Source: Candidatus Nomurabacteria bacterium (GTDB lineage: Bacteria > Patescibacteriota > Minisyncoccia > Phycocordibacterales > UBA918). Taken from it: DNA of 64,000 nt. The stretch is taken from assembly GCA_023898525.1 (NCBI GenBank), contig CP060227.1, positions 493,634 to 557,633 on the forward strand. Direction: 5' to 3'. Positions 1 to 64,000 of this stretch are shown here, in pieces; position 1 is the stretch's first letter, and every line of letters starts with the position of its first letter. Both the position numbers and the translations under genes were made by a program. Below the pieces are notes generated by a model. The model saw only the letters and a program-made list of their open reading frames with translations, had not been told where the DNA came from and searched no databases.

Positions 1-612
1 ATCACTGCTCCAAAAGTACCTAGAAAAGTAATAAACACTCGAGGCTTCAAACCGTGAGTGAAAAAGAGAGTGAAGCTCAATATAAAACCGGCAATGACTA
101 AGCTAGATAGAGCTGGCGAATAACCTGCCAAAAGAGCTGGTATTAAAACAAAAATTATCGCTATAATACTTATAGCCAGACTAAAGAGCGCCCTTACCCC
201 CTGTTTACCTGACAACCAAATGATTAGGGCGATAAAAATAAAAACTAGTACAACAAGCGGACCTTTTCTTTCTACGTCTTTGAAAGTAAAGTACTCCGAA
301 CCGTCTATGGAAACCAGCCGGTTAACATATATACTGTCTCCTTCTCGCAAAATCGCTAAATCGTTCTCGAGTCGCACTACTTCACCAACCCTCTCCCCTT
401 CTTTGAGCTGAATTCGGAGCTCCTGCACCGTTGTCGACGCTCCAGTACCCATGATATCTCTTTCATACTCAGCGGTTACCTCAAGTACTTCAGCTTTTAC
501 CGTCTCCTGAAATTCCTGATGAACTTCCTGAGCTTGTGCCACCGGCAGTATAAGTAAAAAAATAGCGCCTAAAATAACAAATTTTCTTATGCTTGCTAAG
601 AGGAATTCCATA
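1..612 (-). CDS. YibE/F-family-like polytopic membrane protein, 3' end cut by window edge
   Basis: The reverse complement has ATG at 612-610. The translation begins MEFLLASIRKFVILGAIFLL (signal/TM), continues with a ~100-aa soluble segment, then several TM helices running off position 1. The family call rests on architecture only. Confidence 0.4.
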
Positions 613-838
613 AGTGACTCAAAACAAAAAACGCGCCACATAAAACCCAATACCTGCACCCAAGACGAAAGTAAAAAATAGTGTAACCATCAAAGCTTCT
701 CTATCCATTCCTATAACTCTAACACACCCAATACCCGGAACAAGTCATGCTGTTGACACAACAGTATAATGTGTTATTCTTTAACAGACCTGAGTTTATC
801 GAGGTCATATTTCAACTTTCAACAAAGAAGGAAACGTA

Positions 839-970
839 ATGAAAAAGCAGACAGGTCTTACCATCATTCAAACAATGATAATTGTGGCCATTTTTGGAAT
901 TTTCGGAGCAGTCGGGCTAGGCGCTTGGGAGCAAAGTCAAAAAGAAAATTCTGAGATGACAAAAGGAAGA
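839..970 (+). CDS. 43-aa prepilin-like hydrophobic peptide (MKKQTGLTIIQTMIIVAIFGIFGAVGLGAW...)
   Basis: An AAGGAAAC RBS lies 6 nt before ATG 839. The N-terminus resembles the type IV prepilin leader/G-hydrophobic segment, but has Q where the canonical E5 would be. It is below the 60-aa cutoff of the ORF track. Confidence 0.3.
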
Positions 971-989
971 TAATCCACTCCCACCGACA

Positions 990-1032
990 ATGAACAACCA
1001 CTCGTAACACAAGTTAGTTACCGAGTGGTTTA
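990..1032 (+). terminator. Rho-independent terminator (AACCACTCG...CGAGTGGTT + T run)
   Basis: A 9-bp stem is followed by TATTTTTT directly after the small ORF stop. Confidence 0.5.
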
Positions 1033-1089
1033 TTTTTTGAAAACACTCGACTTTTTGGTTAAAAATAGGTATAAATGTATGCACTTCTT

Positions 1090-1114
1090 GGGGCGCGGGC
1101 TGCGCCCGCGCCCC
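1090..1114. other. Perfect all-GC hairpin GGGGCGCGGGC-TGC-GCCCGCGCCCC 12 nt upstream of tRNA-His
   Basis: An 11-bp G/C-only stem in a ~40% GC context. No T run follows it. Confidence 0.5.
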
Positions 1115-1126
1115 AAGACAAACAAT

Positions 1127-1201
1127 GGCGACTATCGTATAACGGCTATTACTCCGGTTTGTGGTACCGGTTATCCGGGTTCGATTCCCGGTAGTCGCCC
1201 A
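1127..1201 (+). tRNA. tRNA-His (anticodon GTG) with encoded G-1
   Basis: Manual fold: G-1 then acceptor GCGACTA/TAGTCGC, anticodon stem CCGGT/ACCGG with loop TTGTGGT, T arm CCGGG-TTCGATT-CCCGG, C73 then CA. Confidence 0.75.
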
Positions 1202-1346
1202 TTTTAAGAAACTAGATATAGCAACATATTTTTAAGATATTTTTTAGTGCCTATTGAGTTTAATGGAACAAAAACTCCAAGTAACTTCCCTCTTACAAAC
1301 AATGTTATCAATATCAGACACCGTTCAATTACAGAGGAGTGTTACA

Positions 1347-1991
1347 ATGCACGTCAATATCAAAATTAAGACACTTCCTAAACAATTCATTTTTTGCCGT
1401 CACGCTGAATCAATCGGTAACGCCAGAGGTTTGGACGACAACTCCACAAAAGACACAGCGAATCATCAATTTGGTCTGTCTCCAAAAGGACAGCGTCAAG
1501 TTGAACAGGTTAGAGACTTTTTGAGGCACAGATTTTCAAACGGTTTTTCTGAGTACTACGTTTCTTCATTCTTACGTACCCAGATAACATTTCAAGGTGT
1601 TTGGGGAAAAGACATATCACCTTACGAAGACCCAAGATTGGATGAATGGTGGAAAGGCATCTTCCATAGTCTTACCAAAGAAGAAATTGCAGAACATTAC
1701 CCTGTTGAATCAGCCACTCTAAAAAGAGAAGGTTGGTACCATTACAGACCGCCACAAGGTGAATCTGGTAAGGATGTGGAAATGAGGATTTTGTCATACT
1801 TAAACTCACTCAATCCAACAGAAAGTGTTTTTATCAGCGGACACGGACGTTGGTTTTGCTTTTTCAAAAGATTACTTCTGAAACTTCCGAGAGAGAGAAT
1901 GAATCTTGAAGCACCGAAAAACGGCTCAGTGATTTCATTGACTAAAAATGGCAGTAAATACGAGTCTAATGTTCTATTTACACCTAAGTAA
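1347..1991 (+). CDS. Histidine phosphatase superfamily (phosphoglycerate mutase-like) protein
   Basis: The RHAES catalytic motif sits near the start (FIFCRHAESIGNARG). The AGAGGAG RBS lies 8 nt before ATG 1347; the ORF track start at 1254 is probably too far upstream. Confidence 0.6.
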   Translation: MHVNIKIKTLPKQFIFCRHAESIGNARGLDDNSTKDTANHQFGLSPKGQRQVEQVRDFLRHRFSNGFSEYYVSSFLRTQITFQGVWGKDISPYEDPRLDEWWKGIFHSLTKEEIAEHYPVESATLKREGWYHYRPPQGESGKDVEMRILSYLNSLNPTESVFISGHGRWFCFFKRLLLKLPRERMNLEAPKNGSVISLTKNGSKYESNVLFTPK

Positions 1992-2004
1992 GAGAAATTG
2001 TTTT

Positions 2005-2035
2005 ATCGCCTGAGAAATCAGGCGATTCTTTTTAT
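2005..2035 (+). terminator. Rho-independent terminator (ATCGCCTGA-GAAA-TCAGGCGAT + TTCTTTTTATTT)
   Basis: A 9-bp stem and T-rich tail lie 14 nt after the stop at 1991. Confidence 0.6.
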
Positions 2036-2086
2036 TTAAATACTACTCCACCCTCTCCCTAACCACCCCTTTTTTCCAACCAACAC

Positions 2087-2485
2087 CTACATCATATTAG
2101 AATATTTTGGAAAATTGTCTTTAATTATTCTTTCCCATTTGTCTGTTTCATTTCCTTTACCGGTTAGAAAACTCTTGTGGTATACGAGTAAAAAGATAAC
2201 TTCAGCCTTATCTGGGTCAACAAAAGCGATAGCACGACAACAAGAGCTTTTGTACGAAACATTGGTGCCGGCTATTTTGAAATAAAATTTACAAATCTTA
2301 TTCCCGTCCTTCTCATGGATAGTTTCAACCTGATCAGTCTGCATCATGACGTCAAAATTCTCTGCCATATCCAAAATAGCCATTTCCGTTATATCCCACT
2401 GTTTTTTAGAATATTTCTTATTAAACTTTTTTATATAATGACTAATCGCGTAGTCATCAAAATAAGAAGAATACCTAGTAGACAT
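2087..2485 (-). CDS. RelE/ParE-superfamily-like putative toxin (132 aa)
   Basis: The C-terminal pattern CRAIAFVDPDKAEVIFLLVYHKS resembles the RelE/ParE/HigB core (YRxIYxVdd..v.iL.IGHRkd). It overlaps the upstream antitoxin-like gene by 11 nt. The call is by pattern only. Confidence 0.4.
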   Translation of the reverse strand: MSTRYSSYFDDYAISHYIKKFNKKYSKKQWDITEMAILDMAENFDVMMQTDQVETIHEKDGNKICKFYFKIAGTNVSYKSSCCRAIAFVDPDKAEVIFLLVYHKSFLTGKGNETDKWERIIKDNFPKYSNMM

Positions 2486-3170
2486 CTTTCTGGTCTAACT
2501 GAGTAATCAAAGGATAAGACACTGTCTCCCCTTCAAAAGCAATCTTGTATGGTAATTGCTTGTGAGTGAAATCCACGATTTCTTGAGTATTCGCATCTTT
2601 CCATTTTTGCCAAACCTTGGCTACCAAGCTCAACTCTTTATCATTCAATTCATCCAAATCCGTACCAGCCGAACCTCTACCCTCAGTTATCACATACATG
2701 TCCCTGCCACTTTTTTGCTCATGGGTAACTTTAATCGAGCCATCCTCTTCCATTTCTTCAACCGCTTGAAAAAAATCACTAGGAACAGGACCAAACTCCA
2801 TTTTCTTATACTCCATTCCACTCATGCTTTCTAAGTGATTATAAAACCAAGCAAAATCAGTCAAATATAGAAGCTTTGCCAACTTTGTCTTCTTTAGCTC
2901 CACCTTACTTTTATTTGCTTCTCGGAGAAAAGCCAGAATCATTTGTTTGTACTTCTTATAGTTGGGTGCCTCCGCTCGTATAAGTTCATCCACTGTAATA
3001 CCAAAAACACGAACCAGTCGCTCAGCCTCAGACAAACTAAGCTCTTTAGTCCCCTTTTCTACCGCCACGTATGACGGACGTGAGATATTAATCTTCTCCG
3101 CCATAAGAGACTGCGAAATACCTCTCGACTCCCTAAGAGACTTTATAAAATCCCCATAAATATTGCTCAT
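2475..3170 (-). CDS. XRE-family HTH fused to a Panacea (DUF4065) domain; PanA-like antitoxin/regulator
   Basis: The N-terminus is SLRESRGISQSLMAEKINISRPSYVAVEKG (Cro/C1 HTH). The C-terminus is TKLAKLLYLTDFAWFYNHL...EFGPVPSDF, typical of DUF4065/Panacea. Confidence 0.6.
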   Translation of the reverse strand: MSNIYGDFIKSLRESRGISQSLMAEKINISRPSYVAVEKGTKELSLSEAERLVRVFGITVDELIRAEAPNYKKYKQMILAFLREANKSKVELKKTKLAKLLYLTDFAWFYNHLESMSGMEYKKMEFGPVPSDFFQAVEEMEEDGSIKVTHEQKSGRDMYVITEGRGSAGTDLDELNDKELSLVAKVWQKWKDANTQEIVDFTHKQLPYKIAFEGETVSYPLITQLDQKDVY

Positions 3171-3292
3171 ACAAAAAAATATTATCTTTCTTACTATTCA
3201 GTGTACTACACTATGCAAAATATTCAACATATGTTGTAAACATTCTCGACATTTTGAACGTGGTTAAATGTCTTTAAGAGCTCATTCGTTAA

Positions 3293-3357
3293 AAAATGGG
3301 GACTGAAAATGTGAAAATGGGGACTGTCCCCCATTTTCTTCTGTCCCCCATTTTCTT
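3293..3357. promoter_or_regulatory. Direct and inverted repeats AAAATGGGGACTG x2, GTCCCCCATTTTCTT x2, forming the palindrome AAAATGGGGA-CTG-TCCCCCATTTT
   Basis: It lies between the end of the metal permease gene and the start of the HTH-Panacea gene (both minus). It could serve as terminator of the ABC operon and/or operator of the HTH gene. Confidence 0.4.
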
Positions 3358-3371
3358 AACATATTAATCTG

Positions 3372-4223
3372 TTACACACCCTTAGAAGTCAAGCGGTTTC
3401 CCATCTTTGTTTTACCAATATGATAAAACAATACACCCAGAAAGATTAGACCCTGCATAAAGACAATCGCTCCACCGGTTGAAATGTCAAAATAATAACT
3501 AGCATATGCTCCCACCACCGAACTAAGCACACTGACCAAGACCGCGATTTGCACCATTGAATTAAATTTTCGAGTGAGCAAAAAAGCCGTTGAACCCGGT
3601 GTAATCAACATCGCAATCACCAGAATAATACCGACCGTCTGCAGCGAACCAGTAATAGTAACCGCCAACAACACCAAAAAAGCATAATTAACAAAACGCA
3701 TTGGCAATCCAACCGACTGAGCGTGTGTCGGATCAAAACAAAAAACCAGAAACGTGCGCCTAAAAGCCAATACCACAGCAGTCACAATTGCCAAGACACC
3801 GATCGTGTACCAAGCAGCTTGATCAGAAATACCAAGCACATACCCAAACAAGACGTGAGTTAAATCAACACTACTGGTCACCTTTGAAATCATAATTAGA
3901 CCAAGCGCAAATAAAGTGGTGAACACAATCCCCATCACCGCATCTTCTTTGATCTTCGTATTGGTCTTAATAAAGCCAATCAAAACCACCGCTAAAAGCG
4001 CAAAGACAAAAGCTCCAATACTAAACGGTATACCGATAAGATAAGCGATTACTACTCCCGGCAAAACCGCATGAGAAATCGCGTCACCCAAAAGGGACCA
4101 GCCTTTTAAGATCAAAAAACAAGACAAAACCGCACAAGTGGCGCCCACTACCATTGAAACCAAAACGGCTTTTACCATAAAAGCATACTGGAGTGGTTCG
4201 ATTATAAATTGAATTAGTTCCAT
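3372..4223 (-). CDS. Metal (Zn/Mn) ABC transporter permease, ABC-3 family
   Basis: An 8-9 TM protein with the ABC-3 signature region; third gene of a binding-protein/ATPase/permease operon. Confidence 0.8.
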   Translation of the reverse strand: MELIQFIIEPLQYAFMVKAVLVSMVVGATCAVLSCFLILKGWSLLGDAISHAVLPGVVIAYLIGIPFSIGAFVFALLAVVLIGFIKTNTKIKEDAVMGIVFTTLFALGLIMISKVTSSVDLTHVLFGYVLGISDQAAWYTIGVLAIVTAVVLAFRRTFLVFCFDPTHAQSVGLPMRFVNYAFLVLLAVTITGSLQTVGIILVIAMLITPGSTAFLLTRKFNSMVQIAVLVSVLSSVVGAYASYYFDISTGGAIVFMQGLIFLGVLFYHIGKTKMGNRLTSKGV

Positions 4224-4226
4224 AAG

Positions 4227-4991
4227 CTATTTTTCAAATTTAATGTGATGGATAAGACCGTCGAAGGTTTTGGTAATTAAATCTTTGGTGAAGACTTCTT
4301 TGGTTGGACCATAAGCCAACACAGTGTGCTTTATCAGCGCCACCCGATCACAGTTATCAGACAAGGACGTTAGCTCATGAGCGGCTAAGATAACAGTCTT
4401 CCCTTCTTCCTTAAGAGAGACCAGAAGCTCGGTCAAAGAGCGCTCGCTCACCGCATCAAGACCGGCAAACGGCTCGTCAAGTAAGAGAATATCAGCACCC
4501 TGAGCTAAAGCTCTGGCAACAAACGCTCGCTTCTTTTGCCCGCCGGAAAGCTCACCAATCTGTCGGTTGCGAAAATCTTGCATGTTTACCTTTCGCAAGG
4601 CTTCATCCACATGTTTTTTATCTACATCAGTCGGAGTCTTAAAAATGTTCTGCAGACCAATCCTCCCCATCATTACCACGTCATAAACTGAAACCGGGAA
4701 ATCCCAATCAACCAATTCTGCCTGCGGCACATAAGCAACATGACCGTGTTTTTGAGCTGTTTTTGGAGCATCACCACAAACCCTGACACTACCGGAGTCA
4801 GGAGTAACCAACCCCATAATCACCTTAAATAAAGTTGACTTCCCGGCGCCATTCATACCGATGACACCGGTAAAAGTACCATAAGGAATACTAATAGAAG
4901 CACTACTTAAAGCTTGATTGTCTCCATAGCGGACACTAACATCGCTAAGATCAATGGCGTTGTCTTTGTCGTTCATAAATTTATTTATCAC
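4227..4991 (-). CDS. Metal ABC transporter ATP-binding protein
   Basis: Walker A GMNGAGKST, signature LSGGQKKR, Walker B LLLDEP. Confidence 0.85.
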   Translation of the reverse strand: MINKFMNDKDNAIDLSDVSVRYGDNQALSSASISIPYGTFTGVIGMNGAGKSTLFKVIMGLVTPDSGSVRVCGDAPKTAQKHGHVAYVPQAELVDWDFPVSVYDVVMMGRIGLQNIFKTPTDVDKKHVDEALRKVNMQDFRNRQIGELSGGQKKRAFVARALAQGADILLLDEPFAGLDAVSERSLTELLVSLKEEGKTVILAAHELTSLSDNCDRVALIKHTVLAYGPTKEVFTKDLITKTFDGLIHHIKFEK

Positions 4992-5907
4992 TCAAGCCAC
5001 TAACAATTGTGTCGACCGTACTTTGCAAAAGAGTTAAGTAGGTAGGAGCCGGTCCATAAGCGGTAGATAGGGAGTCTACATACAACACCCCACCCATTCT
5101 GGCCCCGGTCGCTTGGACTACTTCTTCTTGGATTTTTGGTGAAACGGTACTTTCACAAAAAACAGCCGGTACGTGATTGGCTTTTACTTTATCAATGACA
5201 GCGGCCACTTGTTGTGGTGAACCAGCGGTATCACTATTGATTGGCCAGATGTAAATCTCTTGCAGGCCGTAGTCGTTGGTAAGGTAAGTAAAAGCACCTT
5301 CACAGGTCACTAGATAGCGGTTATTTTCAGGTAAGACCGACAATGAATCATTTAGAGTTTTATCAAGCGCCTCAAGCTTAGCCGAGTAAGCCGCTGCATT
5401 AGCGTTAAAATAATCCTCGTCGGCTGGCGAAAATTCTACTAAGGTTTTTCTAATATTTTCCACATATTTCAAACCCTGTTTTGGTGACATCCAAGCATGC
5501 GGGTTAGGCTTACCTTCGTATGCACCCTCAACAATCGACAGCGGTTCGACTCCCTCACTCACTATCACACTCGGTACATCGGGCATATTGGCCTTAAGTT
5601 TATTAGTCCACAACTCTAAGTTCATACCATTTTCCAGTAAAATATCCGCCCGTGAAGCTCTAACCAAATCACTTGGAGTTGGTTCATAACTATGAATATT
5701 TACACCAGGCTCAATCAGCGAAAGTGACTCTACCCGATCACCACCGATCTCATTAACCATGTCGGCGATAATGGTAAACGTGCTTAAAACTACAATCTTG
5801 TCTCCTTCTTGCTTAGGACTATTTTCTGCATTTTTTCCAACGATAAAAAGCACTCCGATTACAATAGCAATTATTGCCCCTGTTAAAAAAGCTTTGTTGT
5901 TAAACAT
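4981..5907 (-). CDS. Metal ABC transporter substrate-binding protein (ZnuA/TroA cluster-9 family)
   Basis: An N-terminal TM/signal followed by the ZnuA-like fold; it overlaps the ATPase gene by 11 nt. Confidence 0.75.
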   Translation of the reverse strand: MFNNKAFLTGAIIAIVIGVLFIVGKNAENSPKQEGDKIVVLSTFTIIADMVNEIGGDRVESLSLIEPGVNIHSYEPTPSDLVRASRADILLENGMNLELWTNKLKANMPDVPSVIVSEGVEPLSIVEGAYEGKPNPHAWMSPKQGLKYVENIRKTLVEFSPADEDYFNANAAAYSAKLEALDKTLNDSLSVLPENNRYLVTCEGAFTYLTNDYGLQEIYIWPINSDTAGSPQQVAAVIDKVKANHVPAVFCESTVSPKIQEEVVQATGARMGGVLYVDSLSTAYGPAPTYLTLLQSTVDTIVSGLSDK

Positions 5908-5942
5908 AATAAATATTAGAAATAAATTTGCTTATAATTTTT

Positions 5943-6371
5943 TTAAGACTCCCAATTTTTGATCTGTGGTATTTCTGATCCGTGCGGATCATTGGTTGGA
6001 TGGTTTAGTAACTTTGCAATTCTCTGAATTACATCATCACTGCAGGCGTGTTCCAATTTTTCAGCCTCTTCATGAATACGGTCACTGGGAACACCAAGAA
6101 TCTGTACCAAAAATACTTCAATGATGCGATGCTTGTAGGTTAGCTTGCGACCAATATCCAACCCTTTCGGTGTCAGTTTCACGGCTCCGTACGGCTTGGC
6201 GTCTACTAAACTATCTTTAACTAAACTCTTAAGCCTTTCTGAAACAGTTGACTTACTTAAGCCTAAACGCTCGGCAATCTGAGTAACCCCAATCTCCGTT
6301 TTCGATTCCTGCAGTATGTAGATAGCTCTAACATAATCTTCCCTGGCAGCATTGATTGGTTTAGGAGTCAT
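5943..6371 (-). CDS. DtxR/MntR-family metal-dependent transcriptional repressor
   Basis: The wHTH segment is TQIAERLGLSKSTVSERLKSL and the size is ~140 aa. It is the first gene of the metal-transport operon. Confidence 0.75.
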   Translation of the reverse strand: MTPKPINAAREDYVRAIYILQESKTEIGVTQIAERLGLSKSTVSERLKSLVKDSLVDAKPYGAVKLTPKGLDIGRKLTYKHRIIEVFLVQILGVPSDRIHEEAEKLEHACSDDVIQRIAKLLNHPTNDPHGSEIPQIKNWES

Positions 6372-6425
6372 GATTGTTCGTACCTACGAACAATACACCA
6401 GGTTGCTTTTTTTGGCAAGCTGGGA

Positions 6426-6482
6426 AGTGAATAAAAGTGAAAGCCCGCCGGCTACGCCGGCGGGCTTTCACTTTTATTCACC
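6426..6482. terminator. Bidirectional intrinsic terminator: near-perfect 27-bp-arm palindrome AGTGAATAAAAGTGAAAGCCCGCCGGC-TACG-GCCGGCGGGCTTTCACTTTTATTCAC
   Basis: A GC-rich core is flanked by T-rich arms directly downstream of the hsp20 stop. Confidence 0.65.
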
Positions 6483-6486
6483 TCCC

Positions 6487-6906
6487 CTACTTCACCTGCA
6501 CCTTAACTTTCTTGTCAGGAGTCTTTTCTCGCTTTGGCATAATCACCTTTAAAACTCCATCCTTGTATTCCGCCCCAACCTTCTCCTGTTCGACAGAATC
6601 AGGCAGTTGGACTACTCGCTCAAACGACCCGCGCCTAATTTCTTTGGCGTAGTGATTTTTTTCTTTCTTTTCCTGCATCTCTTCGCGACGACCGGCAATC
6701 CGCAAGTAATTATCCTCGACTTCAACATCTATATCTTCTGCTTTTAGTCCGGGTACATTCATTTCCGCCACAATATCATTTCCGTCTTCATAGACATCAA
6801 CCGCCATATCAAACCCCACCTGATTACCCCGCGCCGAAGTCAAAGGGTGCACATCTCTAAGTAAACGATCAAACTCATCAAATGGTTCCCATTTAATTAA
6901 TGACAT
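6487..6906 (-). CDS. Hsp20/alpha-crystallin family small heat-shock protein
   Basis: The alpha-crystallin domain pattern is AVDVYEDGNDIVAEMNVPGL...GAEYKDGVLKVIMPK. Confidence 0.85.
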   Translation of the reverse strand: MSLIKWEPFDEFDRLLRDVHPLTSARGNQVGFDMAVDVYEDGNDIVAEMNVPGLKAEDIDVEVEDNYLRIAGRREEMQEKKEKNHYAKEIRRGSFERVVQLPDSVEQEKVGAEYKDGVLKVIMPKREKTPDKKVKVQVK

Positions 6907-6978
6907 AAGATTTTAGATTAAAAACTGCTAACCGGTGACAATCTTGTCACACAAATATTTTACGCCTATCAAAATTTT

Positions 6979-7917
6979 CTACAATACCCCCAGATCTTTG
7001 AGGTTTTCTCTGATTTTCGCGCGAATTTGTACAAATTCCGGAACATCATAGTAGAAAAGAATTTTTTGATTTCGAATGGTCGTATTAGCCGGCTTCCCTT
7101 CCCTGACAAAATAAACAAAAGTTTCGGCCATATCTTCTTCCGGAGCATTTACAGAATATTCGCTTACAAACCGATTTTCGTTATCATCAAAATAATCTTT
7201 GTTTAAATAGTAAATTTCACTGGCCTTTGCCTCTTTAATTAGATCAACATGCGCGTAGTCCTGACGAGTCCAAAAGTTTGCTTTGAATTGATCAGTTAAT
7301 CTTGAATAATCGTATAATAGTAGGTGAGAATATTCGTGAATGAATAAATTGGAATATGATTTGGTTGACTGCTTACTTGAATCGTAACCATCGATGTTCA
7401 CTCCCATTATCCAATCGCGCGGACCATTTTTTGTAGTTGCCATTAGCTCGACATACCCCCCAAGGTCGCCGTGACTTCGGTCAAAGATTCGCCACTCACG
7501 AATCTTCCTATCAACAATTTCAGGTCCTACTACATCTACCAAAAGTTCAAAAAGTCGCTTATCAATTGATCGACTTGATCTGGTGCCATCAGCATAGAGA
7601 AGTCTCCCATCTTCTACAAAATAAATAGCCTCGTAAGGAAAATCATAAAATTTTGATTTGTATGGTTGACGATTGGTGACAACTTCTATTTCTCTATTAG
7701 AAACAACTTCTGTCTCCTGAACCTCTAGAGATTCTAGAGCTTCTAGCTTTTTTTGCAAACTCAAAACAACATTCAGCAGCTGCTCTATCTGAAGAAGTAG
7801 CTGTAGCTGTCTTTCTTGTTCAACCAAAGTAGTATTAGCCACCGCAGTTGCCGGTACACCCGCCGCTAAAAGAAGCGGTATCATTAGCAGTCCAGCAATA
7901 AATTTCTTAAGAATCAT
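6979..7917 (-). CDS. Secreted HExxH zinc-metallopeptidase-like protein
   Basis: An N-terminal signal peptide and a coiled-coil QLLLQIEQLL segment, then the FIHEYSHLL (HExxH) motif and a downstream EDMAETF candidate third ligand. Confidence 0.45.
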   Translation of the reverse strand: MILKKFIAGLLMIPLLLAAGVPATAVANTTLVEQERQLQLLLQIEQLLNVVLSLQKKLEALESLEVQETEVVSNREIEVVTNRQPYKSKFYDFPYEAIYFVEDGRLLYADGTRSSRSIDKRLFELLVDVVGPEIVDRKIREWRIFDRSHGDLGGYVELMATTKNGPRDWIMGVNIDGYDSSKQSTKSYSNLFIHEYSHLLLYDYSRLTDQFKANFWTRQDYAHVDLIKEAKASEIYYLNKDYFDDNENRFVSEYSVNAPEEDMAETFVYFVREGKPANTTIRNQKILFYYDVPEFVQIRAKIRENLKDLGVL

Positions 7918-7919
7918 CG

Positions 7920-8914
7920 CTACCTATTATACCTTGAACTAACTTCCATTCTCAATTTTTTTGTATTACCATGTGAAAGTAATCCAAGATAAGCTTGCAC
8001 AACCTCTTCTTTACCGTCTTTTATCGTTAGCTCACGAAACATTTTTCGTTTTGTCGACGTCCGTAACACACGGTGTCTGGGAAAGTGTACCCAACCCAAG
8101 AAATCAACTCCACTTGCCAGAGTCTCAATTGATATTTTATTTGGATGTAACTGTAGCGCCAATTTCTCTTCGAGAAATTGGCGCAGTCCCAAAAAAGCTC
8201 CACCAAATACTCCTTATCCCGTGACAACACCACAAAATCATCAGCATACCGAATATAATATTTGGCTTTGAGTTCGTGTTTCATAAACTGATCAAACTCA
8301 TTCATGTATACATTCACCAAAAGTTGGCTGGTCAAGTTGCCGAGTGGCAAACCTTTATTTGGCTGAATTTGAAAACTATTAATCACTTGCCCCAGCAACC
8401 AAAGAACGTCTTCATCTCTAATGTGCTTTTGTAAGATATCCAGTAGAATTTTATGATCAATGCTAGCAAAGAACTTTTTGATATCACACTTGAGTACCCA
8501 ACAGGTTTTGGTGTGATTTTTTGAAACTATGACGGAGAAGTTTTTGAAGCGCTGAATAGCTTCATGTGTTCCTTTACCAACTCGACAAGAATACGAATCA
8601 TAGATGAATTTTTTATCAAAGTAGGGATAGAGCTTTCGGTAGATAGCGTGGTGGAGCAAACGGTCACGGACACTCGCTTTGTGAATGTTGCGAGGTTTAG
8701 GGTCAGAGATATTGAATGCTTCATAAGTTCCGTGTTTGTATGTTTTGTTTTTTAAATCTCGGTGTAGATCAAAAATGCTATCCATCAAAGTGTACTGAAA
8801 AACTTGCACATCTTTACGCTTACGCTTTCTGTGCAAAAACTCTTCCCACGCGCCAAGAAGATTATCGAGAGAAATGATATTATGGTAGGTAATGTCAGGC
8901 GCAAACAAAAACAT
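7920..8914 (-). pseudogene. DGR reverse transcriptase, split by a frameshift at a T6 run (plus-strand A6 at 8191-8196)
   Basis: The motifs are FASIDH, LPLGNLTSQLL (DGR-specific GxxxSQ) and IRYADDFVVL (YxDD). The N-terminus has HGTYEAFNISDPKPRNIHKASVRDRLLHHAI. The C-terminal thumb (LHPNKISIETLASGVDFLGWVHFPRH) continues in the -1/+2 frame (track ORF 7920..8192). One extra T would fuse the two ORFs into a ~331-aa RT. Confidence 0.8.
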
Positions 8915-9302
8915 ACCTCAGTCTACCCCCCCCCGCGCGCGACAAATTCAACAACCTAGGTTGATTCCGGTCGTCTTGAAGTTGAAAGATACGTATCGTG
9001 TATGGCAGGAGTACCTTATATCTTTTCCTAAGCAAAACCGCTACACGCTCGGTAACAAGATTGACGACGTATTTTTACTCGCCATTGAGTACTGCTTCTT
9101 AGCTAGTTACGCCAGCAAAGACACAAAGCTGATTCACCTTGAACGCTGTATATCACGGGTCGATTTATTGAAATTGTTGCTTCAACTTGCCTGGGAAATA
9201 CGCGCTCTTGATACCAAGAAATACACGGTACTTGGTGAGCGGCTACAAGAAGTCGGTAGAATGCTTGGTGGCTGGAAGAAAGGCATTGAAAGTAAACGAT
9301 GA
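8892..9302 (+). CDS. avd: DGR accessory variability determinant (Avd), four-helix-bundle / 23S-rRNA-IVS protein family
   Basis: The C-terminus LQEVGRMLGGWKKG closely matches Bordetella phage bAvd IAEVGRILGSWIAR. The central GNKIDDVFLLAIEY..LL helices fit the family. It is divergent from the RT. The ATG at 8892 overlaps the RT start, and an alternative TTG start at 8961 is possible. Confidence 0.7.
   Translation: MSGANKNIPQSTPPRARQIQQPRLIPVVLKLKDTYRVWQEYLISFPKQNRYTLGNKIDDVFLLAIEYCFLASYASKDTKLIHLERCISRVDLLKLLLQLAWEIRALDTKKYTVLGERLQEVGRMLGGWKKGIESKR
8926..8934. repeat. Poly-C(9) tract followed by GCGCGCG in the divergent avd/RT 5' region
   Basis: The only long C/G homopolymer in the window. 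It sits 12 nt from the RT start codon, inside or just upstream of the avd 5' end. Confidence 0.6.
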
Positions 9303-9429
9303 AATGAAATTTATTCGTCCAGCAATTTCTTCTAGAAATGGAAGAAATTGGGACGTAAATTCGCAATATTCGCTTGCGCTCGTTTGCTCATTTAAAAAAC
9401 TCCCCACGTTAAGTGAGGAGAAAATGGTG

Positions 9430-9547
9430 TGTTGCTGTACCACCAACCGATGACGATTGTCGGCATTCCAGACGTTGTCGTTGTCGAAGCGGTTGACGTT
9501 AGCCTTGAGCTTGCCATCATCCACATTGACGTTGGCAACGAACAGAA
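9430..9547 (-). repeat. DGR template repeat (TR), 118 nt
   Basis: It is 102/118 identical to the VR. All 16 mismatches are plus-strand T in the TR (adenine in minus sense) against A/C/G in the VR. Minus-sense translation shows the typical AAC(Asn)-rich template VANVNVDDGKLKANVNRFDNDNVWNADNRHRLVVQQH. Confidence 0.9.
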
Positions 9548-9792
9548 ACGATATGTGAAATGCGCCATCTATACCACCAACCATTGATCATAAGTGAACA
9601 AGGTTTTGTATTTTACGCGGGACCTCAAAGTCCACCAGCGCACTTCACCAACAAACTATTTTTTAAAAGAAACTAACATGTCCACACTTTACGCAACCGT
9701 GATCACGCAAACTCCAAGATATGCTGTCTCACTCACAGACTTCCACAGCCGTAGCCGTAAAATAATATCTGTGGCTTCATAAGTATACAAAA

Positions 9793-9823
9793 GTCCCCTG
9801 AACACGCGAAGTGCCCAAGGGAC
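9793..9823 (-). other. GC-rich imperfect hairpin ~30 nt 3' of the target stop (candidate DGR target-recognition hairpin)
   Basis: GTCCCCTG...CAAGGGAC with one mismatch. Its position relative to the VR end is analogous to the BPP-1 hairpin/cruciform. Confidence 0.3.
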
Positions 9824-9850
9824 AAAGGGTCAAAGACCAAAGTGCAGAGG

Positions 9851-10438
9851 TCAAACAGTCTGTTGCTGAACCACCAACCGACGACGATCGTCGGCATTCC
9901 AGACGTTGCCGTCGTCGAAGCGGAAGACGCGAGCCTTGAGCAGGCCAACATCCACAAGGACGCGGGCAACGAACAGAACTCCGTTCACCTCAAACAAGAA
10001 GAACGTACCGTAGCCACCTTGCCGGAGTGAGTCGCGATGATTGCGACAGAACTCTACAATCTGCCCTTGCGACAGCGCAAGCTGGCGTGGATCGCCGAGC
10101 GACTCGAACAGCGTTTCGTATGTGCCGTTGCGAGTCATCTCGTGGACATCGACCGTGACCTCGTTCGTGTCTTCGCCGGAAACATCAGTACTCCAGTTCT
10201 TGAAGTCACTGTCGAGGTAGCCAGTGAAGACATCCTCAGCTTCTGCGAGCGTGACACTGCCCTGAGTAGGGGCGAGGGTGACGGTTTTGAGGCGACGAAG
10301 GTATTCACGCTTCTCTTCCAGAATCTGCTGCAAAACATCGGCAACAGATTCGGCGTCGCGCACTCCGTCAACCACCATCATGTTGATTTTTGTCTGCAAT
10401 TTAAACAGACGCTCAATCGTTTTGGTGTCATTACTCAT
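9851..10438 (-). CDS. DGR target protein (195 aa) with C-terminal variable region
   Basis: The ORF ends with the VR. It has no signal peptide and is unusually small for a DGR target. Its fold is not assignable from sequence here. Confidence 0.75.
   Translation of the reverse strand: MSNDTKTIERLFKLQTKINMMVVDGVRDAESVADVLQQILEEKREYLRRLKTVTLAPTQGSVTLAEAEDVFTGYLDSDFKNWSTDVSGEDTNEVTVDVHEMTRNGTYETLFESLGDPRQLALSQGQIVEFCRNHRDSLRQGGYGTFFLFEVNGVLFVARVLVDVGLLKARVFRFDDGNVWNADDRRRLVVQQQTV
9861..9978 (-). repeat. DGR variable repeat (VR) at the 3' end of the target gene
   Basis: See the TR entry. It encodes the C-terminal VARVLVDVGLLKARVFRFDDGNVWNADDRRRLVVQQQ of the target. Confidence 0.9.
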
Positions 10439-10622
10439 GACATTCTCCTTTCAATAAACCATTACTCATGGTCTGCCAGAGGGCCTAACTACCTTATGTA
10501 GGTTTACCATAGCTTGAAATCAACAAACTTTTGCTGACTTGAAGCTACGGTAAAAAATAAAGAACAATTTGTTAATTATAACATGGTTAACGTTTTTAGT
10601 CAAAATTACGTCCCTGAATTCT

Positions 10623-11642
10623 CACCCTAATTGCACAATCCTTTGCACCCTAATTGCACAGGTCAAGATGACATACATACTGCTTTTGTATGTCACACAA
10701 ACAAATAGGACCGGAAGACTGGCCGGTTATTTCACGTATGCTCAAAGCGGGATACTCAGGAGTGGAGATTGCGCACATTATCAACAAAGATCCAAGTGCG
10801 GTTAATAGACATATTAAAGCGTATGGTGGTCGGGATAGATACGATGCTCGCGAGGTTCGCAGAAAGAAAAAACAGGCACGTATCATTGCTATGGAAGGTA
10901 CTAGAATACTCAAAGGAGTATTATTACGAGAAGTGAAACGATTATTAAAACAACACTACTCACCGGAACAGATAGTCGGAGTACGTGATGACATCTCTGC
11001 GAGCACTATCTACCGATACATTAACGAACGAGCTCCACACCTTAAACAATTTCTTCGTTCTCAGAAAGGCAAGTATCGGCGCAAACGAGGCACCAAAATA
11101 CGTGAAAAAGTTCGTGAAAGAGCCAAGAAACGTCGTATTGATGAACGACCGCCCATTATTGAACGTCGCTCCCGTTTGGGAGATTGGGAGGGAGATACTA
11201 TGCTGGGAAGAGACAAACGAGTACGTATTGTCACCTTCGTTGATCGCAGAAGCGGGTATCTAATTGCGTATCTTCTGCCAAAATTAAATGCTACTTTACT
11301 CACTAAACTGGCGGTGGAAAAATTCAGGCGTATACCCAAAAACAAACGAAAGACCGCTACCTTTGATAACGGTACCGAGTTCAGTGACTGGGAACGGTTT
11401 GAGAAACAAACGAGTATGACTGTGTACTTTGCTTATCCATACCACTCTTGGGAGCGTGGTACCAATGAAAATACTAACGGGCTACTTCGACAATATTTTC
11501 CGAAAGACTTGGATTTCAACACCATTACTCCACAAGAACTTTCTGAAGCGGTTCGTCGTATAAATCATCGTCCTAGAAAGAGACATAATTTCAAGTCTCC
11601 ACATCAGATATTTTGGAAGTGATGGTCTGTGCAATTAGGGTG
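10623..11642 (+). mobile_element. IS30-family insertion sequence (~1 kb) with a duplicated left inverted repeat
   Basis: The left ends are CACCCTAATTGCACA at 10623-10637 and again at 10646-10661. The right end TGTGCAATTAGGGTG at 11627-11642 is their reverse complement. It encloses the transposase gene. No clean target-site duplication was found. Confidence 0.75.
10690..11622 (+). CDS. IS30-family DDE transposase (310 aa)
   Basis: An N-terminal HTH and the DWEGDTMLG...FDNGTEF...YFAYPYHSWERGTNENTNGLLRQYFPK...INHRPRK catalytic core, typical of IS30. Confidence 0.85.
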   Translation: MSHKQIGPEDWPVISRMLKAGYSGVEIAHIINKDPSAVNRHIKAYGGRDRYDAREVRRKKKQARIIAMEGTRILKGVLLREVKRLLKQHYSPEQIVGVRDDISASTIYRYINERAPHLKQFLRSQKGKYRRKRGTKIREKVRERAKKRRIDERPPIIERRSRLGDWEGDTMLGRDKRVRIVTFVDRRSGYLIAYLLPKLNATLLTKLAVEKFRRIPKNKRKTATFDNGTEFSDWERFEKQTSMTVYFAYPYHSWERGTNENTNGLLRQYFPKDLDFNTITPQELSEAVRRINHRPRKRHNFKSPHQIFWK

Positions 11643-11700
11643 GTGATTCAAGGTTCCGCTAGATTCTAGTCTGAAAAGCAACAACATCTAATTCCAGCAC

Positions 11701-11780
11701 GCTAGTGCTACTAAGCACTAGCTCTGGACACATAAAAAAAGAAGTATAGAAAAATTCTATACTTCTTTTTTTATGTGTCC
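11701..11780. repeat. Two palindromes 3' of tRNA-Leu: GCTAGTGCT-ACTA-AGCACTAGC (11701-11722) and a 26-bp-arm perfect palindrome GGACACATAAAAAAAGAAGTATAGAA-AAA-TTCTATACTTCTTTTTTTATGTGTCC (11726-11780)
   Basis: The right arm of the long palindrome overlaps the tRNA-Leu 3' acceptor strand. So a downstream inverted copy of the tRNA 3' end encloses an A/T-rich hairpin. Confidence 0.7.
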
Positions 11781-11859
11781 AGGACTGGAGTTGAACCAGC
11801 ACGGGGAAACCCCCACTACCCCCTCAAGGTAGCGCGTCTACCAATTTCGCCACCTGGAC
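11776..11859 (-). tRNA. tRNA-Leu (anticodon GAG), class II with long variable arm
   Basis: Reverse complement: GTCCAGG acceptor, anticodon stem CTACC/GGTAG with loop TTGAGGG, variable arm TGGGGGTTTCCCCGT, T loop TTCAACT, discriminator A. No CCA is encoded. Confidence 0.75.
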
Positions 11860-11885
11860 ATATTTTTAACGACCACCGGGAGTAT

Positions 11886-11910
11886 AAAAATAGAAATACT
11901 CTTGTGGTGG
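11886..11910 (-). repeat. tRNA-associated conserved motif, copy 1 (minus sense CCACCACAAGAGTATTTCTATTTTT)
   Basis: Near-identical motifs occur at 44765-44786 and 15136-15160, each next to a tRNA gene. Confidence 0.6.
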
Positions 11911-11980
11911 ACAATTGTCTTTATTTAACAAAGCCCCTGCATTATGCCTGAAAAGATAGTTCACTTCAAGCGAAGTGAGA

Positions 11981-12033
11981 CCACAATTACTGAAAAAACC
12001 AGACCGTACGGTCTGGTTTTTTCAGCAATTGTG
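11981..12033. terminator. Bidirectional terminator: near-perfect 26-bp-arm palindrome centred on AACCAGACCGTACGGTCTGGTT, flanked by A6/T6 runs
   Basis: It lies immediately downstream of the rplS stop (12042), with a single mismatch between the arms. Confidence 0.65.
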
Positions 12034-12041
12034 GTTTGAGC

Positions 12042-12680
12042 CTAACCTTTCTTTTCTTCCGCTGCCGCTTCGGCTTTTTCTGACTCATCAGCTGGAGTCT
12101 CTTCCGTTACTTCTGGAGTAGCTTCCTCGACTTTCTCCTCTACCGCTTCAGTTTCAGTTGGCTTAGCTTCCTCTTCAGCAGCTTTTGCTTCTTCCGCTGC
12201 TTTAGCCTCTGCCGCCTCCCTTTCTTCCTTTTCCTTTAGCTCAGCTTCTTCTAGTGCCTTGGCCTCTGCTGCTGCGCGAACCGCTGCTTCGGCCTCTGAT
12301 TCTGTCATTACCCCCATCATAGTAGTACGACGCATCTGACGACGAATCTCACGGGCCACCTTCTCACGAATATAATAAAGTTTTGAACGGCGAACCTTAG
12401 CTCGCTTTACAATCTCCAACTTATCAATAAGTGGAGAGTATAATGGGAAGATTTTCTCTACACCAACTCCACTAGCCACCTTACGCACGGTGAAAGTTGC
12501 TCCCGGCTCACTGCCGTGTTTGCGGGCTAGTACCAGACCCTCAAAAATCTGAATACGAGTTTTACCCTTTTCTTGAATCTTTTGGTGAACACGCACAGTA
12601 TCCCCGGCTCGGATACCAAGTTGGCTGCGTTCATCTATATTTACCGGTGAAATATTAACTCCTTTTACTGCTGTTTTCAT
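12042..12680 (-). CDS. rplS: 50S ribosomal protein L19 with ~90-aa Ala/Glu/Lys-rich C-terminal extension
   Basis: The L19 core is [54 protein letters not shown]. The tail is [34 protein letters not shown]. Confidence 0.85.
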
Positions 12681-12739
12681 ATAATAAATTAATTAGGTCT
12701 TTAGACCTTTAAGCGTGCCATAATCTACCACATACAATC

Positions 12740-13519
12740 CTACTCTGCAATATGTTCCGCCGCTATTTCAAATTCAGGCGGAATTGGTGCAATAAAGCGT
12801 TGTCTCTCTTCGTTTGGTAATACAATATCCAATATATGTGCATGCAACGCCAAACGATCCAGCTCTAAGTTATTTGATACCGTGATTTTCTTATCAGCAT
12901 ATAGCTTATCCCCGACAATTGGCCGGTCAATCGCCTTCAAGTGCACTCGCAGCTGGTGGGTGCGTCCGGTTTGCGGCATTAGTTTTAAATACGAAAAAGC
13001 CTCATCCTTGTATTCACCGACCCCAATTCGCTCAAAGTGAGTAATTGCCTCACGCAACACACCTTTAGCTCCGCGCTCGGCCGAACGCTTCTTAAAATCC
13101 TTGGCACTGCGCCCAATCGGTCGATTAATAGTTCCCCACTTATCATGAATCCGTCCGTAAACAAAGGCTCGGTACTCTTTCTTGGCCAATCGATCGTGAA
13201 ATTGGGCTTTTAGAAAAGCATGCGCTTTTTGCGTCTTCGCCAAAATCATTACCCCCGACGTCTCTCGGTCTAGGCGATGCACTATCCCCGAACGCTCAAG
13301 CTTGCTGCCGTCTGGTTTTAAGGTTTCCTCCCCCACCCCTTTGGCGCCAGGCACCTGGGACAAAAACCAATCTACCACCGTACCCTCTGGACCTGATTGC
13401 CAATCCTCGTGCACCAAAAGACCGTAGGGTTTATTAATCACCAACACTTCGTCATCTTCATAGATAATCTCCGGCACCAACTTAGTCTTAGCGACCGATT
13501 CTTCTTTCTCGCTTGGCAT
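12740..13519 (-). CDS. RluA-family pseudouridine synthase
   Basis: The catalytic HRLDRETSGVMILAKT motif. The likely start is the Met at 13519 (MPSEKEE), since the track ORF extends upstream into uppS. Confidence 0.7.
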   Translation of the reverse strand: MPSEKEESVAKTKLVPEIIYEDDEVLVINKPYGLLVHEDWQSGPEGTVVDWFLSQVPGAKGVGEETLKPDGSKLERSGIVHRLDRETSGVMILAKTQKAHAFLKAQFHDRLAKKEYRAFVYGRIHDKWGTINRPIGRSAKDFKKRSAERGAKGVLREAITHFERIGVGEYKDEAFSYLKLMPQTGRTHQLRVHLKAIDRPIVGDKLYADKKITVSNNLELDRLALHAHILDIVLPNEERQRFIAPIPPEFEIAAEHIAE

Positions 13520-14174
13520 ATTCTTCCAGAATACTGGTAAATTCGGTTTTTGTAAAAGCAGGCCAGTAAGTATCAATAAAGAAAAATTCACTGTAGACAG
13601 TCTGCCATGGCAAAAAGTTAGACAACCGCTTCTCCCCACTCGTGCGAATAATAATATCAGGGTCAGGCATACCGGCAGTCCAAAGCAACTGACTAAACTG
13701 TTCTTCATTTACTTCTTGACCAACCTTGACCGCTCGATTGACGGCTTCTATAATCTCCGCTCGACCACCATAAGAAAAAGCTACCCAGACAGTAGTACTG
13801 TATTTATCAGCTGTCTCTCTTTCAACCTCAGCAATACTAGCCTGAATATCTTCCGGCAAATCATCTCGCCTGCCAACCACTCTAACATTAAACTTTCTCT
13901 CATCTGCCTCTTTACGGATCTGTGCCAAAAGCTCACGAAACAGCATCAACAAATATTCAACTTCTTCCGGGCTTCGTTTCCAGTTTTCGGTTGAAAAGGC
14001 ATAAAAAACTGCGTGCGGTATTTTCATTTCTTTCAACCAATCAGTTACTTCCAAAAACTTCTCTCGACCGGCCAAGTGACCATTAAGCGTGCTTAGCCCT
14101 CGCTCCTTAGCAAACCGCCGATTGCCATCCATAATAAAACCGACACATTCAATCCTCTCCTTACTTTTCTCCAT
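13488..14174 (-). CDS. uppS: Undecaprenyl (isoprenyl) diphosphate synthase
   Basis: IMDGNRRFAKERGL and IIRTSGEKRLSNFLPWQTVYSEFFF motifs. The start is taken at MEKSKER. Confidence 0.85.
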   Translation of the reverse strand: MEKSKERIECVGFIMDGNRRFAKERGLSTLNGHLAGREKFLEVTDWLKEMKIPHAVFYAFSTENWKRSPEEVEYLLMLFRELLAQIRKEADERKFNVRVVGRRDDLPEDIQASIAEVERETADKYSTTVWVAFSYGGRAEIIEAVNRAVKVGQEVNEEQFSQLLWTAGMPDPDIIIRTSGEKRLSNFLPWQTVYSEFFFIDTYWPAFTKTEFTSILEEYAKRERRIGR

Positions 14175-14511
14175 ATGTTCGCAAAAGAATTTTAGAAAAT
14201 GGCAACAAAGCAACCCCTACACTTCCCCATAAAATGGGGAGCCATAGTGGTAACGACAACCAGTGTTGAGTCTGATAAACCCAAGCCCCCTGCGTAACAA
14301 CTATCGCCTCTGCAGAAAAACCACACACAGCAATTACTACAAACATGATTAAAGCAGATCGTGCAAAAGAAAATTGCCACCACAAATACAATACCGATAT
14401 TAATAATCCCGAAGTCACAAACAAAGTATTAGAAAAATGAAAAGTTACCAAGTAAATTTGAATAAACGCAACTATAATTGAAGCTGTTATAGCCTTTTTT
14501 TGTTCGAACAT
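14161..14511 (-). CDS. Small polytopic membrane protein, unknown function
   Basis: Four predicted TM helices and no recognisable motif. Confidence 0.4.
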   Translation of the reverse strand: MFEQKKAITASIIVAFIQIYLVTFHFSNTLFVTSGLLISVLYLWWQFSFARSALIMFVVIAVCGFSAEAIVVTQGAWVYQTQHWLSLPLWLPILWGSVGVALLPFSKILLRTYGEK

Positions 14512-14521
14512 AATTTATATT

Positions 14522-14794
14522 TTAATTTAACACCGAAAAGTCGTCATAAGTTACACGAGCCGTCCCCCACTCAATCGCTACCCCTTCCACCTTGGCCAAC
14601 AAAGACCCCTCATGAAGGTACTCCACCAACTCTTTCAAACTATCTGGCTCACCCTGCGCCACCACCATCACCGAACCATCAAACTGGTTTTTAACATACC
14701 CCACCAAACCCAACTCACCGGCGGCGTTTTGCACATAATCACGATACCGCACCCCCTGCACCTTACCAGTCACTGTACATCTGATTTCATTCAT
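14522..14794 (-). CDS. Acylphosphatase
   Basis: The VTGKVQGVRYR signature at the N-terminus; 90 aa. Confidence 0.8.
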   Translation of the reverse strand: MNEIRCTVTGKVQGVRYRDYVQNAAGELGLVGYVKNQFDGSVMVVAQGEPDSLKELVEYLHEGSLLAKVEGVAIEWGTARVTYDDFSVLN

Positions 14795-14910
14795 AATATA
14801 AGTATTGAGTATACAATCTTTGCTGCAGATATTGAAATTATTTCAAAAAAATGTAGTATATAGCCTACTGACATCATCATCAGTAAAGACCTCAAAACAG
14901 AAGTATATAT

Positions 14911-14983
14911 GCGCGATTAGCTCAGTTGGTAGAGCAGCTCGTTTACACCGAGAAGGTCGGGAGTTCAAGTCTCTCATCGCGCA
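14911..14983 (+). tRNA. tRNA-Val (anticodon TAC)
   Basis: GCGCGAT acceptor, D arm GCTC-AGTTGGTA-GAGC, anticodon loop TTTACAC, T arm GGGAG-TTCAAGT-CTCTC, discriminator A. Confidence 0.75.
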
Positions 14984-14984
14984 C

Positions 14985-15026
14985 AATATTAAATACCACC
15001 AGCTTCTGCTGGTGGTATTTAATATT
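14985..15026 (+). terminator. Palindromic terminator AATATTAAATACCACCAGC-TTCT-GCTGGTGGTATTTAATATT directly after tRNA-Val
   Basis: A perfect 19-bp-arm palindrome. Confidence 0.6.
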
Positions 15027-15135
15027 TGTCGCCAGAGACTTGAAGGCCGGAATGTAGCGAAGCGGAATGAGGCGGGGTCGCGAGCCCAAAAAATAATAAG
15101 TTAACGAGACATTGTTTTCTTATGAGGGACGAATT

Positions 15136-15206
15136 AGAAAAAAAGAAGTACCCTTGTGGCGAGTATATTTTTTGAGGACTTGTGACCAAGTCTCTCTTCG
15201 CGCACA
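15136..15206 (+). repeat. tRNA-associated motif copy 3 (AGAAAAAAAGAAGTACCCTTGTGG) plus a degenerate copy of the tRNA-Val 3' end (CCAAGTCTCTCTTCGCGCACA)
   Basis: Compare the tRNA-Val 3' end TTCAAGTCTCTCATCGCGCACA. In addition, 15027-15050 carries a partial inverse copy (CAGAGACTTGAA). Confidence 0.5.
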
Positions 15207-15444
15207 CACGATATTAGAAAACTATTCTATATATACCTGATTGATCATAACCACCTCGTCACCAATAATTAATAACTCGAACGGATAGTGGTCACTTGGT
15301 AATGAATAGTAATAAAATGGATCAATCTTTCCAGAGTACACATCGTAGAAAGTCTCGCGGTCAACAAATTTTTCTGGATTTTGAACACTTTCAGTCTGAT
15401 AGCTAATTAGGTGTATGATTGCATTGTCGGCAATTTTAAACTTT

Positions 15445-15843
15445 TTACCACTCCAGTCTGAGTTCCTGCAACTGAAGTATCGGTATCATTTCACCTGCTA
15501 CAAGAACATTTTTCTGTTTGTATTCCTCTCCTAAAAATAATTCATATCCATTTTCACCAAACTGGACGCTTGACACTGAAGCAATAAACACATTTCCGAA
15601 GGCAAAATCATTTTCACCCTCCACTGTTTCAACCTTTACTTCTTTATCCACTTCAATAACTTTAATCTTTTCTATATTAACTACTTTTTCAGGAGCGTAA
15701 GTGTAACCAATCCAACCACCAACAAATGGCATTGCCACAAACAAAGTCAATGCAAAATATTTTGAGAATTCTGTTACCCGAAACACCGGGTGTTTTTCTT
15801 TCGACATTTCTATGGCCTCAAAATTATTTTCTTCTTGGTTCAT
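15445..15843 (-). CDS. Hypothetical membrane-anchored protein
   Basis: A single N-terminal TM (FALTLFVAMPFVGGWIGY) and no motif. Confidence 0.35.
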   Translation of the reverse strand: MNQEENNFEAIEMSKEKHPVFRVTEFSKYFALTLFVAMPFVGGWIGYTYAPEKVVNIEKIKVIEVDKEVKVETVEGENDFAFGNVFIASVSSVQFGENGYELFLGEEYKQKNVLVAGEMIPILQLQELRLEW

Positions 15844-15990
15844 AGTAAAATTGTAACATTCGTTTCTAGGAAGATTCAGGCTAAAGAAACATTTTAGGTG
15901 CTAAAAATGCTAAAGTACGGCTCTATTAAAAGCTGAACTGTTAATTATCTAAAATGACTTTTAAAAAAACGTACCAAATGCCCAAGCTGT

Positions 15991-16248
15991 GTGTCTTTAA
16001 ATACCCGAAGGGATGGTATGCAAAGTGGTAGACAACGATACCGTTGTGGTGACTGCGGTTATAGATTTCAATATAAAAAACGAACCCAAAAACTAGGTAA
16101 CAAGCTCTGGCACGAATACACCAGAGATAAACAAACCTTGCTAGAGTTAAGTAATAAGTATCAAAAGAGTCATGTCACCATCAGAAAGTATCTTTACTCC
16201 GAAGATTCTAACATCGTCTCGTATCGCGCGCCAAACAAAGATAAATGA
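15991..16248 (+). CDS. IS1595/IS1-like transposase N-terminal zinc-ribbon/HTH fragment (likely IS remnant)
   Basis: The in-frame upstream KCPSC plus QRYRCGDCGYRFQ form a C4 zinc ribbon as in Zn_Tnp_IS1595. No ATG precedes the first CxxC, and no DDE domain follows. Confidence 0.45.
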   Translation: MSLNTRRDGMQSGRQRYRCGDCGYRFQYKKRTQKLGNKLWHEYTRDKQTLLELSNKYQKSHVTIRKYLYSEDSNIVSYRAPNKDK

Positions 16249-16467
16249 ACTACCTTGGCCTAAAGGCATGTGGTAGTTCATTTCTATTTTTCGCAAACTT
16301 TACTTTACGTAATTTTCTTTACTAGAAAAGTGCAAGGTACCAGGCAAAATTCGATCAACGATCCATTCAACCAGTTAGTAACCTAATAAACGCATTGTTT
16401 AAAGTGTTATTCTTAAAGCATTATAAATTTGTATTTTTTATATACATAAATATAGGTTCATATATAT

Positions 16468-18385
16468 ATGGTAAATAGTATTTGGTCAAAAGGTCACTCT
16501 CTAAAGCTTATTAAGTTTTTATTATTTTACACAATCATATTTGGCACGATTTTAGCCTATCTATTCACTTCCCCCAACAAAGCGTTGGCGGCCGTAGATG
16601 ACCCCGCTTCTTATACGATAATTTCGTACGATTATATACTTGCCCTTGGTATTATTGTTGCCAATAGCGTCCCAGATATTTACCACAATGATACAGTCAC
16701 TATCCACTACGGAACGGATAGCAACATGAGCATCGTCCCTCCACCTGAGGTTAGTAATATTTTGGCTAAGATATACCATATAACCGATAGTGGACAACGT
16801 GAAGATCAATATACTTTTTTTTGGTGAAAAGCACATCTTTTCATACGTGCCACCTCCTTATATATGGAAAAAGTCTGGTAGGTATGAAGTAGATATTTAT
16901 GAAATGGTAGATAACGCCCCTTTGATTAAATCATACCTAACCACCATGCAATTTAATGTAGTCATAGATGGTGGACCAGCTCCAACCTGCACCTTGACTG
17001 CCACCCCAAGCACGATAGACCCAAACCAAGGTGAGACGGCCTTACTAGAATGGAGTAGTAACTACGCTTCAACTACAGTAATTGATCAAGACATTGGATC
17101 AGTTGCTACTTCCGGCTCCTTAGTTGTCTCTCCAAATGCCACCACCACCTACACCGCCAACTTTACCGGACAAAACGGAACCAGTTCCTGCAGAGTAACA
17201 GTAAATGTACCAAATCCGGTAATCATCCCGCTTCATGAGCAAGCTGCCGCGCTAGCGCGGCAGCTGGTAAACCACACCGAAGCCTACCTCTGGGGTGGTA
17301 AGGGTTGGGATTATGATCTAGGAGAATTCACTACTCCCGAACGCATCCTATCCGGCTACACTTACTTCAATCCCGACACCGGGAATAAAGATACTGGTAT
17401 AGGGGTAGATTGTTCCGGACTAATAACTTGGGCCTTTAATCGTAGCTATAATGCCATAGCTGGATTTAATAGTAATTTTATAAAGTATGTAAACGCTGAC
17501 GGTCTGTACCGAGACTACCAGTCAAGTCCAATAAACGAAGCCGAGCTGCGGCCCGGCGATACTCTTATTTTTGACTGGGAAGGAGATGGGTACATGGATC
17601 ACGTAGCCATGTATGTAGGTGATAGTGGTGGGTATGATGTGGTTAATGCGGGAAACCCAGCTGTTGGAATAATAGGCCGCACAAACAACATTTACAAACT
17701 TACAGCTGGTTTTGAAGGTTATAGACGAATCCACCAAGCTGATGCTGAGCTTACTATCAAAACCGGCTCACCGGTTGACCTGGAAATCACCGACCCGGAT
17801 GGCAATACCCTATCCGCCGCCAGCACCATCCCTTCCGACGAAGAATACATCAGAGAAATTCCCGGTGAGATGTATTATCTAGAACTGGAGCAAGGTCACG
17901 ATGGTCACCCCGAAGACATAGTACTCTCACCGATCGCTAAAGATGGGGCTTATACTATCAAAGTTATTCCCGAAGCCGGAGCCGCCTCGGCAGCCACTTA
18001 CTCTTTGACTGTGGAATTAAATGGTGTAGAGACAATAGTGGCCAACAATGAGACACTTGATACTATACCGACTGAAGGCTTTACTCTAAAGTTAGCCACT
18101 GGAAAAATTCTCGGCCTTGATTCGACCGTTAAGGTTTTACTTAGTGACCTATACCAATCAGTTAGTGATCTGAACCTAAACTCAACACAACGCCAGAAAA
18201 ACCTCCTCTCAACGATTGACTCCGCCATAAACTGGTTTGACAAAAACCGACCCGATCAAATAATCCGCAAACTCACGAAGTTGCAAAATGATGTTGATAG
18301 ACACATCGCCAATGAACTGACAGCTGAAGAATTGGCAAATATCACTAAGCAAATCGATGACCTTCTGTTATTATTACAAGCATGA
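16468..18385 (+). CDS. Secreted NlpC/P60-domain cell-wall hydrolase with C-terminal beta-rich domain; split by a frameshift in a T8 run (16815-16822)
   Basis: The signal/TM is in the 16468..16827 piece. The catalytic GVDCSGLITWAF (Cys) and DHVAMYVGD (His) are in the 16790..18385 piece. Deleting one T fuses the frames. Confidence 0.7.
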
Positions 18386-18966
18386 GATACTTTTTGGTTA
18401 TTATTGTACTTCTGACCGCTGGAGCTGGTTATTACTGGTGGACATCAGCTACTACCACTACCAATGAAGATGAAACCGACATAGTGTCAGCTACTACCAC
18501 TACCCAAACCCAAAATCCCAACCCAAAAACAGTAACAAAACTGGACCACCAGATCTACACCAATGATACGTGGGGAATTACATTTAATTACCCAAATGAC
18601 TGGGAAATTAGAGAACCTGCTTTTTTCAGCAAAGTTAGTAAGCTTAATTTAAGTGTAGATCCAGAAATCGGTAGAAAATATCCCGAGACCATACTAATCA
18701 ATATCACACCTAAAGAATGGATAGAAAACGCCATAGATAAAATGAAAAAAGATGGTATTGTTTTTACAGACGATAAAGTTGCTGATCTTGACGCGCTTCG
18801 ATTTGAATCTGCCTACGAAGGCATGCCACAGATTGATTATCTAATCTTAATAAACAATACCTACTGGATTGACATCTCCGGTAAAAAGGGGTACGAGACC
18901 GAACTTAACCAAGTTCTAGACTCACTAACAATAACCCCTGTCGAAATACCTTCGACCGTAGAATAA
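18382..18966 (+). CDS. Hypothetical secreted protein with Thr-rich low-complexity linker
   Basis: An N-terminal TM and a TTTNEDETDIVSATTTTQTQNPNPK linker. The ATGA start overlaps the preceding gene. Confidence 0.4.
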   Translation: MRYFLVIIVLLTAGAGYYWWTSATTTTNEDETDIVSATTTTQTQNPNPKTVTKLDHQIYTNDTWGITFNYPNDWEIREPAFFSKVSKLNLSVDPEIGRKYPETILINITPKEWIENAIDKMKKDGIVFTDDKVADLDALRFESAYEGMPQIDYLILINNTYWIDISGKKGYETELNQVLDSLTITPVEIPSTVE

Positions 18967-19047
18967 ACCTCGTCTTCACACCACCTCTTTACTTTTTGCT
19001 TTTTTGCGGTACCCTACTCCTCATATCGTTTTTTGAGAGGTGCAGCA

Positions 19048-19326
19048 ATGTCACAAACAGAAAGCAGTATAGTAATAAAAATAGGTACAAACGTCGTAAA
19101 AATTAACCAAGTTGGTGGAGGGAGTTGTCTTAAAATTTTATTTTATGCTGTCATAAAAACAGAGTGGCATAGTTATTACCTACACGACACAGGCGAACTT
19201 TTACCTAGAGCAGCGACTGGTGACCGCCACAATCCGATATTAAGCGGTTTTTACACAAACAAAGACGCCATAGCTAGGATGCTAAAAGAACCTAAACTAA
19301 GAAAAAAGATTAGGGGCTTGTGCTAA
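19048..19326 (+). CDS. Hypothetical small protein
   Basis: A GAGAGGTG RBS before ATG 19048; no motif. Confidence 0.3.
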   Translation: MSQTESSIVIKIGTNVVKINQVGGGSCLKILFYAVIKTEWHSYYLHDTGELLPRAATGDRHNPILSGFYTNKDAIARMLKEPKLRKKIRGLC

Positions 19327-19460
19327 AAAAGCCGCTTTAATTCTCAACCTGAAAAGTCGTCTTATAGACGGCTTTTGCTTTGTTTACACCAAAAATATTT
19401 TTAAATATTTAGTATTCCCTCTTTGGATATTTTCTGCTATCCTGTGAAGCACCATCCATT

Positions 19461-19535
19461 GCCCCCATAGTTCAATGGATAGAACAGGAGACTTCTAAGC
19501 TCTTGATGTGGGTTCGATTCCTGCTGGGGGCACCC
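19461..19535 (+). tRNA. tRNA-Arg (anticodon TCT)
   Basis: GCCCCCA/TGGGGGC acceptor. The anticodon loop CTTCTAA is identical to the bacterial tRNA-Arg(UCU) loop. The T loop is TTCGATT. Confidence 0.7.
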
Positions 19536-19598
19536 AATAGTGAGACCTACTGAGAGGGGTTAATACCCCACTAACCTCAGTAAGTCTAGCGAAACAAT

Positions 19599-19626
19599 AA
19601 ACCACCCAATCGGGTGGTTTATTGTT
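19599..19626. terminator. Bidirectional terminator AAACCACCC-AATC-GGGTGGTTT + ATTGTTTAT between convergent genes
   Basis: A 9-bp stem and a T-rich tail. Confidence 0.6.
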
Positions 19627-20180
19627 TATGCAATCGAATCAAAATGTTCTCGAACTGTTTTGCCTTGATATGTCCAATAAATCGTCCCTTGTACTGCTTT
19701 CCAATCCTTCCCAAACTGTTTCTTAAGCACATCTTTTGCGGCTGTCGAAAGTGAGGTTTCCTTACCTTTGAATTTTATCTTCCCGTTAGGCAACACTGTA
19801 GCAACTATGTTCTTATAGATTTCTCCATCAACAAAAAGAAGTTTGGCTCCGTCTGGAATGCTCGCTTGGGCAAACTTACTCTTTGACTCTTCTTCCTGTC
19901 GCACCTTGCCTTTATGCTCACGAATAAAATCACACACCCTCTCAGGGTGCTCCTCAATAAACTCTCGTCTTCGATTTAATCTTTTATCTGAAAAATGTTT
20001 TAGTACTTCTTGTTCTAGCAGTTCAGCATTCTCTATTGCAAAACTTTCATAAATTTGGAAACGAGTCGGTACTCCAGTTTTATTTAAATCGTTTAAGCGT
20101 CGTTCCAGGTTATCTGTAATACCTACCTTACAAAGGCTTGGCATGGAAATATTGGTAATGACATAAAGAATCGATTTCAT
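19626..20180 (-). CDS. T5orf172 / GIY-YIG-like domain protein (184 aa)
   Basis: The N-terminal ILYVITN..VGITDNLERRLNDLNKTGVP..F pattern matches T5orf172 (PF10544). Confidence 0.5.
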   Translation of the reverse strand: MKSILYVITNISMPSLCKVGITDNLERRLNDLNKTGVPTRFQIYESFAIENAELLEQEVLKHFSDKRLNRRREFIEEHPERVCDFIREHKGKVRQEEESKSKFAQASIPDGAKLLFVDGEIYKNIVATVLPNGKIKFKGKETSLSTAAKDVLKKQFGKDWKAVQGTIYWTYQGKTVREHFDSIA

Positions 20181-20252
20181 TAGTCGAAGTATAGCAGTTG
20201 GCTAAGATTGTGGAAATTTTACAAAATCACACATCTAATTGATGTGGTTTTA

Positions 20253-21404
20253 TTATTTTTGAGCTAAGTCGTTGAAAGTATCTGTAAGTTGCTGAATCAA
20301 GGTTGAATATATGAGACTAAAATCTGACCCTTCTGCAATACCGAGTCTTTCACAAACTGTTTTCAGTATTTCCTCATAATCATTCTTGCTCTGTGCATGG
20401 AGCAAACTCACCCTTAAGTCATATAGAACAAACAGAGAAGAAACGGTGCTATGAATATCTTTTTCTGGATACCTCAAACTAAAGCACATCTCCAGTTTCT
20501 TAAGGGTACCCAAATCAGCGGGGTCACCACCGAGTGTCACAATTGACCTCTTTAAATTTGTTGCGTGCAATGACTCTATGACTATCTTATTGAGCAAATC
20601 AATCACATCTTTCATTTCCTTTACACTATGAAAGACGGGAGTGTTCAATTCTTCAATAGAAACGAGGGTCTCTTCTTTTAAATTTTCGAACTCAAGACCA
20701 AATTCTTTAGTAGCAGCTTCTAAAAATTCAGCTCTGGCATTAAGTAGTGCATCTTCTGGAGAATGTTCAGTAAACTTCACTTCAATTTGGCCGTCATAAA
20801 ATTCACTACCTATATCATGATCTGATTCAACATTTTCTGACCTTAAATAATACTGTTCATTTCTAGGTAATGAAGCAACATCTCCCAACCACATAATTAA
20901 CTTCCCATTTCGGTTAATACCAAAAGAGATGTAAAACTCATCGCTGCCATATATCGTCCCATATGTTTTTGATGCTAGTCGTACTCTATAGTTTGGGTTA
21001 TTTTGAAATTTGATAAGAGCTTCTTTATTGAAAAATACAGGTGTTAAAAATCCAACATCATGTGGTCTTTCAAGACCAGGCAAAAGAAAATAATCATCAG
21101 GATCGTACAGAAAATCTATGTCAGTAAATTTAAATTCTTCCTGAATCTTATTTCTTGCCTGAGTAAACTCAGCAAGACCTGCCTTTGTAGCTCTTTGGTG
21201 CAAGTGAATCACACACGCACTACCATGTTCAGGTAGGCACCTAAAACCGCAGCTGGGACAAACCAGATACGGGAAGTTTTCGAGGTGAAAGTGTACACCT
21301 GTAACTGTTTCATCAAAGACGTCGTAGTCTAAAATCATCCAGTCACCACATTTATCGCAATATATGTCTCTTCTTTCTTCAAGAAAAAATTCATTTATCT
21401 CCAT
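20253..21404 (-). CDS. Hypothetical 383-aa protein with N-terminal C4 zinc ribbon (CDKCG...CPSCG); unknown function
   Basis: No recognisable catalytic motif. It lies 13 nt downstream of hsdR in the same orientation. Confidence 0.4.
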   Translation of the reverse strand: MEINEFFLEERRDIYCDKCGDWMILDYDVFDETVTGVHFHLENFPYLVCPSCGFRCLPEHGSACVIHLHQRATKAGLAEFTQARNKIQEEFKFTDIDFLYDPDDYFLLPGLERPHDVGFLTPVFFNKEALIKFQNNPNYRVRLASKTYGTIYGSDEFYISFGINRNGKLIMWLGDVASLPRNEQYYLRSENVESDHDIGSEFYDGQIEVKFTEHSPEDALLNARAEFLEAATKEFGLEFENLKEETLVSIEELNTPVFHSVKEMKDVIDLLNKIVIESLHATNLKRSIVTLGGDPADLGTLKKLEMCFSLRYPEKDIHSTVSSLFVLYDLRVSLLHAQSKNDYEEILKTVCERLGIAEGSDFSLIYSTLIQQLTDTFNDLAQK

Positions 21405-21416
21405 CTCAATAAAAGT

Positions 21417-24218
21417 CTACCACTCAAAGATATCTACAATATCTACAATCGCACCTTTAATGCGGTCAATGATTCCTTGTCGTTTAAGTACACTTGGTGT
21501 CTCTGGTAAAAGAGCAATAATGTCATCTCCTAAAGGAGTCCTCTGTGTATAGATATACTCGCCGATAAGATCTTGGAAGGATTCGAGGTTTATATGCTCA
21601 TCTTCTGCAACTTTCCGCAAAGCACTTGAGCGTTCACTGTCCCAGAACTTAGCAAATTCAGCTTCAACATCTTCTGAACGGCCAATCTGGGGAAGGTTCT
21701 CTTTTATAAACTTTTGTATAAGTTCTTTCTTCTTACGAAGTTGAATATCACGATCAAAGATCTTAAGGATTTCATCAGTCTTCTTAGCTCTAAGTGTGTC
21801 TGACGTAACATCCTTAAGCCCAGCGATTAGCTTGATAATGTAGTCAAAATTTACAATATCAGTCGCAACAAGCTCCAATTCAAAATCAATCTGATCTAGT
21901 ACGGACTCAAGTTGTTTGCTGTCCTTATTCTTTCGCTCCTCGTATACATCAAGATACTTACTTTGGTAATCGTAGAATTCTTGTTCAGTTATACCTAAGT
22001 CAGCGAAATCAAATTCAGCAAAGGTCTCAAGCGATGATTTAATACGAAGCAAATCACGGAAACTCTGAACAAATGACGCTTTTTCTTCCTCACTTTGAAT
22101 TTTATCCACGTCCTCAACATTTGGCACTTTCTCACGAAGCTCTTCCAGCTTCGCGCCAAACTCTTTCTTCTGTTCTTCGTATGGTTTCTTAAATACCACT
22201 TCTTTAGCGTTTTCATCACCAAAAAGTGCCAACGCTTTATCAGTATTCTTTTTCAGATTACGAAACGAGACAATATTACCGTGTGGCTTATCTGAGTTGA
22301 GGAGACGATTTGTACGTGAATAAGCTTGAACCAAACCATGATAGCGAAGATTCTTGTCGACATACAAAGTGTTAAGCCGAGGGCTATCAAAACCTGTCAA
22401 AAACATGTTTACAACCAAAACCAAATCTACCTCTTTATCTTTGATGCGTTGTTGAAGGTTTTTGTAGTAATCATAGAAGGTGTCAGTTGAATAATTAGTA
22501 CCAAACTCGCTGTTATATTCTTTTATACATCGCTCAAGGAAGTCTCGAGAATGTTCATTTATAGGAGCGTCGGTATCAGTAAACACATCTGCATCAAGCA
22601 TGTCTGAACTTTCATCTTCATTTGCCTGATAGGTAAAGATGGTGGCAATTTTGAAATCCTCGGGCTTCTTGGCTTTAAATAAATTGTAGTATTTCTTCAA
22701 CACTTCAATACTCGGAGTAGCAAAAATAGCATTAAACTTACCATTCTTAGTCTTTCGCTTCCAATCTTGCAAAATATACTCAGTGATTTTTTGGAGACGG
22801 TCATCTGACTCCAAAATCTCTTTAGTGTTAATGCCCTCAACTTCCATATCAGCAAAGATGTCCGCATCGAGTGTATCCTGTTCCTTTTGAGTATATTTAC
22901 CGACATATTCAACAGCAAAGCCGAGTACATTACCGTCAGAAATGGCGTTTGTAATGATGTACTTATGTAAACACTCTTCAAATACATCCACCGTGGTCAC
23001 ACCACCAACATTATTGTCCGCAAAGATTGGTGTACCCGTAAAGCCAAATAGTTGTGCCTTCTTGAAGAAATTCTTAATGCGAGCGTGAGTTTGTCCAAAC
23101 TGACTTCGGTGACATTCATCAAAAATAATAATCACCTTTTCATCAGCCAAGTCTGCAAACTGATTAAGATACCCCTCCCGACCAATAGCGATGTCTAGCT
23201 TTTGTATAGTGGTAACTATTAGTTTACGTGTGGGATCTTTAAGTTGGTCAACGAGAGTACGAGTACTACTTGTCCCATCTACTGACCCAGCGGAGAAGGA
23301 GTTGAATTCTTTTGTAGTCTGAATATCTAAGTCCTTACGATCAACCACGAAAAGTACTTTCTTAACTTCAGGGATATCTGAGAGTATCTGACTAGCTTTA
23401 AATGATGTTAACGTCTTACCTGAACCAGTTGTATGCCAGATATAGCCATTTTTAGATGATTCCTTTACTCGATTCACAATACGTCGTACTGCAAAGTATT
23501 GATATGGTCGAAGAATAAGCGGAATGTGAAGTGACTCAGCAAGCACGATGTATTCTGCGATCATCTGCGACACCGCGCACTTCTCAAGAAATACTGAAGC
23601 AAAGTCTTCCAAACGAGTAATCTTTTGATTATTTTCATCTGTCCAATAAAACGTCTGCTCGAAAGACTGCTTTGGATTGTTTGAGAAATACTTAGTGTTT
23701 ACTCCGTTTGAAATGACAAAAATTTGAATGTATTCAAAGAGGCTGCCAGCATATGAATGCTTGTGATATCGCTGGATCTGATTGAAGGCCTCTTTCAATT
23801 CCATCCCTCGACGCTTTAGTTCGACCTGCACCAGTGGCAAACCATTTACAAGCAGTGTCACATCGTAACGATTTTTATATGAACCGACTTGGGTGATCTG
23901 CTGAGCAACTTGGTACTCATTCTTGCACCACTGCGCCATGTTAAAGAAACGTACGTAGAATGTACTCTCATCATCACGCTTAAGCGCAAAACGGTCACGC
24001 AGTGTTTTTGCTTTTTCAAAGCGATCTCCCTTATTGAGATGATTGAGAATTTGTGAGAACTCATTATCAGAGAAAGTAACACCGTTAAACTTACCTAACT
24101 GAGAACGCAAATTAGTAACCATTGCATCACTATCAACCAGAACGACAGACTCAAAACCCAACCCTTGAAGTTGTTTCAGGAGTGTTTTTTCTAGTTCTTG
24201 TTCGGATTGATGAGTCAT
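21417..24218 (-). CDS. hsdR: Type I restriction enzyme R subunit
   Basis: Walker A WHTTGSGKTLT, DEAH-box IIFDECHRSQ; 933 aa. Confidence 0.9.
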   Translation of the reverse strand: MTHQSEQELEKTLLKQLQGLGFESVVLVDSDAMVTNLRSQLGKFNGVTFSDNEFSQILNHLNKGDRFEKAKTLRDRFALKRDDESTFYVRFFNMAQWCKNEYQVAQQITQVGSYKNRYDVTLLVNGLPLVQVELKRRGMELKEAFNQIQRYHKHSYAGSLFEYIQIFVISNGVNTKYFSNNPKQSFEQTFYWTDENNQKITRLEDFASVFLEKCAVSQMIAEYIVLAESLHIPLILRPYQYFAVRRIVNRVKESSKNGYIWHTTGSGKTLTSFKASQILSDIPEVKKVLFVVDRKDLDIQTTKEFNSFSAGSVDGTSSTRTLVDQLKDPTRKLIVTTIQKLDIAIGREGYLNQFADLADEKVIIIFDECHRSQFGQTHARIKNFFKKAQLFGFTGTPIFADNNVGGVTTVDVFEECLHKYIITNAISDGNVLGFAVEYVGKYTQKEQDTLDADIFADMEVEGINTKEILESDDRLQKITEYILQDWKRKTKNGKFNAIFATPSIEVLKKYYNLFKAKKPEDFKIATIFTYQANEDESSDMLDADVFTDTDAPINEHSRDFLERCIKEYNSEFGTNYSTDTFYDYYKNLQQRIKDKEVDLVLVVNMFLTGFDSPRLNTLYVDKNLRYHGLVQAYSRTNRLLNSDKPHGNIVSFRNLKKNTDKALALFGDENAKEVVFKKPYEEQKKEFGAKLEELREKVPNVEDVDKIQSEEEKASFVQSFRDLLRIKSSLETFAEFDFADLGITEQEFYDYQSKYLDVYEERKNKDSKQLESVLDQIDFELELVATDIVNFDYIIKLIAGLKDVTSDTLRAKKTDEILKIFDRDIQLRKKKELIQKFIKENLPQIGRSEDVEAEFAKFWDSERSSALRKVAEDEHINLESFQDLIGEYIYTQRTPLGDDIIALLPETPSVLKRQGIIDRIKGAIVDIVDIFEW

Positions 24219-24247
24219 AGACCTCTATATAACCTAATAATTAGAAA

Positions 24248-25390
24248 TTACACAAACATTTTCTGGAGAAGGCCTCTTTTCCAAGTCTCTGCTTTCTCGA
24301 TCTGCTTTGACTTAAATTCAATTAGTTCGTCAACAGATTTTAGGAAATTGCTAATTTCAAGCTGCTCATCCTTTGAAGTTGGCACTGTAACTTTAATTTC
24401 TTTAAGGTGCTTAAACTTTAGATTCCAAGTATCTGAAGTAAGACCCTGCGAATAACGGTAGAAATCAAACACCACTCTCGGTATCTTGAATAAATAGCCA
24501 AAAAAATTAGGATCGCCAGTCTTAGGAGCGACAACTGTATATGCTGGACTCACAATTCCTTCAAAGGCAGACACACCGGATGCCCCTTGCCACATCCTCA
24601 TTGTGTTATATGCAATATCATTTTTGCGGACTACTTTGTAATTTGATTTGTTACCACTAGAATTATTTTTCTTAACTGAATCATCGTATTTAGTTACGCC
24701 GTTTTTCATTGTGATCGAAAGCAAATCATAATTTTTATTACCCGCTCTTTCAGTTCTTTCTTCTATGATTTTACCAAGTCTTACTGTTTGCCAATCAGGA
24801 AAATTCTTTCCATTTTTATCTTTAAAACGTACTTCCTGTGTGAAGATTTTTAGCATAACTCCCTGCTTAAATTCTTCAAGTTTCTCCCTCTGGTATTTCA
24901 TTTTTTCAATAAGTGAATCGGCATTATTAAGAAAAACTTGAATCTTTTTTTGTTCACCTACAGAGGGTAGGAAGACCTTTATTTTTCCAATGGTACTTCT
25001 TGATAAACTTGGTACGCCAGATGCCTCGTTGTACTTCTTCCAATAGATATTCTGAAAAAGTCTATAAACGAATTTGGGGGTGACTTCTTTGAAGTCACTA
25101 GTATAAAAGAGAGTATCAACAGTCCAAAAACGACCGCTAAAATAAACTGGCTTATCAATAGTACCCTTGCGACCAATGAACACTGACTCACCATCATGAA
25201 GAGCTTCATCAACATAAGTCATAACCCCACCGGTACCAAAAACTGGCACATTACCTGCTTTGAGATGTTTATAATCTCTACCACTACATACTGTGAGTAT
25301 TTGAGCAATTCGTTTTTCTTGCCATGAGTCAGAAAATTGTGAAAATCGCAGTTCGGGCACTTTTTTCTGTTTTGTAGAAGATTCAGACAT
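24248..25390 (-). CDS. hsdS: Type I R-M specificity subunit (two target-recognition domains)
   Basis: 380 aa. Its TRD1 is homologous to the N-terminus of the second hsdS at 52674..53843. Confidence 0.8.
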   Translation of the reverse strand: MSESSTKQKKVPELRFSQFSDSWQEKRIAQILTVCSGRDYKHLKAGNVPVFGTGGVMTYVDEALHDGESVFIGRKGTIDKPVYFSGRFWTVDTLFYTSDFKEVTPKFVYRLFQNIYWKKYNEASGVPSLSRSTIGKIKVFLPSVGEQKKIQVFLNNADSLIEKMKYQREKLEEFKQGVMLKIFTQEVRFKDKNGKNFPDWQTVRLGKIIEERTERAGNKNYDLLSITMKNGVTKYDDSVKKNNSSGNKSNYKVVRKNDIAYNTMRMWQGASGVSAFEGIVSPAYTVVAPKTGDPNFFGYLFKIPRVVFDFYRYSQGLTSDTWNLKFKHLKEIKVTVPTSKDEQLEISNFLKSVDELIEFKSKQIEKAETWKRGLLQKMFV

Positions 25391-25392
25391 GA

Positions 25393-26961
25393 TTAAAACG
25401 GTATTTTTATTCCAAGTTCTTTACACGTTTCACTTATGACTTTCTCTAACTTAGTTTCGTTTATTTTCAAGTTCTTAAGCTCTGTTGCGACGGCATCCAC
25501 ATTAATTGAAACCTCCTCTTCGAATGTGTCTACATAGCGAGGAATGTTTAAGTTGAAGTCATTTTCTCTAATTTCTTCTAATGAGGCATTGTGTGAGTAT
25601 TTATCAATCTCCTTTCGGTGACGGTAGGTATCAAAAATTTTTTCAATATGTTCATCATCCAAGAAGTTTTGATTTTTACCCTTACGAGAATCTCTTGAAG
25701 CTTCAATAAAGAGAATCGTATCGTCTTCTTTTCTACACTTCTTAAATATGAGAATCGTTGCTGGAATGCCAGTACCATAGAAAAGATTTGCTGGTAGTCC
25801 GATAACAGCATCGAGATAATTGAGTTTTTCAATAATGTACTTACGAATATGACCTTCGGCTCCCGAGCGAAATAGTGCACCGTGTGGCAAAACAACAGTC
25901 ATCGTACCGTTATCAGATAGATGATGGAGCATGTGAGTAACAAACGCGTAGTCCGCAGCTCCTTTTGGGGCAAGTCTTCCGTATTGAGAAAATCGATCGT
26001 CTGCAGCAAGGGTCGGGTCAGTATCACCCTTCCACTTTGCCCCAAAAGGAGGATTGGCCACTACTGCTTCGGCCCTAAGATCTGGAAGTTTATCGTCCGT
26101 GAGAGTATTGCCGTTCTCAATATCAAATTTTGAATAGTGTACTCCATGCAAGATCATGTTCATGCGAGCAAGGTTATACGTAGTTGTGTTGTACTCCTGT
26201 CCATAGTAATGAGCAATTTCAGCATATTCTCCAAGGCGCAGAAGAAGTGAGCCAGAACCACACGTAGGGTCATAAACTGAGCGAAGTTTTTTCTTACCAT
26301 CAGTCACAATCATTGCCATGAGTCGTGAAACTTGAGCAGGAGTATAGAACTCACCCGCTTTCTTCCCAGCCCCCGCCGCAAACTGAGAAATGAGATACTC
26401 ATACGCATCACCCAGCACGTCGCTCTTTGCGTCTTCCAATCTAAAATCAATCTTTGAGAGATGTGAGAGAATCGCAACTACTCTCTCGTTTTTGATCTTT
26501 TCTGATGACCCGAGTCTTACTGAGGCAAGGTCTACATCTGCAAACAGACCTTTGAAGTCATCTTCGCTATCAGTACCAGAAGAAGTCTGCTCAATTGAGT
26601 TAAGTACTCCCTTAAGGTCTTCGAGTATGAACTTGTCGTCACCTCGTTCACCGTTGCCTTTCTTAACAACTTCCGCAAAAAGTTGATTTGGCAACAGGAA
26701 GAACCCAAGTTTTTCGAGTGAGTGTGTTTTGACCGCTTCAATGTACTCTTTATCTTTCTTTATATCTAAACCAGCAAAAGTGCGCTTGTCAGCTTTCAAA
26801 AGTTCCTCGTTAGCATATTTCTCAAGCTTTTCAGAAAGATATTTATAGAAAATGAAGCCAAGAATGTAATTCCTGTACTCATCAGCATTCATGCTACTTC
26901 TTAGCGTATCTGCCACCGCCCACAGTTGTTTCTCTAGAAGTCTTTTTTGTTCGTCTGACAT
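25393..26961 (-). CDS. hsdM: Type I R-M N6-adenine DNA methyltransferase subunit
   Basis: The NPPFG motif (VVANPPFGAKWKG) and an AdoMet motif in its N-terminal half. Confidence 0.9.
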   Translation of the reverse strand: MSDEQKRLLEKQLWAVADTLRSSMNADEYRNYILGFIFYKYLSEKLEKYANEELLKADKRTFAGLDIKKDKEYIEAVKTHSLEKLGFFLLPNQLFAEVVKKGNGERGDDKFILEDLKGVLNSIEQTSSGTDSEDDFKGLFADVDLASVRLGSSEKIKNERVVAILSHLSKIDFRLEDAKSDVLGDAYEYLISQFAAGAGKKAGEFYTPAQVSRLMAMIVTDGKKKLRSVYDPTCGSGSLLLRLGEYAEIAHYYGQEYNTTTYNLARMNMILHGVHYSKFDIENGNTLTDDKLPDLRAEAVVANPPFGAKWKGDTDPTLAADDRFSQYGRLAPKGAADYAFVTHMLHHLSDNGTMTVVLPHGALFRSGAEGHIRKYIIEKLNYLDAVIGLPANLFYGTGIPATILIFKKCRKEDDTILFIEASRDSRKGKNQNFLDDEHIEKIFDTYRHRKEIDKYSHNASLEEIRENDFNLNIPRYVDTFEEEVSINVDAVATELKNLKINETKLEKVISETCKELGIKIPF

Positions 26962-26968
26962 AAGCGGT

Positions 26969-27181
26969 TTATTTTAAAAGCTGATTAATACTTACTCCTA
27001 AAGCGTTGGCAATTTTTTCTACTGTATGAACCCTAGGGTCCGGTGTTATACCACGTTCGATCTTCGAAATCGTGTGGTAATCAAGACCAGTATCTCTCAC
27101 TAAATCGCTCTTTGAGCGACCTGATTTTTTCAATAACTCTTTAATATTTGCTCCAATTTTTGAATCAAGCTTCTCGTTCAT
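26969..27181 (-). CDS. Small XRE-family HTH protein
   Basis: LKKSGRSKSDLVRDTGLDYHTISKIERG. The start is taken at MNEKLDSK. Confidence 0.55.
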   Translation of the reverse strand: MNEKLDSKIGANIKELLKKSGRSKSDLVRDTGLDYHTISKIERGITPDPRVHTVEKIANALGVSINQLLK

Positions 27182-27257
27182 GTAAAAGTTTTGCTTAGCA
27201 TAATTATACCAATAGTGAGAGTAGTAAATTCGCATTGATGTGAACAAGAAAGTCATA

Positions 27258-28655
27258 TTATTTGCCTAAACTTATAGTTTTGTTTGCCAGCAGAAGTCTG
27301 GTTTTCAGACAGGATAATAGCTCTCGTTTTTCATGAGCTTGCCCTTCCCTCAGAATGTACTTAGCGTAGTTTCGTACCTCAATATCTTTCACTTTCACCT
27401 TCGTCTCTTTCTCACCAAGTAATCCAGCTTGAAACTTTTTATGTCGTTCAATCTCATCTTTAATTTTTTTGCGCATTCCGATTTCATCAAACGCTATCTT
27501 GTCCATCAGTCCAGCTAGTTGCTCGATCAAATCTTCTTCGTTTATGTACCCACATGTACAGTTTTTATCGTTATGCTTCGTGCACCCGTAATACACGTAC
27601 CGGTGTACGTTTCCGTTCTTTTGAGTTTTGTATTTCTCATCAGCAGTGATACCTGAGCCACATAGACCGCAACTCAGTAACTTGGTGAAGGCAAACTCTT
27701 TTGTCTGCCATCCGTCTGACCTGCTGTTTTGTACTTTGATCTTTTCCTGCACCTGATCGAAGAGCGCTTTGCTAATGATTGGTTCATGTATGCCCTTATA
27801 CCACTCACCACTGCCTTTCGGATATTCGAACGTTCCATAGTAGAAATGGTTTCGGAGAATCATATATAGATTGCCGAGGTATATCGGTTTGCCTGTTCTT
27901 GTCGTGAACTTCACTTCGTCACGAAGCCAGAAGTAAAGTTGTCTACCTGTTAGGTTCTCGTACGCGATCTTCTCAAACATCTTCTTTACAATCGGTGCTC
28001 TCTTGGGGTCTATGTCCTTGTGACACTTTTTGTCAGTGCGATTACTATTCAAATATCCCGTCGGTGCAATACATGGATAAAGACCCATCTCACACCGTGC
28101 TCGCATACCTCGCTTTACGTTCTGAACTTTGTTGTCATTTTCTAGTTTGGCTTGTGATCCAAGAATCATCAGTAGAAACTTTTCATTTGGGTTGTTGGTG
28201 AACTTCTGGCCGTACGTTCGTATCTCGTGCAGTGTTCCCGAGTCCATGAGATCCACTATTCGTCCGAGATCTCCTGCATTCCTTGAAATTCGATCAGGTG
28301 CCCATGTCAGTATGGCGTTGAACTTACCGCTATGGATATCTGCTACAAGCTCGTTGAACACTGGTCTCGTGCCAGCTTCTTTAGCGGAATGTGACTCCTT
28401 CCTGATTTCAGCCACCTCCAGATTATCTCGCTCCGCCATCTGCAGCATTTCTTTGATCTGAGAGTCGATAGAAAGCACTTGCATCTCCTCAGACTCCGTC
28501 GACTTACGTGCGTACAAGCAGTATTTTAGTGTTACTGGCGCTACTATTTTGCTCGACACGAACCCCTCTGGTGCTTCTGTTCTGCTCATTACCAACACTA
28601 ATGACGCAACCCCTCTAGGAAGTCTAGAGGGGTTGGTAGTTGGTAAGTTGATCAC
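27258..28655 (-). CDS. Large serine recombinase, paralog 1
   Basis: The catalytic-domain YARKSTESEE (nucleophile Ser), LSIDSQ, ILTWAPDRISRNAGDLG, and a C-terminal recombinase domain with a Cys-rich zinc ribbon. Confidence 0.85.
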   Translation of the reverse strand: MINLPTTNPSRLPRGVASLVLVMSRTEAPEGFVSSKIVAPVTLKYCLYARKSTESEEMQVLSIDSQIKEMLQMAERDNLEVAEIRKESHSAKEAGTRPVFNELVADIHSGKFNAILTWAPDRISRNAGDLGRIVDLMDSGTLHEIRTYGQKFTNNPNEKFLLMILGSQAKLENDNKVQNVKRGMRARCEMGLYPCIAPTGYLNSNRTDKKCHKDIDPKRAPIVKKMFEKIAYENLTGRQLYFWLRDEVKFTTRTGKPIYLGNLYMILRNHFYYGTFEYPKGSGEWYKGIHEPIISKALFDQVQEKIKVQNSRSDGWQTKEFAFTKLLSCGLCGSGITADEKYKTQKNGNVHRYVYYGCTKHNDKNCTCGYINEEDLIEQLAGLMDKIAFDEIGMRKKIKDEIERHKKFQAGLLGEKETKVKVKDIEVRNYAKYILREGQAHEKRELLSCLKTRLLLANKTISLGK

Positions 28656-29200
28656 TGAAAATCCTTCGCGACACCAGTCACATTCATACGGTAGTTCAAC
28701 ATTTCCTTGCTAATACCGTATTTTCTAGTCGCCTGAACATCCGTGAGTTTTTGTTTCTTTATATAAATACAAGCTTCTCGTGGAAGAAGTAGACAACCAG
28801 ACAACCACCCCGCTTCATCTTCTTCATCCTGATTGTACGAAGCATACAGCAACCCATCGATAACATAATTCTTTCCGCCCTCATGCCCCAAAATCAAATG
28901 AGACAGTTCATGAGCCAAGTTACTAGCCTGTCTTGCTTTCGAATGTGTCGGATTTAAAACGATCACCGCAAGATCATTCGACCTTATCGTCATAGCAGAC
29001 CAGCTGTCGGGATCATCTTCTGTCAAAGTCTTGCAACATTCTTTACTCACACCATTAATGTCTTCTGGCAACCAAATCCTAATGCCATGCAGCTCTGCCA
29101 GTACCCACATGTCTAGCGGGGAATAGGCCTGATGTCCTTGTCTCTTCCTTATGTTAAGCGCGGTTTTCTCCGCCCATGCTTTGAAACCACGTTTATACAT
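28652..29200 (-). CDS. ImmA/IrrE-family HExxH metallopeptidase
   Basis: HELSHLILGHEG. It lies directly downstream of an XRE HTH gene, matching the ImmR/ImmA or CapH/CapP pairing. Confidence 0.75.
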   Translation of the reverse strand: MYKRGFKAWAEKTALNIRKRQGHQAYSPLDMWVLAELHGIRIWLPEDINGVSKECCKTLTEDDPDSWSAMTIRSNDLAVIVLNPTHSKARQASNLAHELSHLILGHEGGKNYVIDGLLYASYNQDEEDEAGWLSGCLLLPREACIYIKKQKLTDVQATRKYGISKEMLNYRMNVTGVAKDFQ

Positions 29201-29209
29201 ACCGGGACC

Positions 29210-29584
29210 TTATTCACTCCCAATAGGCTGGAGTTTCGCCATCTCTTTTTGGGCAGCAATAATTACTTCTGCTAGAGCTTTAGCAGTAGTAGGTTTAACT
29301 TCTTTGTTTTTTCTAAAGTGGATTGCTGCCATTGGCGCTTCGTGCTTGGTCGCCTCACGAGTTTCGCCCTGCAGAAAAGCTCCTGCGTCAATCTCAAGCC
29401 ACGCACAGACTTTTTGGAAAGTATCTATGTCGGCCATATATCCTCGTTCGATACGTGACAAGGTCGCCGGACTAATCCCAATGTCCTTGGCCACAACACG
29501 AACACCCCGCCCGGCTCTCTTGGCGAAAACTTTTTCGCCAAGTTTTTCAAACCTGCGGGAGGTGTCTTTATTTGATTGTTTCAT
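29210..29584 (-). CDS. XRE-family HTH repressor-like protein
   Basis: AKDIGISPATLSRIERG. Confidence 0.75.
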   Translation of the reverse strand: MKQSNKDTSRRFEKLGEKVFAKRAGRGVRVVAKDIGISPATLSRIERGYMADIDTFQKVCAWLEIDAGAFLQGETREATKHEAPMAAIHFRKNKEVKPTTAKALAEVIIAAQKEMAKLQPIGSE

Positions 29585-29600
29585 ACATAATACAAAAATG

Positions 29601-29630
29601 TTTGACAGATAAGACGCTCATGCCTTATAC
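29601..29630 (+). promoter_or_regulatory. Sigma-70-like promoter TTGACA-17-TTATACT reading rightwards into the Ubl operon
   Basis: -35 TTGACA at 29601-29606 and -10 TTATAC(T) at 29624-29630. It lies in the divergent intergenic region next to the XRE gene start. Confidence 0.5.
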
Positions 29631-29720
29631 TGTGTCTTACATGTGAAACAGTACCGCGATTCCCTCTTGGGGTCAAGCGCACTGGCCACATGATTTAACC
29701 AATAAGCTTCTATTTATTAT

Positions 29721-29981
29721 ATGGAAACTTCAACAAAAGAGCACGCACAGCGTGGTCATAAAACAAAGCTCGTAACCGTCACCGTGGATGGTGTAGAGCA
29801 CAAAATTAAACGAGGAAAGTACACGGGTAAGGAGCTCAAGCAAGCATTTGGTATCGAGCCGAACCGTGAGCTGCTTGAAATCAAAGGTAAGAAGTTGGTA
29901 CCGATTGGTGATTGCGACGAGACCAATGTCTCAGGACATGAGGTGTTCGTGACACACGTATGTACCGGAACATCATCGTAA
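29721..29981 (+). CDS. Ubiquitin-like (beta-grasp, ThiS/MoaD-like) protein, 86 aa
   Basis: VTVTVDGVEHKIKRGKYTGKELKQAFGIEPNRELLEIKGKKLVPIGDCDETNVSGHEVFV resembles ThiS/MoaD. There is no C-terminal GG. It is the first gene of the Ubl-E2-JAB-E1 operon. Confidence 0.5.
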   Translation: METSTKEHAQRGHKTKLVTVTVDGVEHKIKRGKYTGKELKQAFGIEPNRELLEIKGKKLVPIGDCDETNVSGHEVFVTHVCTGTSS

Positions 29982-30319
29982 GCCGTATGGAGTTTGATCA
30001 AGAACAACTAAACGAGTTGGGTCACCAGTGTGAGCGAGTCGAAGTACTCGCTGACGGTCCTCATCATTTTATACTGCTCACCAATTTGGAATTGATTTCC
30101 GATGGGAAGGTAGTGGTGATGGATGCGTTACTGTGCCCATTCGCTCACACTGGTTATGCAACTCGTCTGTTCTTGGCAGAACCTTTGAGTCACAAACAGA
30201 AGAACTGGACAATCCATCAGCTTCTAGGGAGAAATTGGCATACATGGTCATGGAAAGGTGTCGAGGCCAACCAACGTTTGTCACAGATATTAGCGAGCCA
30301 TTTAACCGCTCTCATATGA
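29960..30319 (+). CDS. E2-like (UBC-fold) candidate, 119 aa
   Basis: The candidate catalytic Cys is in MDALLCPFAHTGY, and GPHHF sits in the position of an HPN-like motif. Its stop overlaps the JAB start (ATGA). The assignment is by operon position and size. Confidence 0.35.
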   Translation: MYRNIIVSRMEFDQEQLNELGHQCERVEVLADGPHHFILLTNLELISDGKVVVMDALLCPFAHTGYATRLFLAEPLSHKQKNWTIHQLLGRNWHTWSWKGVEANQRLSQILASHLTALI

Positions 30320-30843
30320 AGGTCGTCTACAAAATAAATGCTGATCTAATAGCAACAATTAAGGAAGACCTATCGCGGTTTCACCCGTATGCGTTTGAGC
30401 GTATAGGGTTCATCTCTAATTCTTGTGCGTACACGAGTGATGACACGCTCACCATTTATGCGCTAGGTTATACGCCGATACCCGATGATTGCTACATCCC
30501 TGACTACACGGTAGGAGTGAGGTTCGGTAAAGATGCAATTCAAAAGGCACTTGAACTCGCCTTCAATGAAGGAGGTCAGAACGTATCAGTCTTTCATGTC
30601 CACGAACACATGGGGTCAAATGTGCCTTGGTTCAGCCAGACTGATCTATTGAGTGCTGACGAATTTGTCCCAGACATATTCAACACCGCACCCGCAATGC
30701 CTCATGGCATTCTGGTACTCAACGAACGACATGCTTCAGGAAAAGTTTGGACTACCAAAGCAGAATCGCAGCCAATAGAAACCGTTATTAGTGTTGGTTC
30801 GCCAACAAAATACTCTAATTACCATGAACGAACGTTATTCTAG
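30316..30843 (+). CDS. JAB/MPN (JAMM) family metallopeptidase, deubiquitinase-like
   Basis: HVHEHMGSNVPWFSQTD approximates the JAMM HxHx7-8SxxD motif. Confidence 0.55.
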   Translation: MKVVYKINADLIATIKEDLSRFHPYAFERIGFISNSCAYTSDDTLTIYALGYTPIPDDCYIPDYTVGVRFGKDAIQKALELAFNEGGQNVSVFHVHEHMGSNVPWFSQTDLLSADEFVPDIFNTAPAMPHGILVLNERHASGKVWTTKAESQPIETVISVGSPTKYSNYHERTLF

Positions 30844-31651
30844 ACAAAGCTTCTTAGGTGAGGACAGCGACTCACTTTTCGCCCGCTTGAACGTCGCTAT
30901 TGTTGGTCTTGGCGGCGGCGGTTCACATGTGGCACAACAACTAGTTCATTTGGGTGTGAAAAATTTCATCCTAGTTGATCACGATTCGATTGAGGAAAGC
31001 AATCTGAATCGGTTAGTTGGCGGTACAGCGGAAGATGTACGAGCAGAGAGAAATAAGGTGGATATTCTTGCTCGAGTGATACGTAGCGTCAATGAAGATG
31101 CCGATGTCTCAGTTCAATCGCAAAAATGGCAAAACGCTGCTAACCTATTGCGCGAGTGTGACTGCATATTCGGTTGCGTTGATTCGCTAGACGAGAGGCG
31201 ACAGCTCGAAAATTTTGCTCGTCGCTTTATGATCCCTTACATTGACATCGGTATTGATGTAAGTAATACAGATGGACGTACTTACATAACTGGTCAGGTT
31301 GCAAAATCGATCCCATCGAAACCTTGTCTTTGGTGCCTCAACATATTGAACGAACAAAATGTAAACAAAGAAGTGCAAGAGTACGGTGCTGCTGGGGGAC
31401 AACCTCAAGTGGTGTGGGCGAACGGTATTGTTGCGTCGGCTGCAGTGGGAATGTTTGTCGAACTGTTTACACCTTGGAACCCTGATCAAAACCAAGTGCT
31501 TTGCCTAGACTACGATGGTAATAAACACACATTGGAAGTGAGTAACCGCATGCTCTTTCCAAGTGTGCAAGAGGGTATTTGCGAGCACTACCCAAAGGAA
31601 TTAGTGGGTGACCCTTTCTTTAAAATTAATAAGATTGTGAACCATGGATGA
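30824..31651 (+). CDS. ThiF/MoeB/HesA-family E1-like activating enzyme
   Basis: RYSRQ motif, Rossmann VAIVGLGGGGSH, catalytic-cysteine region CDCIFGCVD, CxxC zinc site KPCLWC. Confidence 0.8.
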   Translation: MNERYSRQSFLGEDSDSLFARLNVAIVGLGGGGSHVAQQLVHLGVKNFILVDHDSIEESNLNRLVGGTAEDVRAERNKVDILARVIRSVNEDADVSVQSQKWQNAANLLRECDCIFGCVDSLDERRQLENFARRFMIPYIDIGIDVSNTDGRTYITGQVAKSIPSKPCLWCLNILNEQNVNKEVQEYGAAGGQPQVVWANGIVASAAVGMFVELFTPWNPDQNQVLCLDYDGNKHTLEVSNRMLFPSVQEGICEHYPKELVGDPFFKINKIVNHG

Positions 31652-31904
31652 TTTAGCATTTAAGTACCCGAGAAGAATTCTGCAAGCACTACTGGTTGGT
31701 GCGATGGTGATTGCTATTGGCTGGGGTGTTATTACTTGGAACTCGCAAAATGCGATCAATCTCTGGACTAAGGAAGTAACGTTTATTACTCAACCGATCT
31801 TTAACTACTTCACAAACAAGATGGAACGTAGGGTGGAACGAGCTATGGAGCCGGTGACGGAGCAGCTCGAAGCGTCTGGTAACTCCGCTTCGCAAGACCA
31901 GTAA
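31644..31904 (+). CDS. Small two-TM membrane protein (MDDLAFKYP...) ending the Ubl operon; paralog of 48499..48729
   Basis: It overlaps the E1 stop (ATGGATGA). It is ~45% identical over 70 aa to the small ORF at 48499..48729. Confidence 0.5.
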   Translation: MDDLAFKYPRRILQALLVGAMVIAIGWGVITWNSQNAINLWTKEVTFITQPIFNYFTNKMERRVERAMEPVTEQLEASGNSASQDQ

Positions 31905-31924
31905 ACTAAGCTAAAGTGCTGACT

Positions 31925-32140
31925 AATAGCCCTATTTGAGCTATTATGTCCGTTACAACCAAATACGGTAGACCTAACCCATTGGCAACCCCAATGGTAT
32001 GGTCGAAAATCCCAAAGCACATAAAGAACCCGTCATCAGGGCTCGTGCTTTGGGTTATAGGGGGAAACTCCTATAGGAGCTTCGGCTCTCCTGGTGGCGG
32101 GCTTTTTGTACCTCACCAATTTATAAACCCAAAGCACAAT
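31925..32140 (+). ncRNA. Conserved ~200-nt noncoding element, copy A (candidate structured RNA / regulatory leader)
   Basis: It shares TATTTGAGCTATTATGTYCGTTACAA and ACCTAACCC with 60600-60790. It has co-varying stems CCCAAAGCAC/GTGCTTTGGG (copy A) against CCGTCCAAAGT/ACTTTGGACGG (copy B), and ends ...GGGCTTTTTG. Confidence 0.45.
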
Positions 32141-32144
32141 TTAT

Positions 32145-32492
32145 ATGGAATCATTTAAACTATCGTCTTCAGAAAACGAAGACAAGAACGAGGAAGGAAG
32201 TTCATCTGTAGCGAAGGTACTTCTCAGCCTCATTATTATGGGAGCAGGAGGTTGGTTCTTCTTCGGCGGAGGACTCGAACAACAAGCAGCTAATGACCTC
32301 GACAAAATCGAAGACCAGGTCGCTGCTGATTCAGTCCGACAATACAACCTCGCTAAGCAAGGTGGTGACGCAATTGAAATCTGCGTACAAGCAGGAATGG
32401 TCACAGCTGCGTATCTCCAAGCCGAAGACCAACCAAACTACCTAAAGTGGAAAGACATCGAGAAAGCAGACTGTGCTAGAGCAGGGATGTAA
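32145..32492 (+). CDS. Small membrane-anchored protein with acidic N-terminus
   Basis: One TM (VAKVLLSLIIMGAGGWFFFGGG); no motif. Confidence 0.35.
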   Translation: MESFKLSSSENEDKNEEGSSSVAKVLLSLIIMGAGGWFFFGGGLEQQAANDLDKIEDQVAADSVRQYNLAKQGGDAIEICVQAGMVTAAYLQAEDQPNYLKWKDIEKADCARAGM

Positions 32493-32497
32493 AAAAT

Positions 32498-32527
32498 AAA
32501 CCACTGACGGGCAGTGGTTTATTTTTA
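32498..32527. terminator. Bidirectional terminator AAACCACTG-ACGG-GCAGTGGTTT flanked by A6/T5
   Basis: It lies between convergent genes. Confidence 0.65.
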
Positions 32528-32965
32528 TCTTTCCCAATCATCAGGATGACCCCCATTTTCAATGAACTCTCGATATCGTTCAAGACGAGCAATAGTTGGA
32601 ATGGAAGCAATAGTGATTGGTGGTGTCATCTCTTCCAAGCGGTACGGCGAAGTAGTCTTCTTCGGATGATAGTCATCGTGACAGTTACTCAACTGAAACT
32701 TAATCGCTGGAAAGTAGCCTTCACTGATACTACGCATAAGCTGGTTGTGCGCCAAGTCATTTACATAACTCTTGCCGTCACTGATTGCCTTATCCGCCTG
32801 TACCGCAAAATCTTCATCCTCCTTCACCCAGCGATAGTACGTCTCACGGCTCAAGCCAGCCTTCTTGCAAGCAAAGCTCACGTTACCCGATTCACACAGA
32901 GACTGGAGTACTTTCTCTTGCTGTTTCAGAATCCGCTCCTGTATCCGCTTCTCGCGCTTGTCCAT
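32525..32965 (-). CDS. Phage terminase small subunit-like HTH protein (degenerate copy)
   Basis: FACKKAGLSRETYYRWVKEDEDF resembles the TerS HTH, and the gene at 62675..63070 is homologous in layout. Confidence 0.45.
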   Translation of the reverse strand: MDKREKRIQERILKQQEKVLQSLCESGNVSFACKKAGLSRETYYRWVKEDEDFAVQADKAISDGKSYVNDLAHNQLMRSISEGYFPAIKFQLSNCHDDYHPKKTTSPYRLEEMTPPITIASIPTIARLERYREFIENGGHPDDWER

Positions 32966-33707
32966 TACCAGTAAGTTTTAGCCAGCGAACAACGATAGTC
33001 TCGCAGTATTCTGGGTCCATCTCGACCGTAATACACTTACGCTTCGTATGCTCGCAGGCAATCAAGGTTGAGCCACTGCCACCAAACGGGTCATAGACGG
33101 TGTCACCAACCTTCGTGCTGTTAAGAATCAGTCTGCGGAGTAATCCGACTGGTTTCATCGTCGGGTGGAGCTTGCTTTGCGACGGTTTCGGGTAGAACGC
33201 AACTGACTTGTCTTTGCCACGCTTGAAGTCGTGCGTACCTTTCCAACCGTAGAGAATGAGTTCGTGTTGCGGTAGGTAGTCGAGTCGTCCCACGATTGCT
33301 CGATCCTTCACCCAGACGATAAGTTGGGCAATTTTCATGCCTGCCTCAAGACAGGCCTGACGGAGAGCGAAGATCATCTTGTCGGAGTTGAAGATGTAGA
33401 TGCTGTTTTTCTTGGACAGCTTTGAGAGTGCTGGAGAAAGCCAGCTCTTAGTGAATTCAACGTACTGTTGGTCGGACATAAATCCGTCATTGGAGATGTC
33501 TTTATCCTTGGCAATCTTGCCAATGCCACGCTTGCTTTCAGCGTAATCGACACCGTACGGCGGGTCAGTTAGAAGGAGGTCGATGTTCCCGTAGACAGAG
33601 AGGTCTACCTTGGAGGAATCACCGCAGATGAGAACGTGCTCACCAAGACAGATGATGTCCCCTGTCTTAATTGATCTTGGTAGCTTTGGTACCGGTGAAT
33701 TTTTCAT
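32892..33707 (-). CDS. DNA methyltransferase (N6-adenine/N4-cytosine, DPPY family)
   Basis: DIICLGEHVLICGDS and LLLTDPPYGVDYA. Confidence 0.8.
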   Translation of the reverse strand: MKNSPVPKLPRSIKTGDIICLGEHVLICGDSSKVDLSVYGNIDLLLTDPPYGVDYAESKRGIGKIAKDKDISNDGFMSDQQYVEFTKSWLSPALSKLSKKNSIYIFNSDKMIFALRQACLEAGMKIAQLIVWVKDRAIVGRLDYLPQHELILYGWKGTHDFKRGKDKSVAFYPKPSQSKLHPTMKPVGLLRRLILNSTKVGDTVYDPFGGSGSTLIACEHTKRKCITVEMDPEYCETIVVRWLKLTGNGQAREADTGADSETARESTPVSV

Positions 33708-34941
33708 AGCGGTTGATGATTACCTGAACAAAGACGGGGTTGAGCTCGACCAGAAACGCATTGCGCTTCATTTGCTCACACGCAAGGAGGGTTGAACCTG
33801 AGCCACCACAGAGATCGAGCACGTTATCGCCGATCTTGGTGCAACGGTTGAGTGGTCGCTCATGCAAAGACAGAGGTTTCTGCGTTGGGTGATCGTAGGA
33901 TTGTCCTGCGTCACGCTTAGCGAGCCAGATATCAATCATGTCAGTGACATCATCGATGGTAGCGTTACCGATGCCGATATCTTTATTCAGAATCTCGGCG
34001 AGTTTGGTGTGCTTTTTAGAGAGGTATGGCTTACCAACCGTGCCGTAAAGGGCTGGTTCGTAGATTTTCGAGAACGCTACTTGTGGCGTTGGGTTGATAC
34101 CGTTCTTGATCCAGAGGGCGGTGCGTTTGTATGCGATACCTACCTCAACGAAGAGGTTTTGAAGCATGCCGACATACGCTGAATCGCAGTACCAGATGTG
34201 GTGCGAGTCCTTAGCTGAAACGTCCACCGCATTTTGCATCAGTGTGCGTACGAAGGTGCGGTACTCAGCGTCTGTCTTCTTATCATCAACGACACCACCG
34301 TAGCTTTTCTTGCCCCCGATGCCTTTGTCGTACGAGAGTCCGATGTTGTATGGAATATCTACATACGACATGTCGATTGTGGTCTCACCAACAAGCTTCT
34401 TCACTGTCTCGGGGTTCGTGCTGTCACCACAGATAAGATAGTGGGTACCGAGCTTGAAGAAGTCACCAGACTTAATGTCAGTCGTCTCGGCTTTCTTGAG
34501 CTCTTTCTCAGGATTAAACTCATCGTCATCAATCTCCAGCACATCGTCCCAGATGTCAGAGAGGTCTCCGTCATCGAAGCCGATGTCCAAGAGGAACTCA
34601 GTGTCAAAATCCTTCAACAGTTCGTAGTCCCACGAGCCTGTGTTCTTATTGGAGCGTAGGAGATACTCTTCAAATTCCTTCTTGGTAAGGGTGCGGTTTG
34701 GTACTCGCACGTCAATTTCTTCTTGCCCGCGACCGAGTAGTTGCATCACCTTCAATCTGGCGTGTCCTGCCACGATAGTGTTATCAGTGTTGATCGCAGG
34801 AATCTCCGCTAGAGAGAACTTGGTAATGCTCGCTTCAAGGTCTTTACGCTGTTTGTCCGACAAGGTGCGAGGGTTCTTGTCGTACGGCACGAGATCATCG
34901 ACTTTGCGTGTCTCTGTGTGCCAAGTAATTTTATTACTCAT
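33667..34941 (-). CDS. ParB-like nuclease domain fused to a DNA methyltransferase
   Basis: N-terminal ParB/Srx fold (DLVPYDKNPRTLSD), then HYLICGDS and DIPYNIG methyltransferase motifs. Confidence 0.8.
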   Translation of the reverse strand: MSNKITWHTETRKVDDLVPYDKNPRTLSDKQRKDLEASITKFSLAEIPAINTDNTIVAGHARLKVMQLLGRGQEEIDVRVPNRTLTKKEFEEYLLRSNKNTGSWDYELLKDFDTEFLLDIGFDDGDLSDIWDDVLEIDDDEFNPEKELKKAETTDIKSGDFFKLGTHYLICGDSTNPETVKKLVGETTIDMSYVDIPYNIGLSYDKGIGGKKSYGGVVDDKKTDAEYRTFVRTLMQNAVDVSAKDSHHIWYCDSAYVGMLQNLFVEVGIAYKRTALWIKNGINPTPQVAFSKIYEPALYGTVGKPYLSKKHTKLAEILNKDIGIGNATIDDVTDMIDIWLAKRDAGQSYDHPTQKPLSLHERPLNRCTKIGDNVLDLCGGSGSTLLACEQMKRNAFLVELNPVFVQVIINRYEKFTGTKATKIN

Positions 34942-35009
34942 AGTAGATTGCGAGGGTGTTTTATATTAATGGTCCCTCTACCATCTACTGCTGAGATTTC
35001 AGCGACTAG

Positions 35010-35726
35010 TTAGTCATTGCGATATATTTCGTCTTCAAAGTCCATTGCACCAGAATGTCGCAGTTCACCACTGCCTCGTAACTCCTTTTCAGGAAGAAGC
35101 GTGAACTTGGGCTGGTAGCCAGTCTCGTTGGTATATCGTTCAAATGGTTCTTCGTTGATACCAAACGCCTGACGTAGACCCATTGATAAGTCACTCTTTC
35201 GTTTTTCTACTGCGTTTGGTGAAGTAACACCGCAAACATTCATCAAATGCTGTTTCGTGGCAGGTATGTTTGGCTCACGTCCAAGCAAGGCAGACATCAT
35301 CCGAAGCAAAGCCCAACGGCGATCTGGTTTTTTCCATTCAGTGTTAGCCTGAGCGAAGCCGAGATCCTCATGTGAATATTTTCCGATGATTGTGTCTCCG
35401 TATTTCACCTCTACATCTTCGTTGTTTTTGAAGCTGATACTGAGTTCCTGCCACTTAGCGTTTTCTGGTAATTTAACCTTCGCCTCAGTGAACAAGACCT
35501 CTTTCTTGGTTTTAGCCTTCATTGAACTTGCTGACACGGGAGCTGATTCCGTTGATATCTCAGTCTCTGTCTCAGCGCCGTATACTTCCTGATAAATAAC
35601 TTGAAGCTCAGCAATGAAGCGGAGTGTTGGTTTTATTGGTTCTATTGCTTGTCGCACCTGATCCTCAAGAGCCTTGCGTTGCAGGAGAGCCTGACGGAGC
35701 GAAGTAAGTGTGTTTTTTGTGTACAT
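35010..35726 (-). CDS. Hypothetical protein (238 aa)
   Basis: No motif recognised. Confidence 0.35.
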   Translation of the reverse strand: MYTKNTLTSLRQALLQRKALEDQVRQAIEPIKPTLRFIAELQVIYQEVYGAETETEISTESAPVSASSMKAKTKKEVLFTEAKVKLPENAKWQELSISFKNNEDVEVKYGDTIIGKYSHEDLGFAQANTEWKKPDRRWALLRMMSALLGREPNIPATKQHLMNVCGVTSPNAVEKRKSDLSMGLRQAFGINEEPFERYTNETGYQPKFTLLPEKELRGSGELRHSGAMDFEDEIYRND

Positions 35727-35883
35727 ATACTCTAATTATACAACCGACTTTTACAGCGATAATATCCTTGTTTTAAGCCATATCCGTATTTTCAAACCGT
35801 TCTGAAAATGCTCTTAAAATAGCTGTTTGGGTGTCAGATTTGTAACATGTGGCTTTACTGAGCCATCGGCATATAATCACTTT

Positions 35884-37233
35884 ATGAATTATCAAATCGC
35901 CGCTCCGTCTGAGAAGCCCATCGTGCTCAAATACTGTATCTACGCTCGCAAATCCATGGAGCAAGAGGAACGCCAAGCGTTGTCTATCGACTCTCAGCTC
36001 AAGGAGATGAAGGAAATCGTTGACCGAGAGAAGCTCGATGTCGTAGCAATAAAAACCGAGTCGCACTCAGCCAAGCACTCAGGACAACGTGAGGTCTTCA
36101 TGGAAATGGTCACAGAACTCAAAGCTGGCAAGTACAACGCCATCCTTACCTGGAACCCAGACCGCCTCAGTCGTAATGCTGGTGACCTCGGCTTGCTGGT
36201 AGACATGATGGACAATGGCAAGTTGTTGGAGATTCGTACCTTCAATCAAGTCTTCTCCAACTCACCAAACGAAAAGTTCCTCCTCATGATTCTCTGCTCA
36301 CAAGCCAAGCTGGAGAACGATCAGAAAGGTATCAACGTGAAGAGGGGTCTGCGAGCTGCAGCTGCTAAAGGTCTCTGGCCCTGTGCCTATCCGCCACTCG
36401 GATACAGCAAGTCACGCATGAAGGGTGAAGAAGGAGTTGTGCATTTAAATAAGAAAGACGCTCCATTCATCAAGGAAGCGTTTCGGAAAGTAGCGTACGA
36501 GGGCTATTCAACCTACGCCATTGAACGCTGGCTCAAGGAAACTGGCATGACCACTTCCTCTGGCAAACCCCTGAATTACAGCCTCGTTCAAGCCATGCTC
36601 CACAACTCTTTCTACTACGGCTATTTTGAATTTCCGAAGAAGAGTGGACAGATATACAAAGGTGCACATAAGCCCGCCATTACCAAGAAGCTTTTCAATG
36701 ATGCACAGGAAGCAATTGCTCAGAAGGAGCGGAAGAAACGCTACCGTAAATCTAAGACTGCGCCGTTTGGTTTTCTTCACTTGATACGCTGTGGTACTTG
36801 TAGCTCGGGTATCACTGCCGAAGAGAAGTACAAAACTCTTAAAAGCACTGGTGAAGAAGCTGTCTACCGTTACTACGTCTGTTGCCGAAATCGTAACCGT
36901 GACTGTCGTGAGAAATATATTAGCGAGACTCAATTACTGGAAGAACTGTATAAAATTCTTGATGTCGTCGAGCTTGATGAAATTGGTATGCGAGAAATGC
37001 TCGAGTCTGAGATTGAGAAGTGGTACAAGGTGCGGGCATTTGTTCAAGGCAAACCCGTTGAAGAACGCACTGATGAGCAGAAGGAATACGACCTCCGTAA
37101 ATACGCCAAGATTATCTTTGAAGAGGGTCGTAACGATGAACAGCGTGAGATCTTGAAGTATGTAAAAGGCAGGCTGATTTTGAGGAACAAGCGAATATAT
37201 CTCGATACCGTTCCAGAAGAGGCAAAATCCTAA
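35884..37233 (+). CDS. Large serine recombinase, paralog 2
   Basis: YARKSMEQEE, LSIDSQ, ILTWNPDRLSRNAGDLG; ~60-70% identical to the other three copies. Confidence 0.85.
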   Translation: MNYQIAAPSEKPIVLKYCIYARKSMEQEERQALSIDSQLKEMKEIVDREKLDVVAIKTESHSAKHSGQREVFMEMVTELKAGKYNAILTWNPDRLSRNAGDLGLLVDMMDNGKLLEIRTFNQVFSNSPNEKFLLMILCSQAKLENDQKGINVKRGLRAAAAKGLWPCAYPPLGYSKSRMKGEEGVVHLNKKDAPFIKEAFRKVAYEGYSTYAIERWLKETGMTTSSGKPLNYSLVQAMLHNSFYYGYFEFPKKSGQIYKGAHKPAITKKLFNDAQEAIAQKERKKRYRKSKTAPFGFLHLIRCGTCSSGITAEEKYKTLKSTGEEAVYRYYVCCRNRNRDCREKYISETQLLEELYKILDVVELDEIGMREMLESEIEKWYKVRAFVQGKPVEERTDEQKEYDLRKYAKIIFEEGRNDEQREILKYVKGRLILRNKRIYLDTVPEEAKS

Positions 37234-37341
37234 TAAATAAGTCCCTACTGATAGGGGTCAGAAAATAGCGACATCAGTCGCTCGGAAACCCTTGTGGGGC
37301 TTGCTGGGTGAAAATCCGCAACGCCAAGGGGGCACACAGGC

Positions 37342-37384
37342 AAAACAAACAAACGACTCTTTTAAAAGAGTCGTTTGTTTGTTT
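37342..37384. terminator. Perfect palindromic terminator AAACAAACAAACGACTCTTTT-AA-AAGAGTCGTTTGTTTGTTT
   Basis: It lies 110 nt after the recombinase stop. Confidence 0.6.
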
Positions 37385-37477
37385 TAGAAACTGAACTGCT
37401 TCAGTTTCGTGCCTGTGTGCCGGGCGGAGACATGTTTTCTTCTCCTTCCCAGAGAAGAAAACAGTCGAGCCGGGGTC

Positions 37478-37660
37478 GAGAGTACTTAGCAAAATAAGAG
37501 CGTCAGCGAATTATTATGCTTAGTAACTCGTGACCACAGAAAAAATAACAATGGGTGCACAGAATCTGTAAGATTCGCGAACACTTAGCAAAATCTGCAC
37601 GGAGTGCAAGATTATACTTAGTGATTCGTGTCCCCCAGAGAAAGCAAACGGTTTTGCCTT
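37478..37660. repeat. Two ~85-nt tandem units (ACTTAGCAAAAT...ATTATRCTTAGTRAYTCGTG) in a 530-nt ORF-poor intergenic region
   Basis: The ACTTAGCAAA motif also occurs at 60566-60577, upstream of recombinase paralog 4. Confidence 0.5.
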
Positions 37661-37770
37661 CGTCATGAATCGAAGGGATATTGGATGTGTGACAACACGA
37701 CAATATCCCAGGCTCGAAGAGGATTCCTGCTGGGGACACCGAAAGAATCAGGAATCCCATTCACCCCCAA

Positions 37771-38244
37771 CTACGAACCAGTATCTTCAACTACATCTGC
37801 CCTAGTCCCTTGATTACTTGGTGTCTCTTGGGTTTGAATATCCGAGTCTGAGACCGACGTGTCGTTAGTTACTTCACCAGTAGCTTCACCCTCTTTATCA
37901 AACAATGGCAGTTCATTATGACCATACTTATTAATCATATCTAAGCGTACCGTGTCGTATATCTCTTGCCGTTGGTTAAAGTTATTTATTGCCGCTTCGA
38001 CAAATTCACTTTTATAATTAATCGGCGCACCGCCAGAACCATCAGTATCTTCTACAGACACATTACTGTACTGCATATAGGTGCTAACACTCCACCAGAC
38101 CCCAGAAATCACGACTAATGTAGAAATCACAAGTCCAATCAACCACTCTCTTTCCGGGTGCATGATTTGATTGTCGGAGAATTCTTTTTTATGTGGATGG
38201 ATGACATGGTCTACCATCTTTAATATCTCTTTTTTCTCGATCAT
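37771..38244 (-). CDS. Hypothetical membrane protein, last gene of the pilMNO-like operon
   Basis: One TM; position analogous to pilP. Confidence 0.3.
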   Translation of the reverse strand: MIEKKEILKMVDHVIHPHKKEFSDNQIMHPEREWLIGLVISTLVVISGVWWSVSTYMQYSNVSVEDTDGSGGAPINYKSEFVEAAINNFNQRQEIYDTVRLDMINKYGHNELPLFDKEGEATGEVTNDTSVSDSDIQTQETPSNQGTRADVVEDTGS

Positions 38245-38765
38245 GGTGTCTGCATTGTTATTAATATAGTCGCCTCACCTTCCCAAGTATCTCCAGCTAT
38301 TGATTTTAATGACAAAGATTCGAGATACGAATGGTAATGTATATTTTCCAGTATTCTTACAAAGTCTTTCACCGCATCTTTTTCACCCACGTAAACAAAA
38401 ACAACCTTGAAAAACTTCAAACCTTTTTCCTTATCAGCAATAGTATCATCAATGGATTCTGTCCTTAAGGTTAGACCTAGCGTCGGAGCCAGTGCTTCCA
38501 TTTCATCTAGAAAGGTAATTGAATCATTGGCATCTCGGAGAAACTTTGTTGACAACTCAGTCCGCTGTGCTTCTGTCTCCTGCATTGTTCGTGTAATATT
38601 TAAATGAGTATAGTCTTTCTTATTATTACTTTTTAAAAGAGCCACGTTATTATCTAAACGAACTCCTTGAGCATTAATCTCAAAAAACAAAAAGCCACAA
38701 ATAGCTGACGTTAGAACAAACGATATCAATGAAATAATAAATGTGCTTTTGGTGTTATTACTCAT
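38241..38765 (-). CDS. pilO: PilO-like type IV pilus assembly protein
   Basis: A single N-terminal TM plus a periplasmic domain; operon position after pilN. Confidence 0.5.
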   Translation of the reverse strand: MSNNTKSTFIISLISFVLTSAICGFLFFEINAQGVRLDNNVALLKSNNKKDYTHLNITRTMQETEAQRTELSTKFLRDANDSITFLDEMEALAPTLGLTLRTESIDDTIADKEKGLKFFKVVFVYVGEKDAVKDFVRILENIHYHSYLESLSLKSIAGDTWEGEATILITMQTP

Positions 38766-38768
38766 AGG

Positions 38769-39311
38769 CTATTTATTATCAGTATTAAGATTAACTGATA
38801 AGGTAAAACCAATATCCTTATCTTTCGCTAAATCAGAAATCGGTAACTTTACATCCTTCACTTCAGGCAGAGCTGAAAGGTTGTCACGAAACTCGACCAA
38901 AGCTTCTCTGGTATCAGCTATCCCTTTTACCTCTACAGACTCTACAGCCATGCCCGCACGAAGAAACTCATAATCGTTGATAATAATCATTGAGCCTTGT
39001 AGGTCATCAATGGCTGCCATCAAAGAAGAAAATTGTTCTAACTGCTGTAGCTCGACCAACAAGGCCGATTGTCTCTTGGCCATTGTTAAAGCCGAAGCCG
39101 AAAGATCATAATCAGCCACCTTGGCGGCCACCTCCTTAGCGGATGAGGCATAAGTACCAACCTGAGAAGTAACCAAAACATAGACCGGTAGTAGTGAAAT
39201 CGCTACCAAAAGACCCGCCACACTCACCGCAAATAACCAAACCGAAATAACCCTAACCCAGTATTCCTTGGTTATTTGTTTTTTAGCGGTTGGTGGTATT
39301 AGATTAATCAT
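38769..39311 (-). CDS. pilN: PilN-like type IV pilus assembly protein
   Basis: N-terminal MINLIPP motif, a TM, a coiled coil. Confidence 0.6.
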   Translation of the reverse strand: MINLIPPTAKKQITKEYWVRVISVWLFAVSVAGLLVAISLLPVYVLVTSQVGTYASSAKEVAAKVADYDLSASALTMAKRQSALLVELQQLEQFSSLMAAIDDLQGSMIIINDYEFLRAGMAVESVEVKGIADTREALVEFRDNLSALPEVKDVKLPISDLAKDKDIGFTLSVNLNTDNK

Positions 39312-39316
39312 AAATA

Positions 39317-40411
39317 CTAAACAGAGCTCTTTATAGCCAAACCAATAGCAGTGGCATAACCATATGAATAACGTTTTTCAATTGGCGGTATCATCACTGA
39401 AGTATCAAAAGCATTTTGCCAAACATTACCTCGCACACACTTAGCCCCCAACATCTCAGTTAGGTACTCCGGTAGCCCACGCAAATTACCACTCCCTCCA
39501 CAAATAATTACCTTTTTAATTCGTCGCTCATCTCTATTACTACCACGCTGGTGCCAATACTGCATACGAAGCGCTATCTCGTCTTTTATGACAGAAATGG
39601 TAGAAATTAATGCATCATAGACTTTTGTATCGTCGGTTTCAGTAATCAAGCCAATGGTATTTTTAATTTTCGTCAATTCATCCTCCGGTACGTCTCCCAG
39701 GGTTTTCCTAAGCATTTGTGACAATTGCTTGCCACCCAAATCAATCGTGGATGTATACAGTAGAGACTGCCCACCCACAATTCCGACTCCGGTTCTGGTC
39801 TTACCAAAGTCCAAAAGCATAACAACATCATCGTTATCATTAGAAACCACCGCCCGCGCCATAGCTTGCGCCTCAACCTCAAAAGAAAGCGGGGTTAGCC
39901 CTGCCTCCCTACAAACATCATAATATTTTAAAATAGTCTCACGTTGATAGGCGGCCACTACAACCTTGACCATGTTTTGATTGGTGTACGATGGGATTAT
40001 TTCATAATCAAAAATAGCGTCTCTAGCAGGTATCGGTACATTCTCTTCCAATCTAAACTCTAAAACATTACGAATTTCTTTCGGTGGAACATTACGCTTG
40101 ATCTCTGTTTCAAAAATATACGCTCTTTCCTCTGGTAGTGATACCCTAATGTAGTCAGCCTTAGTGGTAGCTTTGAATTCTTTCAGCGCATTAACCATAC
40201 CTTTTGGATCTAGGATCTCGCCTCTTTCCAAAACATCTTTCGGGATTTTAATGTCACCCCACTCCTTTAGGACCCGCAACCGGTCGGACCGCAGTGACGG
40301 ATGAAAAGACACATACTTCATAGAAGTGTCGGAAATATCTACCCCAACACTAGGCATCACCATGAAGCTCGGCGGTGGGACTATTTTCGTCAGTGAACTC
40401 AAGACATTCAT
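39317..40411 (-). CDS. pilM: PilM type IV pilus assembly ATPase-like (actin fold)
   Basis: ~360 aa, with actin/FtsA-like phosphate motifs (VGVDISDTSMKY, DLGGKQL). Confidence 0.7.
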   Translation of the reverse strand: MNVLSSLTKIVPPPSFMVMPSVGVDISDTSMKYVSFHPSLRSDRLRVLKEWGDIKIPKDVLERGEILDPKGMVNALKEFKATTKADYIRVSLPEERAYIFETEIKRNVPPKEIRNVLEFRLEENVPIPARDAIFDYEIIPSYTNQNMVKVVVAAYQRETILKYYDVCREAGLTPLSFEVEAQAMARAVVSNDNDDVVMLLDFGKTRTGVGIVGGQSLLYTSTIDLGGKQLSQMLRKTLGDVPEDELTKIKNTIGLITETDDTKVYDALISTISVIKDEIALRMQYWHQRGSNRDERRIKKVIICGGSGNLRGLPEYLTEMLGAKCVRGNVWQNAFDTSVMIPPIEKRYSYGYATAIGLAIKSSV

Positions 40412-40456
40412 ATTATCTATTATACGCTGTCTCTACCACCAAAAACGTCACCTTCT

Positions 40457-41065
40457 TCACATAGTGAGTAAAAAATAAATAATGATGGAAACAAAAGTGA
40501 TAATGGTAATTGGTTTGATATTTTTGCGAGCCATCCGAACCGCATCTTCACCGTAATGATATGTCAAATAACCTGCAATACTGTAGCGAACAGAACGTCC
40601 CACAAACACTCCTGATAAAAATAAGAGTAGGTTACCTTTAATAGCTCCAGCCGCCAAAGCAGTCAAAGTAAAAGGAACAGGCGTAATAGCTCCCACCAAC
40701 CCAAGAATAAAGGTACTGTTCTTAAATTCCTCACTTATTACATAAAATTCAGCTACTGATTTGTCGGACAAAAAGCCAAGTATGATATCAATAAAGAAAT
40801 TGGCTGTTATGTAGGCGACTAGGCCACCGATAATAGAGGCGGCTAGAGTTACTACAACAGCTGTCACCACCTTAGAGCGATGGAGTAATATATATGCGAT
40901 CAGAAAAGGATCGGTTATTAAGGGAATCAAAAGCATTGACTCCACAAAAGATATGATAGCCAAAACCCACAGACCATAGCGTGAACTAAGTAGTCCTTTT
41001 GATTTTTGTGTCACCTCTCTTAGGTCCTTATCTTTAGTAGTTTTAATTTCTACGTTCTCTGGCAT
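40457..41065 (-). CDS. DedA/YqaA-family membrane protein
   Basis: The FVESMLLIPLITDPFL motif in TM1-2. Confidence 0.55.
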   Translation of the reverse strand: MPENVEIKTTKDKDLREVTQKSKGLLSSRYGLWVLAIISFVESMLLIPLITDPFLIAYILLHRSKVVTAVVVTLAASIIGGLVAYITANFFIDIILGFLSDKSVAEFYVISEEFKNSTFILGLVGAITPVPFTLTALAAGAIKGNLLLFLSGVFVGRSVRYSIAGYLTYHYGEDAVRMARKNIKPITIITFVSIIIYFLLTM

Positions 41066-41070
41066 GAAAG

Positions 41071-41409
41071 TTATCTTACTTCAGCACCCGCCTCAACCGG
41101 CGCCTGCGGTACCAATAAAGTAAATGTTTCTGCAGTACCGGTAGCCAAAATCATACCATGACTCATCAGGCCTTTTATTTCGCGCGGTTTAAGGTTGGTA
41201 ACAAAAGGACACTGCACACCAACCAATTGCTCAGGTTCTTCGAAATAACTCCTTATACCAGATATAATTTGCCTAGGCTCCGTTTCACCAAAATCTACCA
41301 TTAGTTTGAGTAGTCGATCAGCTTCCGGAACAATCTCTACCGACTTAATAGTGCCAATCTTTATCTCCAGCTTGGCAAAATCTTCAAATTCAATTTGCTC
41401 CATAATCAA
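41071..41409 (-). CDS. tRNA-binding domain protein (CsaA/Trbp111-like, OB fold)
   Basis: KLMVDFGETEPRQIISGIRSYF...NLKPREIKGLMSHGMIL. Confidence 0.7.
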   Translation of the reverse strand: MIMEQIEFEDFAKLEIKIGTIKSVEIVPEADRLLKLMVDFGETEPRQIISGIRSYFEEPEQLVGVQCPFVTNLKPREIKGLMSHGMILATGTAETFTLLVPQAPVEAGAEVR

Positions 41410-41787
41410 TTATCGGTGACTTAAATAATTATCTAATATCAAGGTGGCGGCGGCTGCATCAGTCATATCATTGCGCCCTTGAATCCTTAGCGCCGCCTGT
41501 GTGGTGTACTGCTCAGGTTCAAGGTGGATTGGTAACCCAGTTTCAAGAGTAAGGCTGGTGATAAATTCCTCAACTGCTTCGTGTACAGCATTAGGTTTTC
41601 CTTCTTTATCCAACGAATAGCCAATCACAATCTCTGCTACCTGTTTCTCTTCAATAAGAGCCACTACTTTTGTTAGTAATTCTTGATCATTCCCATAAAC
41701 CGCATGCGGGAATGCCATCTTGCCTGATTCGTCGGTAATTGATACTCCGACTCGCTTTTGACCAAAATCTATACCTAAAAGTCTCAT
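41410..41787 (-). CDS. ruvX: Holliday-junction resolvase-like YqgF/RuvX
   Basis: RLLGIDFGQKRVGVS at the N-terminus. Confidence 0.8.
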   Translation of the reverse strand: MRLLGIDFGQKRVGVSITDESGKMAFPHAVYGNDQELLTKVVALIEEKQVAEIVIGYSLDKEGKPNAVHEAVEEFITSLTLETGLPIHLEPEQYTTQAALRIQGRNDMTDAAAATLILDNYLSHR

Positions 41788-41821
41788 GTTTTTTAGCATA
41801 ACACAAATTTTAAAAAGTTAG

Positions 41822-41858
41822 AAAAGTCCCGCGCGAGCTTCGCTCGCGCGGGACTTTT
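41822..41858. terminator. GC-rich palindromic terminator AAAAGTCCCGCGCGAGC-TTCG-GCTCGCGCGGGACTTTT
   Basis: It lies immediately 3' of the minus-strand glucose-6-phosphate isomerase gene (its stop is at 41878). Confidence 0.65.
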
Positions 41859-41877
41859 CAACTAGCCAACTGACACT

Positions 41878-43191
41878 CTAGGAATCCTCCAATATCCTCT
41901 TAGTCTCAACCTTATACGACTCAACATTAGGCTGATCAAAGGCATTAACATTGAACAATTGACCTAGGTACATCACTTCCAGCATCTTAAACTGCATAAA
42001 AGCACCGATCTCATACTCGTTTATCCCTTCTAGTTTTATTTCCATAAACGGTAGATCATTTTGGGTGTAAGCAATTTTTACCCCCTCTAGAATTGCTTCC
42101 ACGATTTCATCAGTAGTCTTACCGTTTATCATGGTAGCAATTTCACCAAACATACGATCGGCTGGTACAGATAATTGTTTGTCGGTATTTTGATTGTAGA
42201 CAAACGTAGTTACCTTGTCTTTGGGACCACCTAGATACAACTGTCCAACTGAATGCAGATCAGTCGAACCGATTGAGACCGTAGGAGTCAATCCAGTATT
42301 TACCTTTTCTCCGGCCAAGTTAAATTCTTTACCGATACTTTCTCCCAAGAGCTGGCGATACCATTTACCCAACGACTCAAGCTCACTGTTGAAGAGAAAA
42401 GTATCATGAATAGACTTACCGTCATCGTGCGCCAAAGATAAGAAAGCAGCACTTAAAAGAGCTGGGTTTTCAACCATTTCTGAACTAATACATTTAGCTC
42501 GCATGTCAGCCGCCCCCCGCCTTAAGGCTCTTATGTCTAAACCAGCTGCCAAAAGCGGAAAAAGCCCAACCGCTGATAGAACAGAGTACCGCCCACCAAC
42601 CATCTTAGGTATCGCCAGTTTGGCAAGACCAGCTTTTCCCGCCCCTTGCCACAACAAAGAACCCTCGTCGGTAATTACTACCGTTCGCTCCTCAGCATCA
42701 GTGAATTTTTTATTTAGAGCGCTTAGGATTATTTCTGTATTGGCCATTGTCTCAGTAGTACCGCCAGACTTACTAATACTAACAACCAAAAATTCTTCCA
42801 CTTCTTTAATAGTCGGAATTAATTCCTCAACGTAAAAACGAAGCATAGTGGAATTATTGGTATCAACAAAAATCATCTTGGGATGATTTGCTGACAACAC
42901 ATCACCATAACCGACTAAAGCATCGTAAACAGCCTTAGTACCCAAGTTAGATCCGCCAATCCCAGTCACAAAAATATATCGAAGTTTAGGCGAAACTTTT
43001 TGTGCCACCAACTCTTCTACCACAGACAGTAGCTCATCATCAACCGGTAGGTTGATTGAAGCCTCAGCTGCTTCGTAGTTATTATCAGCTGCCACTTGCC
43101 CCAACCCCTGAACGTAGTTTGTTAATTGTCTGGCCCGGTCTTCTACTACCGAAGATGAGTACGTGGTTGAATTCTTTAACTCGAGTTTCAT
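41878..43191 (-). CDS. pgi: Glucose-6-phosphate isomerase (short bacterial/archaeal type)
   Basis: FVTGIGGSNLG and SKSGGTTE motifs. Confidence 0.8.
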   Translation of the reverse strand: MKLELKNSTTYSSSVVEDRARQLTNYVQGLGQVAADNNYEAAEASINLPVDDELLSVVEELVAQKVSPKLRYIFVTGIGGSNLGTKAVYDALVGYGDVLSANHPKMIFVDTNNSTMLRFYVEELIPTIKEVEEFLVVSISKSGGTTETMANTEIILSALNKKFTDAEERTVVITDEGSLLWQGAGKAGLAKLAIPKMVGGRYSVLSAVGLFPLLAAGLDIRALRRGAADMRAKCISSEMVENPALLSAAFLSLAHDDGKSIHDTFLFNSELESLGKWYRQLLGESIGKEFNLAGEKVNTGLTPTVSIGSTDLHSVGQLYLGGPKDKVTTFVYNQNTDKQLSVPADRMFGEIATMINGKTTDEIVEAILEGVKIAYTQNDLPFMEIKLEGINEYEIGAFMQFKMLEVMYLGQLFNVNAFDQPNVESYKVETKRILEDS

Positions 43192-43247
43192 AGCTGCTTA
43201 TATTTTATAAAATTTCAAAATTAATAATCTATTCTCAGTATTATAGC

Positions 43248-44507
43248 CTATAAACGACCCCTAGCTTTTTCAGCTTCAATAATCCGATTGATCGCCAACT
43301 TATAACTATGCGTACGAAGAGAATAAAGATCGTCCTCACTAGCCCGCAAAACACAAGCAAAAGCCTCAACAATTCTCGACTCCAACTCTGAGTGTACACG
43401 TTCAATCAACCAATAATCGTTACTGCTGTTTTGAGCCCATTCAAAATAACTCACCATCACCCCGCCGGCGTTAGCTATAATATCGGGAATTACAACTATA
43501 CGCTTTTGCTCCTGCAAGATTTTATCGGCTTCCGTTGTAATCGGATCATTGGCCATTTCCAAAATGGTTTTGGCCTTGATTTTTTCTACGTTATCTTTAG
43601 TAATCTGATGTGAAATTGCCGCCGGTACTAAAACATCAACATCAAGCTCCAAAAGCTCAGCATTGGTTATTTCCTTGGCAGATATATCTGTCGGTAATTT
43701 TCTGTGCTGACTGTCACCTAATATTGCCTTGATATCCAAACCAGCTGGATCATATATAGCCCGCCTGGTATCGCTGACCGCCACTACTTTGGCTCCCCAA
43801 CCATGCAGTATTTCTGCTAAATATGAACCGACATTACCAAAGCCCTGAATCGCGACTGTCGTTCCTTGAATCTTTTGGCCAATATGCTCCAGATAAGTAC
43901 GGAGCACAAAGGCTCCACCAAGCGAAGTGGCTTCAGTGCGGCCTTTTGAACCACCGAGTGACAAGGGCTTACCGGTAATAATTCCCGGCACAAATCGACC
44001 GCTAATCTTTGCGTACTCATCCACCATATAACCCATTATTTCAGCATTGGTATTCACGTCCGGCGCGGGCACATCCACTCGATCACCAATGAAGGGGTGG
44101 ATTTCACGAATAAAAGAACGTGACAATCTCTCAAGCTCACCCTTTGACAACACCTTCGGATCAACCTCAACTCCACCCTTAGCTCCGCCAAACGGAATAT
44201 TAACGAGTGCACATTTAAGCGCCATTAAAAACGCTAGATTTTTTACTTCCTCAAGTTCGACTTCCGGATGAAAACGAAGACCTCCCTTACCTGGTCCACG
44301 CGCATCGCTGTACAAGACCCGATAAGCATTGAAGGTTTTAGTTTCACCGGAATCCATCTTGACCGGCACCGTGAAGGTTACAATCCGCTTGGGTCGATCA
44401 AGTAAACAAATCTCTGACTCAGAGTATTCATCTTCAGACAAGATGCTCACGAGCCTGTGCCGACAATCTATACAAATATTCTTGTCTTCCCCTATTTGAT
44501 TAACCAT
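43248..44507 (-). CDS. gdhA: NAD(P)-dependent glutamate dehydrogenase
   Basis: The NIPFGGAKGG active-site motif and GFGNVG Rossmann motif. The start is taken at MVNQIGED. Confidence 0.85.
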   Translation of the reverse strand: MVNQIGEDKNICIDCRHRLVSILSEDEYSESEICLLDRPKRIVTFTVPVKMDSGETKTFNAYRVLYSDARGPGKGGLRFHPEVELEEVKNLAFLMALKCALVNIPFGGAKGGVEVDPKVLSKGELERLSRSFIREIHPFIGDRVDVPAPDVNTNAEIMGYMVDEYAKISGRFVPGIITGKPLSLGGSKGRTEATSLGGAFVLRTYLEHIGQKIQGTTVAIQGFGNVGSYLAEILHGWGAKVVAVSDTRRAIYDPAGLDIKAILGDSQHRKLPTDISAKEITNAELLELDVDVLVPAAISHQITKDNVEKIKAKTILEMANDPITTEADKILQEQKRIVVIPDIIANAGGVMVSYFEWAQNSSNDYWLIERVHSELESRIVEAFACVLRASEDDLYSLRTHSYKLAINRIIEAEKARGRL

Positions 44508-44764
44508 ATTATTAGTGTAATTAAAAATTTTAAATATATACCACACTCAACAAACACTTCTTCTAATCCACCAAATTTAGCCTATGTTTAAATATTTTAG
44601 TATATACGCAAATATTGTATCAATCATACATAATAATTTCAAATTCCCCTATCCACTTTCTTTTTTAAATTCCAATTATCAGCCACTTAACAGCAACAGC
44701 CGAAACGTATTCACGTTTCGGCTGACCGATTTGTGGACTTATTTTTAAGAAGCGTAGCGACTAT

Positions 44765-44807
44765 GAAAATAGAAATGCCCTTGTGGTGCTCCCGCCAGGA
44801 ATCGAAC
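44765..44807 (-). repeat. tRNA-associated motif copy 2 (minus sense CCACAAGGGCATTTCTATTTTC) fused to a 22-nt exact copy of the tRNA-Arg 3' end ending ...GGGAGCACCA
   Basis: 44786-44807 equals 44974-44995. Confidence 0.65.
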
Positions 44808-44925
44808 ATTACATGTTCAGTACCCGTTGTGGATATTTTAGTCGCTTCTCTCCTAAAATATCTCACAACAGCTTCGATTCGTGCTACGGCTTTTTATTCC
44901 GCTATCGCTTCATAAAAACCCTGCA

Positions 44926-44987
44926 CCTGGCGGGAGCACAAGAAAAACCGGCTAAACGCCGGCCTTTCTTACTGTGCTCCCGCCAGG
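44926..44987 (-). terminator. Extended hairpin CCTGGCGGGAGCAC...GTGCTCCCGCCAGG enclosing intrinsic terminator GGCCGGCGTTTAGCCGG+TTTTTTCTT, 3' of tRNA-Arg
   Basis: The right arm of the hairpin is the tRNA acceptor/T-stem 3' strand itself. Confidence 0.6.
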
Positions 44988-45046
44988 AATCGAACCTGGA
45001 GCACTGGTACCGCAAACCAATATTTTATCCATTAAACTACGGGAGC
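44975..45046 (-). tRNA. tRNA-Arg, anticodon read as GCG by manual folding
   Basis: Reverse complement: GCTCCCG acceptor, D arm GTTT-AATGGATA-AAAT, anticodon stem TTGGT/ACCAG with loop TTGCGGT, T arm CCAGG-TTCGATT-CCTGG, discriminator A; 72 nt. Confidence 0.6.
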
Positions 45047-45116
45047 TTCATTTTGAAGAATGTTTTTATTGACAAGCAACAAAACTGTTTTACTTCTTCA
45101 ACACGAAGAGTATACC

Positions 45117-45587
45117 CTAAAATCCAAATCTTTCCAGTATTTTTACAAATAAAGGCTCCTCAAGTAATTCTTCCTTTAGTCGACCTCTTAAAATAGATTC
45201 AATGTCATCAATATATTCTTCAGGGATTGGTATAACTAGAAGTGGCATAAAATGATGGTCTGTTAAAACCAGTAGTTGCGGACCGTTAGGGTCTTCTTCA
45301 TCAATATGAAAAGATTTGAGTGAAGAATAAGGATAGAGCTCATCATTTACCCTAATTCCTCGCACTGTTACCGCGAAAGGAATGATCGATGGCTTGCGCG
45401 CTGCCAACACCAAAAGCGCCACACCAGACACAGCCATCAGCAAAGCAAATAGGGTATTACTAAAAACCAAAGCAGAAATAACAACCGCCACAATTACAAT
45501 AATCAGTGAAAAATACCAATCACTCCCCTTTTCTACATGATGGTGTTCTGGGGCTTCCCAAGTGATAGCGCGAGCTGATGGTTCCAT
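45117..45587 (-). CDS. Hypothetical membrane protein with two TM helices followed by a soluble PH-like domain
   Basis: No catalytic motif. Confidence 0.35.
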   Translation of the reverse strand: MEPSARAITWEAPEHHHVEKGSDWYFSLIIVIVAVVISALVFSNTLFALLMAVSGVALLVLAARKPSIIPFAVTVRGIRVNDELYPYSSLKSFHIDEEDPNGPQLLVLTDHHFMPLLVIPIPEEYIDDIESILRGRLKEELLEEPLFVKILERFGF

Positions 45588-45827
45588 TGCAAAAATTATA
45601 GCACAAGGCAGTGTACATTTTGCAGGTTATTTGGTAGTATCTGTTGCTAACGGGCGTAAATAACCCCGTAGGAAGTAACTACAATCGAATATAAATGGAG
45701 GGATGGCTATTAAATCTAAACTGCTTTAGATTTAATCCGATCGTTCGCTAGAACGAATTACCGATGCTTTAGCGAGGTGATAGGGAGTGGTCAATGAATA
45801 ACAAATTGTAGAGGTAAAATTTAATAC

Positions 45828-45916
45828 GGAGAGATGGCTGAGTGGTTGAAGGCAGCGGTCTTGAAAACCGCCATACGTTTACGCGTATCGAGGGTTCGAA
45901 TCCCTCTCTCTCCGCC
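45828..45916 (+). tRNA. tRNA-Ser (anticodon TGA), class II
   Basis: GGAGAGA acceptor, anticodon stem GCGGT/ACCGC with loop CTTGAAA, long variable arm, T arm GAGGG-TTCGAAT-CCCTC, discriminator G, then CC. Confidence 0.75.
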
Positions 45917-45923
45917 GTTTAGA

Positions 45924-45950
45924 GCTAGCACGAGACACCTTATTTTAAGC
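45924..45950 (+). repeat. Direct repeat 1 of 2 (GCTAGCACGA-N6-TTATTTTAAGC) flanking the beta-lactamase gene; partner at 47083-47110
   Basis: The partner copy forms a 12-bp-stem terminator hairpin (GGCTAGCACGA...TCGTGCTAGCC + GTTTTT at 47082-47130). Confidence 0.55.
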
Positions 45951-46066
45951 CGTATTTCCGACTTTAAATTTGACAGTGTTTGAGGTGTTCAAAACTGTCT
46001 GTATTTCAGACATTCATAATTTTGAAAATAGCAACTCGTGTGTTTTTTGTTATAATTACTATTATT

Positions 46067-47020
46067 ATGAATACAAAACATGTCAGTATTGTAGTTTTAG
46101 TAGTGATTGCGTTAGGTTTATTTTATTATTTCTCACAAACCAACAACTCATCAAATTCTGAAACAACAACATCTGTAGAAAAACGAGACCAAGAAGACCT
46201 AATTAAAGGCATAACAAACATAGAAGATGTGTTGGGTGAGAATGCTCGAGTAGGCTTGTCGGTCGTAAATAGTGATGCGGATATAATTTTGCAGCATCGA
46301 GGTGATGAAAGGTTCCCTATGACGAGCACCTTTAAAACACTTGCGTGTGGTGTCGTGCTACAGAAGGTAGATGCTGGCGAAGAGTCACTCGATAGAGAGA
46401 TGTTAATAGGTGAAGAAGATATGGTTCCGTATGCCCCTGTCACGGAAAATCATGTTGGTGGTTTATTGACGCTGGGTGAGCTTTGTGAAGCAGCAATTAC
46501 AACAAGTGACAATGTGGCGGGTAACAAAATTTTGGAAACATTGGGTGGTCCTGAAGGATTTACGGCACTTTTGCGTAGTGTTGGAGATATTCAGACCCGT
46601 TTGGATCGTTGGGAAGTTGAGCTTAATGAGGCGGCTCCCGATGACCCTAGAGATACAACTACTCCAAACCAGATGAGTGAAACTCTACATACGTTTCTAA
46701 CAGGAAACACACTGTCTGATGAGTCGAAAAAACAATTGTCTGACTGGCTCTATGCACAGGCGGTAGCAGATTCATTGTTTCGTTCACGACTACCCTCAGG
46801 ATGGCAGATCGCAGATAAGTCCGGTGGCGGTGGATTTGGATCACGATCAATTGCTGCTATGCTCAAATTACCAGAAGGAGAAGCTTTCTTTGTTTCACTG
46901 TACATAACTAACACCGAGAAAGAAATGGCTGATCTTAATGTGGTGGTGGCTGATATTGGTGAAATGTTATTTGAATTCTTTTCAGGTAGTGAAGACTTAA
47001 CTGAGGCAGATGCGAAATAA
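46067..47020 (+). CDS. Class A (Ambler) serine beta-lactamase with N-terminal membrane anchor
   Basis: All four class A boxes are present: STFK, SDN, the omega-loop RWEVELNEAAPDDPRDTTTP, and KSG. The track ORF starts at 45980, but MNTKHVSIVVLVV at 46067 looks like the real start. Confidence 0.85.
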   Translation: MNTKHVSIVVLVVIALGLFYYFSQTNNSSNSETTTSVEKRDQEDLIKGITNIEDVLGENARVGLSVVNSDADIILQHRGDERFPMTSTFKTLACGVVLQKVDAGEESLDREMLIGEEDMVPYAPVTENHVGGLLTLGELCEAAITTSDNVAGNKILETLGGPEGFTALLRSVGDIQTRLDRWEVELNEAAPDDPRDTTTPNQMSETLHTFLTGNTLSDESKKQLSDWLYAQAVADSLFRSRLPSGWQIADKSGGGGFGSRSIAAMLKLPEGEAFFVSLYITNTEKEMADLNVVVADIGEMLFEFFSGSEDLTEADAK

Positions 47021-47143
47021 TCTGTCCAAAAGGTATACAGCTCGTGTAACGAGAGAAATTCCCTTACTCTCCGCCAGACTCGGCTAGCACGACTCGCTTT
47101 AATTTTAAGCGTCTCGTGCTAGCCGTTTTTCGTTATATGGTTT

Positions 47144-48502
47144 ATGTATATGACAAACATAAATCATGGGTCAATGGAAGTGGCGACCTTAGATAAACAA
47201 CTTCCGCAAATTAAATATTGTCTTTATGCTCGAAAGTCTATGGAAGACGAAGATAGACAGGCACTGTCTATAGACTCTCAGTTAAAAGAAATGAGAAAGA
47301 TTGCTGAGCGTGAAAATCTATTCATTTCAGCCGTTCGTACAGAAGCTCATTCAGCAAAGCTGTCAGGTCAAAGACCAGTCTTCAACAAAATCATTGAGGA
47401 AATAAGAAACGAGAGATTTAATGCAATCCTAACGTGGAATGCGGACAGGTTAAGCAGGAATGCTGGCGACTTGGGAGTTCTAGTTGATTTAATGGACCAA
47501 AATCAACTAACTGAGATACGGACATATAATCAAACATTTAGTAACTCACCAAATGAGAAGTTTCTTCTTATGATTTTGTGTTCACAAGCCAAACTTGAGA
47601 ATGACAACAAAAGTATAAATGTAAAACGAGGACTACGAATGAAGGTAGAAATGGGGTTATGGCCATGTATCGCACCCACAGGGTACTTAAATGATATGGT
47701 CCGTGGGCACGAAGGAAGAGTTATCGTTGATCCAGCACGGGCACACATCATTAGAAAAATGTTTGAACTAGTAGCTGAAGGCTGGACACAAAGACAGTTA
47801 CGGTTTTGGTTAAAAGATGAACTAGATTTCACCACCAGAACTGGCAAACATCTAAGTATGGGTAGTATTCAAAAGATTTTGAGTACGCCTTTTTATTATG
47901 GCGAGTTTGAATACCCTAAAGGTAGCGGTAAGTGGTACAAAGGTATTCACAAACCAATTATCACAAAAGAGTTATTCGATATAGTTAAAGCTCAAAATCA
48001 AGCCCGCAGAAAACAGAATTACATTTTCAGGAAAAATATTGCTTTCACCAAACTGATGAAGTGTGGTTTATGCGGTGGCAACGTAACTGCTGAGGAGAAA
48101 TTCAAAGCACTTAAAGACGGAACTATCGCAAGATACGTTTATTATGGCTGCACTCGATCGAAAGATGTGAACTGCAAAATTAAATACATCCGAGAAGAAA
48201 AGTTAATCGAAAAATTACGTGAGCTAATCGACAAAATATCTTTGGATGATTTAGGTCTTAGGGGTCAGTTTGAACAAGAGGTTGAGCGCATACATAAATT
48301 CAACTGTGATGTTATGGGAAAACCACCAGTTTACTCTGATGAGGAGCAGAGAGAAGTAGACATTAAGAAATACGTGAAGTATTTGCTCGCCTACGGAGAT
48401 ATAGATGAAAAAAGACATATTTTAATTAGTCTTAAAAACAAACTGATCTTGAAAGATGGCGAGGTGTATTTAGAAACTATTGATGATACTGAGGAAATTT
48501 AA
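47144..48502 (+). CDS. Large serine recombinase, paralog 3
   Basis: YARKSMEDED, LSIDSQ, ILTWNADRLSRNAGDLG. Confidence 0.85.
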   Translation: MYMTNINHGSMEVATLDKQLPQIKYCLYARKSMEDEDRQALSIDSQLKEMRKIAERENLFISAVRTEAHSAKLSGQRPVFNKIIEEIRNERFNAILTWNADRLSRNAGDLGVLVDLMDQNQLTEIRTYNQTFSNSPNEKFLLMILCSQAKLENDNKSINVKRGLRMKVEMGLWPCIAPTGYLNDMVRGHEGRVIVDPARAHIIRKMFELVAEGWTQRQLRFWLKDELDFTTRTGKHLSMGSIQKILSTPFYYGEFEYPKGSGKWYKGIHKPIITKELFDIVKAQNQARRKQNYIFRKNIAFTKLMKCGLCGGNVTAEEKFKALKDGTIARYVYYGCTRSKDVNCKIKYIREEKLIEKLRELIDKISLDDLGLRGQFEQEVERIHKFNCDVMGKPPVYSDEEQREVDIKKYVKYLLAYGDIDEKRHILISLKNKLILKDGEVYLETIDDTEEI

Positions 48503-48729
48503 TCGCCAACATTGAAGGCGACTTCAAGTACGATAGTGACCAATCGCTCCATACGCTCAGTATAGAAGTTGAAAATTGGTTCGGTGATAAAAGTTATTGC
48601 CCAAGTCCAAAAATTCAAAAAATTATCAAAATTCCATGTCACCAGACCATAGAGTATAGAAACACTAAAAAAGCCAATCACAAGCCATTTTAGGACTTTC
48701 TGGGGCCACCTGAATGATAAATCGTCCAT
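48499..48729 (-). CDS. Small two-TM membrane protein (MDDLSFRWP...), paralog of 31644..31904
   Basis: Last gene of the type I R-M operon. Confidence 0.5.
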   Translation of the reverse strand: MDDLSFRWPQKVLKWLVIGFFSVSILYGLVTWNFDNFLNFWTWAITFITEPIFNFYTERMERLVTIVLEVAFNVGD

Positions 48730-48766
48730 TTAGGCATTTTATGCTTCTGGGTACGATTAGCAACTG

Positions 48767-49510
48767 TTAGAGAATATGCACTCCGAAAGCTTCGAGTTTA
48801 TCTTTCTTTTTCTCCCACTTGGGATATTTCTCGTCTAAAAATGCGAAGAACTTCTTATCGTGATTTTTGTATCGCATATGACAAAGTTCATGAACAATAA
48901 CGTAGTCAATACAGTCTTTTGATACGTGTATTAGTTTGGGATTAAGAATGATTTTGTCTTTGTTCACAAAACTACCCCAACGACGCTTCATGTCCCGAGT
49001 AGTCAAGGCTGGAGTATGTTTGTAATCAAAACGCTCAAGCATCTCGTTAAATCTTTCTTCGAAAACACTTTGTCGTTTTTGATCAAACCAAAGCTTAACA
49101 AGTTTTTGAGTATGGACACCGTCACTTAATGCCTTAGTGGTGGAAACCATTAGTACTCCTCGCAGAAGAGAAACAGAATCTATCTCTCCCTTTCGAACAA
49201 TTAACTTATGCTGTCTGCCAAGGTAGTGGAAACTTTCGCCAGAAACATACTCTTTGGTATACGTTTTACGTTGGTACTTACCAAAGAAGTTCAGTTGTTT
49301 CTGTAGCCAAAACCATTTCTTTTTCAAGAATTGCTCAATTCTTTCATCATCAGCTTCATGTGGACACTTAACACAAATCCGCATATCCGGAGTAACGGTT
49401 AGGCTGAGGGTTTTTCTATCTTGTTTAATGAGGTCGTAGCAGTAGACGAATGAGCCAAAAATAAATTCTTTTTGCTGTTTAGGAGAAGATTTCATGGTTA
49501 TTCTCAGCAA
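48767..49510 (-). CDS. YgjP/DUF45 (M48-like, HExxH) metal-dependent hydrolase commonly linked to type I R-M operons
   Basis: VHELCHM motif. It overlaps the hsdR stop by 32 nt. Confidence 0.65.
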   Translation of the reverse strand: MLRITMKSSPKQQKEFIFGSFVYCYDLIKQDRKTLSLTVTPDMRICVKCPHEADDERIEQFLKKKWFWLQKQLNFFGKYQRKTYTKEYVSGESFHYLGRQHKLIVRKGEIDSVSLLRGVLMVSTTKALSDGVHTQKLVKLWFDQKRQSVFEERFNEMLERFDYKHTPALTTRDMKRRWGSFVNKDKIILNPKLIHVSKDCIDYVIVHELCHMRYKNHDKKFFAFLDEKYPKWEKKKDKLEAFGVHIL

Positions 49511-52500
49511 GCATAAGTGTATTGTTTATGATGGTTCGAATATCATCATTGGTAAGATCAATCTGCTTTTCAGTCTTTACTGTGTCGTAGAGGTAATCAT
49601 CAACCTTATTCATGATTTTTCTTTTCACATCTAAGTTTTTGTACCAATCAACAATAGCTTCTGCTTTAACGATATTGAAAATATCGAGGACTATTGTAAC
49701 GAATTCTTCTTCTGAAAGTTTAAAGTTGCCAAATGATTCTCTTAAGTTTCGATAAAACACATCTGAACCACTAACAGACTCAATCGCGGTTGGTAGACTG
49801 TCATCCTTTTTATTAACAACATCATCGCTAATTAGCTTCAATTGCTTAAGAGCAGCGATGTCAGCCATTTTGCCCTCATGCATTTTCTTTAAGATGTCTG
49901 ATATTTTCTTTGAGAATCGCTCGTAGAATTCAGGATCAGAATCCATCTTTTCAGTAATGTTCTTTTGAGTCTGTGCCGCAATCGCTTCTGCCTTAGATTT
50001 ATCTGATCCTAGTGTTTCGATTGCTTCCTCAAACTTTTCGCGATCAGTAATATTGATTTGTTTAGTTAAAAGCTCGACACTTTGGGCATCTACGTACTTA
50101 TCAAGAATCCCAACCAGTGATTGTTTGTATTCCGCCAAATCAACTCGGTCTGCATACTTCAAACTAGCAGTCTTTCGAAGCTCCATAAACTTCTTAAGTT
50201 CACGAGTGTACATATCGAGATTATCAAACTCATGAACAAAGTCTTGAAGCACAAAACACTCATTTAGATTTTTGATGAAAGCATTGAGAGTTTTGTAGAA
50301 AGTCTCTCGGGTCGGGGCATCATCCAGTAACTGTAAAAACTCTTCATCGTCAGATGAGCCTTTAATAGTTTTAAAGATGTCTTGAAGAAGACTGTAACTT
50401 TCTTCCAACTCCTCAACCTTCTTACTCACATCAACCATGGTGCCTTTCACGTCTTCTTCATCGTAGTTACCAAACAGCTTCATCGCTGTATCAATGTTCT
50501 TGGCATTTTCAGAGTAGTCGATGATATACCCTGCTGTCTTAGGCAACTTCTTATTTTCATGCAATCGGTTTACACGAGCAATTGCTTGTAAAAGGTTATG
50601 GTCACGCAAGTCTTTTGCTAAGTAGAGCACTGTATTTCGAGGGGCATCAAAGCCGGTCAAAAGCTTATCTACAACGATGATGATTTCGATTCCATCATCA
50701 TTGTATTTAAAGCTATCAATCACATCTTTTTCATACTTCGCTACACTACTGTGATTCTTTCGTACACTATCAAGGTACTTTACCACCTCAGCCTTATGGG
50801 TGTTTGCTTCGTCACCATCATCATGCTCGTCTGAAATAACTACTGCAGTACGAATTTTCGCCCTGTCTTGGAAGAACTTCTGAAACAAAACAGCCGAATA
50901 CTTTGAAGGAGCAACCAACTGTGCTTTAAGACCAGTATCTTGGAAATGTTCCGTGAAGTGCTTTTCAATGTCATACCCAATTTCAACAATACGCTGAGGA
51001 TTGTCTTTAATAACTTTAGTACTTATGTATTTCTGAATCTCTCTTTTTTGCTTTTCGTTTAAGTCTTCAGTAATTCGATCTACCTGTCTATCAATTTGCT
51101 CAGCATTCTGTTCCATTGGCACATAACGCCCCTCATAGATAAGCGGAAGAATGATGTTATCAGCCAGAGCATCATCAATCGTGTATTTGTCGATATATCC
51201 ACCAAACTTTTTCCAACTAGCCTTCTCTGACTTCATGAGTGGGGTACCAGTAAAGCCGATGTAACACGCATTTGGAATAATGCGATTCATCTCAAGATTG
51301 GCGATACCGCTTTGACTACGGTGTGCTTCGTCAATCAAGACGAAAATATTTTGATCGTCATCAATAAAGCCAGCCTTTTTCTTAGCTGCTGAATCAAACT
51401 TATCGATCACCGTTGTAATTACACCGAGGTTTTTATCCTTGATGAGATCAAGCAGGTTTTGTCCGCTGGTAGCCTGAATAACCTCTTTCTTGAGATTACA
51501 GTTTTTAAAGGTATCTCGAATTTGTTTATCCAAGTCTTTTCGGTCAGTCACAATTAGAACCCGAGGGTTGCTAATCTCAGGATTTTCAATCAGCGCCTTC
51601 ACGAACATGACCATTGTCAGTGACTTTCCTGACCCTTGTGTATGCCACACCAAACCACCTTTTCGACGAGTAATACCTGTATCAGTAGTCTCAGTTTCTT
51701 TAATGTGGTTCAACATTTTGCTGATAGCAAAATACTGCTGGTAGCGAGAAAGTTTTTTAACACCTGCATCAAAAAGAATGTAGTTCTTTGTGAGATCAAG
51801 TAAACGCGCAGGTTCAAAAAGCGACAAAATACCTCGATCTTGCTCAGTCGGTAACCGATTCAGTTTTTGCTTATGGCCAGTAGTGTATCCATTCAAATCA
51901 GTCAGTACTTGTTTGTATATTTCTGCATCTACTGGTGTTGCAATCAGCTTTTTAATCTTTGCGTCTAGTTCTTTTGGTGTTGTACCTTTTTCTTTCCAGA
52001 CAGCATAAAACTTATTTGGTGTACCAGTCGTACCGTATTGCAATTCTTTGCCATTTGTCCCTACAAGCAACTGGGTAAAGGTATACAGTTTTGGGCAAAA
52101 CTCAGGTCCCTGATTACGATTCATCTGATTAATCGCTTCAACTACGGGAACACTAGACTTTTTATTCTCAATAACTGCAAATGGGATACCATTTACGAAA
52201 CAAACGATATCAGGGCGAATGTTTTGCTTACCACTGGCCACATATTCAGCTGTGATATGGAAGGAGTTGTTTTCAGGATGTTCAAAATCAATAAAACGAA
52301 AGTTCTTTGAGACCGTCTTACCACCCGCACTCACCTTAATAGTCTTACCGCCCGAAGTTGGCATGATGATGTTGTAGATTTTTTGTGAAGTATCAATCAG
52401 GCCCTCGTACTGGATATGTTCAAGCTCTTCAATCGTGTCTCGAACGTCTTTCTCACTAAACTTGTATGATTTACCATCAACCTCATATCCGTTGATATCC

Positions 52501-52667
52501 ATCAATTTACGTTCAGCAATATCTGCCAGTATGAAATTGCTGGTGTCGCCACCACGTTCCTTGAGCACATCCTCAGCAGAAATGTATTGGTAGCCCATAG
52601 CAATCAGTAACTCAAGGGTGGTGAGTTGAGACTGTCGGGCTTCGTCAAAGTGTACTTTTTCTAACAT
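49479..52667 (-). CDS. hsdR: Type I restriction enzyme R subunit (second system)
   Basis: WHTQGSGKSLT, VLIDEAHRSQ; 1062 aa. Confidence 0.9.
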   Translation of the reverse strand: MLEKVHFDEARQSQLTTLELLIAMGYQYISAEDVLKERGGDTSNFILADIAERKLMDINGYEVDGKSYKFSEKDVRDTIEELEHIQYEGLIDTSQKIYNIIMPTSGGKTIKVSAGGKTVSKNFRFIDFEHPENNSFHITAEYVASGKQNIRPDIVCFVNGIPFAVIENKKSSVPVVEAINQMNRNQGPEFCPKLYTFTQLLVGTNGKELQYGTTGTPNKFYAVWKEKGTTPKELDAKIKKLIATPVDAEIYKQVLTDLNGYTTGHKQKLNRLPTEQDRGILSLFEPARLLDLTKNYILFDAGVKKLSRYQQYFAISKMLNHIKETETTDTGITRRKGGLVWHTQGSGKSLTMVMFVKALIENPEISNPRVLIVTDRKDLDKQIRDTFKNCNLKKEVIQATSGQNLLDLIKDKNLGVITTVIDKFDSAAKKKAGFIDDDQNIFVLIDEAHRSQSGIANLEMNRIIPNACYIGFTGTPLMKSEKASWKKFGGYIDKYTIDDALADNIILPLIYEGRYVPMEQNAEQIDRQVDRITEDLNEKQKREIQKYISTKVIKDNPQRIVEIGYDIEKHFTEHFQDTGLKAQLVAPSKYSAVLFQKFFQDRAKIRTAVVISDEHDDGDEANTHKAEVVKYLDSVRKNHSSVAKYEKDVIDSFKYNDDGIEIIIVVDKLLTGFDAPRNTVLYLAKDLRDHNLLQAIARVNRLHENKKLPKTAGYIIDYSENAKNIDTAMKLFGNYDEEDVKGTMVDVSKKVEELEESYSLLQDIFKTIKGSSDDEEFLQLLDDAPTRETFYKTLNAFIKNLNECFVLQDFVHEFDNLDMYTRELKKFMELRKTASLKYADRVDLAEYKQSLVGILDKYVDAQSVELLTKQINITDREKFEEAIETLGSDKSKAEAIAAQTQKNITEKMDSDPEFYERFSKKISDILKKMHEGKMADIAALKQLKLISDDVVNKKDDSLPTAIESVSGSDVFYRNLRESFGNFKLSEEEFVTIVLDIFNIVKAEAIVDWYKNLDVKRKIMNKVDDYLYDTVKTEKQIDLTNDDIRTIINNTLMLAENNHEIFS

Positions 52668-52673
52668 AGTAAT

Positions 52674-53843
52674 TTATTTAGTGGCTGATAATGATTTAAC
52701 TGTTCTAATATTCCCGTGAACCAGGTTTTCTAGTAAGTATTTTCTCTGTTCTCTTACAAGTTTTAATTTGTCTTTTAAGTTCTCTAGTTCAAGTTCGCAA
52801 GTTTCAAATATCTCAGCAATTTTGATTTGATCGTCAGTATTCTCTGGAAGACTTACCTTTGTCTGCAAGAATTGGTTTTTTGACAAATTATATCTACTGA
52901 CTCCCTGAGCTATTCTAAACATATGTTTCCTAAATGACTTACCCCTAAACAAAAAACGAGCAAAACGTGGCTCTAAAATATTTTGTTTTGGTCTAAACCC
53001 AAAACAAAAGCTGTTTAGCAAGACTTTATTTTTACTTTCATCTAAGAAAACTGAGGACATACCTACATCCTGTGGTGTTTCTGATGATGTGGTGAATATC
53101 AAATCACCATACTCTAAGTAATTCTGCTTCTCTCCTTTTTGGATAGAAACTAAACCATATTGATCAGGATGAATCTTTGAGTTTGAAAAAACATTCATGT
53201 ATGTGACATATGGTGTGCCAAAACCGAAGTCGTCTTTTGATTTTCCTGTAAGTCCAGTAAAGGTTACTCCTAATTGGGAGATGGTATAAGTTTTCCATTC
53301 GCTTTTTGAACCTGGTACTTTAATTCGTTCATTCAATACTTCTTCTAGTAGACCTTTCTTTGTTTGTTCCTTTTTACGAATAGTTCTTTGTAGTTCATTA
53401 ATATAGCAATCCCATGTAGTAAGGATTGAAACAATTTTCTCTTGTTCTGCAGTTGGAGGGAAATCAAAAGGTATTTTTTCAATAGTCGTTTTAGATAAAC
53501 TTGGTACGCCAGAAGCTTCGTTGTATTTAAGCCAATTAATTTTCTGAAAAACGTAGTTGATGTATTTAGCAGTAGTGTCCTTGAAGTTGTAGGTATAGAA
53601 AAGCGTATCTACTGTCCAAAATTTTCCATTGTAGTAAAACGGTTTGTTAATAGTTCCTTTTCTGCCAATAAAAACTGTCTCGCCTTCGTGCAACGGGGTA
53701 TCTACGTGACGCATTAAACCACCTGTTCCAAACACTGGAATATCTCCGTCTTTGAGATGCTTATGGTCTTTGCCACTTCCTATTTTCAGCACGTCGCCAA
53801 GCTTTTTTCGAGACCATCCTTTAACTAAAGTTTCTTTTTTCAT
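52674..53843 (-). CDS. hsdS: Type I R-M specificity subunit, full length (second system)
   Basis: Two TRDs. Its N-terminus is homologous to the hsdS at 24248..25390. Confidence 0.8.
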   Translation of the reverse strand: MKKETLVKGWSRKKLGDVLKIGSGKDHKHLKDGDIPVFGTGGLMRHVDTPLHEGETVFIGRKGTINKPFYYNGKFWTVDTLFYTYNFKDTTAKYINYVFQKINWLKYNEASGVPSLSKTTIEKIPFDFPPTAEQEKIVSILTTWDCYINELQRTIRKKEQTKKGLLEEVLNERIKVPGSKSEWKTYTISQLGVTFTGLTGKSKDDFGFGTPYVTYMNVFSNSKIHPDQYGLVSIQKGEKQNYLEYGDLIFTTSSETPQDVGMSSVFLDESKNKVLLNSFCFGFRPKQNILEPRFARFLFRGKSFRKHMFRIAQGVSRYNLSKNQFLQTKVSLPENTDDQIKIAEIFETCELELENLKDKLKLVREQRKYLLENLVHGNIRTVKSLSATK

Positions 53844-53844
53844 A

Positions 53845-54282
53845 TTACTTTTGAATTTTCTCTAAGTCAGCTGGCATATACCGCACCACGTTACCTTGCT
53901 TATCGACTGAAAAGACATGAAGCAAGAGCTTCTTGGCAATTTGATATGGAATACGTTTGATAGCCTTGTCGGCTGATTTTTTAGGCAGAGCAATACCGTA
54001 GTAGTAGCGTGTAGAACCAGAAGTGTTCATGCGAGTAATGATCTGGCCAAGTGAGTAAATAAAAGCCACCTCTTCACTTGAAGAATTATTTGAACCCTTA
54101 CACTCAATAAGGTAATAGCGTGAGTATCGTGTGTGGACCGCTTTAATATCGACTCCTTTCTCTCGTAGGGTAGCCACCTTAACTAACCGCCAATGATGTT
54201 TCGACAGCCATTCAATCACTCTTGTTTGCACAAAGTCTTCGGTGATGTCTCGTGAGGTATCTTTTTTCTTAGCATTACTCAT
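53845..54282 (-). CDS. Small PD-(D/E)xK nuclease-fold protein (Mrr/NERD-like)
   Basis: GVDIKAV...YYLIECKG fits D...ExK. Confidence 0.45.
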   Translation of the reverse strand: MSNAKKKDTSRDITEDFVQTRVIEWLSKHHWRLVKVATLREKGVDIKAVHTRYSRYYLIECKGSNNSSSEEVAFIYSLGQIITRMNTSGSTRYYYGIALPKKSADKAIKRIPYQIAKKLLLHVFSVDKQGNVVRYMPADLEKIQK

Positions 54283-54284
54283 AT

Positions 54285-55178
54285 TTAATTGTCGATAGCT
54301 ATTACTTGGGAAGGCACATTGTCACCGTTTTCCTTAGGTGCCATGATGACCTGCTTGTAGTGATTGCAGGCAGCGTTCAAATATTCCTGTAACTCGTCTA
54401 GATTAACAAGTCCGTTTTTTATATCGTCTGGATGTATGGCTATGATGAGTCTTTCACAAACATTAATTTGCTTATTAGCTTCAATGTAACTATCAATAAT
54501 CTCCTTGGCTGTCGTCATCTTAGTCAGCGACGCATTACGCCCATGGCCAGAATTTACTAGAGGAATTGTCACATATTTATTTCTACCCGATTCATTGCCA
54601 ATAAAATCCCAAACTGAAGCAAGCGAAGTAATCAGGTCATCAATACTTGCCTTAACACGATTGTTTTCTAGTTTGTGTGAGTTTGCTAGTAAATAAAATC
54701 TCTTATTGTTATTTTCCACCTCAACTGTCGTACCAATTGGATTTTCAGTATTTTGAGAAACTTTATCTTTTATATCAGCCTCTAAATGCTCGTGCCTCCC
54801 ACCGTAGTAGTCACAAATTAACTTGTTTTGTAGACTATTTGCCTTTGCAACGTTCCCGCCTAAAGTCAGGTCAAAGTGATCATTTATTGGTACTATCAAA
54901 GCACCTTTATTTTTAAATGCGTCTCCAACTTTAACTTCAATAAAATTATCTTTTTTGCGAATCCTGCTTGAAAAAGAAGTTTTCGGTTTATTCTTTAAAA
55001 TTGCAATAATAAAAATTAGCACCATTATTGGTAATGCAAACCACGGTTCTTTGAAAAGATGATCAACAACCCCGCTGGTCATGTAGCTACTCATCTCAAC
55101 GGCCAACCAAAATAAACCTAAGCCAGTTACTGTGTCAGCTACAATCAGTTTCCATTTTTTGATCCAGCGTAAAATCAT
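54285..55178 (-). CDS. thsA: Thoeris type II ThsA-like effector: N-terminal TM helices + C-terminal Macro domain
   Basis: ALIVPINDHFDLTLGGNVAKA aligns with the macro motif AIVNAAN-x6-GGGV, and SGHGRNAS with the second macro glycine-rich loop. Two N-terminal TM helices. Confidence 0.55.
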   Translation of the reverse strand: MILRWIKKWKLIVADTVTGLGLFWLAVEMSSYMTSGVVDHLFKEPWFALPIMVLIFIIAILKNKPKTSFSSRIRKKDNFIEVKVGDAFKNKGALIVPINDHFDLTLGGNVAKANSLQNKLICDYYGGRHEHLEADIKDKVSQNTENPIGTTVEVENNNKRFYLLANSHKLENNRVKASIDDLITSLASVWDFIGNESGRNKYVTIPLVNSGHGRNASLTKMTTAKEIIDSYIEANKQINVCERLIIAIHPDDIKNGLVNLDELQEYLNAACNHYKQVIMAPKENGDNVPSQVIAIDN

Positions 55179-55678
55179 AGTCCCAGATTTGTATATATCG
55201 AATTACCGTAATGGTATGCACCTGTCTTACCTTGTGCTCGATATGACTTGTGATCTTCTGGCCATTCGCGAATGGCTTTTGCCACAATTGATTTATTGAA
55301 ACTTACGTGCACCGCAAGTTCCCCAGTCAAAATGGCAGGACACAAATCATCCTTATCTCTTTTACCGTTTAGATTGACAACTACTATAGGAATGTCTTTT
55401 TTGATTGCTTGTTCGATTTCCCAGCGAACAAATTTGTATAGATATTTTGTGTTGTTACCCACCAAAAGTAGAAAGACACGGGTATTGGAAAGACGTTCCC
55501 GCAACTTTGCCTTAATTGTCTCCTCAGAAGAATAGGGCATTAGGTTGTTTAGATCATGTGCGTCATAAAAACCAAATGCACTGCCGTCTGTCTTTCGCCA
55601 AGCCTGCATTAGTCGGTAGTAACGAATATCGTTATCAGCATCAAACGCAACGTATGCTTTGTTAGTATAGGTGCTCAT
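55175..55678 (-). CDS. thsB: Thoeris ThsB-like TIR-like domain protein (DUF1863 type)
   Basis: KAYVAFDADND...RVFLLLVGNNTKYLYKFVRWEIEQAIKKDIPIVVVNLNG matches the MTH538 TIR-like pattern. It overlaps thsA by 4 nt. Confidence 0.6.
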   Translation of the reverse strand: MSTYTNKAYVAFDADNDIRYYRLMQAWRKTDGSAFGFYDAHDLNNLMPYSSEETIKAKLRERLSNTRVFLLLVGNNTKYLYKFVRWEIEQAIKKDIPIVVVNLNGKRDKDDLCPAILTGELAVHVSFNKSIVAKAIREWPEDHKSYRAQGKTGAYHYGNSIYTNLGL

Positions 55679-55679
55679 A

Positions 55680-57017
55680 TTATTTGCTATTTTTAGTTGC
55701 TATATCTTTAACATCTTTCACGCTCTCAATAACTTCATTTTTCATCTTTTTATAGAACCCTTCCACATGAAAGCGTTCTGAAACACGGTCAATTATTGTT
55801 TCGCCCCGACCAAGATGCTCTGCGGGATTATGTTCAATAGCTTCGAGAAGTATTTGAGCCAATTTGTCCTTATTTGCAGTGTCTAACTGATATGATTTGT
55901 CTCCCGTATTAAACAATAGATACATCTCTACGACTCTAAGTTTGTGATTATATTCTTCAAATAAGCGTTTACGTTGAGAGATATTTCTTTGCCCGTACCA
56001 TGCGATCCAGATTAAAGGAATTGAAATAATGGTCTTTACGTAGATCAGCTCAAGTGCAGAGGGAGTGACACCTTCAGCAGTGAGACTATTGAGAACTATT
56101 TCTGCAGTCTTCTCATTCACAAAAATGAGAGACACACCTACAAGAGGTAATATGAACATCGCATAGTTCATAACTGAGCCAACGTGACGACCTAAAATAT
56201 TATGAAAAAATATAAGGACATTTTCGATGTGTGCACCTTTAATGAATTCTTTTCGCTTGAACTTTGAATATTCAGATTTAGATTCTGTGTAAGCGTTTAG
56301 TAAAGTTCTGGTGGTTGCATCAGATAGAAGAGAGTTTACATCTTCACGCTTAGTATCAATGTCAGTCCTCAGATCTTTAAGATACTTTCTTGTTTCTTCT
56401 ATTTCTGGAGTTACTTCGGTGTCAATTTTTTTCTTAAAAAGCTCCGCTTTCTTAATGTTAGCTTCAAGATTTTGAATTTCACTATTCTCACCCTCAGGAG
56501 CATCAAACAACTCTTCGTATTTTTCGGTGATTTCTGTGTATATTCTTTTTGTCTCTTCTTCAATGCCGTCAGTCTCTGTGAGTTTTGTATAGAAATCACG
56601 AATTTCCTTTGCTTTACCTGAGGTTCCATCACCGCCTAGCAAATCAACATAAAAATCTGTGATTTTTTGTTGAGAATCCTTTATATCAGTTTGTATTGAA
56701 TCTGGGTTTGAAATCAGTTCAGCGTGATAGGCCTTAATAGCATCAACTTGTGTTTGTAGTGCATTAACAACAGAAGTATCTGCGATAGATCCGTTGGGAA
56801 AGATTTTTGTGTACGCATTATTAATATCCTGAATTTTTTGTTCTATGGCAGGCAAAACTGCTTCAGACCCATTATCTCCTTCAAAAAACTTTTTGTAGAG
56901 TTCATTGATTGATCCTATTTCTTCAAGCGATGCCTTGATCAGATCCCACAGTTCTTCCTTAGTTGGAGATTTTGCGCTTGGGTCTATTTGCGAAAGTAGT
57001 TCGTTAAGCTTGCTCAT
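55680..57017 (-). CDS. Hypothetical 445-aa protein: long N-terminal coiled coil plus 3-4 C-terminal TM helices, embedded between hsdM and Thoeris
   Basis: No catalytic motif. TM segments include YAMFILPLVGVSLIFV and IISIPLIWIAWYG. Confidence 0.4.
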   Translation of the reverse strand: MSKLNELLSQIDPSAKSPTKEELWDLIKASLEEIGSINELYKKFFEGDNGSEAVLPAIEQKIQDINNAYTKIFPNGSIADTSVVNALQTQVDAIKAYHAELISNPDSIQTDIKDSQQKITDFYVDLLGGDGTSGKAKEIRDFYTKLTETDGIEEETKRIYTEITEKYEELFDAPEGENSEIQNLEANIKKAELFKKKIDTEVTPEIEETRKYLKDLRTDIDTKREDVNSLLSDATTRTLLNAYTESKSEYSKFKRKEFIKGAHIENVLIFFHNILGRHVGSVMNYAMFILPLVGVSLIFVNEKTAEIVLNSLTAEGVTPSALELIYVKTIISIPLIWIAWYGQRNISQRKRLFEEYNHKLRVVEMYLLFNTGDKSYQLDTANKDKLAQILLEAIEHNPAEHLGRGETIIDRVSERFHVEGFYKKMKNEVIESVKDVKDIATKNSK

Positions 57018-57020
57018 AAA

Positions 57021-58529
57021 TTATTTGATACCTAATTCTTTTAAATAAACTTCCATCTGTTTTTCCAGCTTCTTTAGCTCAGGTTCAAGCTTTGCCAGCT
57101 CTTTCAAGTTCGCTTCAATGTCTACAGGCTCCTCTTCCTCAAAGGTATCTACATACCGTGTGATGTTCAGGTTAAAATCATTCTCCTCAACCTCAGCCAA
57201 GTCAACCTTGCGAGCAAACTTTTCTACATCTTTCCGCTTCACGAATGTATCGTAAATTTTATTGATGTGGTCTTCGGTAAATATGTTTTGAGCTTTGCCA
57301 GCTTTAAACTCTTTCGATGCTTCAATAAAGAAGATGTCTTTCTTCATTTCGTTAGCGCCACCTTTCTCACGTGAGCGGTCGATTACTAAGACTGCAACTG
57401 GAATACCCGTGGTTTGGAATAGTCCAGCAGGTAAACCAATTACCGCATCAATGATGTTTTCTTTAATTAGTTGCTCACGAATTTTTCCCTCTGCACCGCT
57501 TCGGAAGAGAACACCATGAGGAACAATCACTGCTACACGACCAGTCTTAGGTTTAGCGGTTTCGATCATGTGGGTAATGAATGCAAAATCCCCCTTGTCT
57601 TTAGGTGGTACTCCTCGCCAGAAGCGATTGTACGCATCAGACTCTGCATGCTCTGCACCCCACTTCTTCAGGGAGAATGGTGGGTTTGCTACAACTACAT
57701 CGAAGTGCATGAGTTGGTCATTTTCAACTAAGAGCGGGTTATTTAGTGTGTCGCCCCATTCAATACGGGCTGAGTCTTTACCATGCAAAAACATGTTCAT
57801 ACGAGCAAGCTGATAGGTAGCACCAGTAGATTCTTGCCCATAGAGCGCATAGTTCTTTGAACCTTTCTTTTCTACTTCTTCACCAGCTAAAAGCAGAAGG
57901 CCGCCCGAACCACAAGCAGGGTCGGCTATACGGTCACCTTCTTTAGGTTGCGCTAGCATGGCTACTAACTGAGCTACGGACCTCGTCGTGAAAAATTCAC
58001 CCGCCTTTTTTCCAGCAGCTGCACCGAAGCGCTCAATCATGTACATGTATGAGTTTCCAATGATGTCATCTCCAACATCAGACAGGTCGATTTTTGCGAA
58101 ATCTTGAATCAAGTTGCGAAGCATCTTATTTCGCTGTGGTAGTTTGCCAAGCAGTGCTTCTGAATTGAAATCAACACTAAACACACCTTCGAGCTTATCG
58201 CTGTTAGCGTCTTCAATACGATGGAGGGCTTTGTTTATCTCATCGCCGATATTATCTTCTTCAATTTTGCTGTAGATGTAGTCAAAAGATGATTTGGGAG
58301 GTAGGTAGAAACGGTCGAGTTTCATTTTCTCCTCAATACGCTTTTCGTCATCGCCAAATCGCTCTTTGTACTCTTGGTACTTCTTTTTGTTTTGATCACT
58401 CAAATACTTAAAAAACAACATCGGCAACGCATAGTCCTTATACGTTTCAGCCGCCAATTGACTGCGGGAAGAATCAGCCGCTGACCAGAGTACTTTATTG
58501 AGTTCTTCTTGTGTGAATTTTTTAGTCAT
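57021..58529 (-). CDS. hsdM: Type I R-M N6-adenine methyltransferase subunit (second system)
   Basis: VVANPPFSLKKWG. Confidence 0.9.
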   Translation of the reverse strand: MTKKFTQEELNKVLWSAADSSRSQLAAETYKDYALPMLFFKYLSDQNKKKYQEYKERFGDDEKRIEEKMKLDRFYLPPKSSFDYIYSKIEEDNIGDEINKALHRIEDANSDKLEGVFSVDFNSEALLGKLPQRNKMLRNLIQDFAKIDLSDVGDDIIGNSYMYMIERFGAAAGKKAGEFFTTRSVAQLVAMLAQPKEGDRIADPACGSGGLLLLAGEEVEKKGSKNYALYGQESTGATYQLARMNMFLHGKDSARIEWGDTLNNPLLVENDQLMHFDVVVANPPFSLKKWGAEHAESDAYNRFWRGVPPKDKGDFAFITHMIETAKPKTGRVAVIVPHGVLFRSGAEGKIREQLIKENIIDAVIGLPAGLFQTTGIPVAVLVIDRSREKGGANEMKKDIFFIEASKEFKAGKAQNIFTEDHINKIYDTFVKRKDVEKFARKVDLAEVEENDFNLNITRYVDTFEEEEPVDIEANLKELAKLEPELKKLEKQMEVYLKELGIK

Positions 58530-59106
58530 GTTGTTTTGTAAGGTTAGTAAATGTTGCTTCGACGATTTGTTGTTTTAAATACTGGCGACGATCGACAATT
58601 GATTGTTGGGCTTGAATGTTTTCATGCAGTGCTACGATTGCTTTTTGCTTCTCTAGCTCTGGCACTGGAATTTTTATGTGTATGAGTTCCCGCCGGGGTA
58701 AGGCCCCAATGTATGAACCAGTGACGATATTAGCCAGTGAGTCTTGTCCCTCTTTTGAATTGAGGTAGTGAGATAGAAACTCTGGAAGCACCTTGCTCGT
58801 ACTTATTCGAATAATGTGTACAGATGCCGATGCAATAACATTCTGAGCATCAGACATGAAGACAGCTGCACGAAAGGCACCAGCCTTCATACCTCGTGCC
58901 ACAATTAGAACATCATTTTTTTGGAGGTACCTGTCGTCAGGAGGGAGGTCAAGCGATATCTTGGTCAATGAACTCACATCCGAGACTGGGACACCTTGTA
59001 CCAAGTCACGAGCCTGAAATACCAGTGTATTGCCGTTGCGCGTTTCTTCAATAGCTCCGCGAAAAGCGTAGCCTGGAGTTACTTGGGCAATATCTGACAA
59101 TTTCAT
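58522..59106 (-). CDS. hsdS: Half-size type I R-M specificity subunit (single TRD)
   Basis: 194 aa. Its C-terminal conserved helix (ELEKQKAIV) is typical of HsdS. Confidence 0.65.
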   Translation of the reverse strand: MKLSDIAQVTPGYAFRGAIEETRNGNTLVFQARDLVQGVPVSDVSSLTKISLDLPPDDRYLQKNDVLIVARGMKAGAFRAAVFMSDAQNVIASASVHIIRISTSKVLPEFLSHYLNSKEGQDSLANIVTGSYIGALPRRELIHIKIPVPELEKQKAIVALHENIQAQQSIVDRRQYLKQQIVEATFTNLTKQHD

Positions 59107-59153
59107 ATGCAGTAGTATATGTTACTGCGTAATATTTGTAAAGTACCCTACCT

Positions 59154-60488
59154 CTAGTTAGGCTGACTTTGTAATTTAACAACCTTGTTATTCATGGTTA
59201 TTTTCGAGTTAAAGCATGAAAGTATCTCTCGCTTTTCCTCGATAGTACCGTCTTTGAGTAAGAACTTTATGTAGCTTTTCGCATCTATCTCACTTGCATC
59301 AGTACTTGTCTTCTCACCCAAAAGGGTCTGATTGAATTTCTTGTACCGAGCAACCTCAGCTTTAATTCGCTTGATCACTTCGCCCTCGCTGAACGAAGCG
59401 ACATCGACAAGCTTTTGAAGTTGTTTGATGAGATCAGTCTCATTTAAGTAACCACACTTACAGTGCTTGTCCCGTGCTTTGGTGCAGGTGTAATAGACAT
59501 GAGCGTTAATCTTGCCGTTCTTAAGCTTTTTGTATTTCTCATCAGCACTAATACCAGATCCGCACAAACCACAAATCATCAGCTTGGTGAAAGCGAACTC
59601 TTTTTCTTGGCGAGTCTTTAATTCGTTTCCTTTCAGTTGTTCTTGGACTAGGTCAAATAATTCTTTCGTGATGAGTGGTTCATGTCGCCCTTGATACCAG
59701 TTGCCACTGTTGCGAGGATATTCAAAGACACCGTAGTAAAAGTGATTCTCAAGAATTCGGTAAATATTGCCGAGACTTAAATGCTTTTTACTAGGTAGAG
59801 CACGGAAGTTTAATTCAAACCGAAGCCAGTTATAGACCTTGCGACCAGACCACTTTTCATACGCGACCTTCTCAAATACCTTTTTAATCACAGGTGCACG
59901 TTCTGGGTCGATAAGTGTCTCGCATTTACGATCCATTCGTTTTTCTTTCACGTACCCTGTCGGTGCTGGAGCTGGCCACAACCCCATCTCCACCCGAGCC
60001 TTAAGGCCACGCTTCACATTAATACTCTTGTTATCGTTCTCCAGCTTGGCTTGGGAACACAGAATCATGAGGAGAAACTTTTCACTTGGATTATTGGTGA
60101 ATGTCTGTCCATGTGTGCGTATCTCAACGAGTAGTTTTTGGTCCATGAGGTCAACCAACTCACCGAGGTCACCAGCATTACGACTGAGTCGGTCAGGGTG
60201 CCACACAATAATCCCATTAAATTTCTCTCTTCGTATATCTTCTAGTATTTCTCTGTATACAGGTCGCTGGCCAGATGCTTTGGCGGAATGAGCTTCACGG
60301 CGAACTTCTACTATATCGAGACCTTCTTTCTCAGCCATCTGCATCATTTCGTTCACTTGTGATTCAATAGAAAGTGCTTGGCGCTCATCTTGCTCGGTAC
60401 TTTTGCGAGCGTATAAAACATAACGCACCGCTATAGGTGGCGGTGCGATTGAGTGGCTCATTCGAGCGGATATCTGTTGTGTTTCCAT
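59154..60488 (-). CDS. Large serine recombinase, paralog 4
   Basis: YARKSTEQDE, LSIESQ, IIVWHPDRLSRNAGDLG. Confidence 0.85.
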   Translation of the reverse strand: METQQISARMSHSIAPPPIAVRYVLYARKSTEQDERQALSIESQVNEMMQMAEKEGLDIVEVRREAHSAKASGQRPVYREILEDIRREKFNGIIVWHPDRLSRNAGDLGELVDLMDQKLLVEIRTHGQTFTNNPSEKFLLMILCSQAKLENDNKSINVKRGLKARVEMGLWPAPAPTGYVKEKRMDRKCETLIDPERAPVIKKVFEKVAYEKWSGRKVYNWLRFELNFRALPSKKHLSLGNIYRILENHFYYGVFEYPRNSGNWYQGRHEPLITKELFDLVQEQLKGNELKTRQEKEFAFTKLMICGLCGSGISADEKYKKLKNGKINAHVYYTCTKARDKHCKCGYLNETDLIKQLQKLVDVASFSEGEVIKRIKAEVARYKKFNQTLLGEKTSTDASEIDAKSYIKFLLKDGTIEEKREILSCFNSKITMNNKVVKLQSQPN

Positions 60489-60599
60489 ATTTAATTAATG
60501 ACAGATCCGCACGAGATGCATAGCTATGCAGACTAAAAGAAGCGTCACATACTCGTTGCACACACTTAGCAAACAGTCTGATCAGCGATACTATAGGTG

Positions 60600-60790
60600 C
60601 GTAGTAGCTATATTTGAGCTATTATGTTCGTTACAAACCCGACCTAACCCGCAGGCATTCGCAGGCGGTATGGTCATCAAATACCGTCCAAAGTAAAAAA
60701 CTCCTAATCAGAGCTACTTTGGACGGTCATATCGGGAAACTGGTATGGGCATTGCCTTACGGGGCGTGTCGGCCTGGTTAGGAGCTTTTT
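60600..60790 (+). ncRNA. Conserved ~200-nt noncoding element, copy B
   Basis: See copy A at 31925-32140. Confidence 0.45.
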
Positions 60791-61253
60791 GCTTTCTGAT
60801 CTTTACAAACAAAACCGTCCAAACAATATGAATACAAATCAAACTGACTCTGTTAAAAAACAGGGTCTAACAAAGAAGGTCTTTTTAGTAATCGGGGGTG
60901 TCTTTATCTTCTTCATTTTCATCAGTTCGATCTTTACCGAAGTCGAGCCTGATGTGCCAAAGCAACCGGCTAACATGGAAGCTATTAGAGCTGAGCTTAA
61001 TGCATATGCAACAGAATATCTTTTTGAAGAGAGTGAACCTGATCGCTGGGTGGATGTAGTCGCTAATGAGGGTGAGAACGGGATTCTTATTCGAGTATCT
61101 ACTAATCCAGAAGTACCGACAAACGAAGTGGCAGCACAAACATACTGCGACAAGATTGGTGAAATCCTAAGCGCACACGCACCTGACCATAAAGATGATG
61201 CCGATGTGTTTATCTATCAGTATGGCGAGATTGTAAAAGCGTGTACATATTAA
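60789..61253 (+). CDS. Hypothetical membrane-anchored protein (154 aa)
   Basis: One TM (VFLVIGGVFIFFIFISSIF); no motif. Confidence 0.35.
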   Translation: MLSDLYKQNRPNNMNTNQTDSVKKQGLTKKVFLVIGGVFIFFIFISSIFTEVEPDVPKQPANMEAIRAELNAYATEYLFEESEPDRWVDVVANEGENGILIRVSTNPEVPTNEVAAQTYCDKIGEILSAHAPDHKDDADVFIYQYGEIVKACTY

Positions 61254-61254
61254 A

Positions 61255-62694
61255 TTAGCCAAACAAGATTGAGTTTTTCTTCCGTGGTTTCCAGTTCACC
61301 ATCGTTTCAATGGTAACCAATGAAAAAGCATCAGCTAAATCATCGTGTTTTTCTGATCCAAAATTAATAAGCTCTTGAATTAGCTTTTCTGCCTTACCAA
61401 AGGGAAAGCGTATTCTTCCTGCACTCAGCGCAGGAGCGGTCAGGCTGATTCGCTCTTGTTTTGTGCCTATTGGTGTCACTCCGATAACATCAACGTCATC
61501 TTCTTTTGATTGTTGCACGACAGCATCCTGATAGCCGACATTCTCAATATAGAACTTAACGGGTAGTCCATATTTTGTTCGTAACTTATATTCGAGTGCT
61601 TTGATTTCTCTACAGGTCTCTGGGAAACGCATGCGGGCGTGTACTATCTCAGGTAGAACATAAAGGCATTTTTCATCATTCTTAGTGCAGGCCAATACAG
61701 GAATCATAGCCGTGTAGTCAGCTGATGTTTTCTGCGAGATCGCAAGGTCGGCGCCGACGAAAATAGCATGTTGATCGACATCTCTCGGTATCTCATGATA
61801 ATGGGATATCCAAAGCGGGTCGATTATCTGATCGCCCGAAGGAATAATCTTCAATAAATATTCACGCTCCCACGCTTGTTGGTTAATTGTTTTTCTGCGA
61901 AGTTTTTCAATAGATTCAGGAGTGGGGTACTTCTCAGGCCATATACAATTACCGAATGTGTCGAGAAAGGGATATGATTTGAAATATCCATCAATCTCGC
62001 CTGATTCAATCCCTTCCCGCAAACGAACCATGAGTGAATCATCATGTACTAAGTTACCAACGAGCACTACTTTCGTATCATCATCACCAGCGGGAATGAT
62101 TTCGCTGGTAAACCAATTGAATGTTTTGTCTCGACTGTCTTGCGTCTTTGTTGATGCCAAGTCTTCGATGTCGTCACAAATAATCAAGTCGGGGCGATAA
62201 CTCTTATGTCGCAATCCGCGCATACTTTGATCAACAGATAGAACAGTGATACGAGCATCGTATTTAGGAATTACAATTGAAGACATTCGCCACTCGTCAT
62301 CTGGTTCCTCGAAAGGTCCAAGATCCTGTTTGAGTAGCTCGTTCCGCTCAAGTTCAGTTTTAATGTGTTGCAAAAGTTGCTTCGCTTGTTGTTGAGTGCG
62401 AGAAACAATCAGCACGTACTTCTTTTTCTGAACACCAAGAATAGCCCATAGAGGGTACGAGAGCGAAAAGATCGTAGATTTAGCAGAGCCTCGAAACGCT
62501 ACCACTACCGTGAGGGGGAGGTCAGTTCGTTCAGTCAACTCAAACATCTCTGAATGAAATGACCCGCTTACATGCTTTACATAGTCATGTAGATACACGG
62601 GCATAAATAAACGGTGGCTTTGCTTGGTCACTTCACGCCGTACCTGCGGATCATTGATTATTCTTTGCAGCAACTCAGGTTTCAGATTGTCCAT
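61255..62694 (-). CDS. Phage terminase large subunit
   Basis: Walker A region VAFRGSAKST, Walker B LIICDDIED, C-terminal nuclease-like domain; 479 aa. Confidence 0.7.
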   Translation of the reverse strand: MDNLKPELLQRIINDPQVRREVTKQSHRLFMPVYLHDYVKHVSGSFHSEMFELTERTDLPLTVVVAFRGSAKSTIFSLSYPLWAILGVQKKKYVLIVSRTQQQAKQLLQHIKTELERNELLKQDLGPFEEPDDEWRMSSIVIPKYDARITVLSVDQSMRGLRHKSYRPDLIICDDIEDLASTKTQDSRDKTFNWFTSEIIPAGDDDTKVVLVGNLVHDDSLMVRLREGIESGEIDGYFKSYPFLDTFGNCIWPEKYPTPESIEKLRRKTINQQAWEREYLLKIIPSGDQIIDPLWISHYHEIPRDVDQHAIFVGADLAISQKTSADYTAMIPVLACTKNDEKCLYVLPEIVHARMRFPETCREIKALEYKLRTKYGLPVKFYIENVGYQDAVVQQSKEDDVDVIGVTPIGTKQERISLTAPALSAGRIRFPFGKAEKLIQELINFGSEKHDDLADAFSLVTIETMVNWKPRKKNSILFG

Positions 62695-63070
62695 AATTTT
62701 GCTTTCCGTTAACCATTTTTAACGCCTGTTCAATAGTGCTCTTTTGTTCTTCAGAGAGTTCTTTATCTGCCACCTCAGTGTTTTTTACTGACTTAGTTGA
62801 AAAACGTTGGTGATTATTTGTTAGCCAAAGACGAATCGCTGAAATCTTCTTTTCTTTAATGAGTTGCAACAACTGGTTTTCACTTAAGTCATTTATATGT
62901 TCAATACCGTCTATTGAAGCGGCATCGAACTTTTCCTTAAACTCAGGGTCATCTTTTAACCACTTATAGATAGTGTTTCGTGAGATACCTACTTTCTCAC
63001 AAGCGACAGTAACGATTGGTATCTTACGCATCTCTTCTAGGAATAGATCACTGTGACTGTCTTTTTTCAT
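62675..63070 (-). CDS. Phage terminase small subunit-like HTH protein
   Basis: VACEKVGISRNTIYKWLKDDPEF; immediately upstream of terL. Confidence 0.55.
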   Translation of the reverse strand: MKKDSHSDLFLEEMRKIPIVTVACEKVGISRNTIYKWLKDDPEFKEKFDAASIDGIEHINDLSENQLLQLIKEKKISAIRLWLTNNHQRFSTKSVKNTEVADKELSEEQKSTIEQALKMVNGKQNYGQSET

Positions 63071-64000
63071 ACCCTTTCAACCCTCGCCTTAATGCCAGTA
63101 AGTTTTTCAAAGCGGTTGATGATAAGGTCGCAAAAGACGGGTTCAAGCTCACAACCGAAAACCCGCCTATCTAGTTGTTCGGCCGCAATGAGTGTACTGC
63201 CAGAACCAAGAAACGAATCTAAGATGATATCGTTGGGTTTTGTGCAACGTAGTATTGCTTTTTGATGTAGTTCGGGCGGCTTACTGGTGGCATGATTATA
63301 TTGCTGAGCAGGCAAACGTCTTACTGCCCAAATATCTGTAAACTGTTCCAGCAAATCATTGCCTGTGGTCGCTTCTTTGTTCATCACCTCATTCAGATCT
63401 GTTCGCATTTCAGCAAGGTACGGCTTACCTCGTGTTCCATATGTGCAAGGCTCATATACTTTATTGAAGGCTACTTGTGGCACAGGGTTTTGTACATTCT
63501 TGAGCCACAAGCAGACTCGTTTATTACTCACACCGAGCTTGCGATACACACTCTGAATTAGTCCGATATAGATTTGGTCTGACCACATAAACACATGTGC
63601 ATCATTTGCAGTGACAGATAAAGCCGCTTCAAGACTACTGGTAATGAAGTTTTCATATTCTTCATAAGTGCGTTTGTCGTGAACTTTTGCACCGTAGTTG
63701 CTCTTTCCACCAAGTCCAGAGCTATAGTTGTATCCCACATTGTAGGGCGGATCTGACGCTATCATGCTAGCTCTCTCATCGCCGTATAGTTTTTGTAAGG
63801 TGCCAAGTTGAGTGCAGTCACCACAAATTATTTTGTGTTTGCCTAAATGAATGATGTCACCTAGTTGGGTAGTTGGCGTTTTAATTTTCTTCAGCTCTTT
63901 CTCAACATCAAACGTATCGTTAGTAATTTCTTTTTTATCGTCCCAAAAACTAGCCAGCTCAACGGTCTCAAAACCCGCTTCGGTGAGTAAGTCAATGTCG
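63067..64000 (-). CDS. DNA methyltransferase (DPPY family), 5' end beyond window
   Basis: ASDPPYNVGYNY, and upstream in frame HKIICGDC. It is homologous to 32892..33707 and 33667..34941. Confidence 0.8.
   Translation of the reverse strand, partial: DIDLLTEAGFETVELASFWDDKKEITNDTFDVEKELKKIKTPTTQLGDIIHLGKHKIICGDCTQLGTLQKLYGDERASMIASDPPYNVGYNYSSGLGGKSNYGAKVHDKRTYEEYENFITSSLEAALSVTANDAHVFMWSDQIYIGLIQSVYRKLGVSNKRVCLWLKNVQNPVPQVAFNKVYEPCTYGTRGKPYLAEMRTDLNEVMNKEATTGNDLLEQFTDIWAVRRLPAQQYNHATSKPPELHQKAILRCTKPNDIILDSFLGSGSTLIAAEQLDRRVFGCELEPVFCDLIINRFEKLTGIKARVERV

What the first reader, a model, noticed from the sequence alone, without database searches (positions are those of the whole stretch)
28652..31904. 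Bil/6E-like ubiquitin-like conjugation operon (Ubl, E2-like, JAB, E1, small TM protein) under a divergent XRE + ImmA/IrrE module
There are four translationally coupled genes: an 86-aa beta-grasp protein, a 119-aa Cys-containing candidate E2, a JAMM-motif peptidase, and a ThiF-family E1 with RYSRQ, catalytic-cysteine and CxxC motifs. This reproduces the gene order BilA-BilB-BilC-BilD of the recently described anti-phage ubiquitin-like systems. The proteins are unusually small, and the Ubl lacks a terminal Gly-Gly, which suggests JAB processing. A fifth overlapping gene encodes a 2-TM mini-protein not known from Bil operons. A strong TTGACA-17-TTATACT promoter faces the operon from an intergenic region shared with an XRE repressor followed by an ImmA/IrrE HExxH peptidase. 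This is the CapH/CapP or ImmR/ImmA logic for DNA-damage or phage-triggered derepression.
Basis: partly seen in the sequence, partly recalled or inferred. Interest (0 to 1): 0.8.

Follow-up and report, generated by a model that had tools for sequence, protein, structure and literature searches.

The report
Unfused Bub-like ubiquitin-like conjugation operon
This is a real four-gene bacterial ubiquitin-like protein-tagging operon under a repressor/protease switch, but it is a previously uncatalogued, unfused relative of the cysteine-free "Bub" (6E) pathways that lacks their BubE gene, not a Bil system.

Summary
The genes are present as described, and the same Ubl–E2-like–JAB–E1 order recurs in all 54 related loci examined, from at least six phyla. 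The window comes from a Candidatus Nomurabacteria (CPR) genome.

Every core protein is closest to a Type I Bub (6E) part:
- E1: best solved-structure match by sequence is Citrobacter BubCD (E 3e-23).
- Ubl: Pfam Multi_ubiq family.

The E2-like protein has an invariant Ser88, while Cys50 is kept in only 65% of family representatives. The E1 crossover loop has an invariant Tyr187 and no conserved Cys. This matches the oxyester (Tyr/Ser) mechanism published for Bub.

The operon fails two defining Bub features. All four genes are separate, and no DUF6527/BubE gene is present in the window or in any related locus. The family (about 300 clusters at 50% identity) is not in the published Bub catalogue.

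A divergent HTH + M78 peptidase pair accompanies 27 of 42 informative loci, which supports CapH/CapP-like control. The fifth gene encodes a protein with one membrane segment and occurs only in the closest relative.

Verdict: a new variant of a known kind, of moderate interest.

The parts
27258..28655 (-). Large serine recombinase (465 aa). It overlaps the end of the ImmA gene by 4 nt. This is context (a mobile island), not a conserved part of the system.
   Evidence: Pfam Resolvase 3e-20, Recombinase 8e-13, Zn_ribbon_recom 2e-9. No recombinase was seen next to the HTH+M78 pair in the related loci whose gene tables were inspected.
28652..29200 (-). ImmA/IrrE-type M78 zinc metallopeptidase (182 aa, HELSH motif). 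Proposed signal-activated protease that cleaves the XRE repressor (CapP-like).
   Evidence: Pfam Peptidase_M78 6.3e-18. PADLOC capP 3.5e-9 and RmrA 8e-10. Homologues lie divergently upstream of the operon in 27 of 42 distinct loci that have at least 2 kb of upstream sequence.
29210..29584 (-). XRE-family HTH protein (124 aa). Proposed repressor of the divergent operon promoter (CapH-like).
   Evidence: Pfam HTH_3 4e-7, HTH_31 6e-5. Homologous HTH genes lie upstream in 12 loci, and other HTH families in further loci.
29585..29720 (.). Divergent regulatory region. It holds the promoter-like site TTGACA (29602-29607)-18-TATACT (29626-29631). Inverted-repeat arms at 29599-29615 and 29634-29650 bracket the -10 hexamer and overlap the -35 hexamer; they are the candidate operator. 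A conserved leader follows, about 29651-29720.
   Evidence: The promoter site matches 11 of 12 positions and is the best in the stretch scanned. Inverted repeats. The region is 90% identical to that of L010, although the flanking proteins are only about 60% identical. The same 20-nt arms are present in L010.
29721..29981 (+). Ubl precursor (86 aa), a single Multi_ubiq-type domain. Gly83 is invariant (codon 29967-29969) and is followed by the tail Thr-Ser-Ser, presumed to be removed by the JAB peptidase.
   Evidence: Pfam Multi_ubiq E 0.0016 for the window protein, below the curated cut-off. Three of 6 orthologues match, best 2e-5. Longer Ubls from the same operon type score 1e-25. Gly at position -4 in 118 of 120 homologues; tails GGSS 52, GAAS 46. 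At least 499 homologous clusters.
29987..30319 (+). E2-like protein (110 aa) with a BubB-like minimal UBC fold. Ser88 is invariant (codon 30248-30250) and is the proposed oxyester-forming nucleophile. Cys50 is not conserved.
30316..30843 (+). Standalone JAB/JAMM metallopeptidase (175 aa). Motif residues are Glu28, His96-x-His98, Ser107-x-x-Asp110. Proposed to mature the Ubl precursor and possibly to remove conjugates.
30824..31651 (+). E1, a single ThiF-type adenylation domain (275 aa). It has a Gly-rich nucleotide loop from residue 28, a likely zinc site (Cys168, Cys171, Cys253, His255), and an invariant crossover-loop Tyr187 (codon 31382-31384).
   Evidence: Pfam ThiF 3.8e-32. Best solved relative by sequence is Citrobacter BubCD at 3.2e-23, against about 1e-9 for ThiF, MoeB, UBA1 and UBA5. 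NCBIfam ThiF and MoeB scores are far below their cut-offs. Tyr is present in 51 of 51 sequences (45 distinct loops), with no conserved loop Cys. Residue positions.
31644..31904 (+). Small membrane protein (86 aa, one hydrophobic segment at about residues 12-32) that overlaps the E1 stop by 8 nt. It is a lineage-specific add-on, not a family component.
   Evidence: Hydropathy and overlap. A homologue exists only in L010. No conserved downstream gene in 47 other distinct operons. No Pfam, NCBIfam or PADLOC match.

Best explanation
The locus is an inducible ubiquitin-like protein-conjugation operon. It belongs to an uncatalogued sister group of the Bub (6E) pathways in which all four activities are separate proteins and the BubE (DUF6527) protease is absent.

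Proposed mechanism:
1. (Inferred) The XRE protein represses the TTGACA-18-TATACT promoter through the inverted repeat that brackets it. A stress or phage cue, by analogy DNA damage or single-stranded DNA, activates the M78 peptidase to cleave the repressor, as in CapH/CapP and ImmR/ImmA.
2. (Inferred from the conserved tail and from BubC activity) The JAB peptidase trims the 86-aa Ubl precursor after the invariant Gly83, removing Thr-Ser-Ser.
3. (Fold and motifs shown; chemistry inferred) A homodimeric single-domain E1 adenylates Gly83 and takes the Ubl onto the invariant crossover-loop Tyr187 as an oxyester.
4. (Fold and conservation shown; chemistry inferred) The Ubl passes to the invariant Ser88 of the minimal UBC-fold E2-like protein and then to lysines of unknown targets.
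5. With no BubE, the JAB is the only candidate for removing conjugates.

The biological role is probably anti-phage or stress defence. The operon sits in a recombinase-flanked island next to a type I restriction-modification system. The membrane mini-protein is an accessory found only in the window and its closest relative (L010).
For: - Gene order Ubl-E2-JAB-E1 is conserved in all 54 related loci, from Pseudomonadota, Acidobacteriota, Patescibacteria, Spirochaetota, Bacteroidota and Chloroflexota.
- E1: best solved relative by sequence is BubCD, E 3e-23.
- Ubl: Multi_ubiq family.
- Ser88 is kept in 149 of 150 representatives against 97 of 150 for Cys50. Tyr187 is kept in 51 of 51 with no conserved loop Cys. 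This matches the published Bub Tyr/Ser oxyester mechanism (bioRxiv 10.1101/2024.11.21.623953).
- Gly at position -4 with a G[GA][SA]S tail occurs in 118 of 120 Ubls. In rare fused forms the E2 domain begins right after this motif, just as BubCD cleaves BubAB after its conserved Gly.
- The M78 peptidase is upstream in 27 of 42 loci, and the window protein matches the PADLOC capP model at 3.5e-9.
- The intergenic DNA is 90% conserved against about 60% for the proteins.
- Island context: HsdR/S/M, two serine recombinases and phage-type methyltransferases.
Against: - No biochemistry exists for this family.
- The equivalence of Ser88 and BubB Ser333 rests on loop position and conservation. Profile alignments around the serine are ambiguous by up to 3 residues, and no residue-level superposition was available.
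- The residues that accompany the Bub serine (His+Asp in Type I, Lys+His in Type II) are not obviously reproduced. Here the nearly invariant residues are Tyr57, Arg60, Asn73, Trp74, Trp84 and His105.
- The window Ubl scores below the Pfam cut-off and its fold was not modelled.
- Even canonical Bub operons have not been shown to protect against phage (PMC13373217).
- In the window the XRE-ImmA genes are co-oriented with a recombinase gene and overlap it, so they could primarily serve the mobile element.
- The M78 protein is short (182 aa against a 242-position capP profile).
Confidence: 0.7

Rival explanations
1. It is a Bil (BilABCD) system. Ubl, a Cys-E2, a JAB deubiquitinase and a Cys-E1 work through thioesters.
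Against: - Bil E1s are multidomain IAD-AAD-CYS enzymes. This E1 is a 275-aa single domain whose closest relative is BubCD.
- The crossover loop has an invariant Tyr and no conserved Cys.
- Cys50 is replaced in 35% of representatives and lies at the end of strand 3, not in the loop before the last helix.
- The fold matches to BubB and BubC are much stronger than those to other E2s or to BilC.
Confidence: 0.04
2. It is a sulfur-carrier or biosynthetic module of the ThiS/MoaD/CysO/QbsE type. A JAMM peptidase trims a small beta-grasp protein, a ThiF-like enzyme adenylates it to make a thiocarboxylate, and no protein is tagged.
For: The single-domain ThiF-like E1 has RYSRQ and CxxC motifs. The Ubl has a short C-terminal tail after Gly and a JAMM peptidase next to it, as in the CysO/Mec+ and QbsE/QbsD systems (own knowledge).
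Against: - A BubB-like UBC-fold protein with an invariant Ser is present in every locus.
- NCBIfam ThiF, MoeB and MoeZ scores are far below their cut-offs.
- No rhodanese domain and no sulfur or cofactor genes are nearby.
- The Ubl is of the Multi_ubiq type, and some orthologues carry 2-3 tandem domains.
- The operon has defence-type regulators and lies in mobile islands.
Confidence: 0.04
3. The XRE + ImmA pair is the immunity and excision switch of the recombinase-bearing island, like immR-immA-int of ICEBs1. It is not a dedicated regulator of the Ubl operon, which only happens to sit next to it.
For: XRE, ImmA and the serine recombinase are co-oriented, and the ImmA and recombinase genes overlap by 4 nt. 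A second serine recombinase lies at 35827-37233, and phage-type genes lie between the two.
Against: - Homologous M78 peptidases with an HTH gene lie divergently upstream of the same operon in 27 of 42 distinct loci, in unrelated contexts and with no recombinase seen beside them in the gene tables inspected.
- The operon's only strong promoter lies in the shared intergenic region inside a conserved inverted repeat.
- The two roles are not mutually exclusive.
Confidence: 0.2
4. The operon does conjugate a Ubl, but it serves a general stress or DNA-damage response, or mobile-element biology, rather than phage defence.
For: No Bub operon has yet been shown to protect against phage. The regulators are of the DNA-damage-responsive kind. 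Several orthologous operons sit next to nuclease and helicase genes.
Against: The operon lies next to a type I restriction-modification system and in a mobile island. It shares regulator types with CBASS and other defence systems. Bil, a related kind of system, is anti-phage.
Confidence: 0.3

Closest known systems
Type I Bub (bacterial ubiquitination-like; formerly 6E.1/DUF6527) operons: BubAB + BubCD + BubE (Ye, Gong, Chambers & Corbett, bioRxiv 10.1101/2024.11.21.623953; PDB 9EA4, 9EAE, 9EAV)
   Same: - The order of activities is the same: Ubl, E2, JAB, E1.
- The E1 is a single ThiF-type domain with an invariant crossover-loop Tyr and no Cys.
- The E2 is a minimal UBC fold with an invariant Ser.
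- The JAB is closest to the BubC domain.
- The Ubl is of the Multi_ubiq type with a conserved Gly at the processing or activation site.
- There is frequent divergent HTH + M78 (CapH/CapP-like) control.
- The operons lie in mobile or defence islands.
   Different: - All four activities are separate genes. Rare relatives fuse Ubl-E2, or both pairs.
- There is no DUF6527/BubE gene in the window or in any of the related loci.
- The E2 and JAB are invisible to Pfam Prok-E2_E and Prok-JAB, and to profile searches against BubB and BubCD sequences.
- The Ser is not in a Ser-x-His motif.
- The Ubl is made with a conserved 3-residue tail, G[GA][SA]S, instead of being fused to the E2 or ending at Gly.
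- The E2 is about 20 residues shorter.
- The family is absent from the published table of 544 operons.
Type II Bub (6E.2): BubA + BubBD (E2-E1 fusion) + BubE
   Same: It also has a standalone Ubl, Tyr/Ser chemistry, and CapH/CapP or CapW regulators.
   Different: Type II fuses E2 to E1, usually lacks a JAB, and always has BubE. Here E2 and E1 are separate, a JAB is always present, and BubE is absent.
Type I/II Bil (BilABCD) anti-phage systems
   Same: Both have four separate genes in the order Ubl, E2, JAB, E1, a JAB that matures or deconjugates the Ubl, and no E3.
   Different: Bil E1 is a multidomain IAD-AAD-CYS enzyme and Bil E2 uses a catalytic Cys (thioesters). The Ubls are ISG15-like rather than Multi_ubiq. 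The fold matches of the window proteins favour Bub parts.
CapH/CapP (CBASS-associated HTH repressor + M78 peptidase) and ImmR/ImmA
   Same: A divergent HTH repressor gene is followed by an M78 HExxH peptidase gene upstream of a defence-type operon. The window peptidase matches the PADLOC capP model at 3.5e-9.
   Different: The window peptidase is short (182 aa) and covers only positions 18-119 of the 242-position capP profile. The XRE protein matches no capH model. In the window the pair is also co-transcribed with a serine recombinase, as in immR-immA-int.

Membership tests
Bub (6E/DUF6527) operons | Ubl with Multi_ubiq-type beta-grasp domain(s) and a conserved Gly at the activated C-terminus | tested here: met
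   - Window protein: Multi_ubiq E 0.0016, below the curated cut-off. Three of 6 orthologues match, best 2e-5.
- Same-operon Ubls in L055, P0370 and P0398 score 1e-25 to 2e-27.
- Gly at position -4 in 118 of 120 homologues.
- The fold itself was not modelled.
Bub (6E/DUF6527) operons | E2 with a diverged UBC fold that lacks the C-terminal helix pair, and an invariant Ser instead of a catalytic Cys | tested here: met
- Ser88 in 149 of 150 representatives, Cys50 in 97 of 150.
- The exact equivalence of Ser88 and Ser333 is inferred, not superposed.
- There is no Pfam Prok-E2_E match.
Bub (6E/DUF6527) operons | E1 with a single adenylation domain, an invariant crossover-loop Tyr and no catalytic Cys | tested here: met
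   BubCD is the best solved relative by sequence, 3e-23. The window Tyr lies within 2 residues of Tyr370 in a gapped loop alignment. Tyr is present in 51 of 51 sequences, with no conserved loop Cys.
Bub (6E/DUF6527) operons | A BubE (DUF6527/PF20137) serine protease gene in the operon ('all Bub operons possess bubE') | tested here: not met
   - No Pfam DUF6527 match on any of the 12 window ORFs tested between 19.6 and 37.2 kb or on the neighbour genes tested.
- No conserved extra gene in 48 distinct operons.
- tblastn with a bona fide DUF6527 protein (L056; Pfam 8e-16) finds nothing in the 64-kb window or in the loci.
- A copy elsewhere in the genome was not excluded.
Bub (6E/DUF6527) operons | Fusion architecture: JAB-E1 (Type I, with or without Ubl-E2) or E2-E1 (Type II) | tested here: not met
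   The four genes are separate ORFs in different frames in the window and in all 54 related loci. Of the 150 best E2 representatives, only P0370 and P0398 are Ubl-E2 fusions. L058 also has a JAB-E1 fusion.
Bub (6E/DUF6527) operons | Residues accompanying the E2 Ser: His+Asp (Type I, Ser-x-His) or Lys+His (Type II) | tested here: inconclusive
   The window motif is W-H-T-W-S88-W-K. Position +2 varies (Q/N/K/R). His85 is kept in 49 of 150, His105 in 138 of 150, and Asp/Glu46 in 131 of 150. Their spatial arrangement was not examined.
Bil (Type I/II BilABCD) | [quoted passage not shown] | tested here: not met
   The E1 is 275 aa with one ThiF domain and has no conserved loop Cys.
Bil (Type I/II BilABCD) | E2 with a catalytic cysteine | tested here: not met
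   Cys50 is not conserved (65%) and lies outside the loop before the last helix. Ser88 is the invariant residue.
Bil (Type I/II BilABCD) | Separate Ubl, E2, JAB and E1 genes in that order | tested here: met
CapH/CapP-type regulators | An HTH repressor gene followed by an M78 HExxH metallopeptidase gene, divergent from the regulated operon | tested here: met
   Pfam HTH_3 and Peptidase_M78. PADLOC capP 3.5e-9. The pair is conserved in 27 of 42 loci.
CapH/CapP-type regulators | Full-length CapP architecture (peptidase plus C-terminal regulatory domain) and cleavage of the repressor on DNA damage | not testable with these tools
   The window protein covers only capP profile positions 18-119 of 242, and at 182 aa it is shorter than the median of about 261 aa for its homologues. 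Its activity needs experiment.
ThiF/MoeB sulfur-carrier adenylyltransferases | Score above the curated equivalog cut-off, and MoaD/ThiS partners | tested here: not met
   TIGR02356 scores 76 bits against a cut-off of 275, and MoeB models score 52-58 bits against cut-offs of 266-449. The partner is a Multi_ubiq Ubl together with an E2-like protein.

The most novel reading that the evidence does not exclude
This is a distinct third architecture of cysteine-free (Tyr/Ser oxyester) ubiquitin-like conjugation, in effect a 'Type III Bub'. All enzymes are standalone. The Ubl is made as a precursor with a conserved G[GA][SA]S tail. BubE is dispensable, because the standalone JAB both matures the Ubl and removes conjugates. 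The family was missed by catalogues seeded on DUF6527, and it reaches the reduced genomes of CPR/Patescibacteria, where it has acquired a membrane mini-protein partner.
Probability: 0.5. Interest if true: 0.62.

Novelty: new variant of a known kind. Interest (0 to 1): 0.55.

Why it matters
Bub pathways are the only known ubiquitin-like cascades that work without catalytic cysteines, and their biological role is still unknown.

- A widespread sister family with the four activities on separate small proteins and no BubE offers a simpler system for biochemistry. There are about 300 clusters at 50% identity for the E2, at least 499 clusters at 90% identity for the Ubl, at least six phyla, and several cultivable hosts and plasmids.
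- It tests which Bub features are essential: the fusions, BubE, and the Ser-x-His motif.
- It shows that catalogues seeded on DUF6527 miss this family of bacterial ubiquitin-like systems.
- It gives Pfam-invisible E2 and JAB families a functional assignment.
- It places such a system in CPR bacteria.

Tried and rejected
- The same was true of the JAB by sequence.
- Foldseek against PDB gave no match at E <= 0.001 for the E2 model, although BubB had the best TM-score.
- hhalign of a 121-sequence Ubl profile against Citrobacter BubA and against L056 BubA gave no signal. The beta-grasp assignment therefore rests on Pfam Multi_ubiq.
- hhalign of the E2 profile against BubB sequences aligns the N-terminal half confidently. 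It is ambiguous by up to 3 residues around the serine.
- Megablast of the locus against plasmids and phages found no match.
- Rfam found nothing on the regulatory region.
- The search for related loci with the broad alignment A5 failed because no stretch was conserved enough. The narrower alignment A1 was used instead, so the 43 genome loci are a lower bound.
- tblastn with a DUF6527 protein found nothing in the window or in the loci.
- Readings rejected: Bil membership, a ThiF/MoeB sulfur-carrier role, Cys50 as the catalytic residue, an E1 catalytic Cys, a two-segment membrane topology for the fifth protein, and the fifth gene as a conserved component.

Full report
**1. What is in the sequence**

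On the minus strand there are three co-oriented genes:
- an XRE-type HTH gene (29210-29584; Pfam HTH_3 4e-7);
- an M78 ImmA/IrrE peptidase gene (28652-29200; Peptidase_M78 6e-18, HELSH motif; PADLOC capP 3.5e-9);
- a large serine recombinase gene (27258-28655), which overlaps the peptidase gene by 4 nt.

On the plus strand there are five genes:
- an 86-aa ORF (29721-29981);
- an E2-like ORF, whose start is best placed at ATG 29987 (110 aa), as in the public annotation and in all homologues;
- a JAMM-motif ORF starting at 30316 (175 aa);
- a ThiF-family ORF starting at 30824 (275 aa; Pfam ThiF 4e-32);
- an 86-aa ORF (31644-31904).

The junctions are a 5-nt spacer, an ATGA overlap, a 20-nt overlap and an 8-nt overlap.

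The shared intergenic region holds the best sigma-70-like site of the 4.2-kb stretch scanned, TTGACA-18-TATACT at 29602-29631, matching 11 of 12 positions. Inverted-repeat arms (29599-29615 and 29634-29650) overlap its -35 hexamer and lie just downstream of its -10 hexamer.

The window comes from a Candidatus Nomurabacteria (CPR) genome; the E2-like protein is 100% identical to H6779_02365 on a 1.09-Mb contig.

**2. The operon is a conserved unit**

- A single-sequence search with the E2-like protein returned only 15 clusters, because the word index limits sensitivity.
- An exhaustive profile search of 1.84 billion representatives returned 309 at E <= 0.001 and 231 at E <= 1e-10. Nearly all are standalone proteins of about 110 aa.
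- Profile searches found at least 180 standalone JAB clusters and at least 499 Ubl clusters.
- Eleven metagenomic loci and 43 loci from species-representative genomes were fetched. All 54 carry Ubl, E2-like, JAB and E1 in that order as separate ORFs.
- Hosts include Alpha-, Beta- and Gammaproteobacteria, Acidobacteriota, Saccharibacteria, Spirochaetota, Bacteroidota and Anaerolineaceae.
- Cultured strains among them are Noviherbaspirillum malthae, Geothrix fermentans DSM 14018, Rhizobium sp. Leaf453, Novosphingobium album and Piscinibacter koreensis.
- The family is also on plasmids of Rhizobium leguminosarum, Sphingobium herbicidovorans, Methylocystis rosea and Spirosoma linguale. NCBI annotates the Rhizobium copy as ImmA/IrrE peptidase, HTH regulator, multiubiquitin domain protein, hypothetical protein and ThiF family adenylyltransferase.

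**3. What each protein is**

*E1.* The best solved relative by sequence is Citrobacter BubCD (E 3.2e-23, 85 bits). ThiF, MoeB, UBA1 and UBA5 score about 1e-9 to 1e-8. All NCBIfam ThiF and MoeB models score far below their cut-offs.

*E2-like protein.* It has no sequence match in any library.
- An AlphaFold2 model is confident (pLDDT 91, pTM 0.83).
- Foldseek agrees on the best TM-score (0.69 to BubB), although its E-values are weak.
- hhalign links the N-terminal 46 residues to a Prok-E2_E protein from a canonical Bub operon (probability 91%, E 1e-6).
- The UBC-fold condition is met.

*Ubl.*
- The window protein matches Pfam Multi_ubiq weakly (E 0.0016, below the cut-off).
- Three of 6 orthologues match, the best at 2e-5.
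- Several homologues carry the domain in precomputed annotation.
- Longer Ubls of the same operon type score 1e-25 with two or three repeats.
Profile comparison with two BubA sequences gave nothing.

**4. Active-site chemistry**

Among 150 family representatives of the E2-like protein:

| Residue | Kept in |
|---|---|
| Ser88 | 149 of 150 |
| Trp84 | 149 of 150 |
| Tyr57 | 149 of 150 |
| His105 | 138 of 150 |
| Cys50 | 97 of 150 (replaced by Arg, Ser or Val) |

Cys50 sits at the end of strand 3. Ser88 lies in the loop between the last strand and the terminal helix.

In the E1 crossover loop, Tyr187 within E-x-x-x-Y-G-x-A-G is present in 51 of 51 sequences, which represent 45 distinct loops. 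No cysteine is conserved in the loop apart from the CxxC at its start. With Cys253 and His255, that CxxC looks like the structural zinc site. In the alignment to BubCD the window Tyr lies within two residues of Tyr370, in a gapped loop.

The Bub paper shows that BubCD Tyr370 and BubB Ser333 carry the Ubl as oxyesters. The same chemistry is therefore the best inference here.

One caveat applies. Profile alignments around the serine are ambiguous by up to three residues. The motif here is W-H-T-W-S-W-K, against W-R-W-S-R-H-S-W in Citrobacter and L-W-F-S-W-H in L056. No residue-level superposition was available.

**5. Ubl maturation**

In 118 of 120 homologues the Ubl ends with Gly at position -4, followed by a conserved tail. 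The tails are GGSS (52), GAAS (46) and others, with TSS in the window.

In rare relatives the Ubl is fused to the E2 domain, and the E2 domain begins immediately after this motif (P0370 ...HGGSA|W..., P0398 ...DGSSA|D...). BubCD cleaves BubAB just after its conserved Gly. Trimming after Gly83 by the JAB is thus the likely first step.

**6. Relation to known systems**

All four parts are nearest to Type I Bub, and the order of activities is the same. Two defining features fail.
- Published Bub operons were collected from DUF6527-containing operons, and 'all Bub operons possess bubE'.
- Every Type I entry seen in their table is a DUB+E1 fusion, and every entry seen has a DUF6527 gene.
- Here no DUF6527 gene was found. 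Evidence: Pfam on the 12 window ORFs tested and on the neighbour genes tested; no conserved additional gene in 48 distinct operons; tblastn with a bona fide DUF6527 protein.
- The fused relatives of this clade also lack it. L057 has a Ubl-E2 fusion with separate JAB and E1. L058 has both a Ubl-E2 fusion and a JAB-E1 fusion.
- None of six hosts of this family checked by name appears in the published table.
- Bil membership fails on E1 architecture and on E2 chemistry.

The family is best described as an uncatalogued sister or variant of Bub.

**7. Regulation and context**

- An M78 peptidase homologous to the window's lies divergently upstream in 27 of 42 distinct loci that have enough upstream sequence, together with an HTH gene, in unrelated neighbourhoods.
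- By comparison, 31% of Bub operons carry CapH+CapP.
- The window's intergenic region is 90% identical to that of its closest relative L010, although the flanking proteins are only about 60% identical. The 20-nt inverted-repeat arms are conserved there as well.
- This supports a repressor/operator arrangement. In the window, however, the pair is also co-transcribed with a recombinase gene, as in immR-immA-int, so it may serve both the island and the operon.
- The locus lies in an island that follows tRNA-Arg (19460-19536). The island contains a T5orf172 gene, a type I restriction-modification system (HsdR, HsdS, HsdM), two large serine recombinases, two phage-type DNA methyltransferases and a terminase-small-like HTH gene.

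**8. The fifth gene**

The 86-aa protein has one hydrophobic segment. It has a homologue only in L010, where it also overlaps the E1 stop by 8 nt. No other locus has a conserved downstream gene. It is a lineage-specific accessory of unknown role.

**9. Verdict**

The system is Bub-like rather than Bil-like. It most likely works through Tyr and Ser oxyesters rather than cysteine thioesters, and it represents an unfused variant without BubE that published catalogues do not include. It is a new variant of a known kind, of moderate interest.

Noticed in passing
window 19460-37233: The operon sits in an island that follows tRNA-Arg (19460-19536). The island contains a T5orf172/GIY-YIG-like gene (19626-20180), a complete type I restriction-modification system (HsdR 21417-24218, HsdS 24248-25390, HsdM 25393-26961) and an HTH gene (26969-27256). 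It also holds two large serine recombinases (27258-28655 and 35827-37233), a terminase-small-like HTH gene (32525-32965) and two phage-type DNA methyltransferases, one of them fused to ParB (32892-34941).
   Followed up: partly
window 29638-29720; L010 1306-1389: The leader between the promoter and the Ubl start codon is about 90% conserved with L010. It folds into a long stem-loop (ACAUGUG...CACAUGA, -22.8 kcal/mol, z -2.3). There is no Rfam match. With only two sequences, covariation cannot be judged.
   Followed up: partly
L005 2606-5634; L011 37-2425; four further loci: Six of the loci that lack the M78 peptidase carry instead a conserved protein of 531-542 aa with no Pfam domain. In L005 and L011 it lies upstream, divergent, with a small ORF of about 70 aa and an HTH gene or a sigma-70-like gene of about 200 aa. 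This may be an alternative sensor or regulator module.
   Followed up: partly
L001/L003/L004 (e.g. L004 3517-5395): Another variant of the regulator region has genes of 202-209 aa and 144 aa, both without Pfam matches, ahead of a 273-aa M78 peptidase gene. The pair recurs in 6-8 loci.
   Followed up: no
L055 5020-8804; L057 3250-6864; L058 7834-11014; L033, L040, L041, L045 downstream of the E1 gene: Several orthologous operons are followed by large nuclease or helicase genes (PD-(D/E)XK + UvrD-like, or SbcD-like). In L058 they are followed by UvrD, DarT and an ADP-ribosylglycohydrolase. These may be neighbouring defence systems or functional partners.
   Followed up: no
L003 3171-3563: One metagenomic copy of the Ubl gene is frameshifted. 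It encodes 130 aa, and its C-terminus diverges after ...KVSI, losing the Gly-tail motif. The rest of the operon is intact, so this is probably a decaying copy or an assembly error.
   Followed up: no
L056 (Mesorhizobium plasmid NZ_AP023251.1 228284-232379): This canonical Bub operon has separate Ubl and E2 genes, a JAB-E1 fusion, an inserted 494-aa 'phosphotransferase' gene and a DUF6527 gene. Its Ubl ends directly in Gly with no tail. A RES/Xre toxin-antitoxin pair lies upstream.
   Followed up: partly
L016 7687-8193: A 168-aa LRAT/NlpC-P60-like papain-fold protein (Pfam LRAT 8e-9) is encoded 24 nt downstream of the E1 gene in a Moraxellaceae locus. It could be an alternative deconjugating peptidase there.
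   Followed up: no
window 32145-32492: A 115-aa ORF downstream of the operon has an acidic N-terminus and one hydrophobic segment. It has no match in Pfam, NCBIfam or PADLOC, and no counterpart in related loci.
   Followed up: partly

Follow-up and report, generated by a model that had tools for sequence, protein, structure and literature searches.

Two tRNA genes of a tiny candidate-phyla-radiation (CPR) bacterium are adjoined by islands that we take, with a probability of about 0.7, to be two sites of one family of tRNA-anchored elements, in which a large serine recombinase (LSR) is combined with a backbone of LOOT RNA, ParB-DNA methyltransferase (ParB-MTase) and terminase genes and with two slots that collect defence genes. 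The recurrent backbone would consist of a divergent LOOT, one or more ParB-MTases, small and large terminase subunits (TerS and TerL) and an LSR whose 3' end faces the tRNA, and the positions beside the LSR, variable in length and content, would collect restriction-modification (R-M) and other defence genes. The tRNA-Arg(tct) site would thus hold a strain-variable 17.8-kb island with Rec1 as its canonical LSR, a decayed backbone, R-M genes between Rec1 and the tRNA, and Rec2 as a second LSR at the far end. At the tRNA-Ser(tga) site, a Rec3-clade LSR beside the tRNA would lie tail-to-tail with the canonical Rec4, R-M and Thoeris genes filling the gap. Whole elements would be moved by their LSRs, which would catalyse integration and excision at the tRNA core; cargo would turn over as elements integrate repeatedly at one tRNA and decay there, and also by homologous recombination, for which the conserved LSR genes would serve as portable homology. 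Comparison at the sequence level establishes where island A begins and ends, how the family is built, that orthologous LSR pairs enclose different cargo, and that one LSR gene is a mosaic. This family, together with its LOOT small RNA, is widespread in CPR bacteria.

The window, by which we mean the whole stretch of 64,000 nucleotides analysed here, had been described in a first-pass annotation as containing a single 33-kb hotspot. Instead, it contains two tRNA-anchored islands, A and B (Table 1), with about 8 kb of core genes between them (PilM, DedA, RuvX, PGI and GDH, at 37771-45587).

Table 1. Features of the two islands, in window coordinates.
Feature	Position	Strand	Evidence or remark
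tRNA-Arg(tct)	19460..19536	+	ARAGORN, Rfam; integration target
Island A, 17.8 kb	19534..37335	.	Comparison with island-free MAG; holds Rec1 and Rec2
Element-side att arm abutting tRNA-Arg	19534..19560	.	Homologous to LSR-tRNA junction arms of L020 and L009 (Rec1-like)
Cargo cassette 1	19546..27208	-	Pfam, PADLOC, GC profile
Rec1	27258..28655	-	LSR, family-typical orientation, 3' end facing tRNA
ThiF/E1-like operon	29960..31651	+	Pfam ThiF 3.8e-32; cargo between orphaned LOOT copy and Rec1
LOOT RNA copy A	31971..32089	+	Rfam RF03000, 80.2 bits
Backbone remnant: TerS-like gene, N6/N4 MTase, ParB-MTase, 238-aa protein	32525..35726	-	Pfam, PHROGs
Rec2	35884..37233	+	Most divergent LSR; distal end of island A
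Older scar in both genomes	37336..37743	.	Repeat analysis, comparison with island-free MAG
tRNA-Ser(tga)	45828..45916	+	ARAGORN, Rfam; anchor of island B
bla mini-insertion	45917..47066	+	Class A beta-lactamase 45980/46067-47020
Rec3	47144..48502	+	LSR co-directional with tRNA-Ser
Cargo cassette 2	48767..59106	-	Pfam, PADLOC; between convergent Rec3 and Rec4
Rec4	59154..60488	-	Island B's canonical LSR, with LOOT and then TerL/TerS/MTase upstream
Conserved CTTAGCAAA box	60564-60573	+	Upstream of LOOT copy B
LOOT RNA copy B	60641-60756	+	Rfam RF03000, 71.2 bits; 153 bp upstream of Rec4, divergent from Rec4
Island B backbone: TerL, TerS, MTase	61255..63765	-	TerL phrog_38 1.2e-72; TerS phrog_4044; Pfam

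Four diverged recombinase paralogues

Full-length open reading frames are present, at the positions given in the first-pass annotation, for all four LSRs that it had proposed as paralogues, and each combines Resolvase, Recombinase and Zn_ribbon_recom domains (Pfam). The N-terminal resolvase domain (PF00239) was matched with E values from 1e-18 to 1e-23 and the Recombinase domain (PF07508) was found in every copy; the zinc ribbon (PF13408) scored above its cut-off in Rec1, Rec3 and Rec4 and below it in Rec2 (23.0 bits against 25.3), where the cysteines are conserved. In all four proteins the YARKS motif, with its catalytic serine, and the DR(L/I)SRN motif are invariant. The identity of roughly 60-70% reported earlier holds for the catalytic/alphaE part alone (61-69%); overall, the pairs are 44-57% identical in amino acids, and their DNA-binding parts 31-57%. 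The four copies are real, intact and clearly diverged LSR paralogues, and the nearest solved structure is that of SprA/YokA (9dxh, E=3e-14).

This divergence bears directly on an assembly artefact, in which the recombinases would be collapsed or mis-joined repeats. Logan contigs do break within or beside LSR genes and at the borders of island A, but paralogues with so little identity are not the near-identical duplicates that the first-pass annotation had warned of, and their divergence already refutes the idea. Moreover, the junctions recur at 100% identity in an NCBI MAG and in several Logan contigs, and Rec3, identical to MCB9810670.1/USN88287.1, is the same in two NCBI records, one of them on a 1.09-Mb contig. 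We regard the probability of an artefact as negligible.

ImmA/IrrE (28652-29200), an HTH repressor (29210-29584) and Rec1 stand in one operon, and Rec1 has an ImmR/ImmA-int lysogeny module; the ImmA-LSR pairing is seen again in L008. The motif CCTTGTGGnGCTTG in the 3' flank of Rec2 is common to a relative in L227 (~79% identical over 183 aligned C-terminal residues), and a 45-bp palindrome with a T-run (47081-47125) precedes Rec3. No candidate recombination directionality factor (RDF) was identified for these LSRs.

A strain-variable island at tRNA-Arg(tct)

Near-identical genomes differ in whether they carry island A. The comparison across strains and MAGs proposed in the first-pass annotation found it cleanly missing, as one unit, from GCA_020632175.1 (L003), a 99.99%-identical MAG in which the flanks of the island join directly (99.99% and 100% identity). 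Three-way comparison gave attB as TGCTGGGGGCAC followed by ACAGGC, attL as ...GGGGGCAC followed by CCAATAGTG, and attR as GCCAAGGGGGCAC followed by ACAGGC. The 8-bp putative crossover core, GGGGGCAC, lies in the 3' end of tRNA-Arg(tct) at 19526-19533, and the attR core lies at 37328-37335, 95 bp from the Rec2 stop codon. Inverted symmetry between the two element arms was not obvious, and circular junctions were not observed. An intact temperate prophage was rejected on the grounds that capsid, portal, tail and lysis genes are lacking between the mapped ends of island A and that no structural family is among the top slot families.

Cassette 1 encodes T5orf172/PDC-S57, a 383-aa unknown protein, HsdR, HsdS, HsdM and a small HTH protein, is lower in GC than the backbone, and is bracketed by a 12-bp direct repeat, CCAATAGTGAGA (19534-19545 and 27209-27220; E=6e-4). 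The tRNA core is missing from this repeat, so the crossover that made the cassette 1 junction was not the canonical one. From the putative Ubl operon of the first-pass annotation only the ThiF/E1-like protein survives, matching the E1 part of E1-E2 models (PADLOC); Ubl, E2 and JAB were not detected with Pfam or PADLOC. With the ThiF/E1-like protein alone, and neighbouring ORFs devoid of Pfam/PADLOC matches, a bacterial ubiquitin-like (Bil/Cap2-type) system was rejected. Nor is each cargo bounded by one recombinase, as had been proposed, since the MTase/TerS remnant beside Rec2 is part of a Rec1-type backbone, from which TerL is missing. Of 80 related loci, 31-36 keep the module to which this remnant corresponds.

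LOOT is a little-studied small RNA. Both window copies exceed the RF03000 gathering threshold of 46.4 bits, cover model positions 1-121 and are homologous to each other over ~190 nt; copy A is orphaned, with no LSR start within the usual ~150 bp. In 29 of 44 matches, LOOT occupies the divergent position of an LSR or operon head. The motif ACTTAGCAAA occurs five times in the window (21647, 37484, 37583, 50614 on the minus strand, and 60564) against 0.26 expected; of the positions given earlier, 37484 was correct and 37571 and 60566 were not, the actual sites including 37583 and 60564. The copies at 37484 and 37583 fall outside island A, in DNA common to the island-free MAG. The motif is probably a LOOT promoter box rather than an att site. 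The older scar next to island A contains a perfect 44-bp palindrome, two ~99-bp units, each with ACTTAGCAAAAT, and a tRNA-Arg(tct) 3' fragment (37722-37743), relic tRNA fragments being found at 37722 and 44786.

Cargo differences at tRNA-Ser(tga)

Island B extends from tRNA-Ser(tga) at 45828 past the window end, beyond which its right end lies, and holds Rec3 and Rec4. The co-directional order of tRNA-Ser and Rec3 departs from the canonical convergent geometry, and the adjacency of tRNA-Ser and a Rec3-clade gene recurs in L005, L155, L156 and L237/L238. The beta-lactamase gene, previously listed as recombinase-bounded cargo, is a separate small insertion with its own ~45-bp imperfect direct repeats (45908-45950 and 47067-47110), which include the last 9 nt of tRNA-Ser. 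It is absent from L155, L156 and L237, where the tRNA directly precedes the Rec3-clade gene.

These repeats also bear on an SCC-like serial accretion, in which each LSR would be an independent small element integrated successively into the same tRNA end, the islands being tandem composites with decayed inner junctions that are mobile or lost as one unit. Such accretion, which we consider possible though doubtful, would account for the direct repeats that bracket sub-units (12 bp at R-M cassette 1; ~45 bp with the tRNA-Ser end at bla), for the relic tRNA fragments, for single-LSR mini-elements such as L067 (3.7 kb, 16-bp core) and for the six IMG/VR cases of two LSRs on one contig. However, no internal copy of the 8-bp core lies inside island A, the 12-bp repeat is without the tRNA core, Rec2 and Rec3 are oriented opposite to the expectation for tandem canonical insertions, and the convergent LSR ORFs of L237, which have 23 nt in common, offer no space between them for hybrid att sites.

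The cargo listed in the first-pass annotation was otherwise recovered: type I R-M 1, the class A beta-lactamase, and type I R-M 2 with ThsA and ThsB embedded in it. HsdR, HsdM and HsdS occur together at both R-M loci. Cassette 2, reproduced by the independent Logan contig L154, encodes YgjP, HsdR, HsdS, a 145-aa protein, ThsA(Macro), ThsB(TIR), a 445-aa protein, HsdM and a half-HsdS. Assignment to Thoeris is by both Pfam (ThsA_Macro 6.7e-31, ThsB_TIR 9e-19) and PADLOC (ThsA 1.1e-37, ThsB 1.5e-70). The half-hsdS directly adjoins Rec4, and LSRs are similarly placed in L074, L100 and L150, as might be expected of phase-variation recombinases that shuffle type I specificity subunits. We find this highly improbable: the two hsdS genes (52674-53843 and 58522-59106) lie on one strand with no inverted repeats between them, which led us to reject a phase-variable type I R-M shufflon, and the dominant association of the family is with tRNA genes and terminase. 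Known hsdS shufflons, moreover, use tyrosine recombinases or small invertases.

Identity is 84-89% for Rec3 orthologues and 80% for a Rec4 orthologue, as against 25-62% for host core proteins; judged from these identities, the LSRs have been transferred horizontally. The convergent Rec3/Rec4-type pair is empty in L105 and L237, whereas the window, L155 and L156 each have an R-M/defence cassette of their own at this place. In L005 one LSR is a chimera (N3-C4 hybrid) whose Rec4-like part is only ~80% identical in nucleotides, so that its donor was another lineage. The convergent genes could be read as a dedicated two-recombinase platform, with site-specific capture, swapping or inversion of whole defence operons at the tail-to-tail junction. 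Five or more unrelated hosts keep the pair, and the insert, where there is one, is ~10 kb long and fits exactly between the stop codons; the L005 hybrid is the predicted product of inversion between both genes; and an R-M2-type cassette is reversed relative to its LSR in L074/L100. We nevertheless think such a platform unlikely, since the search for att-like repeats flanking the units, suggested in the first-pass annotation, found no conserved repeat, att-like or boundary motif at the cassette ends, L005 has no reciprocal hybrid and a donor of another lineage, and the cassettes of L155 and L156 agree at one end but not inside, a pattern resembling gene turnover within an R-M operon. Homologous recombination between LSR genes would explain the L005 mosaic equally well. 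The "recombinase-driven exchange hotspot" first proposed is supported in part, by diverged LSRs beside defence cargo, a polymorphic island A and orthologous pairs with different or no cassettes; that LSR catalysis drives the swaps is unsupported.

The element family and its closest known parallels

The tRNA-anchored family numbers at least 8000 members, mostly from CPR, and 227 related loci share one architecture: ParB-MTase, TerS, TerL and LSR are followed by a convergent tRNA, and a divergent LOOT is frequent. The LSR is preceded by MTase-TerS-TerL in 24-36 of 80 GTDB loci and in the majority of IMG/VR loci. Of 89 loci, 45 have a tRNA no more than 3 kb downstream of the LSR, in every case convergent, whereas none of 102 has one at that distance upstream (first set, 30/57, all convergent, versus 0/60; independent metagenome set, 15/32, convergent, versus 0/42). 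Two variable slots flank the LSR, the TerL-LSR interval and the LSR-tRNA interval, with sizes of 29 bp to 9.3 kb and 66 bp to 5.6 kb; their genes include ResIII, N6_Mtase, HsdR, Eco57I, RVT, HamA, DruA, SduA, HepT and AbiEii-like AAA_21. Upstream of the MTase no genes are conserved, any one family occurring in at most 6 of 36 loci. The family backbone contains no capsid, portal or tail genes, so that the label "phage-derived" stems from terminase and ParB-MTase only.

In SCCmec/SCC elements (CcrAB, CcrC), LSRs mobilise cassettes that sit at the 3' end of a single conserved gene; composites contain several ccr-type LSRs per island, with direct repeats bracketing sub-cassettes, and cargo that includes beta-lactam resistance and type I R-M genes. 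The islands resemble them in having LSR cassettes at the 3' end of a conserved gene, repeats around bla and R-M cassette 1, and similar cargo, the likeness to Ccr proteins being one of shared LSR domains. In contrast to the elements here, the SCC target is rlmH rather than a tRNA, and ccrA and ccrB are tandem and act together; SCC elements are not known to have a terminase or ncRNA backbone.

Phage serine integrases (SPbeta SprA/YokA, TP901-1, Bxb1, phiC31) have the same domain architecture as the LSRs described here, with which, by contrast, neither structural genes nor an RDF were identified. Textbook phage serine integrases insert into protein-coding genes. The ends of tRNA genes are the usual territory of tyrosine integrases, as documented for mycobacterial prophages and as holds beyond them. 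For tyrosine integrases at tRNA genes, cores of 25-76 bp have been reported, whereas the shared cores here are shorter, 8 bp (island A) and 16 bp (L067), sizes that would be compatible with LSRs.

Phage satellites with LSRs or packaging genes of their own (V. cholerae PLE, PICI-type islands) and the defence hotspots of P2/P4-like elements resemble the elements here in being small, integrative and free of capsid genes, with packaging-related genes and, at fixed positions beside the integrase, variable anti-phage cargo. TerL plus TerS, ParB-MTase and LOOT have no known counterpart in such satellites. The PLE uses an LSR (PMC6002521). The elements here would fit a satellite in gene content, with an integrase and packaging genes but no structural genes, and neither a helper phage, a replication module nor evidence of induction was found for them.

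The tycheposons of Prochlorococcus, of which 474 of 501 use tyrosine recombinases with ~40-nt att sites (Hackl et al., bioRxiv 10.1101/2020.12.28.424599), are likewise cargo-carrying or satellite-like integrative elements of a streamlined genome. Their targets, too, are few tRNA genes, tRNA-Ser(tga) and tRNA-Arg(tct) among them; they leave tRNA fragments behind, accumulate next to one another and decay to remnants, producing islands by tRNA genes (10.1101/2020.12.28.424599). Unlike tycheposons, the elements described here have an LSR with an 8-16-bp core, a ParB-MTase/TerS/TerL and LOOT backbone, a CPR host and mostly defence cargo.

Four serine recombinases in two islands

The association of recombinases with defence cargo in this region is real and biologically coherent, and the interpretation offered in the first-pass annotation is partly supported. 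ORF calls and domain searches identified four large serine recombinase (LSR) genes, Rec1 to Rec4 (Table), whose products of 444–465 amino acids contain Resolvase, Recombinase and zinc-ribbon domains (the zinc ribbon of Rec2 scoring 23.0 bits against a cut-off of 25.3) and in all four cases retain the catalytic YARKS serine and the DR(L/I)SRN pocket. Among solved structures the nearest is SPbeta SprA/YokA, and as proteins Rec1–Rec4 are ordinary LSRs. A protein identical to Rec3 appears in NCBI records named Candidatus Nomurabacteria bacterium, which places the organism in the Patescibacteria (CPR); exact-sequence queries with Rec3 (from two start codons), Rec4, TerL and P0121, itself identical to Rec3, matched no record. 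Pairwise amino-acid identity is 61–69% in the catalytic/alphaE part, 31–57% in the DNA-binding parts and just 44–57% overall; the 60–70% originally put forward is therefore valid for the N-terminal third only. Judged from sequence, the four are paralogues and not duplicates, and this low overall identity led us to reject the possibility that they are assembly duplicates. We likewise rejected a role as phase-variation recombinases in an hsdS shufflon, as there are no inverted hsdS repeats.

The four copies had been taken to span a single 33-kb hotspot; instead, they fall in two islands with core genes in between. Island A lies at tRNA-Arg(tct), and island B extends from tRNA-Ser(tga) past the window end. 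A proposed Ubl system survives as its E1 component (ThiF/E1-like), the remaining components being without support.

Table. Positions (window-based) and gene content of the recombinases, islands and neighbouring features
Feature	Position	Strand	Content or remark
tRNA-Arg(tct)	19460-19536	+	Island A anchor
Island A, gene order from tRNA-Arg(tct)			T5orf172/PDC-S57; unknown 383-aa protein; HsdR/S/M; small HTH; Rec1(-)
Rec1	27258-28655	-	ORF call and domain search
Island A, beyond Rec1			ImmA/IrrE, HTH repressor; (+) operon with ThiF/E1-like protein
LOOT copy A	31971-32089	+	80.2 bits (Rfam threshold 46.4)
Island A, before Rec2(+)		-	TerS-like gene, MTase, ParB-MTase, 238-aa protein
Rec2	35884-37233	+	ORF call and domain search
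Core genes	37771-45587		PilM, DedA, tRNA-binding protein, RuvX, PGI, GDH; tRNA-Arg(gcg)(-)
tRNA-Ser(tga)	45828-45916	+	Followed by beta-lactamase, Rec3(+)
Rec3	47144-48502	+	ORF call and domain search
Island B, Rec3 to Rec4 (filled gap, window)		-	YgjP, HsdR, HsdS, 145-aa protein (p145), ThsA(Macro), ThsB(TIR), 445-aa protein (p445), HsdM, half-HsdS (HsdS')
Rec4	59154-60488	-	ORF call and domain search
LOOT copy B	60641-60756	+	71.2 bits (Rfam threshold 46.4)
Island B, after Rec4(-)			154-aa ORF; TerL, TerS, MTase (-) up to window end
Filled gap, L155			HsdR, two unknown proteins, Ymh, HsdS, HsdM, Fic
Filled gap, L156			T5orf172, HsdR, Shedu (SduA_C), HsdS, HsdM, Fic

The boundaries of island A emerged from comparison with an island-free MAG of the same population (GCA_020632175.1), which matches the window at 8382–19536 (99.99%) and 37328–48244 (100%). 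The stretches ending at 19536 and starting at 37328 are directly joined in the MAG, and island A therefore spans ~19534–37335 (17.8 kb). The insertion point of the island, which carries Rec1 and Rec2, is the 3' end of tRNA-Arg(tct), and its junctions share an 8-bp core: attB in the MAG is TGCTGGGGGCAC followed by ACAGGC, attL is TGCTGGGGGCAC followed by CCAATAGTGAGACC, and attR is GCCAAGGGGGCAC followed by ACAGGC. A search within island A for a further copy of the GGGGGCAC core found none, and no inverted symmetry between its two element arms was obvious by eye. The MAG also contains Rec3 and bla, the class A beta-lactamase gene near tRNA-Ser; the exact ThsB protein is also on record, on a contig that is presumably the MAG's.

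Either Rec1 or Rec2 may have moved island A. The attL junction bears a Rec1-type arm, in that the reverse complement of the window sequence abutting tRNA-Arg(tct), CCCTCTCAGTAGGTCTCACTATTGG, shares homology with the junction arms found at two Rec1-like loci (L020 and L009). Rec1 is in the canonical orientation relative to tRNA-Arg, as is Rec4 relative to tRNA-Ser, with an additional 7.7 kb and 13.2 kb, respectively, between LSR stop codon and tRNA. The Rec2 stop codon is 95 bp from attR, and the motif in the 3' flank of Rec2 is also present in a relative that is ~79% identical over the aligned C-terminal part.

Older events have left traces at these tRNAs. The DNA at 37336–37743, common to the window and the island-free MAG, includes a perfect 44-bp palindrome (37342–37385) and two ~99-bp tandem units, each opening with ACTTAGCAAAAT, and probably represents what is left of an older element. 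A 3' fragment of tRNA-Arg(tct) at 37722–37743, present in both genomes, is an older scar. At the third tRNA of the window, tRNA-Arg(gcg) (44974–45046), an exact 22-nt copy of the 3' end 188 bp away (44786–44807) is the scar of an earlier integration.

The element family and its tRNA targets

At E ≤ 1e-20 the homologues of Rec3 number at least 8000, and those that are named come from CPR. Among GTDB species representatives there were at least 600 matching stretches and 587 confirmed relatives, from which 80 loci, mostly of Patescibacteria, were kept; we mapped homologues of the window proteins, together with tRNAs, in these 80 loci, 67 loci from IMG/VR and 80 from metagenomes. IMG/VR scans with Rec2 or Rec3 alone returned no matches; an alignment query did return loci. 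The genes recur in one order: MTase(s), TerS, TerL, variable DNA, the LSR, a second variable stretch and a convergent tRNA.

That these LSRs are the integrases of tRNA-targeting, horizontally mobile CPR elements is well supported. Within 3 kb past the LSR stop codon, 30 of 57 GTDB loci have a tRNA, always on the opposite strand; within 3 kb upstream, none of 60 has one. In the metagenome set the downstream count is 15 of 32 (all convergent) and the upstream count 0 of 42. The tRNA starts 65–136 bp past the LSR stop codon in nine GTDB loci, and the targets include tRNAs for Gln, Ser, Arg, Lys and Leu. When far ends were sought by looking upstream of the LSRs for tRNA 3'-end copies of at least 11 nt, L067 was the sole convincing case, a scarcity that is expected if the cores are short.

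Paired LSRs were also observed at other loci. In a further arrangement, L157 and L158 (metagenome contigs Ga0265297_10010873 and Ga0265297_10000141) have two head-to-head LSR genes, ~170–230 bp apart, adjoining an inverted MTase-TerS-TerL module. A 24-kb IMG/VR contig, IMGVR_UViG_3300014208_000734 (L100 and L127), has a tRNA at either end, in the order tRNA-Ser(tga), outward LSR, a cassette resembling R-M cassette 2 of island B (65–82% amino-acid identity), TerL-TerS-MTases, a second outward LSR and tRNA-Arg(gcg). This two-LSR layout matches island A. The contig has no terminal repeat, and circularity is therefore without support.

Defence cargo, convergent recombinases and the LOOT RNA

The positions flanking the LSR gene are well supported as hotspots for defence cargo. 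Across related loci, TerL and the LSR are 29 bp to 9.3 kb apart, and the LSR and the tRNA 66 bp to 5.6 kb. ORFs in the LSR-tRNA slot include DNA methylases, ResIII, AbiEii-like AAA_21, HamA, DruA, SduA_C, HepT, MamI and MutH; those in the TerL-LSR slot include ResIII, N6_Mtase, Eco57I, HSDR_N, reverse transcriptases, SNase and PLD. Capsid, portal and tail families are missing from the 25 families that occur most often in each slot, and no family is conserved upstream of the MTase (at most 6 of 36 loci share one). This leaves a small conserved backbone that resembles a satellite. GC content in the window is 0.37–0.40 in the cassettes versus 0.43–0.49 in the LSR/backbone parts. A 12-bp direct repeat, CCAATAGTGAGA, flanks R-M cassette 1 of island A (E=6e-4), and imperfect repeats of ~45 bp, including the last 9 nt of tRNA-Ser, flank bla.

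The type I R-M operons of these elements have defence genes embedded between hsdS and hsdM/hsdR: Thoeris in the window (52674–58529), Ymh in L155 (11358–19914) and Shedu/SduA_C in L156 (11960–19321). The interior of the hsd operon looks like a second-order hotspot. In both the window (19626–20180, minus strand) and L156 (11349–11957, minus strand), the R-M cassette is capped at its hsdR end by a T5orf172/MUG113 (GIY-YIG-like) protein that matches the PADLOC candidate system PDC-S57.

Orthologues of Rec3 in three related loci (89% identical in L155, 84% in L156 and 72% in L237) lie ~100–120 bp downstream of tRNA-Ser and co-directional with it, with no bla between tRNA and LSR gene. Each is convergent with a second LSR, that of L156 being 80% identical to Rec4. 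The gap between convergent stop codons is -23 nt in L237, 20 bp in L105 and ~10 kb in the window, L155 and L156, where it is filled (Table). Core proteins of those hosts are just 25–62% identical to those of the window, and the LSRs therefore moved horizontally. We found no conserved motif at the cassette ends between convergent LSRs.

A different layout (tRNA-Ser, bla and a single LSR) is present in L005, whose bla is 100% identical to that of the window and whose DUF5673 protein is 41% identical to the window's (156-aa product, 45117–45587). The first 180 nt of its LSR gene are those of Rec3, nt 480–1050 are 72–87% identical to Rec4, and its recombinase and zinc-ribbon domains share 90–97% amino-acid identity with Rec4. 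This mosaic, as read from the aligned genes, shows that LSR lineages have recombined at the conserved alphaE region.

Two homologous window stretches of ~190 nt contain full-length matches to the small RNA LOOT (Rfam RF03000). Copy B is 153 bp upstream of Rec4 and divergent from it; copy A is orphaned, separated from Rec1 by the E1 operon and ImmR/ImmA. Next to the two copies lie small ORFs (115 and 154 aa) that are not homologous to each other. A covariance model built from seven copies detected LOOT in 27 of 80 GTDB and 16 of 67 IMG/VR loci. Of 44 hits in other loci, 21 lie 82–245 bp upstream of an LSR and eight more 289–555 bp upstream of an operon-heading ParB-MTase, divergent in both cases.

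Most of 37 loci (about two-thirds, from a listing by eye) have a CTTAGCAAA or CTTCGCAA box ~70–95 nt upstream of LOOT, in many followed ~17 nt later by a TAnnAT-like hexamer. The motif that the first-pass annotation had noticed beside Rec4 is this box, probably a promoter element. In the window, ACTTAGCAAA occurs five times (21647, 37484, 37583, 50614 on the minus strand, and 60564) versus 0.26 expected, the copies at 37484 and 37583 being outside island A. A simple promoter scanner called neither the CTTAGCAAA-N17-TAnnAT element nor those two copies, and the case for a promoter therefore depends on how the box is conserved at other loci.

Mobility, cargo turnover and comparison with known elements

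Because of the clean 8-bp junction and the polymorphism within the population, we infer that whole elements are mobile by LSR recombination at the tRNA core. Cargo might then turn over by serial integration and decay at one tRNA, as has been proposed for tycheposons (bioRxiv 10.1101/2020.12.28.424599), and the relics and repeats fit this route. It could also turn over by homologous recombination with the LSR genes as flanking homology, which the L005 chimera fits. Direct LSR-catalysed capture of cassettes is possible, and the boundary sequences give no support to it. We consider it improbable that the conserved tail-to-tail pair of a Rec3-clade LSR near tRNA-Ser and a canonical LSR forms a two-recombinase docking platform under LOOT control, in elements that are the main vehicle of immune genes in CPR. 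If it did, whole defence operons would be captured and exchanged between stop codons, much as an integron does with single cassettes, divergent LOOT transcripts would regulate the expression or directionality of the recombinases, and terminase-bearing LSR elements would be the main route of immune-gene flow in CPR.

The nearest resemblances are to tycheposons, SCC composite islands and LSR-bearing satellites. Tycheposons, found in Prochlorococcus, use a tyrosine integrase, whereas the CPR family has serine integrases aimed at tRNA ends in apparently the same role. Four features are absent from all three: systematic targeting of tRNA ends by a serine integrase family, a ParB-MTase/TerS/TerL/LSR backbone without structural genes, an association with LOOT, and a convergent LSR pair around variable R-M-centred cassettes. 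None of the four appeared in the literature searched, whose coverage was partial; an earlier description elsewhere is possible.

CPR bacteria (Patescibacteria) have tiny genomes and are reported to lack many of the classical defence systems and mobile elements; to our knowledge, little has been described of the ways in which they gain R-M and other immune systems. R-M-bearing islands have been reported (PMC12455944), in a paper whose main text nowhere contains "recombinase", "integrase" or "tRNA". The present locus is an entry point to a very large and readily recognised family of elements in which orthologous recombinase pairs bracket different immune cassettes across distantly related hosts, and it gives the orphan LOOT RNA a genomic context. 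Its many naturally occurring LSR/att pairs, whose tRNA targets can be predicted, are of practical interest for genome engineering.

Two further features lie in the left part of the window. An rve-family integrase/transposase (10690–11622, plus strand) directly adjoins tRNA-Leu(gag) (11775–11859, minus strand), another mobile-element trace. A diversity-generating retroelement at 8027–10438 comprises a reverse transcriptase (8027–8914, minus strand), a bAvd-like ORF (8892–9302) and a 121-bp template/variable repeat pair (9427–9547 and 9858–9978, 86% identical), the variable repeat lying within the 3' end of an ORF at 9851–10438 (minus strand); 16 of the 17 differences between the repeats are at a plus-strand T (A on the coding strand).

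What the first reader, a model, noticed from the sequence alone, without database searches (positions are those of the whole stretch)
31644..31904. Paralogous 2-TM mini-proteins ending two unrelated defence operons
MDDLAFKYPRRILQALLVGAMVIAIGWGVITWN... (31644..31904, last gene of the Ubl operon) and MDDLSFRWPQKVLKWLVIGFFSVSILYGLVTWN... (48499..48729, last gene of the second type I R-M operon) are clearly homologous, at ~45% identity. A shared small membrane protein at the 3' end of two different immune operons suggests a common accessory role, perhaps a membrane-anchored sensor or effector, or a mobile-element boundary gene. I have not seen this described.
Basis: seen in the sequence. Interest (0 to 1): 0.55.

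Follow-up and report, generated by a model that had tools for sequence, protein, structure and literature searches.

The report
Small membrane gene flanking defence-cargo hotspot
The two look-alike mini-proteins are real members of an undescribed single-pass membrane protein family of Patescibacteria. They end two unrelated defence operons because their gene sits at the edge of a slot, next to a serine recombinase gene in a phage-derived module, where defence operons get inserted, not because they belong to either defence system.

Summary
ORF A (31644..31904, +, 86 aa) and ORF B (48499..48729, -, 76 aa) are 46% identical over 69 aa (E 2e-27). They are under strong purifying selection (dN/dS 0.03-0.20) and match no described family. 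The "2-TM" description is wrong: there is one transmembrane helix followed by an amphipathic helix.

Across about 20 related loci the gene occupies a fixed place in a conserved module: DNA methyltransferase(s), a TerS-like HTH protein, sometimes TerL, then a large serine recombinase. The mini gene lies between TerS/TerL and the recombinase, on the opposite strand, and is often followed by a LOOT RNA. Variable cargo is inserted between the recombinase promoter region and the mini start codon. Cargo seen:
- a Ubl/E1 operon
- type I R-M with various embedded genes
- AbiJ-AAA
- an RNase H-like gene
- nothing at all

Cargo and mini are separable in both directions. Close relatives keep the recombinase and mini at 87% identity with unrelated cargo. 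Conversely, the same R-M operon (hsdM 83%, hsdR 77%) carries a mini only 30% identical.

The pattern therefore reflects hotspot architecture, not a shared defence accessory. The protein's own role is untested; a superinfection-exclusion-like envelope role is a guess.

The parts
31644..31904 (+). Mini-protein A, 86 aa: one TM helix (~12-30) plus an amphipathic helix. Last cistron after the E1 gene.
48499..48729 (-). Mini-protein B, 76 aa, paralogue of A. Lies 37 nt after the YgjP-like gene. Its stop overlaps the stop of recombinase R3 by 4 nt.
   Evidence: (exact match to NCBI MAG Candidatus Nomurabacteria, H6779_02485)
27258..28589 (-). Large serine recombinase R1 (Resolvase + Recombinase + Zn_ribbon_recom). 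Likely ATG at 28589; the ORF call runs to 28655.
28599..28632 (.). Conserved motif AATGACGCAAC plus a GC-rich 9-bp inverted repeat just upstream of R1. It marks the recombinase-side edge of the cargo slot and is present once in 22 related loci.
28652..29584 (-). Cargo: M78 peptidase (28652..29200, CapP/RmrA-like) and HTH regulator (29210..29584).
29721..31651 (+). Cargo: four-gene Ubl-type operon (86 aa, 119 aa, ~175 aa, ThiF-family E1 at 30791..31651).
31924..31958 (+). 35-nt box shared with 60602..60636 (88% identity). Promoter-like (CTGACT-17-TATTAT), directly upstream of LOOT.
31971..32089 (+). LOOT RNA copy 1 (RF03000, 80.2 bits against a gathering score of 46.4).
32525..34941 (-). Module backbone: TerS-like HTH (32525..32965) and two N6/N4 DNA methyltransferases (32892..33707, 33667..34941).
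35858..37233 (+). R2: recombinase gene alone, a 1.38-kb insertion relative to L001.
47144..48502 (+). Large serine recombinase R3, convergent with mini B. The same junction is found in L017, where the recombinase is 96% identical.
48767..59106 (-). Cargo block: hsdS-half, hsdM, a 445-aa gene, ThsB-TIR, ThsA-Macro, a 145-aa gene, hsdS, hsdR, YgjP-like.
59154..60488 (-). Large serine recombinase R4.
60641..60756 (+). LOOT RNA copy 2 (71.2 bits), preceded by the 35-nt box at 60602..60636.
61255..63765 (-). Second module backbone: TerL (61255..62694), TerS-like HTH (62675..63070), N6/N4 methyltransferase (63067..63765).

Best explanation
The mini gene is a resident 'anchor' of a cargo hotspot inside a phage-derived integrative module of Patescibacteria. 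The module reads methyltransferase(s) -> TerS-like HTH -> (TerL) -> large serine recombinase. Between TerS/TerL and the recombinase is a slot.

Shown:
- In the emptiest versions the slot holds nothing, or only the mini gene on the opposite strand, 60-80 nt from each neighbour.
- In fuller versions a LOOT RNA gene with its own promoter-like box follows the mini gene.
- Whole defence operons lie between the recombinase promoter region and the mini start codon, almost always in the mini's orientation, so the mini becomes their last cistron.
- Cargo and mini are exchanged independently of each other.

Inferred:
- Two unrelated operons end in paralogous mini genes because the window holds two such hotspots. 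The second is rearranged.
- The protein is a single-pass membrane protein, weakly predicted N-in/C-out, with a conserved exposed amphipathic helix around an invariant proline. It acts on its own for the island.

Guess (about 0.2): an envelope-level, superinfection-exclusion-like protection expressed together with whatever cargo is upstream.
For: Conserved order in mini-bearing loci:
- Recombinase(-), slot, mini(+), then TerS-like HTH(-) and methyltransferase(-), in the A-type and C-type lineages.
- Most compact case, L033: recombinase 3-1241, mini 1321-1548, HTH 1608-2042, then MT271 and MT424.

The base module exists without the mini in IMG/VR contigs:
- L036 and L038: methyltransferase, TerS, TerL, recombinase, with gaps of only 208 and 91 nt.
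- L039: ParB-methyltransferase, TerS, recombinase, tRNA.

Same flanks, different cargo:
- Window against L012: homology stops at 28627 and resumes at 31643.
- Window against L020: R1 87% and mini 87% identical. Cargo is the Ubl operon in one and a 71-aa plus RNase H-like 257-aa pair in the other. Breakpoints fall at 28646 and 31644.

Same cargo, different mini:
- Window site 2 against L022: hsdM 83%, hsdR 77%, YgjP 65%, mini 30%.

Other cargo in the slot:
- AbiJ-AAA on the opposite strand
- DUF2188 plus a 275-aa gene
- type I R-M with embedded AAA_13, KAP NTPase, DUF4145/AAA_15 or TIR
- none

Further support:
- In the four pairs compared, the mini is as divergent as or more divergent than the adjacent recombinase: R1/L012 95% against mini 63%, R1/L005 74% against 64%, R3/L017 96% against 84%.
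- The phage origin of the backbone is supported by TerL matching 449 phage records and by TerS PHROG hits.
- It is a real protein gene: dN/dS 0.03-0.20, and synonymous sites vary within the conserved N-terminal motif.
Against: - In L027/L028 a distant member sits inside a type I R-M operon (hsdS, mini, Fic, hsdR) with no recombinase or TerS within 5.4-7 kb.
- Type I R-M is the upstream neighbour in most deep lineages, and intergenic gaps are tiny (-8 to +37 nt). Functional coupling therefore cannot be excluded.
- In window site 2 the R-M/mini B block lies on the 3' side of R4, not in the slot, and ends against R3. The simple scheme needs an extra rearrangement there.
- No repeated att-like site was found at the mini side of the cargo, so the insertion mechanism is unknown.
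- Many loci come from related lineages, so the number of independent observations is modest.
- No expression or mobility data exist.
- The superinfection-exclusion idea rests only on size, topology and position.
Confidence: 0.7

Rival explanations
1. Shared defence accessory. The mini-protein is a membrane effector, anchor or sensor that different defence systems, especially type I R-M, plug into.
For: - It is always on the cargo strand and tightly packed or overlapping with the last cargo gene.
- Type I R-M lies upstream in the B-type, C-type and P0040 lineages.
- In L027/28 it sits inside an R-M operon with no recombinase nearby.
Against: - It is present with an empty slot.
- It occurs with Ubl, AbiJ-AAA and RNase H-like cargo.
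- In L009 the cargo is on the opposite strand.
- The same R-M (77-83% identity) carries a mini only 30% identical, while the same mini (87%) carries unrelated cargo.
- There is no PADLOC hit.
Confidence: 0.12
2. Integron-like capture. The serine recombinase inserts cargo at a dedicated site, and cargo (with or without the mini) moves as a circular cassette. The junction at the mini start codon or stop codon is a recombination site.
For: - Breakpoints recur within 0-11 nt of the mini ATG (window vs L009, L012, L016, L020 and L017); against L018/L019 homology extends 55 nt upstream.
- A conserved quasi-palindromic motif sits at the recombinase-side edge, and its right arm is lost in the empty-slot loci L012 and L033 and in L001 and L009, which carry cargo other than the Ubl operon.
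- A solo recombinase gene (R2) behaves as a 1.38-kb insertion ending at its stop codon.
- In site 2 the R-M/mini B block is inverted and lies on the other side of R4 relative to L022, as expected for excision and re-insertion.
Against: - No second copy of the motif, or of any repeat, lies at the mini side of the cargo.
- The motif can equally be the recombinase promoter or operator (TTGCGT -35 on the minus strand).
- Homologous recombination between conserved flanks explains cargo swaps just as well.
Confidence: 0.1
3. Type I toxin-antitoxin or addiction pair: a small hydrophobic toxin (the mini) controlled by the neighbouring LOOT RNA, stabilising the island.
For: A small membrane protein lies next to an sRNA gene on mobile DNA. 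LOOT follows the mini within 59-87 nt in most A-type loci (286 nt in L001).
Against: - LOOT is on the same strand and not antisense.
- The LOOT/translation-start duplex energy is no better than shuffled controls, apart from one marginal case (z from -2.4 to +1.3 over 7 loci).
- The mini occurs without LOOT (B-type, L011, L023, L027, L033, L034).
- LOOT occurs without the mini (site 2, L038, L039).
- The mini is co-transcribed with constitutive R-M operons.
Confidence: 0.04
4. Holin or lysis remnant, or a recombination directionality factor of the recombinase.
For: It is about 80 aa with one TM and lies in a terminase/integrase neighbourhood. It is divergent from the recombinase, with a shared 70-80-nt control region in the empty-slot loci.
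Against: - No endolysin or structural genes lie nearby.
- Directionality factors are soluble DNA- or integrase-binding proteins, whereas this is an integral membrane protein.
- The module exists without it.
Confidence: 0.04

Closest known systems
Defence hotspots of P2-like phages and P4-like satellites, and integrase-associated defence islands (recalled from memory: Rousset et al. 2022; Hochhauser et al. 2023)
   Same: A mobile, integrase-bearing, phage-related element with conserved flanking genes. Between them, unrelated defence systems replace one another, and cargo is swapped between close relatives.
   Different: - The recombinase is a large serine recombinase rather than a tyrosine integrase.
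- The host is Patescibacteria.
- The backbone is methyltransferase/TerS/(TerL).
- One flank is a tiny membrane-protein gene that becomes the last cistron of the cargo.
- An orphan structured RNA (LOOT) shares the slot.
Integrase-proximal superinfection-exclusion and moron genes of temperate phages (T4 Imm and Sp, lactococcal Sie2009, HK97 gp15; recalled from memory)
   Same: A small membrane protein encoded next to the integrase of a phage-derived element, positioned to be expressed in the resident state alongside defence genes.
   Different: There is no sequence similarity: PHROGs and phage tblastn searches are negative. No function has been shown. The element lacks visible structural genes.
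Phage-inducible chromosomal islands and other satellites (int plus terS)
   Same: A compact integrative element with an integrase and a TerS-like gene, few or no structural genes, and defence cargo.
   Different: - Serine recombinase.
- Sometimes its own TerL.
- ParB-/N6-N4 methyltransferases.
- No identified replication or repressor module.
- Induction and packaging are untested.
Integrons
   Same: A recombinase gene lies directly beside a site where cargo accumulates in one orientation and is read as an operon.
   Different: - Serine rather than tyrosine recombinase.
- Cargo are whole multi-gene systems with their own regulators.
- No attC-like repeats were found.
Transmembrane effectors of CBASS, Thoeris, Pycsar and retrons
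   Same: A small membrane protein at the end of a defence operon.
   Different: Those effectors co-vary with their own sensor and carry signal-binding domains. This protein is exchanged independently of the cargo and occurs alone.

Membership tests
Hotspot-flanking gene of an integrative element | Conserved flanks with unrelated cargo between them in related loci | tested here: met
   Window against L012, L020, L009 and L016: flanks are 72-95% nt identical, cargo is absent or unrelated, and breakpoints fall at 28627-28646 and 31642-31644.
Hotspot-flanking gene of an integrative element | Cargo enriched in defence systems | tested here: met
   Ubl/E1 with CapP/CapH-like regulators, type I R-M with ThsA/ThsB, TIR, AAA_13 or KAP, and AbiJ-AAA. 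No formal enrichment statistic was computed.
Hotspot-flanking gene of an integrative element | The element is mobile (excision and integration, defined att sites) | tested here: inconclusive
   The left flank of the recombinase differs between loci, a tRNA or tmRNA lies adjacent in L039 and L011, and R2 is a solo insertion. The att sites are not defined.
Defence-system accessory or effector | Obligate co-occurrence and co-variation with one defence system | tested here: not met
   It occurs with an empty slot and with at least five cargo types. The mini is 30% identical where the R-M is 77-83% identical.
Type I toxin-antitoxin | An antisense or base-pairing sRNA obligately linked to a small hydrophobic toxin gene | tested here: not met
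   LOOT is co-directional, its duplex energies are not consistently above shuffled controls (z -2.4 to +1.3), and each gene occurs without the other.
Superinfection-exclusion membrane proteins | Homology to a known Sie/Imm/Sp family | tested here: not met
   There are no PHROGs, Pfam or phage-genome hits.
Superinfection-exclusion membrane proteins | Blocks phage DNA entry when expressed | not testable with these tools
   This needs an experiment.
Holin | Adjacent endolysin or lysis cassette | tested here: not met
   No muralytic gene lies next to any copy.
   There is one segment above threshold. The second peaks at 0.3-0.9 on a 19-residue Kyte-Doolittle scale.
LOOT RNA (Rfam RF03000), the neighbouring gene | Covariance-model score above the gathering threshold over the full model | tested here: met
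   80.2 and 71.2 bits against 46.4, covering model positions 1-121. Eleven further loci also score above threshold: ten distinct LOOT copies, since L001 and L002 carry the same one.
Large serine recombinase (R1-R4) | Resolvase, Recombinase and Zn_ribbon_recom domains | tested here: met
   The domains were found in R1 and R3. R2 and R4 are assigned by 44-57% identity to them.
Integron-like platform | Recombination sites repeated at cassette boundaries | tested here: not met
   The window has a single copy of the recombinase-proximal motif and no repeat at the mini side.

The most novel reading that the evidence does not exclude
The methyltransferase/TerS/(TerL)/serine-recombinase module is a dedicated defence-gene capture platform of Patescibacteria. 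In this reading the recombinase inserts whole defence operons at a fixed site so that they read into a universal terminal membrane protein (the mini) and a structured RNA (LOOT). Both would then be functional parts of the platform: a common output or maintenance device, or carriers of the recombination site. That would amount to a serine-recombinase analogue of the integron for immune systems.
Probability: 0.1. Interest if true: 0.85.

Novelty: new variant of a known kind. Interest (0 to 1): 0.5.

Why it matters
Patescibacteria (CPR) have tiny genomes, and how they acquire and exchange immunity is poorly known. This locus type gives a recognisable scaffold: a serine recombinase, a TerS-like HTH protein and methyltransferases, often with this mini gene and a LOOT RNA. 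Defence systems are swapped within it. The scaffold could serve as a guilt-by-location bait for new CPR defence genes. It also gives the orphan LOOT RNA its first clear genomic context. Finally, it shows that a small gene shared at the ends of unrelated immune operons can be a positional marker rather than a shared component.

Tried and rejected
- The metagenome scan failed with the diverse alignments A2 and A3 because they have no conserved 7-10-residue stretch. It was rerun with A1 and found only 5 close loci.
- Searches for literature on LOOT found no functional information, and the supplement of the discovery paper is not held.
- A search for att-like repeats around the cargo found only the LOOT-promoter box and recombinase paralogy. 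The recombinase-proximal motif is single-copy in the window.
- The type I toxin/LOOT antitoxin idea was rejected.
- A profile search against PDB gave only chance TM matches. No fold search was run, because a two-helix 86-aa model at pLDDT 73 would give meaningless matches.
- L012, L013, L014 and L015 turned out to be the same DNA with different gene calls, so they say nothing about breakpoints.
- An Rfam scan at E-value threshold of the 37.2-37.8 kb spacer gave only sub-threshold noise.
- Simple inversion models for site 2 do not reproduce the observed orientation of R4. Only excision and re-insertion of the cargo+mini block, or independent insertions of R3 and R4, fit. The question is left open.

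Full report
**1. Observation**

ORF A (31644..31904, +, 86 aa) and ORF B (48499..48729, -, 76 aa) are present as described. BLASTP gives 46% identity and 77% positives over residues 1-69 without gaps, E 2e-27. The window holds no third copy.

A overlaps the stop of the ThiF-family E1 gene by 8 nt. B follows the YgjP-like gene, which itself follows hsdR, after 37 nt. ORF B is identical to a hypothetical protein of a Candidatus Nomurabacteria MAG on a 1.09-Mb contig.

Nei-Gojobori estimates between orthologues give dN/dS 0.03-0.20 with dS of 1 or more. Synonymous positions vary inside the most conserved N-terminal motif. This is therefore a protein under selection, not a conserved DNA site.

Only one segment (~12-30) reaches transmembrane hydrophobicity. 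Residues 34-56 are amphipathic, and AlphaFold gives two helices, 8-30 and 34-85, at pLDDT 73. '2-TM' should read 'single-pass plus amphipathic helix'. Flanking charges weakly favour N-in/C-out.

**2. The family**

- Word-seeded searches found 15 clusters with A and 3 with B.
- A profile of 18 sequences searched against 1.84 billion representatives found 32 hits at E<1e-3. All but two are 59-102 aa.
- The shared pattern is M-[DE]-D-x-x-F-x-x-P-K-K, a TM helix, W-G-x-x-T-[GW]-[DN], a helix with an invariant proline, then R-x-E-R.
- There is no match in Pfam, PADLOC, PHROGs or NCBIfam, only chance-level matches (E >= 0.59) in PDB, and none in GenBank phages (A queried), PLSDB plasmids (B queried) or IMG/VR.
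- Only 2 of 185,579 GTDB species representatives matched the pattern-limited scan. Both are Patescibacteria.

**3. Context in the window**

The window holds four paralogous large serine recombinases (44-57% identical): R1 27258..28589(-), R2 35884..37233(+), R3 47144..48502(+) and R4 59154..60488(-).

Rfam finds two LOOT RNAs. LOOT1 (31971..32089) begins 67 nt after the stop of A. LOOT2 (60641..60756) lies beside the 5' end of R4. Each is preceded by a shared 35-nt promoter-like box.

- To the right of LOOT1: a TerS-like HTH gene and two N6/N4 methyltransferases, on the minus strand.
- To the right of LOOT2: a 154-aa ORF (60789..61253, +, no family hit), then TerL, a TerS-like HTH and a methyltransferase, on the minus strand. 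This TerL matches 449 phage records.

**4. Context elsewhere**

In the A-type lineage (57-91% identical to A) the order is recombinase(-), slot, mini(+), usually LOOT(+), a few variable genes, then TerS-like HTH(-) and methyltransferases(-).

| Loci | Slot content |
|---|---|
| Window, L001-8, L029 (L011: same cargo, contig starts in a tmRNA, no recombinase seen) | M78/HTH regulators plus the Ubl/E1 operon |
| L001 | additionally DUF2188 and a 275-aa gene |
| L009 | 280-aa gene and AbiJ-AAA, on the opposite strand |
| L020 | 71-aa gene and an RNase H-like 257-aa gene |
| L012-16, L031-33 | nothing |

L033 is the minimal form, with the recombinase, mini, HTH and two methyltransferases separated by 60-80 nt.

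In the C-type lineage (25-30% identical) the same order holds, with a type I R-M (with or without YgjP) in the slot. These operons carry different embedded genes (AAA_13, KAP NTPase, DUF4145/AAA_15, DUF2130). A TerS-like 133-aa gene plus a ParB-methyltransferase lie downstream, and in L022 a LOOT as well.

Querying IMG/VR with TerL and R1 recovered the bare module:
- L036 and L038 have methyltransferase, TerS, TerL and recombinase, with only 208 or 91 nt between TerL and the recombinase.
- L039 has ParB-methyltransferase, TerS, recombinase and then a tRNA.
- LOOT sits on the other side of the methyltransferase in L038 and L039.
- No mini is present (HMM search).

The mini, LOOT and cargo are therefore occupants of a slot between TerS/TerL and the recombinase, on the strand opposite to the module. 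No phage structural genes were seen. The module therefore resembles a satellite or a remnant rather than a complete prophage.

**5. Separability of cargo and mini**

- Same flanks, different cargo. Window against L020: R1 87% and mini 87% identical, cargo unrelated. Homology ends at 28646 and resumes exactly at the mini ATG, 31644. Against L012, the whole of 28628..31642 is absent.
- Same cargo, different mini. Window site 2 against L022: hsdM 83%, hsdR 77%, YgjP 65%, but mini 30%. Nucleotide homology ends inside the 3' end of YgjP.
- B-type. In L017 the mini-R3 junction is conserved (82.6% nt; recombinase 96% and mini 84% identical), while the upstream gene differs from 11 nt before the ATG.

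These three comparisons argue that the mini is a fixed flank and not a component of the Ubl or R-M machinery. They also show that a breakpoint recurs immediately upstream of its start codon.

**6. Site 2 is rearranged**

Relative to L022, R4 and LOOT2 keep their mutual orientation. The block from hsdS-half to YgjP and mini B is inverted and lies on the 3' side of R4. It ends against the 3' end of R3, with the stop codons overlapping by 4 nt.

Simple inversions do not reproduce this arrangement. Two scenarios do: excision and re-insertion of the cargo+mini block, or insertion of recombinase-terminated elements on both sides.

R2 shows that a recombinase gene alone can be an insertion. Relative to L001, 35858..37233 is inserted. 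The insertion starts 26 nt before the R2 ATG and ends at its stop codon. All of this is inference; the att sites are not defined.

**7. The recombinase-side edge**

A motif, AATGACGCAAC followed by a GC-rich inverted repeat and then GTTGRTAA, lies just upstream of the recombinase start in 22 loci. In the window it lies only upstream of R1, at 28599..28632. The repeat covaries between lineages. It is missing in the empty-slot loci L012 and L033, and its right arm is also lost in L001 and L009. It may be the recombinase promoter or operator (TTGCGT -35 on the minus strand), or half of a recombination site. I could not decide between these.

**8. Function**

The positional explanation is well supported. 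The biochemical role of the protein is not.

- A type I toxin/LOOT pair is unsupported (each gene occurs without the other).
- A holin or a recombination directionality factor is unlikely: no lysis genes are nearby, and the protein is an integral membrane protein.
- A shared defence effector is disfavoured by section 5. However, L027/28, where the mini lies inside an R-M operon with no recombinase nearby, and the tight coupling to upstream genes keep it alive at about 0.1.
- My best guess, at about 0.2, is an envelope-level protective function of its own, such as superinfection exclusion, expressed with the cargo. This is by analogy with small membrane proteins encoded next to integrases of temperate phages. 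That analogy is recalled from memory and was not tested.

**9. Verdict**

The 'common accessory' reading is not supported. The 'mobile-element' reading is right in spirit, because the gene marks the distal flank of a defence-cargo hotspot in a serine-recombinase/TerS/methyltransferase module of Patescibacteria.

The protein family and this scaffold appear undescribed in the libraries and literature I could search. The general phenomenon, defence hotspots between conserved genes of integrative phage-like elements, is known. I rate it a new variant of a known kind, of moderate interest.

Noticed in passing
window 31971..32089 and 60641..60756; also L001, L005, L009, L012, L016, L020, L022, L030, L038, L039: LOOT RNA (RF03000) is an orphan structured RNA; I found no functional information on it in the literature I could search. 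It recurs in or beside the methyltransferase/TerS/(TerL)/serine-recombinase module, in both mini-bearing and mini-free loci, including two IMG/VR contigs. Each window copy has a conserved 35-nt promoter-like box upstream. This may be the first clear genomic context for LOOT.
   Followed up: partly
window 35858..37233: R2, a large serine recombinase gene on its own, is a 1.38-kb insertion relative to L001. It begins 26 nt before its ATG and ends at its stop codon. It looks like a one-gene mobile unit.
   Followed up: partly
window 27258..60488: Four paralogous large serine recombinases (44-57% identical) lie within 33 kb, interleaved with two type I R-M operons, a Ubl/E1 operon, orphan methyltransferases and terminase genes. 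This is a dense mosaic of accreted elements.
   Followed up: partly
window 28599..28632; 22 loci: The motif AATGACGCAAC plus a covarying GC-rich inverted repeat lies upstream of R1-type and C-type recombinase genes whose proteins are only ~54% identical. The right arm of the repeat is lost in the empty-slot loci (L012, L033) and in L001 and L009. It could be a promoter or operator, or an att half-site.
   Followed up: partly
window 53845..57017: A ThsA-Macro gene, a ThsB-TIR gene and two unknown genes (145 and 445 aa) are embedded between hsdM and hsdS of the type I R-M operon. Relatives carry AAA_13, KAP NTPase, DUF4145/AAA_15, TIR or Fic at the same place. This is a second, intra-operon cargo slot.
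   Followed up: no
window 28652..31651: The Ubl/E1 operon (86, 119, ~175 and 286 aa) is preceded by divergent CapP-like M78 and HTH regulators. The ~175-aa protein contains an HVHEH...SQTD stretch reminiscent of a JAMM motif. The gene order recalls Bil-type Ubl-E2-DUB-E1 systems. Only the E1 has a database hit.
   Followed up: no
L011 1..174: In one relative, the Ubl operon plus mini lies directly beside the 3' part of a tmRNA gene, with no recombinase in between. This suggests the island also occupies a classical tmRNA integration site.
   Followed up: no
window 9427..9547 and 9858..9978; 11855..11909 and 44734..44788: There is a 121-bp direct repeat (86% identity). There is also a 55-bp similarity (78%) that starts at the edge of tRNA-Leu (11775..11859) at one copy and lies about 190 nt from tRNA-Arg (44974..45046) at the other. 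The latter may be island att remnants.
   Followed up: no
window 19626..20180: A T5orf172/RAMA-domain gene sits between tRNA-Arg (19460..19536) and the first type I R-M operon. A T5orf172 gene also ends the R-M operon in L027.
   Followed up: no
L022, L023, L034: The TerS-like 133-aa protein and the ParB-methyltransferase are 71-100% identical between contigs from different samples, although the R-M cargo and the mini genes differ. In the window against L001, the HTH/methyltransferase block is 92% nt identical while its neighbours are 71-75%. The backbone seems to be exchanged or conserved separately from the slot contents.
   Followed up: no
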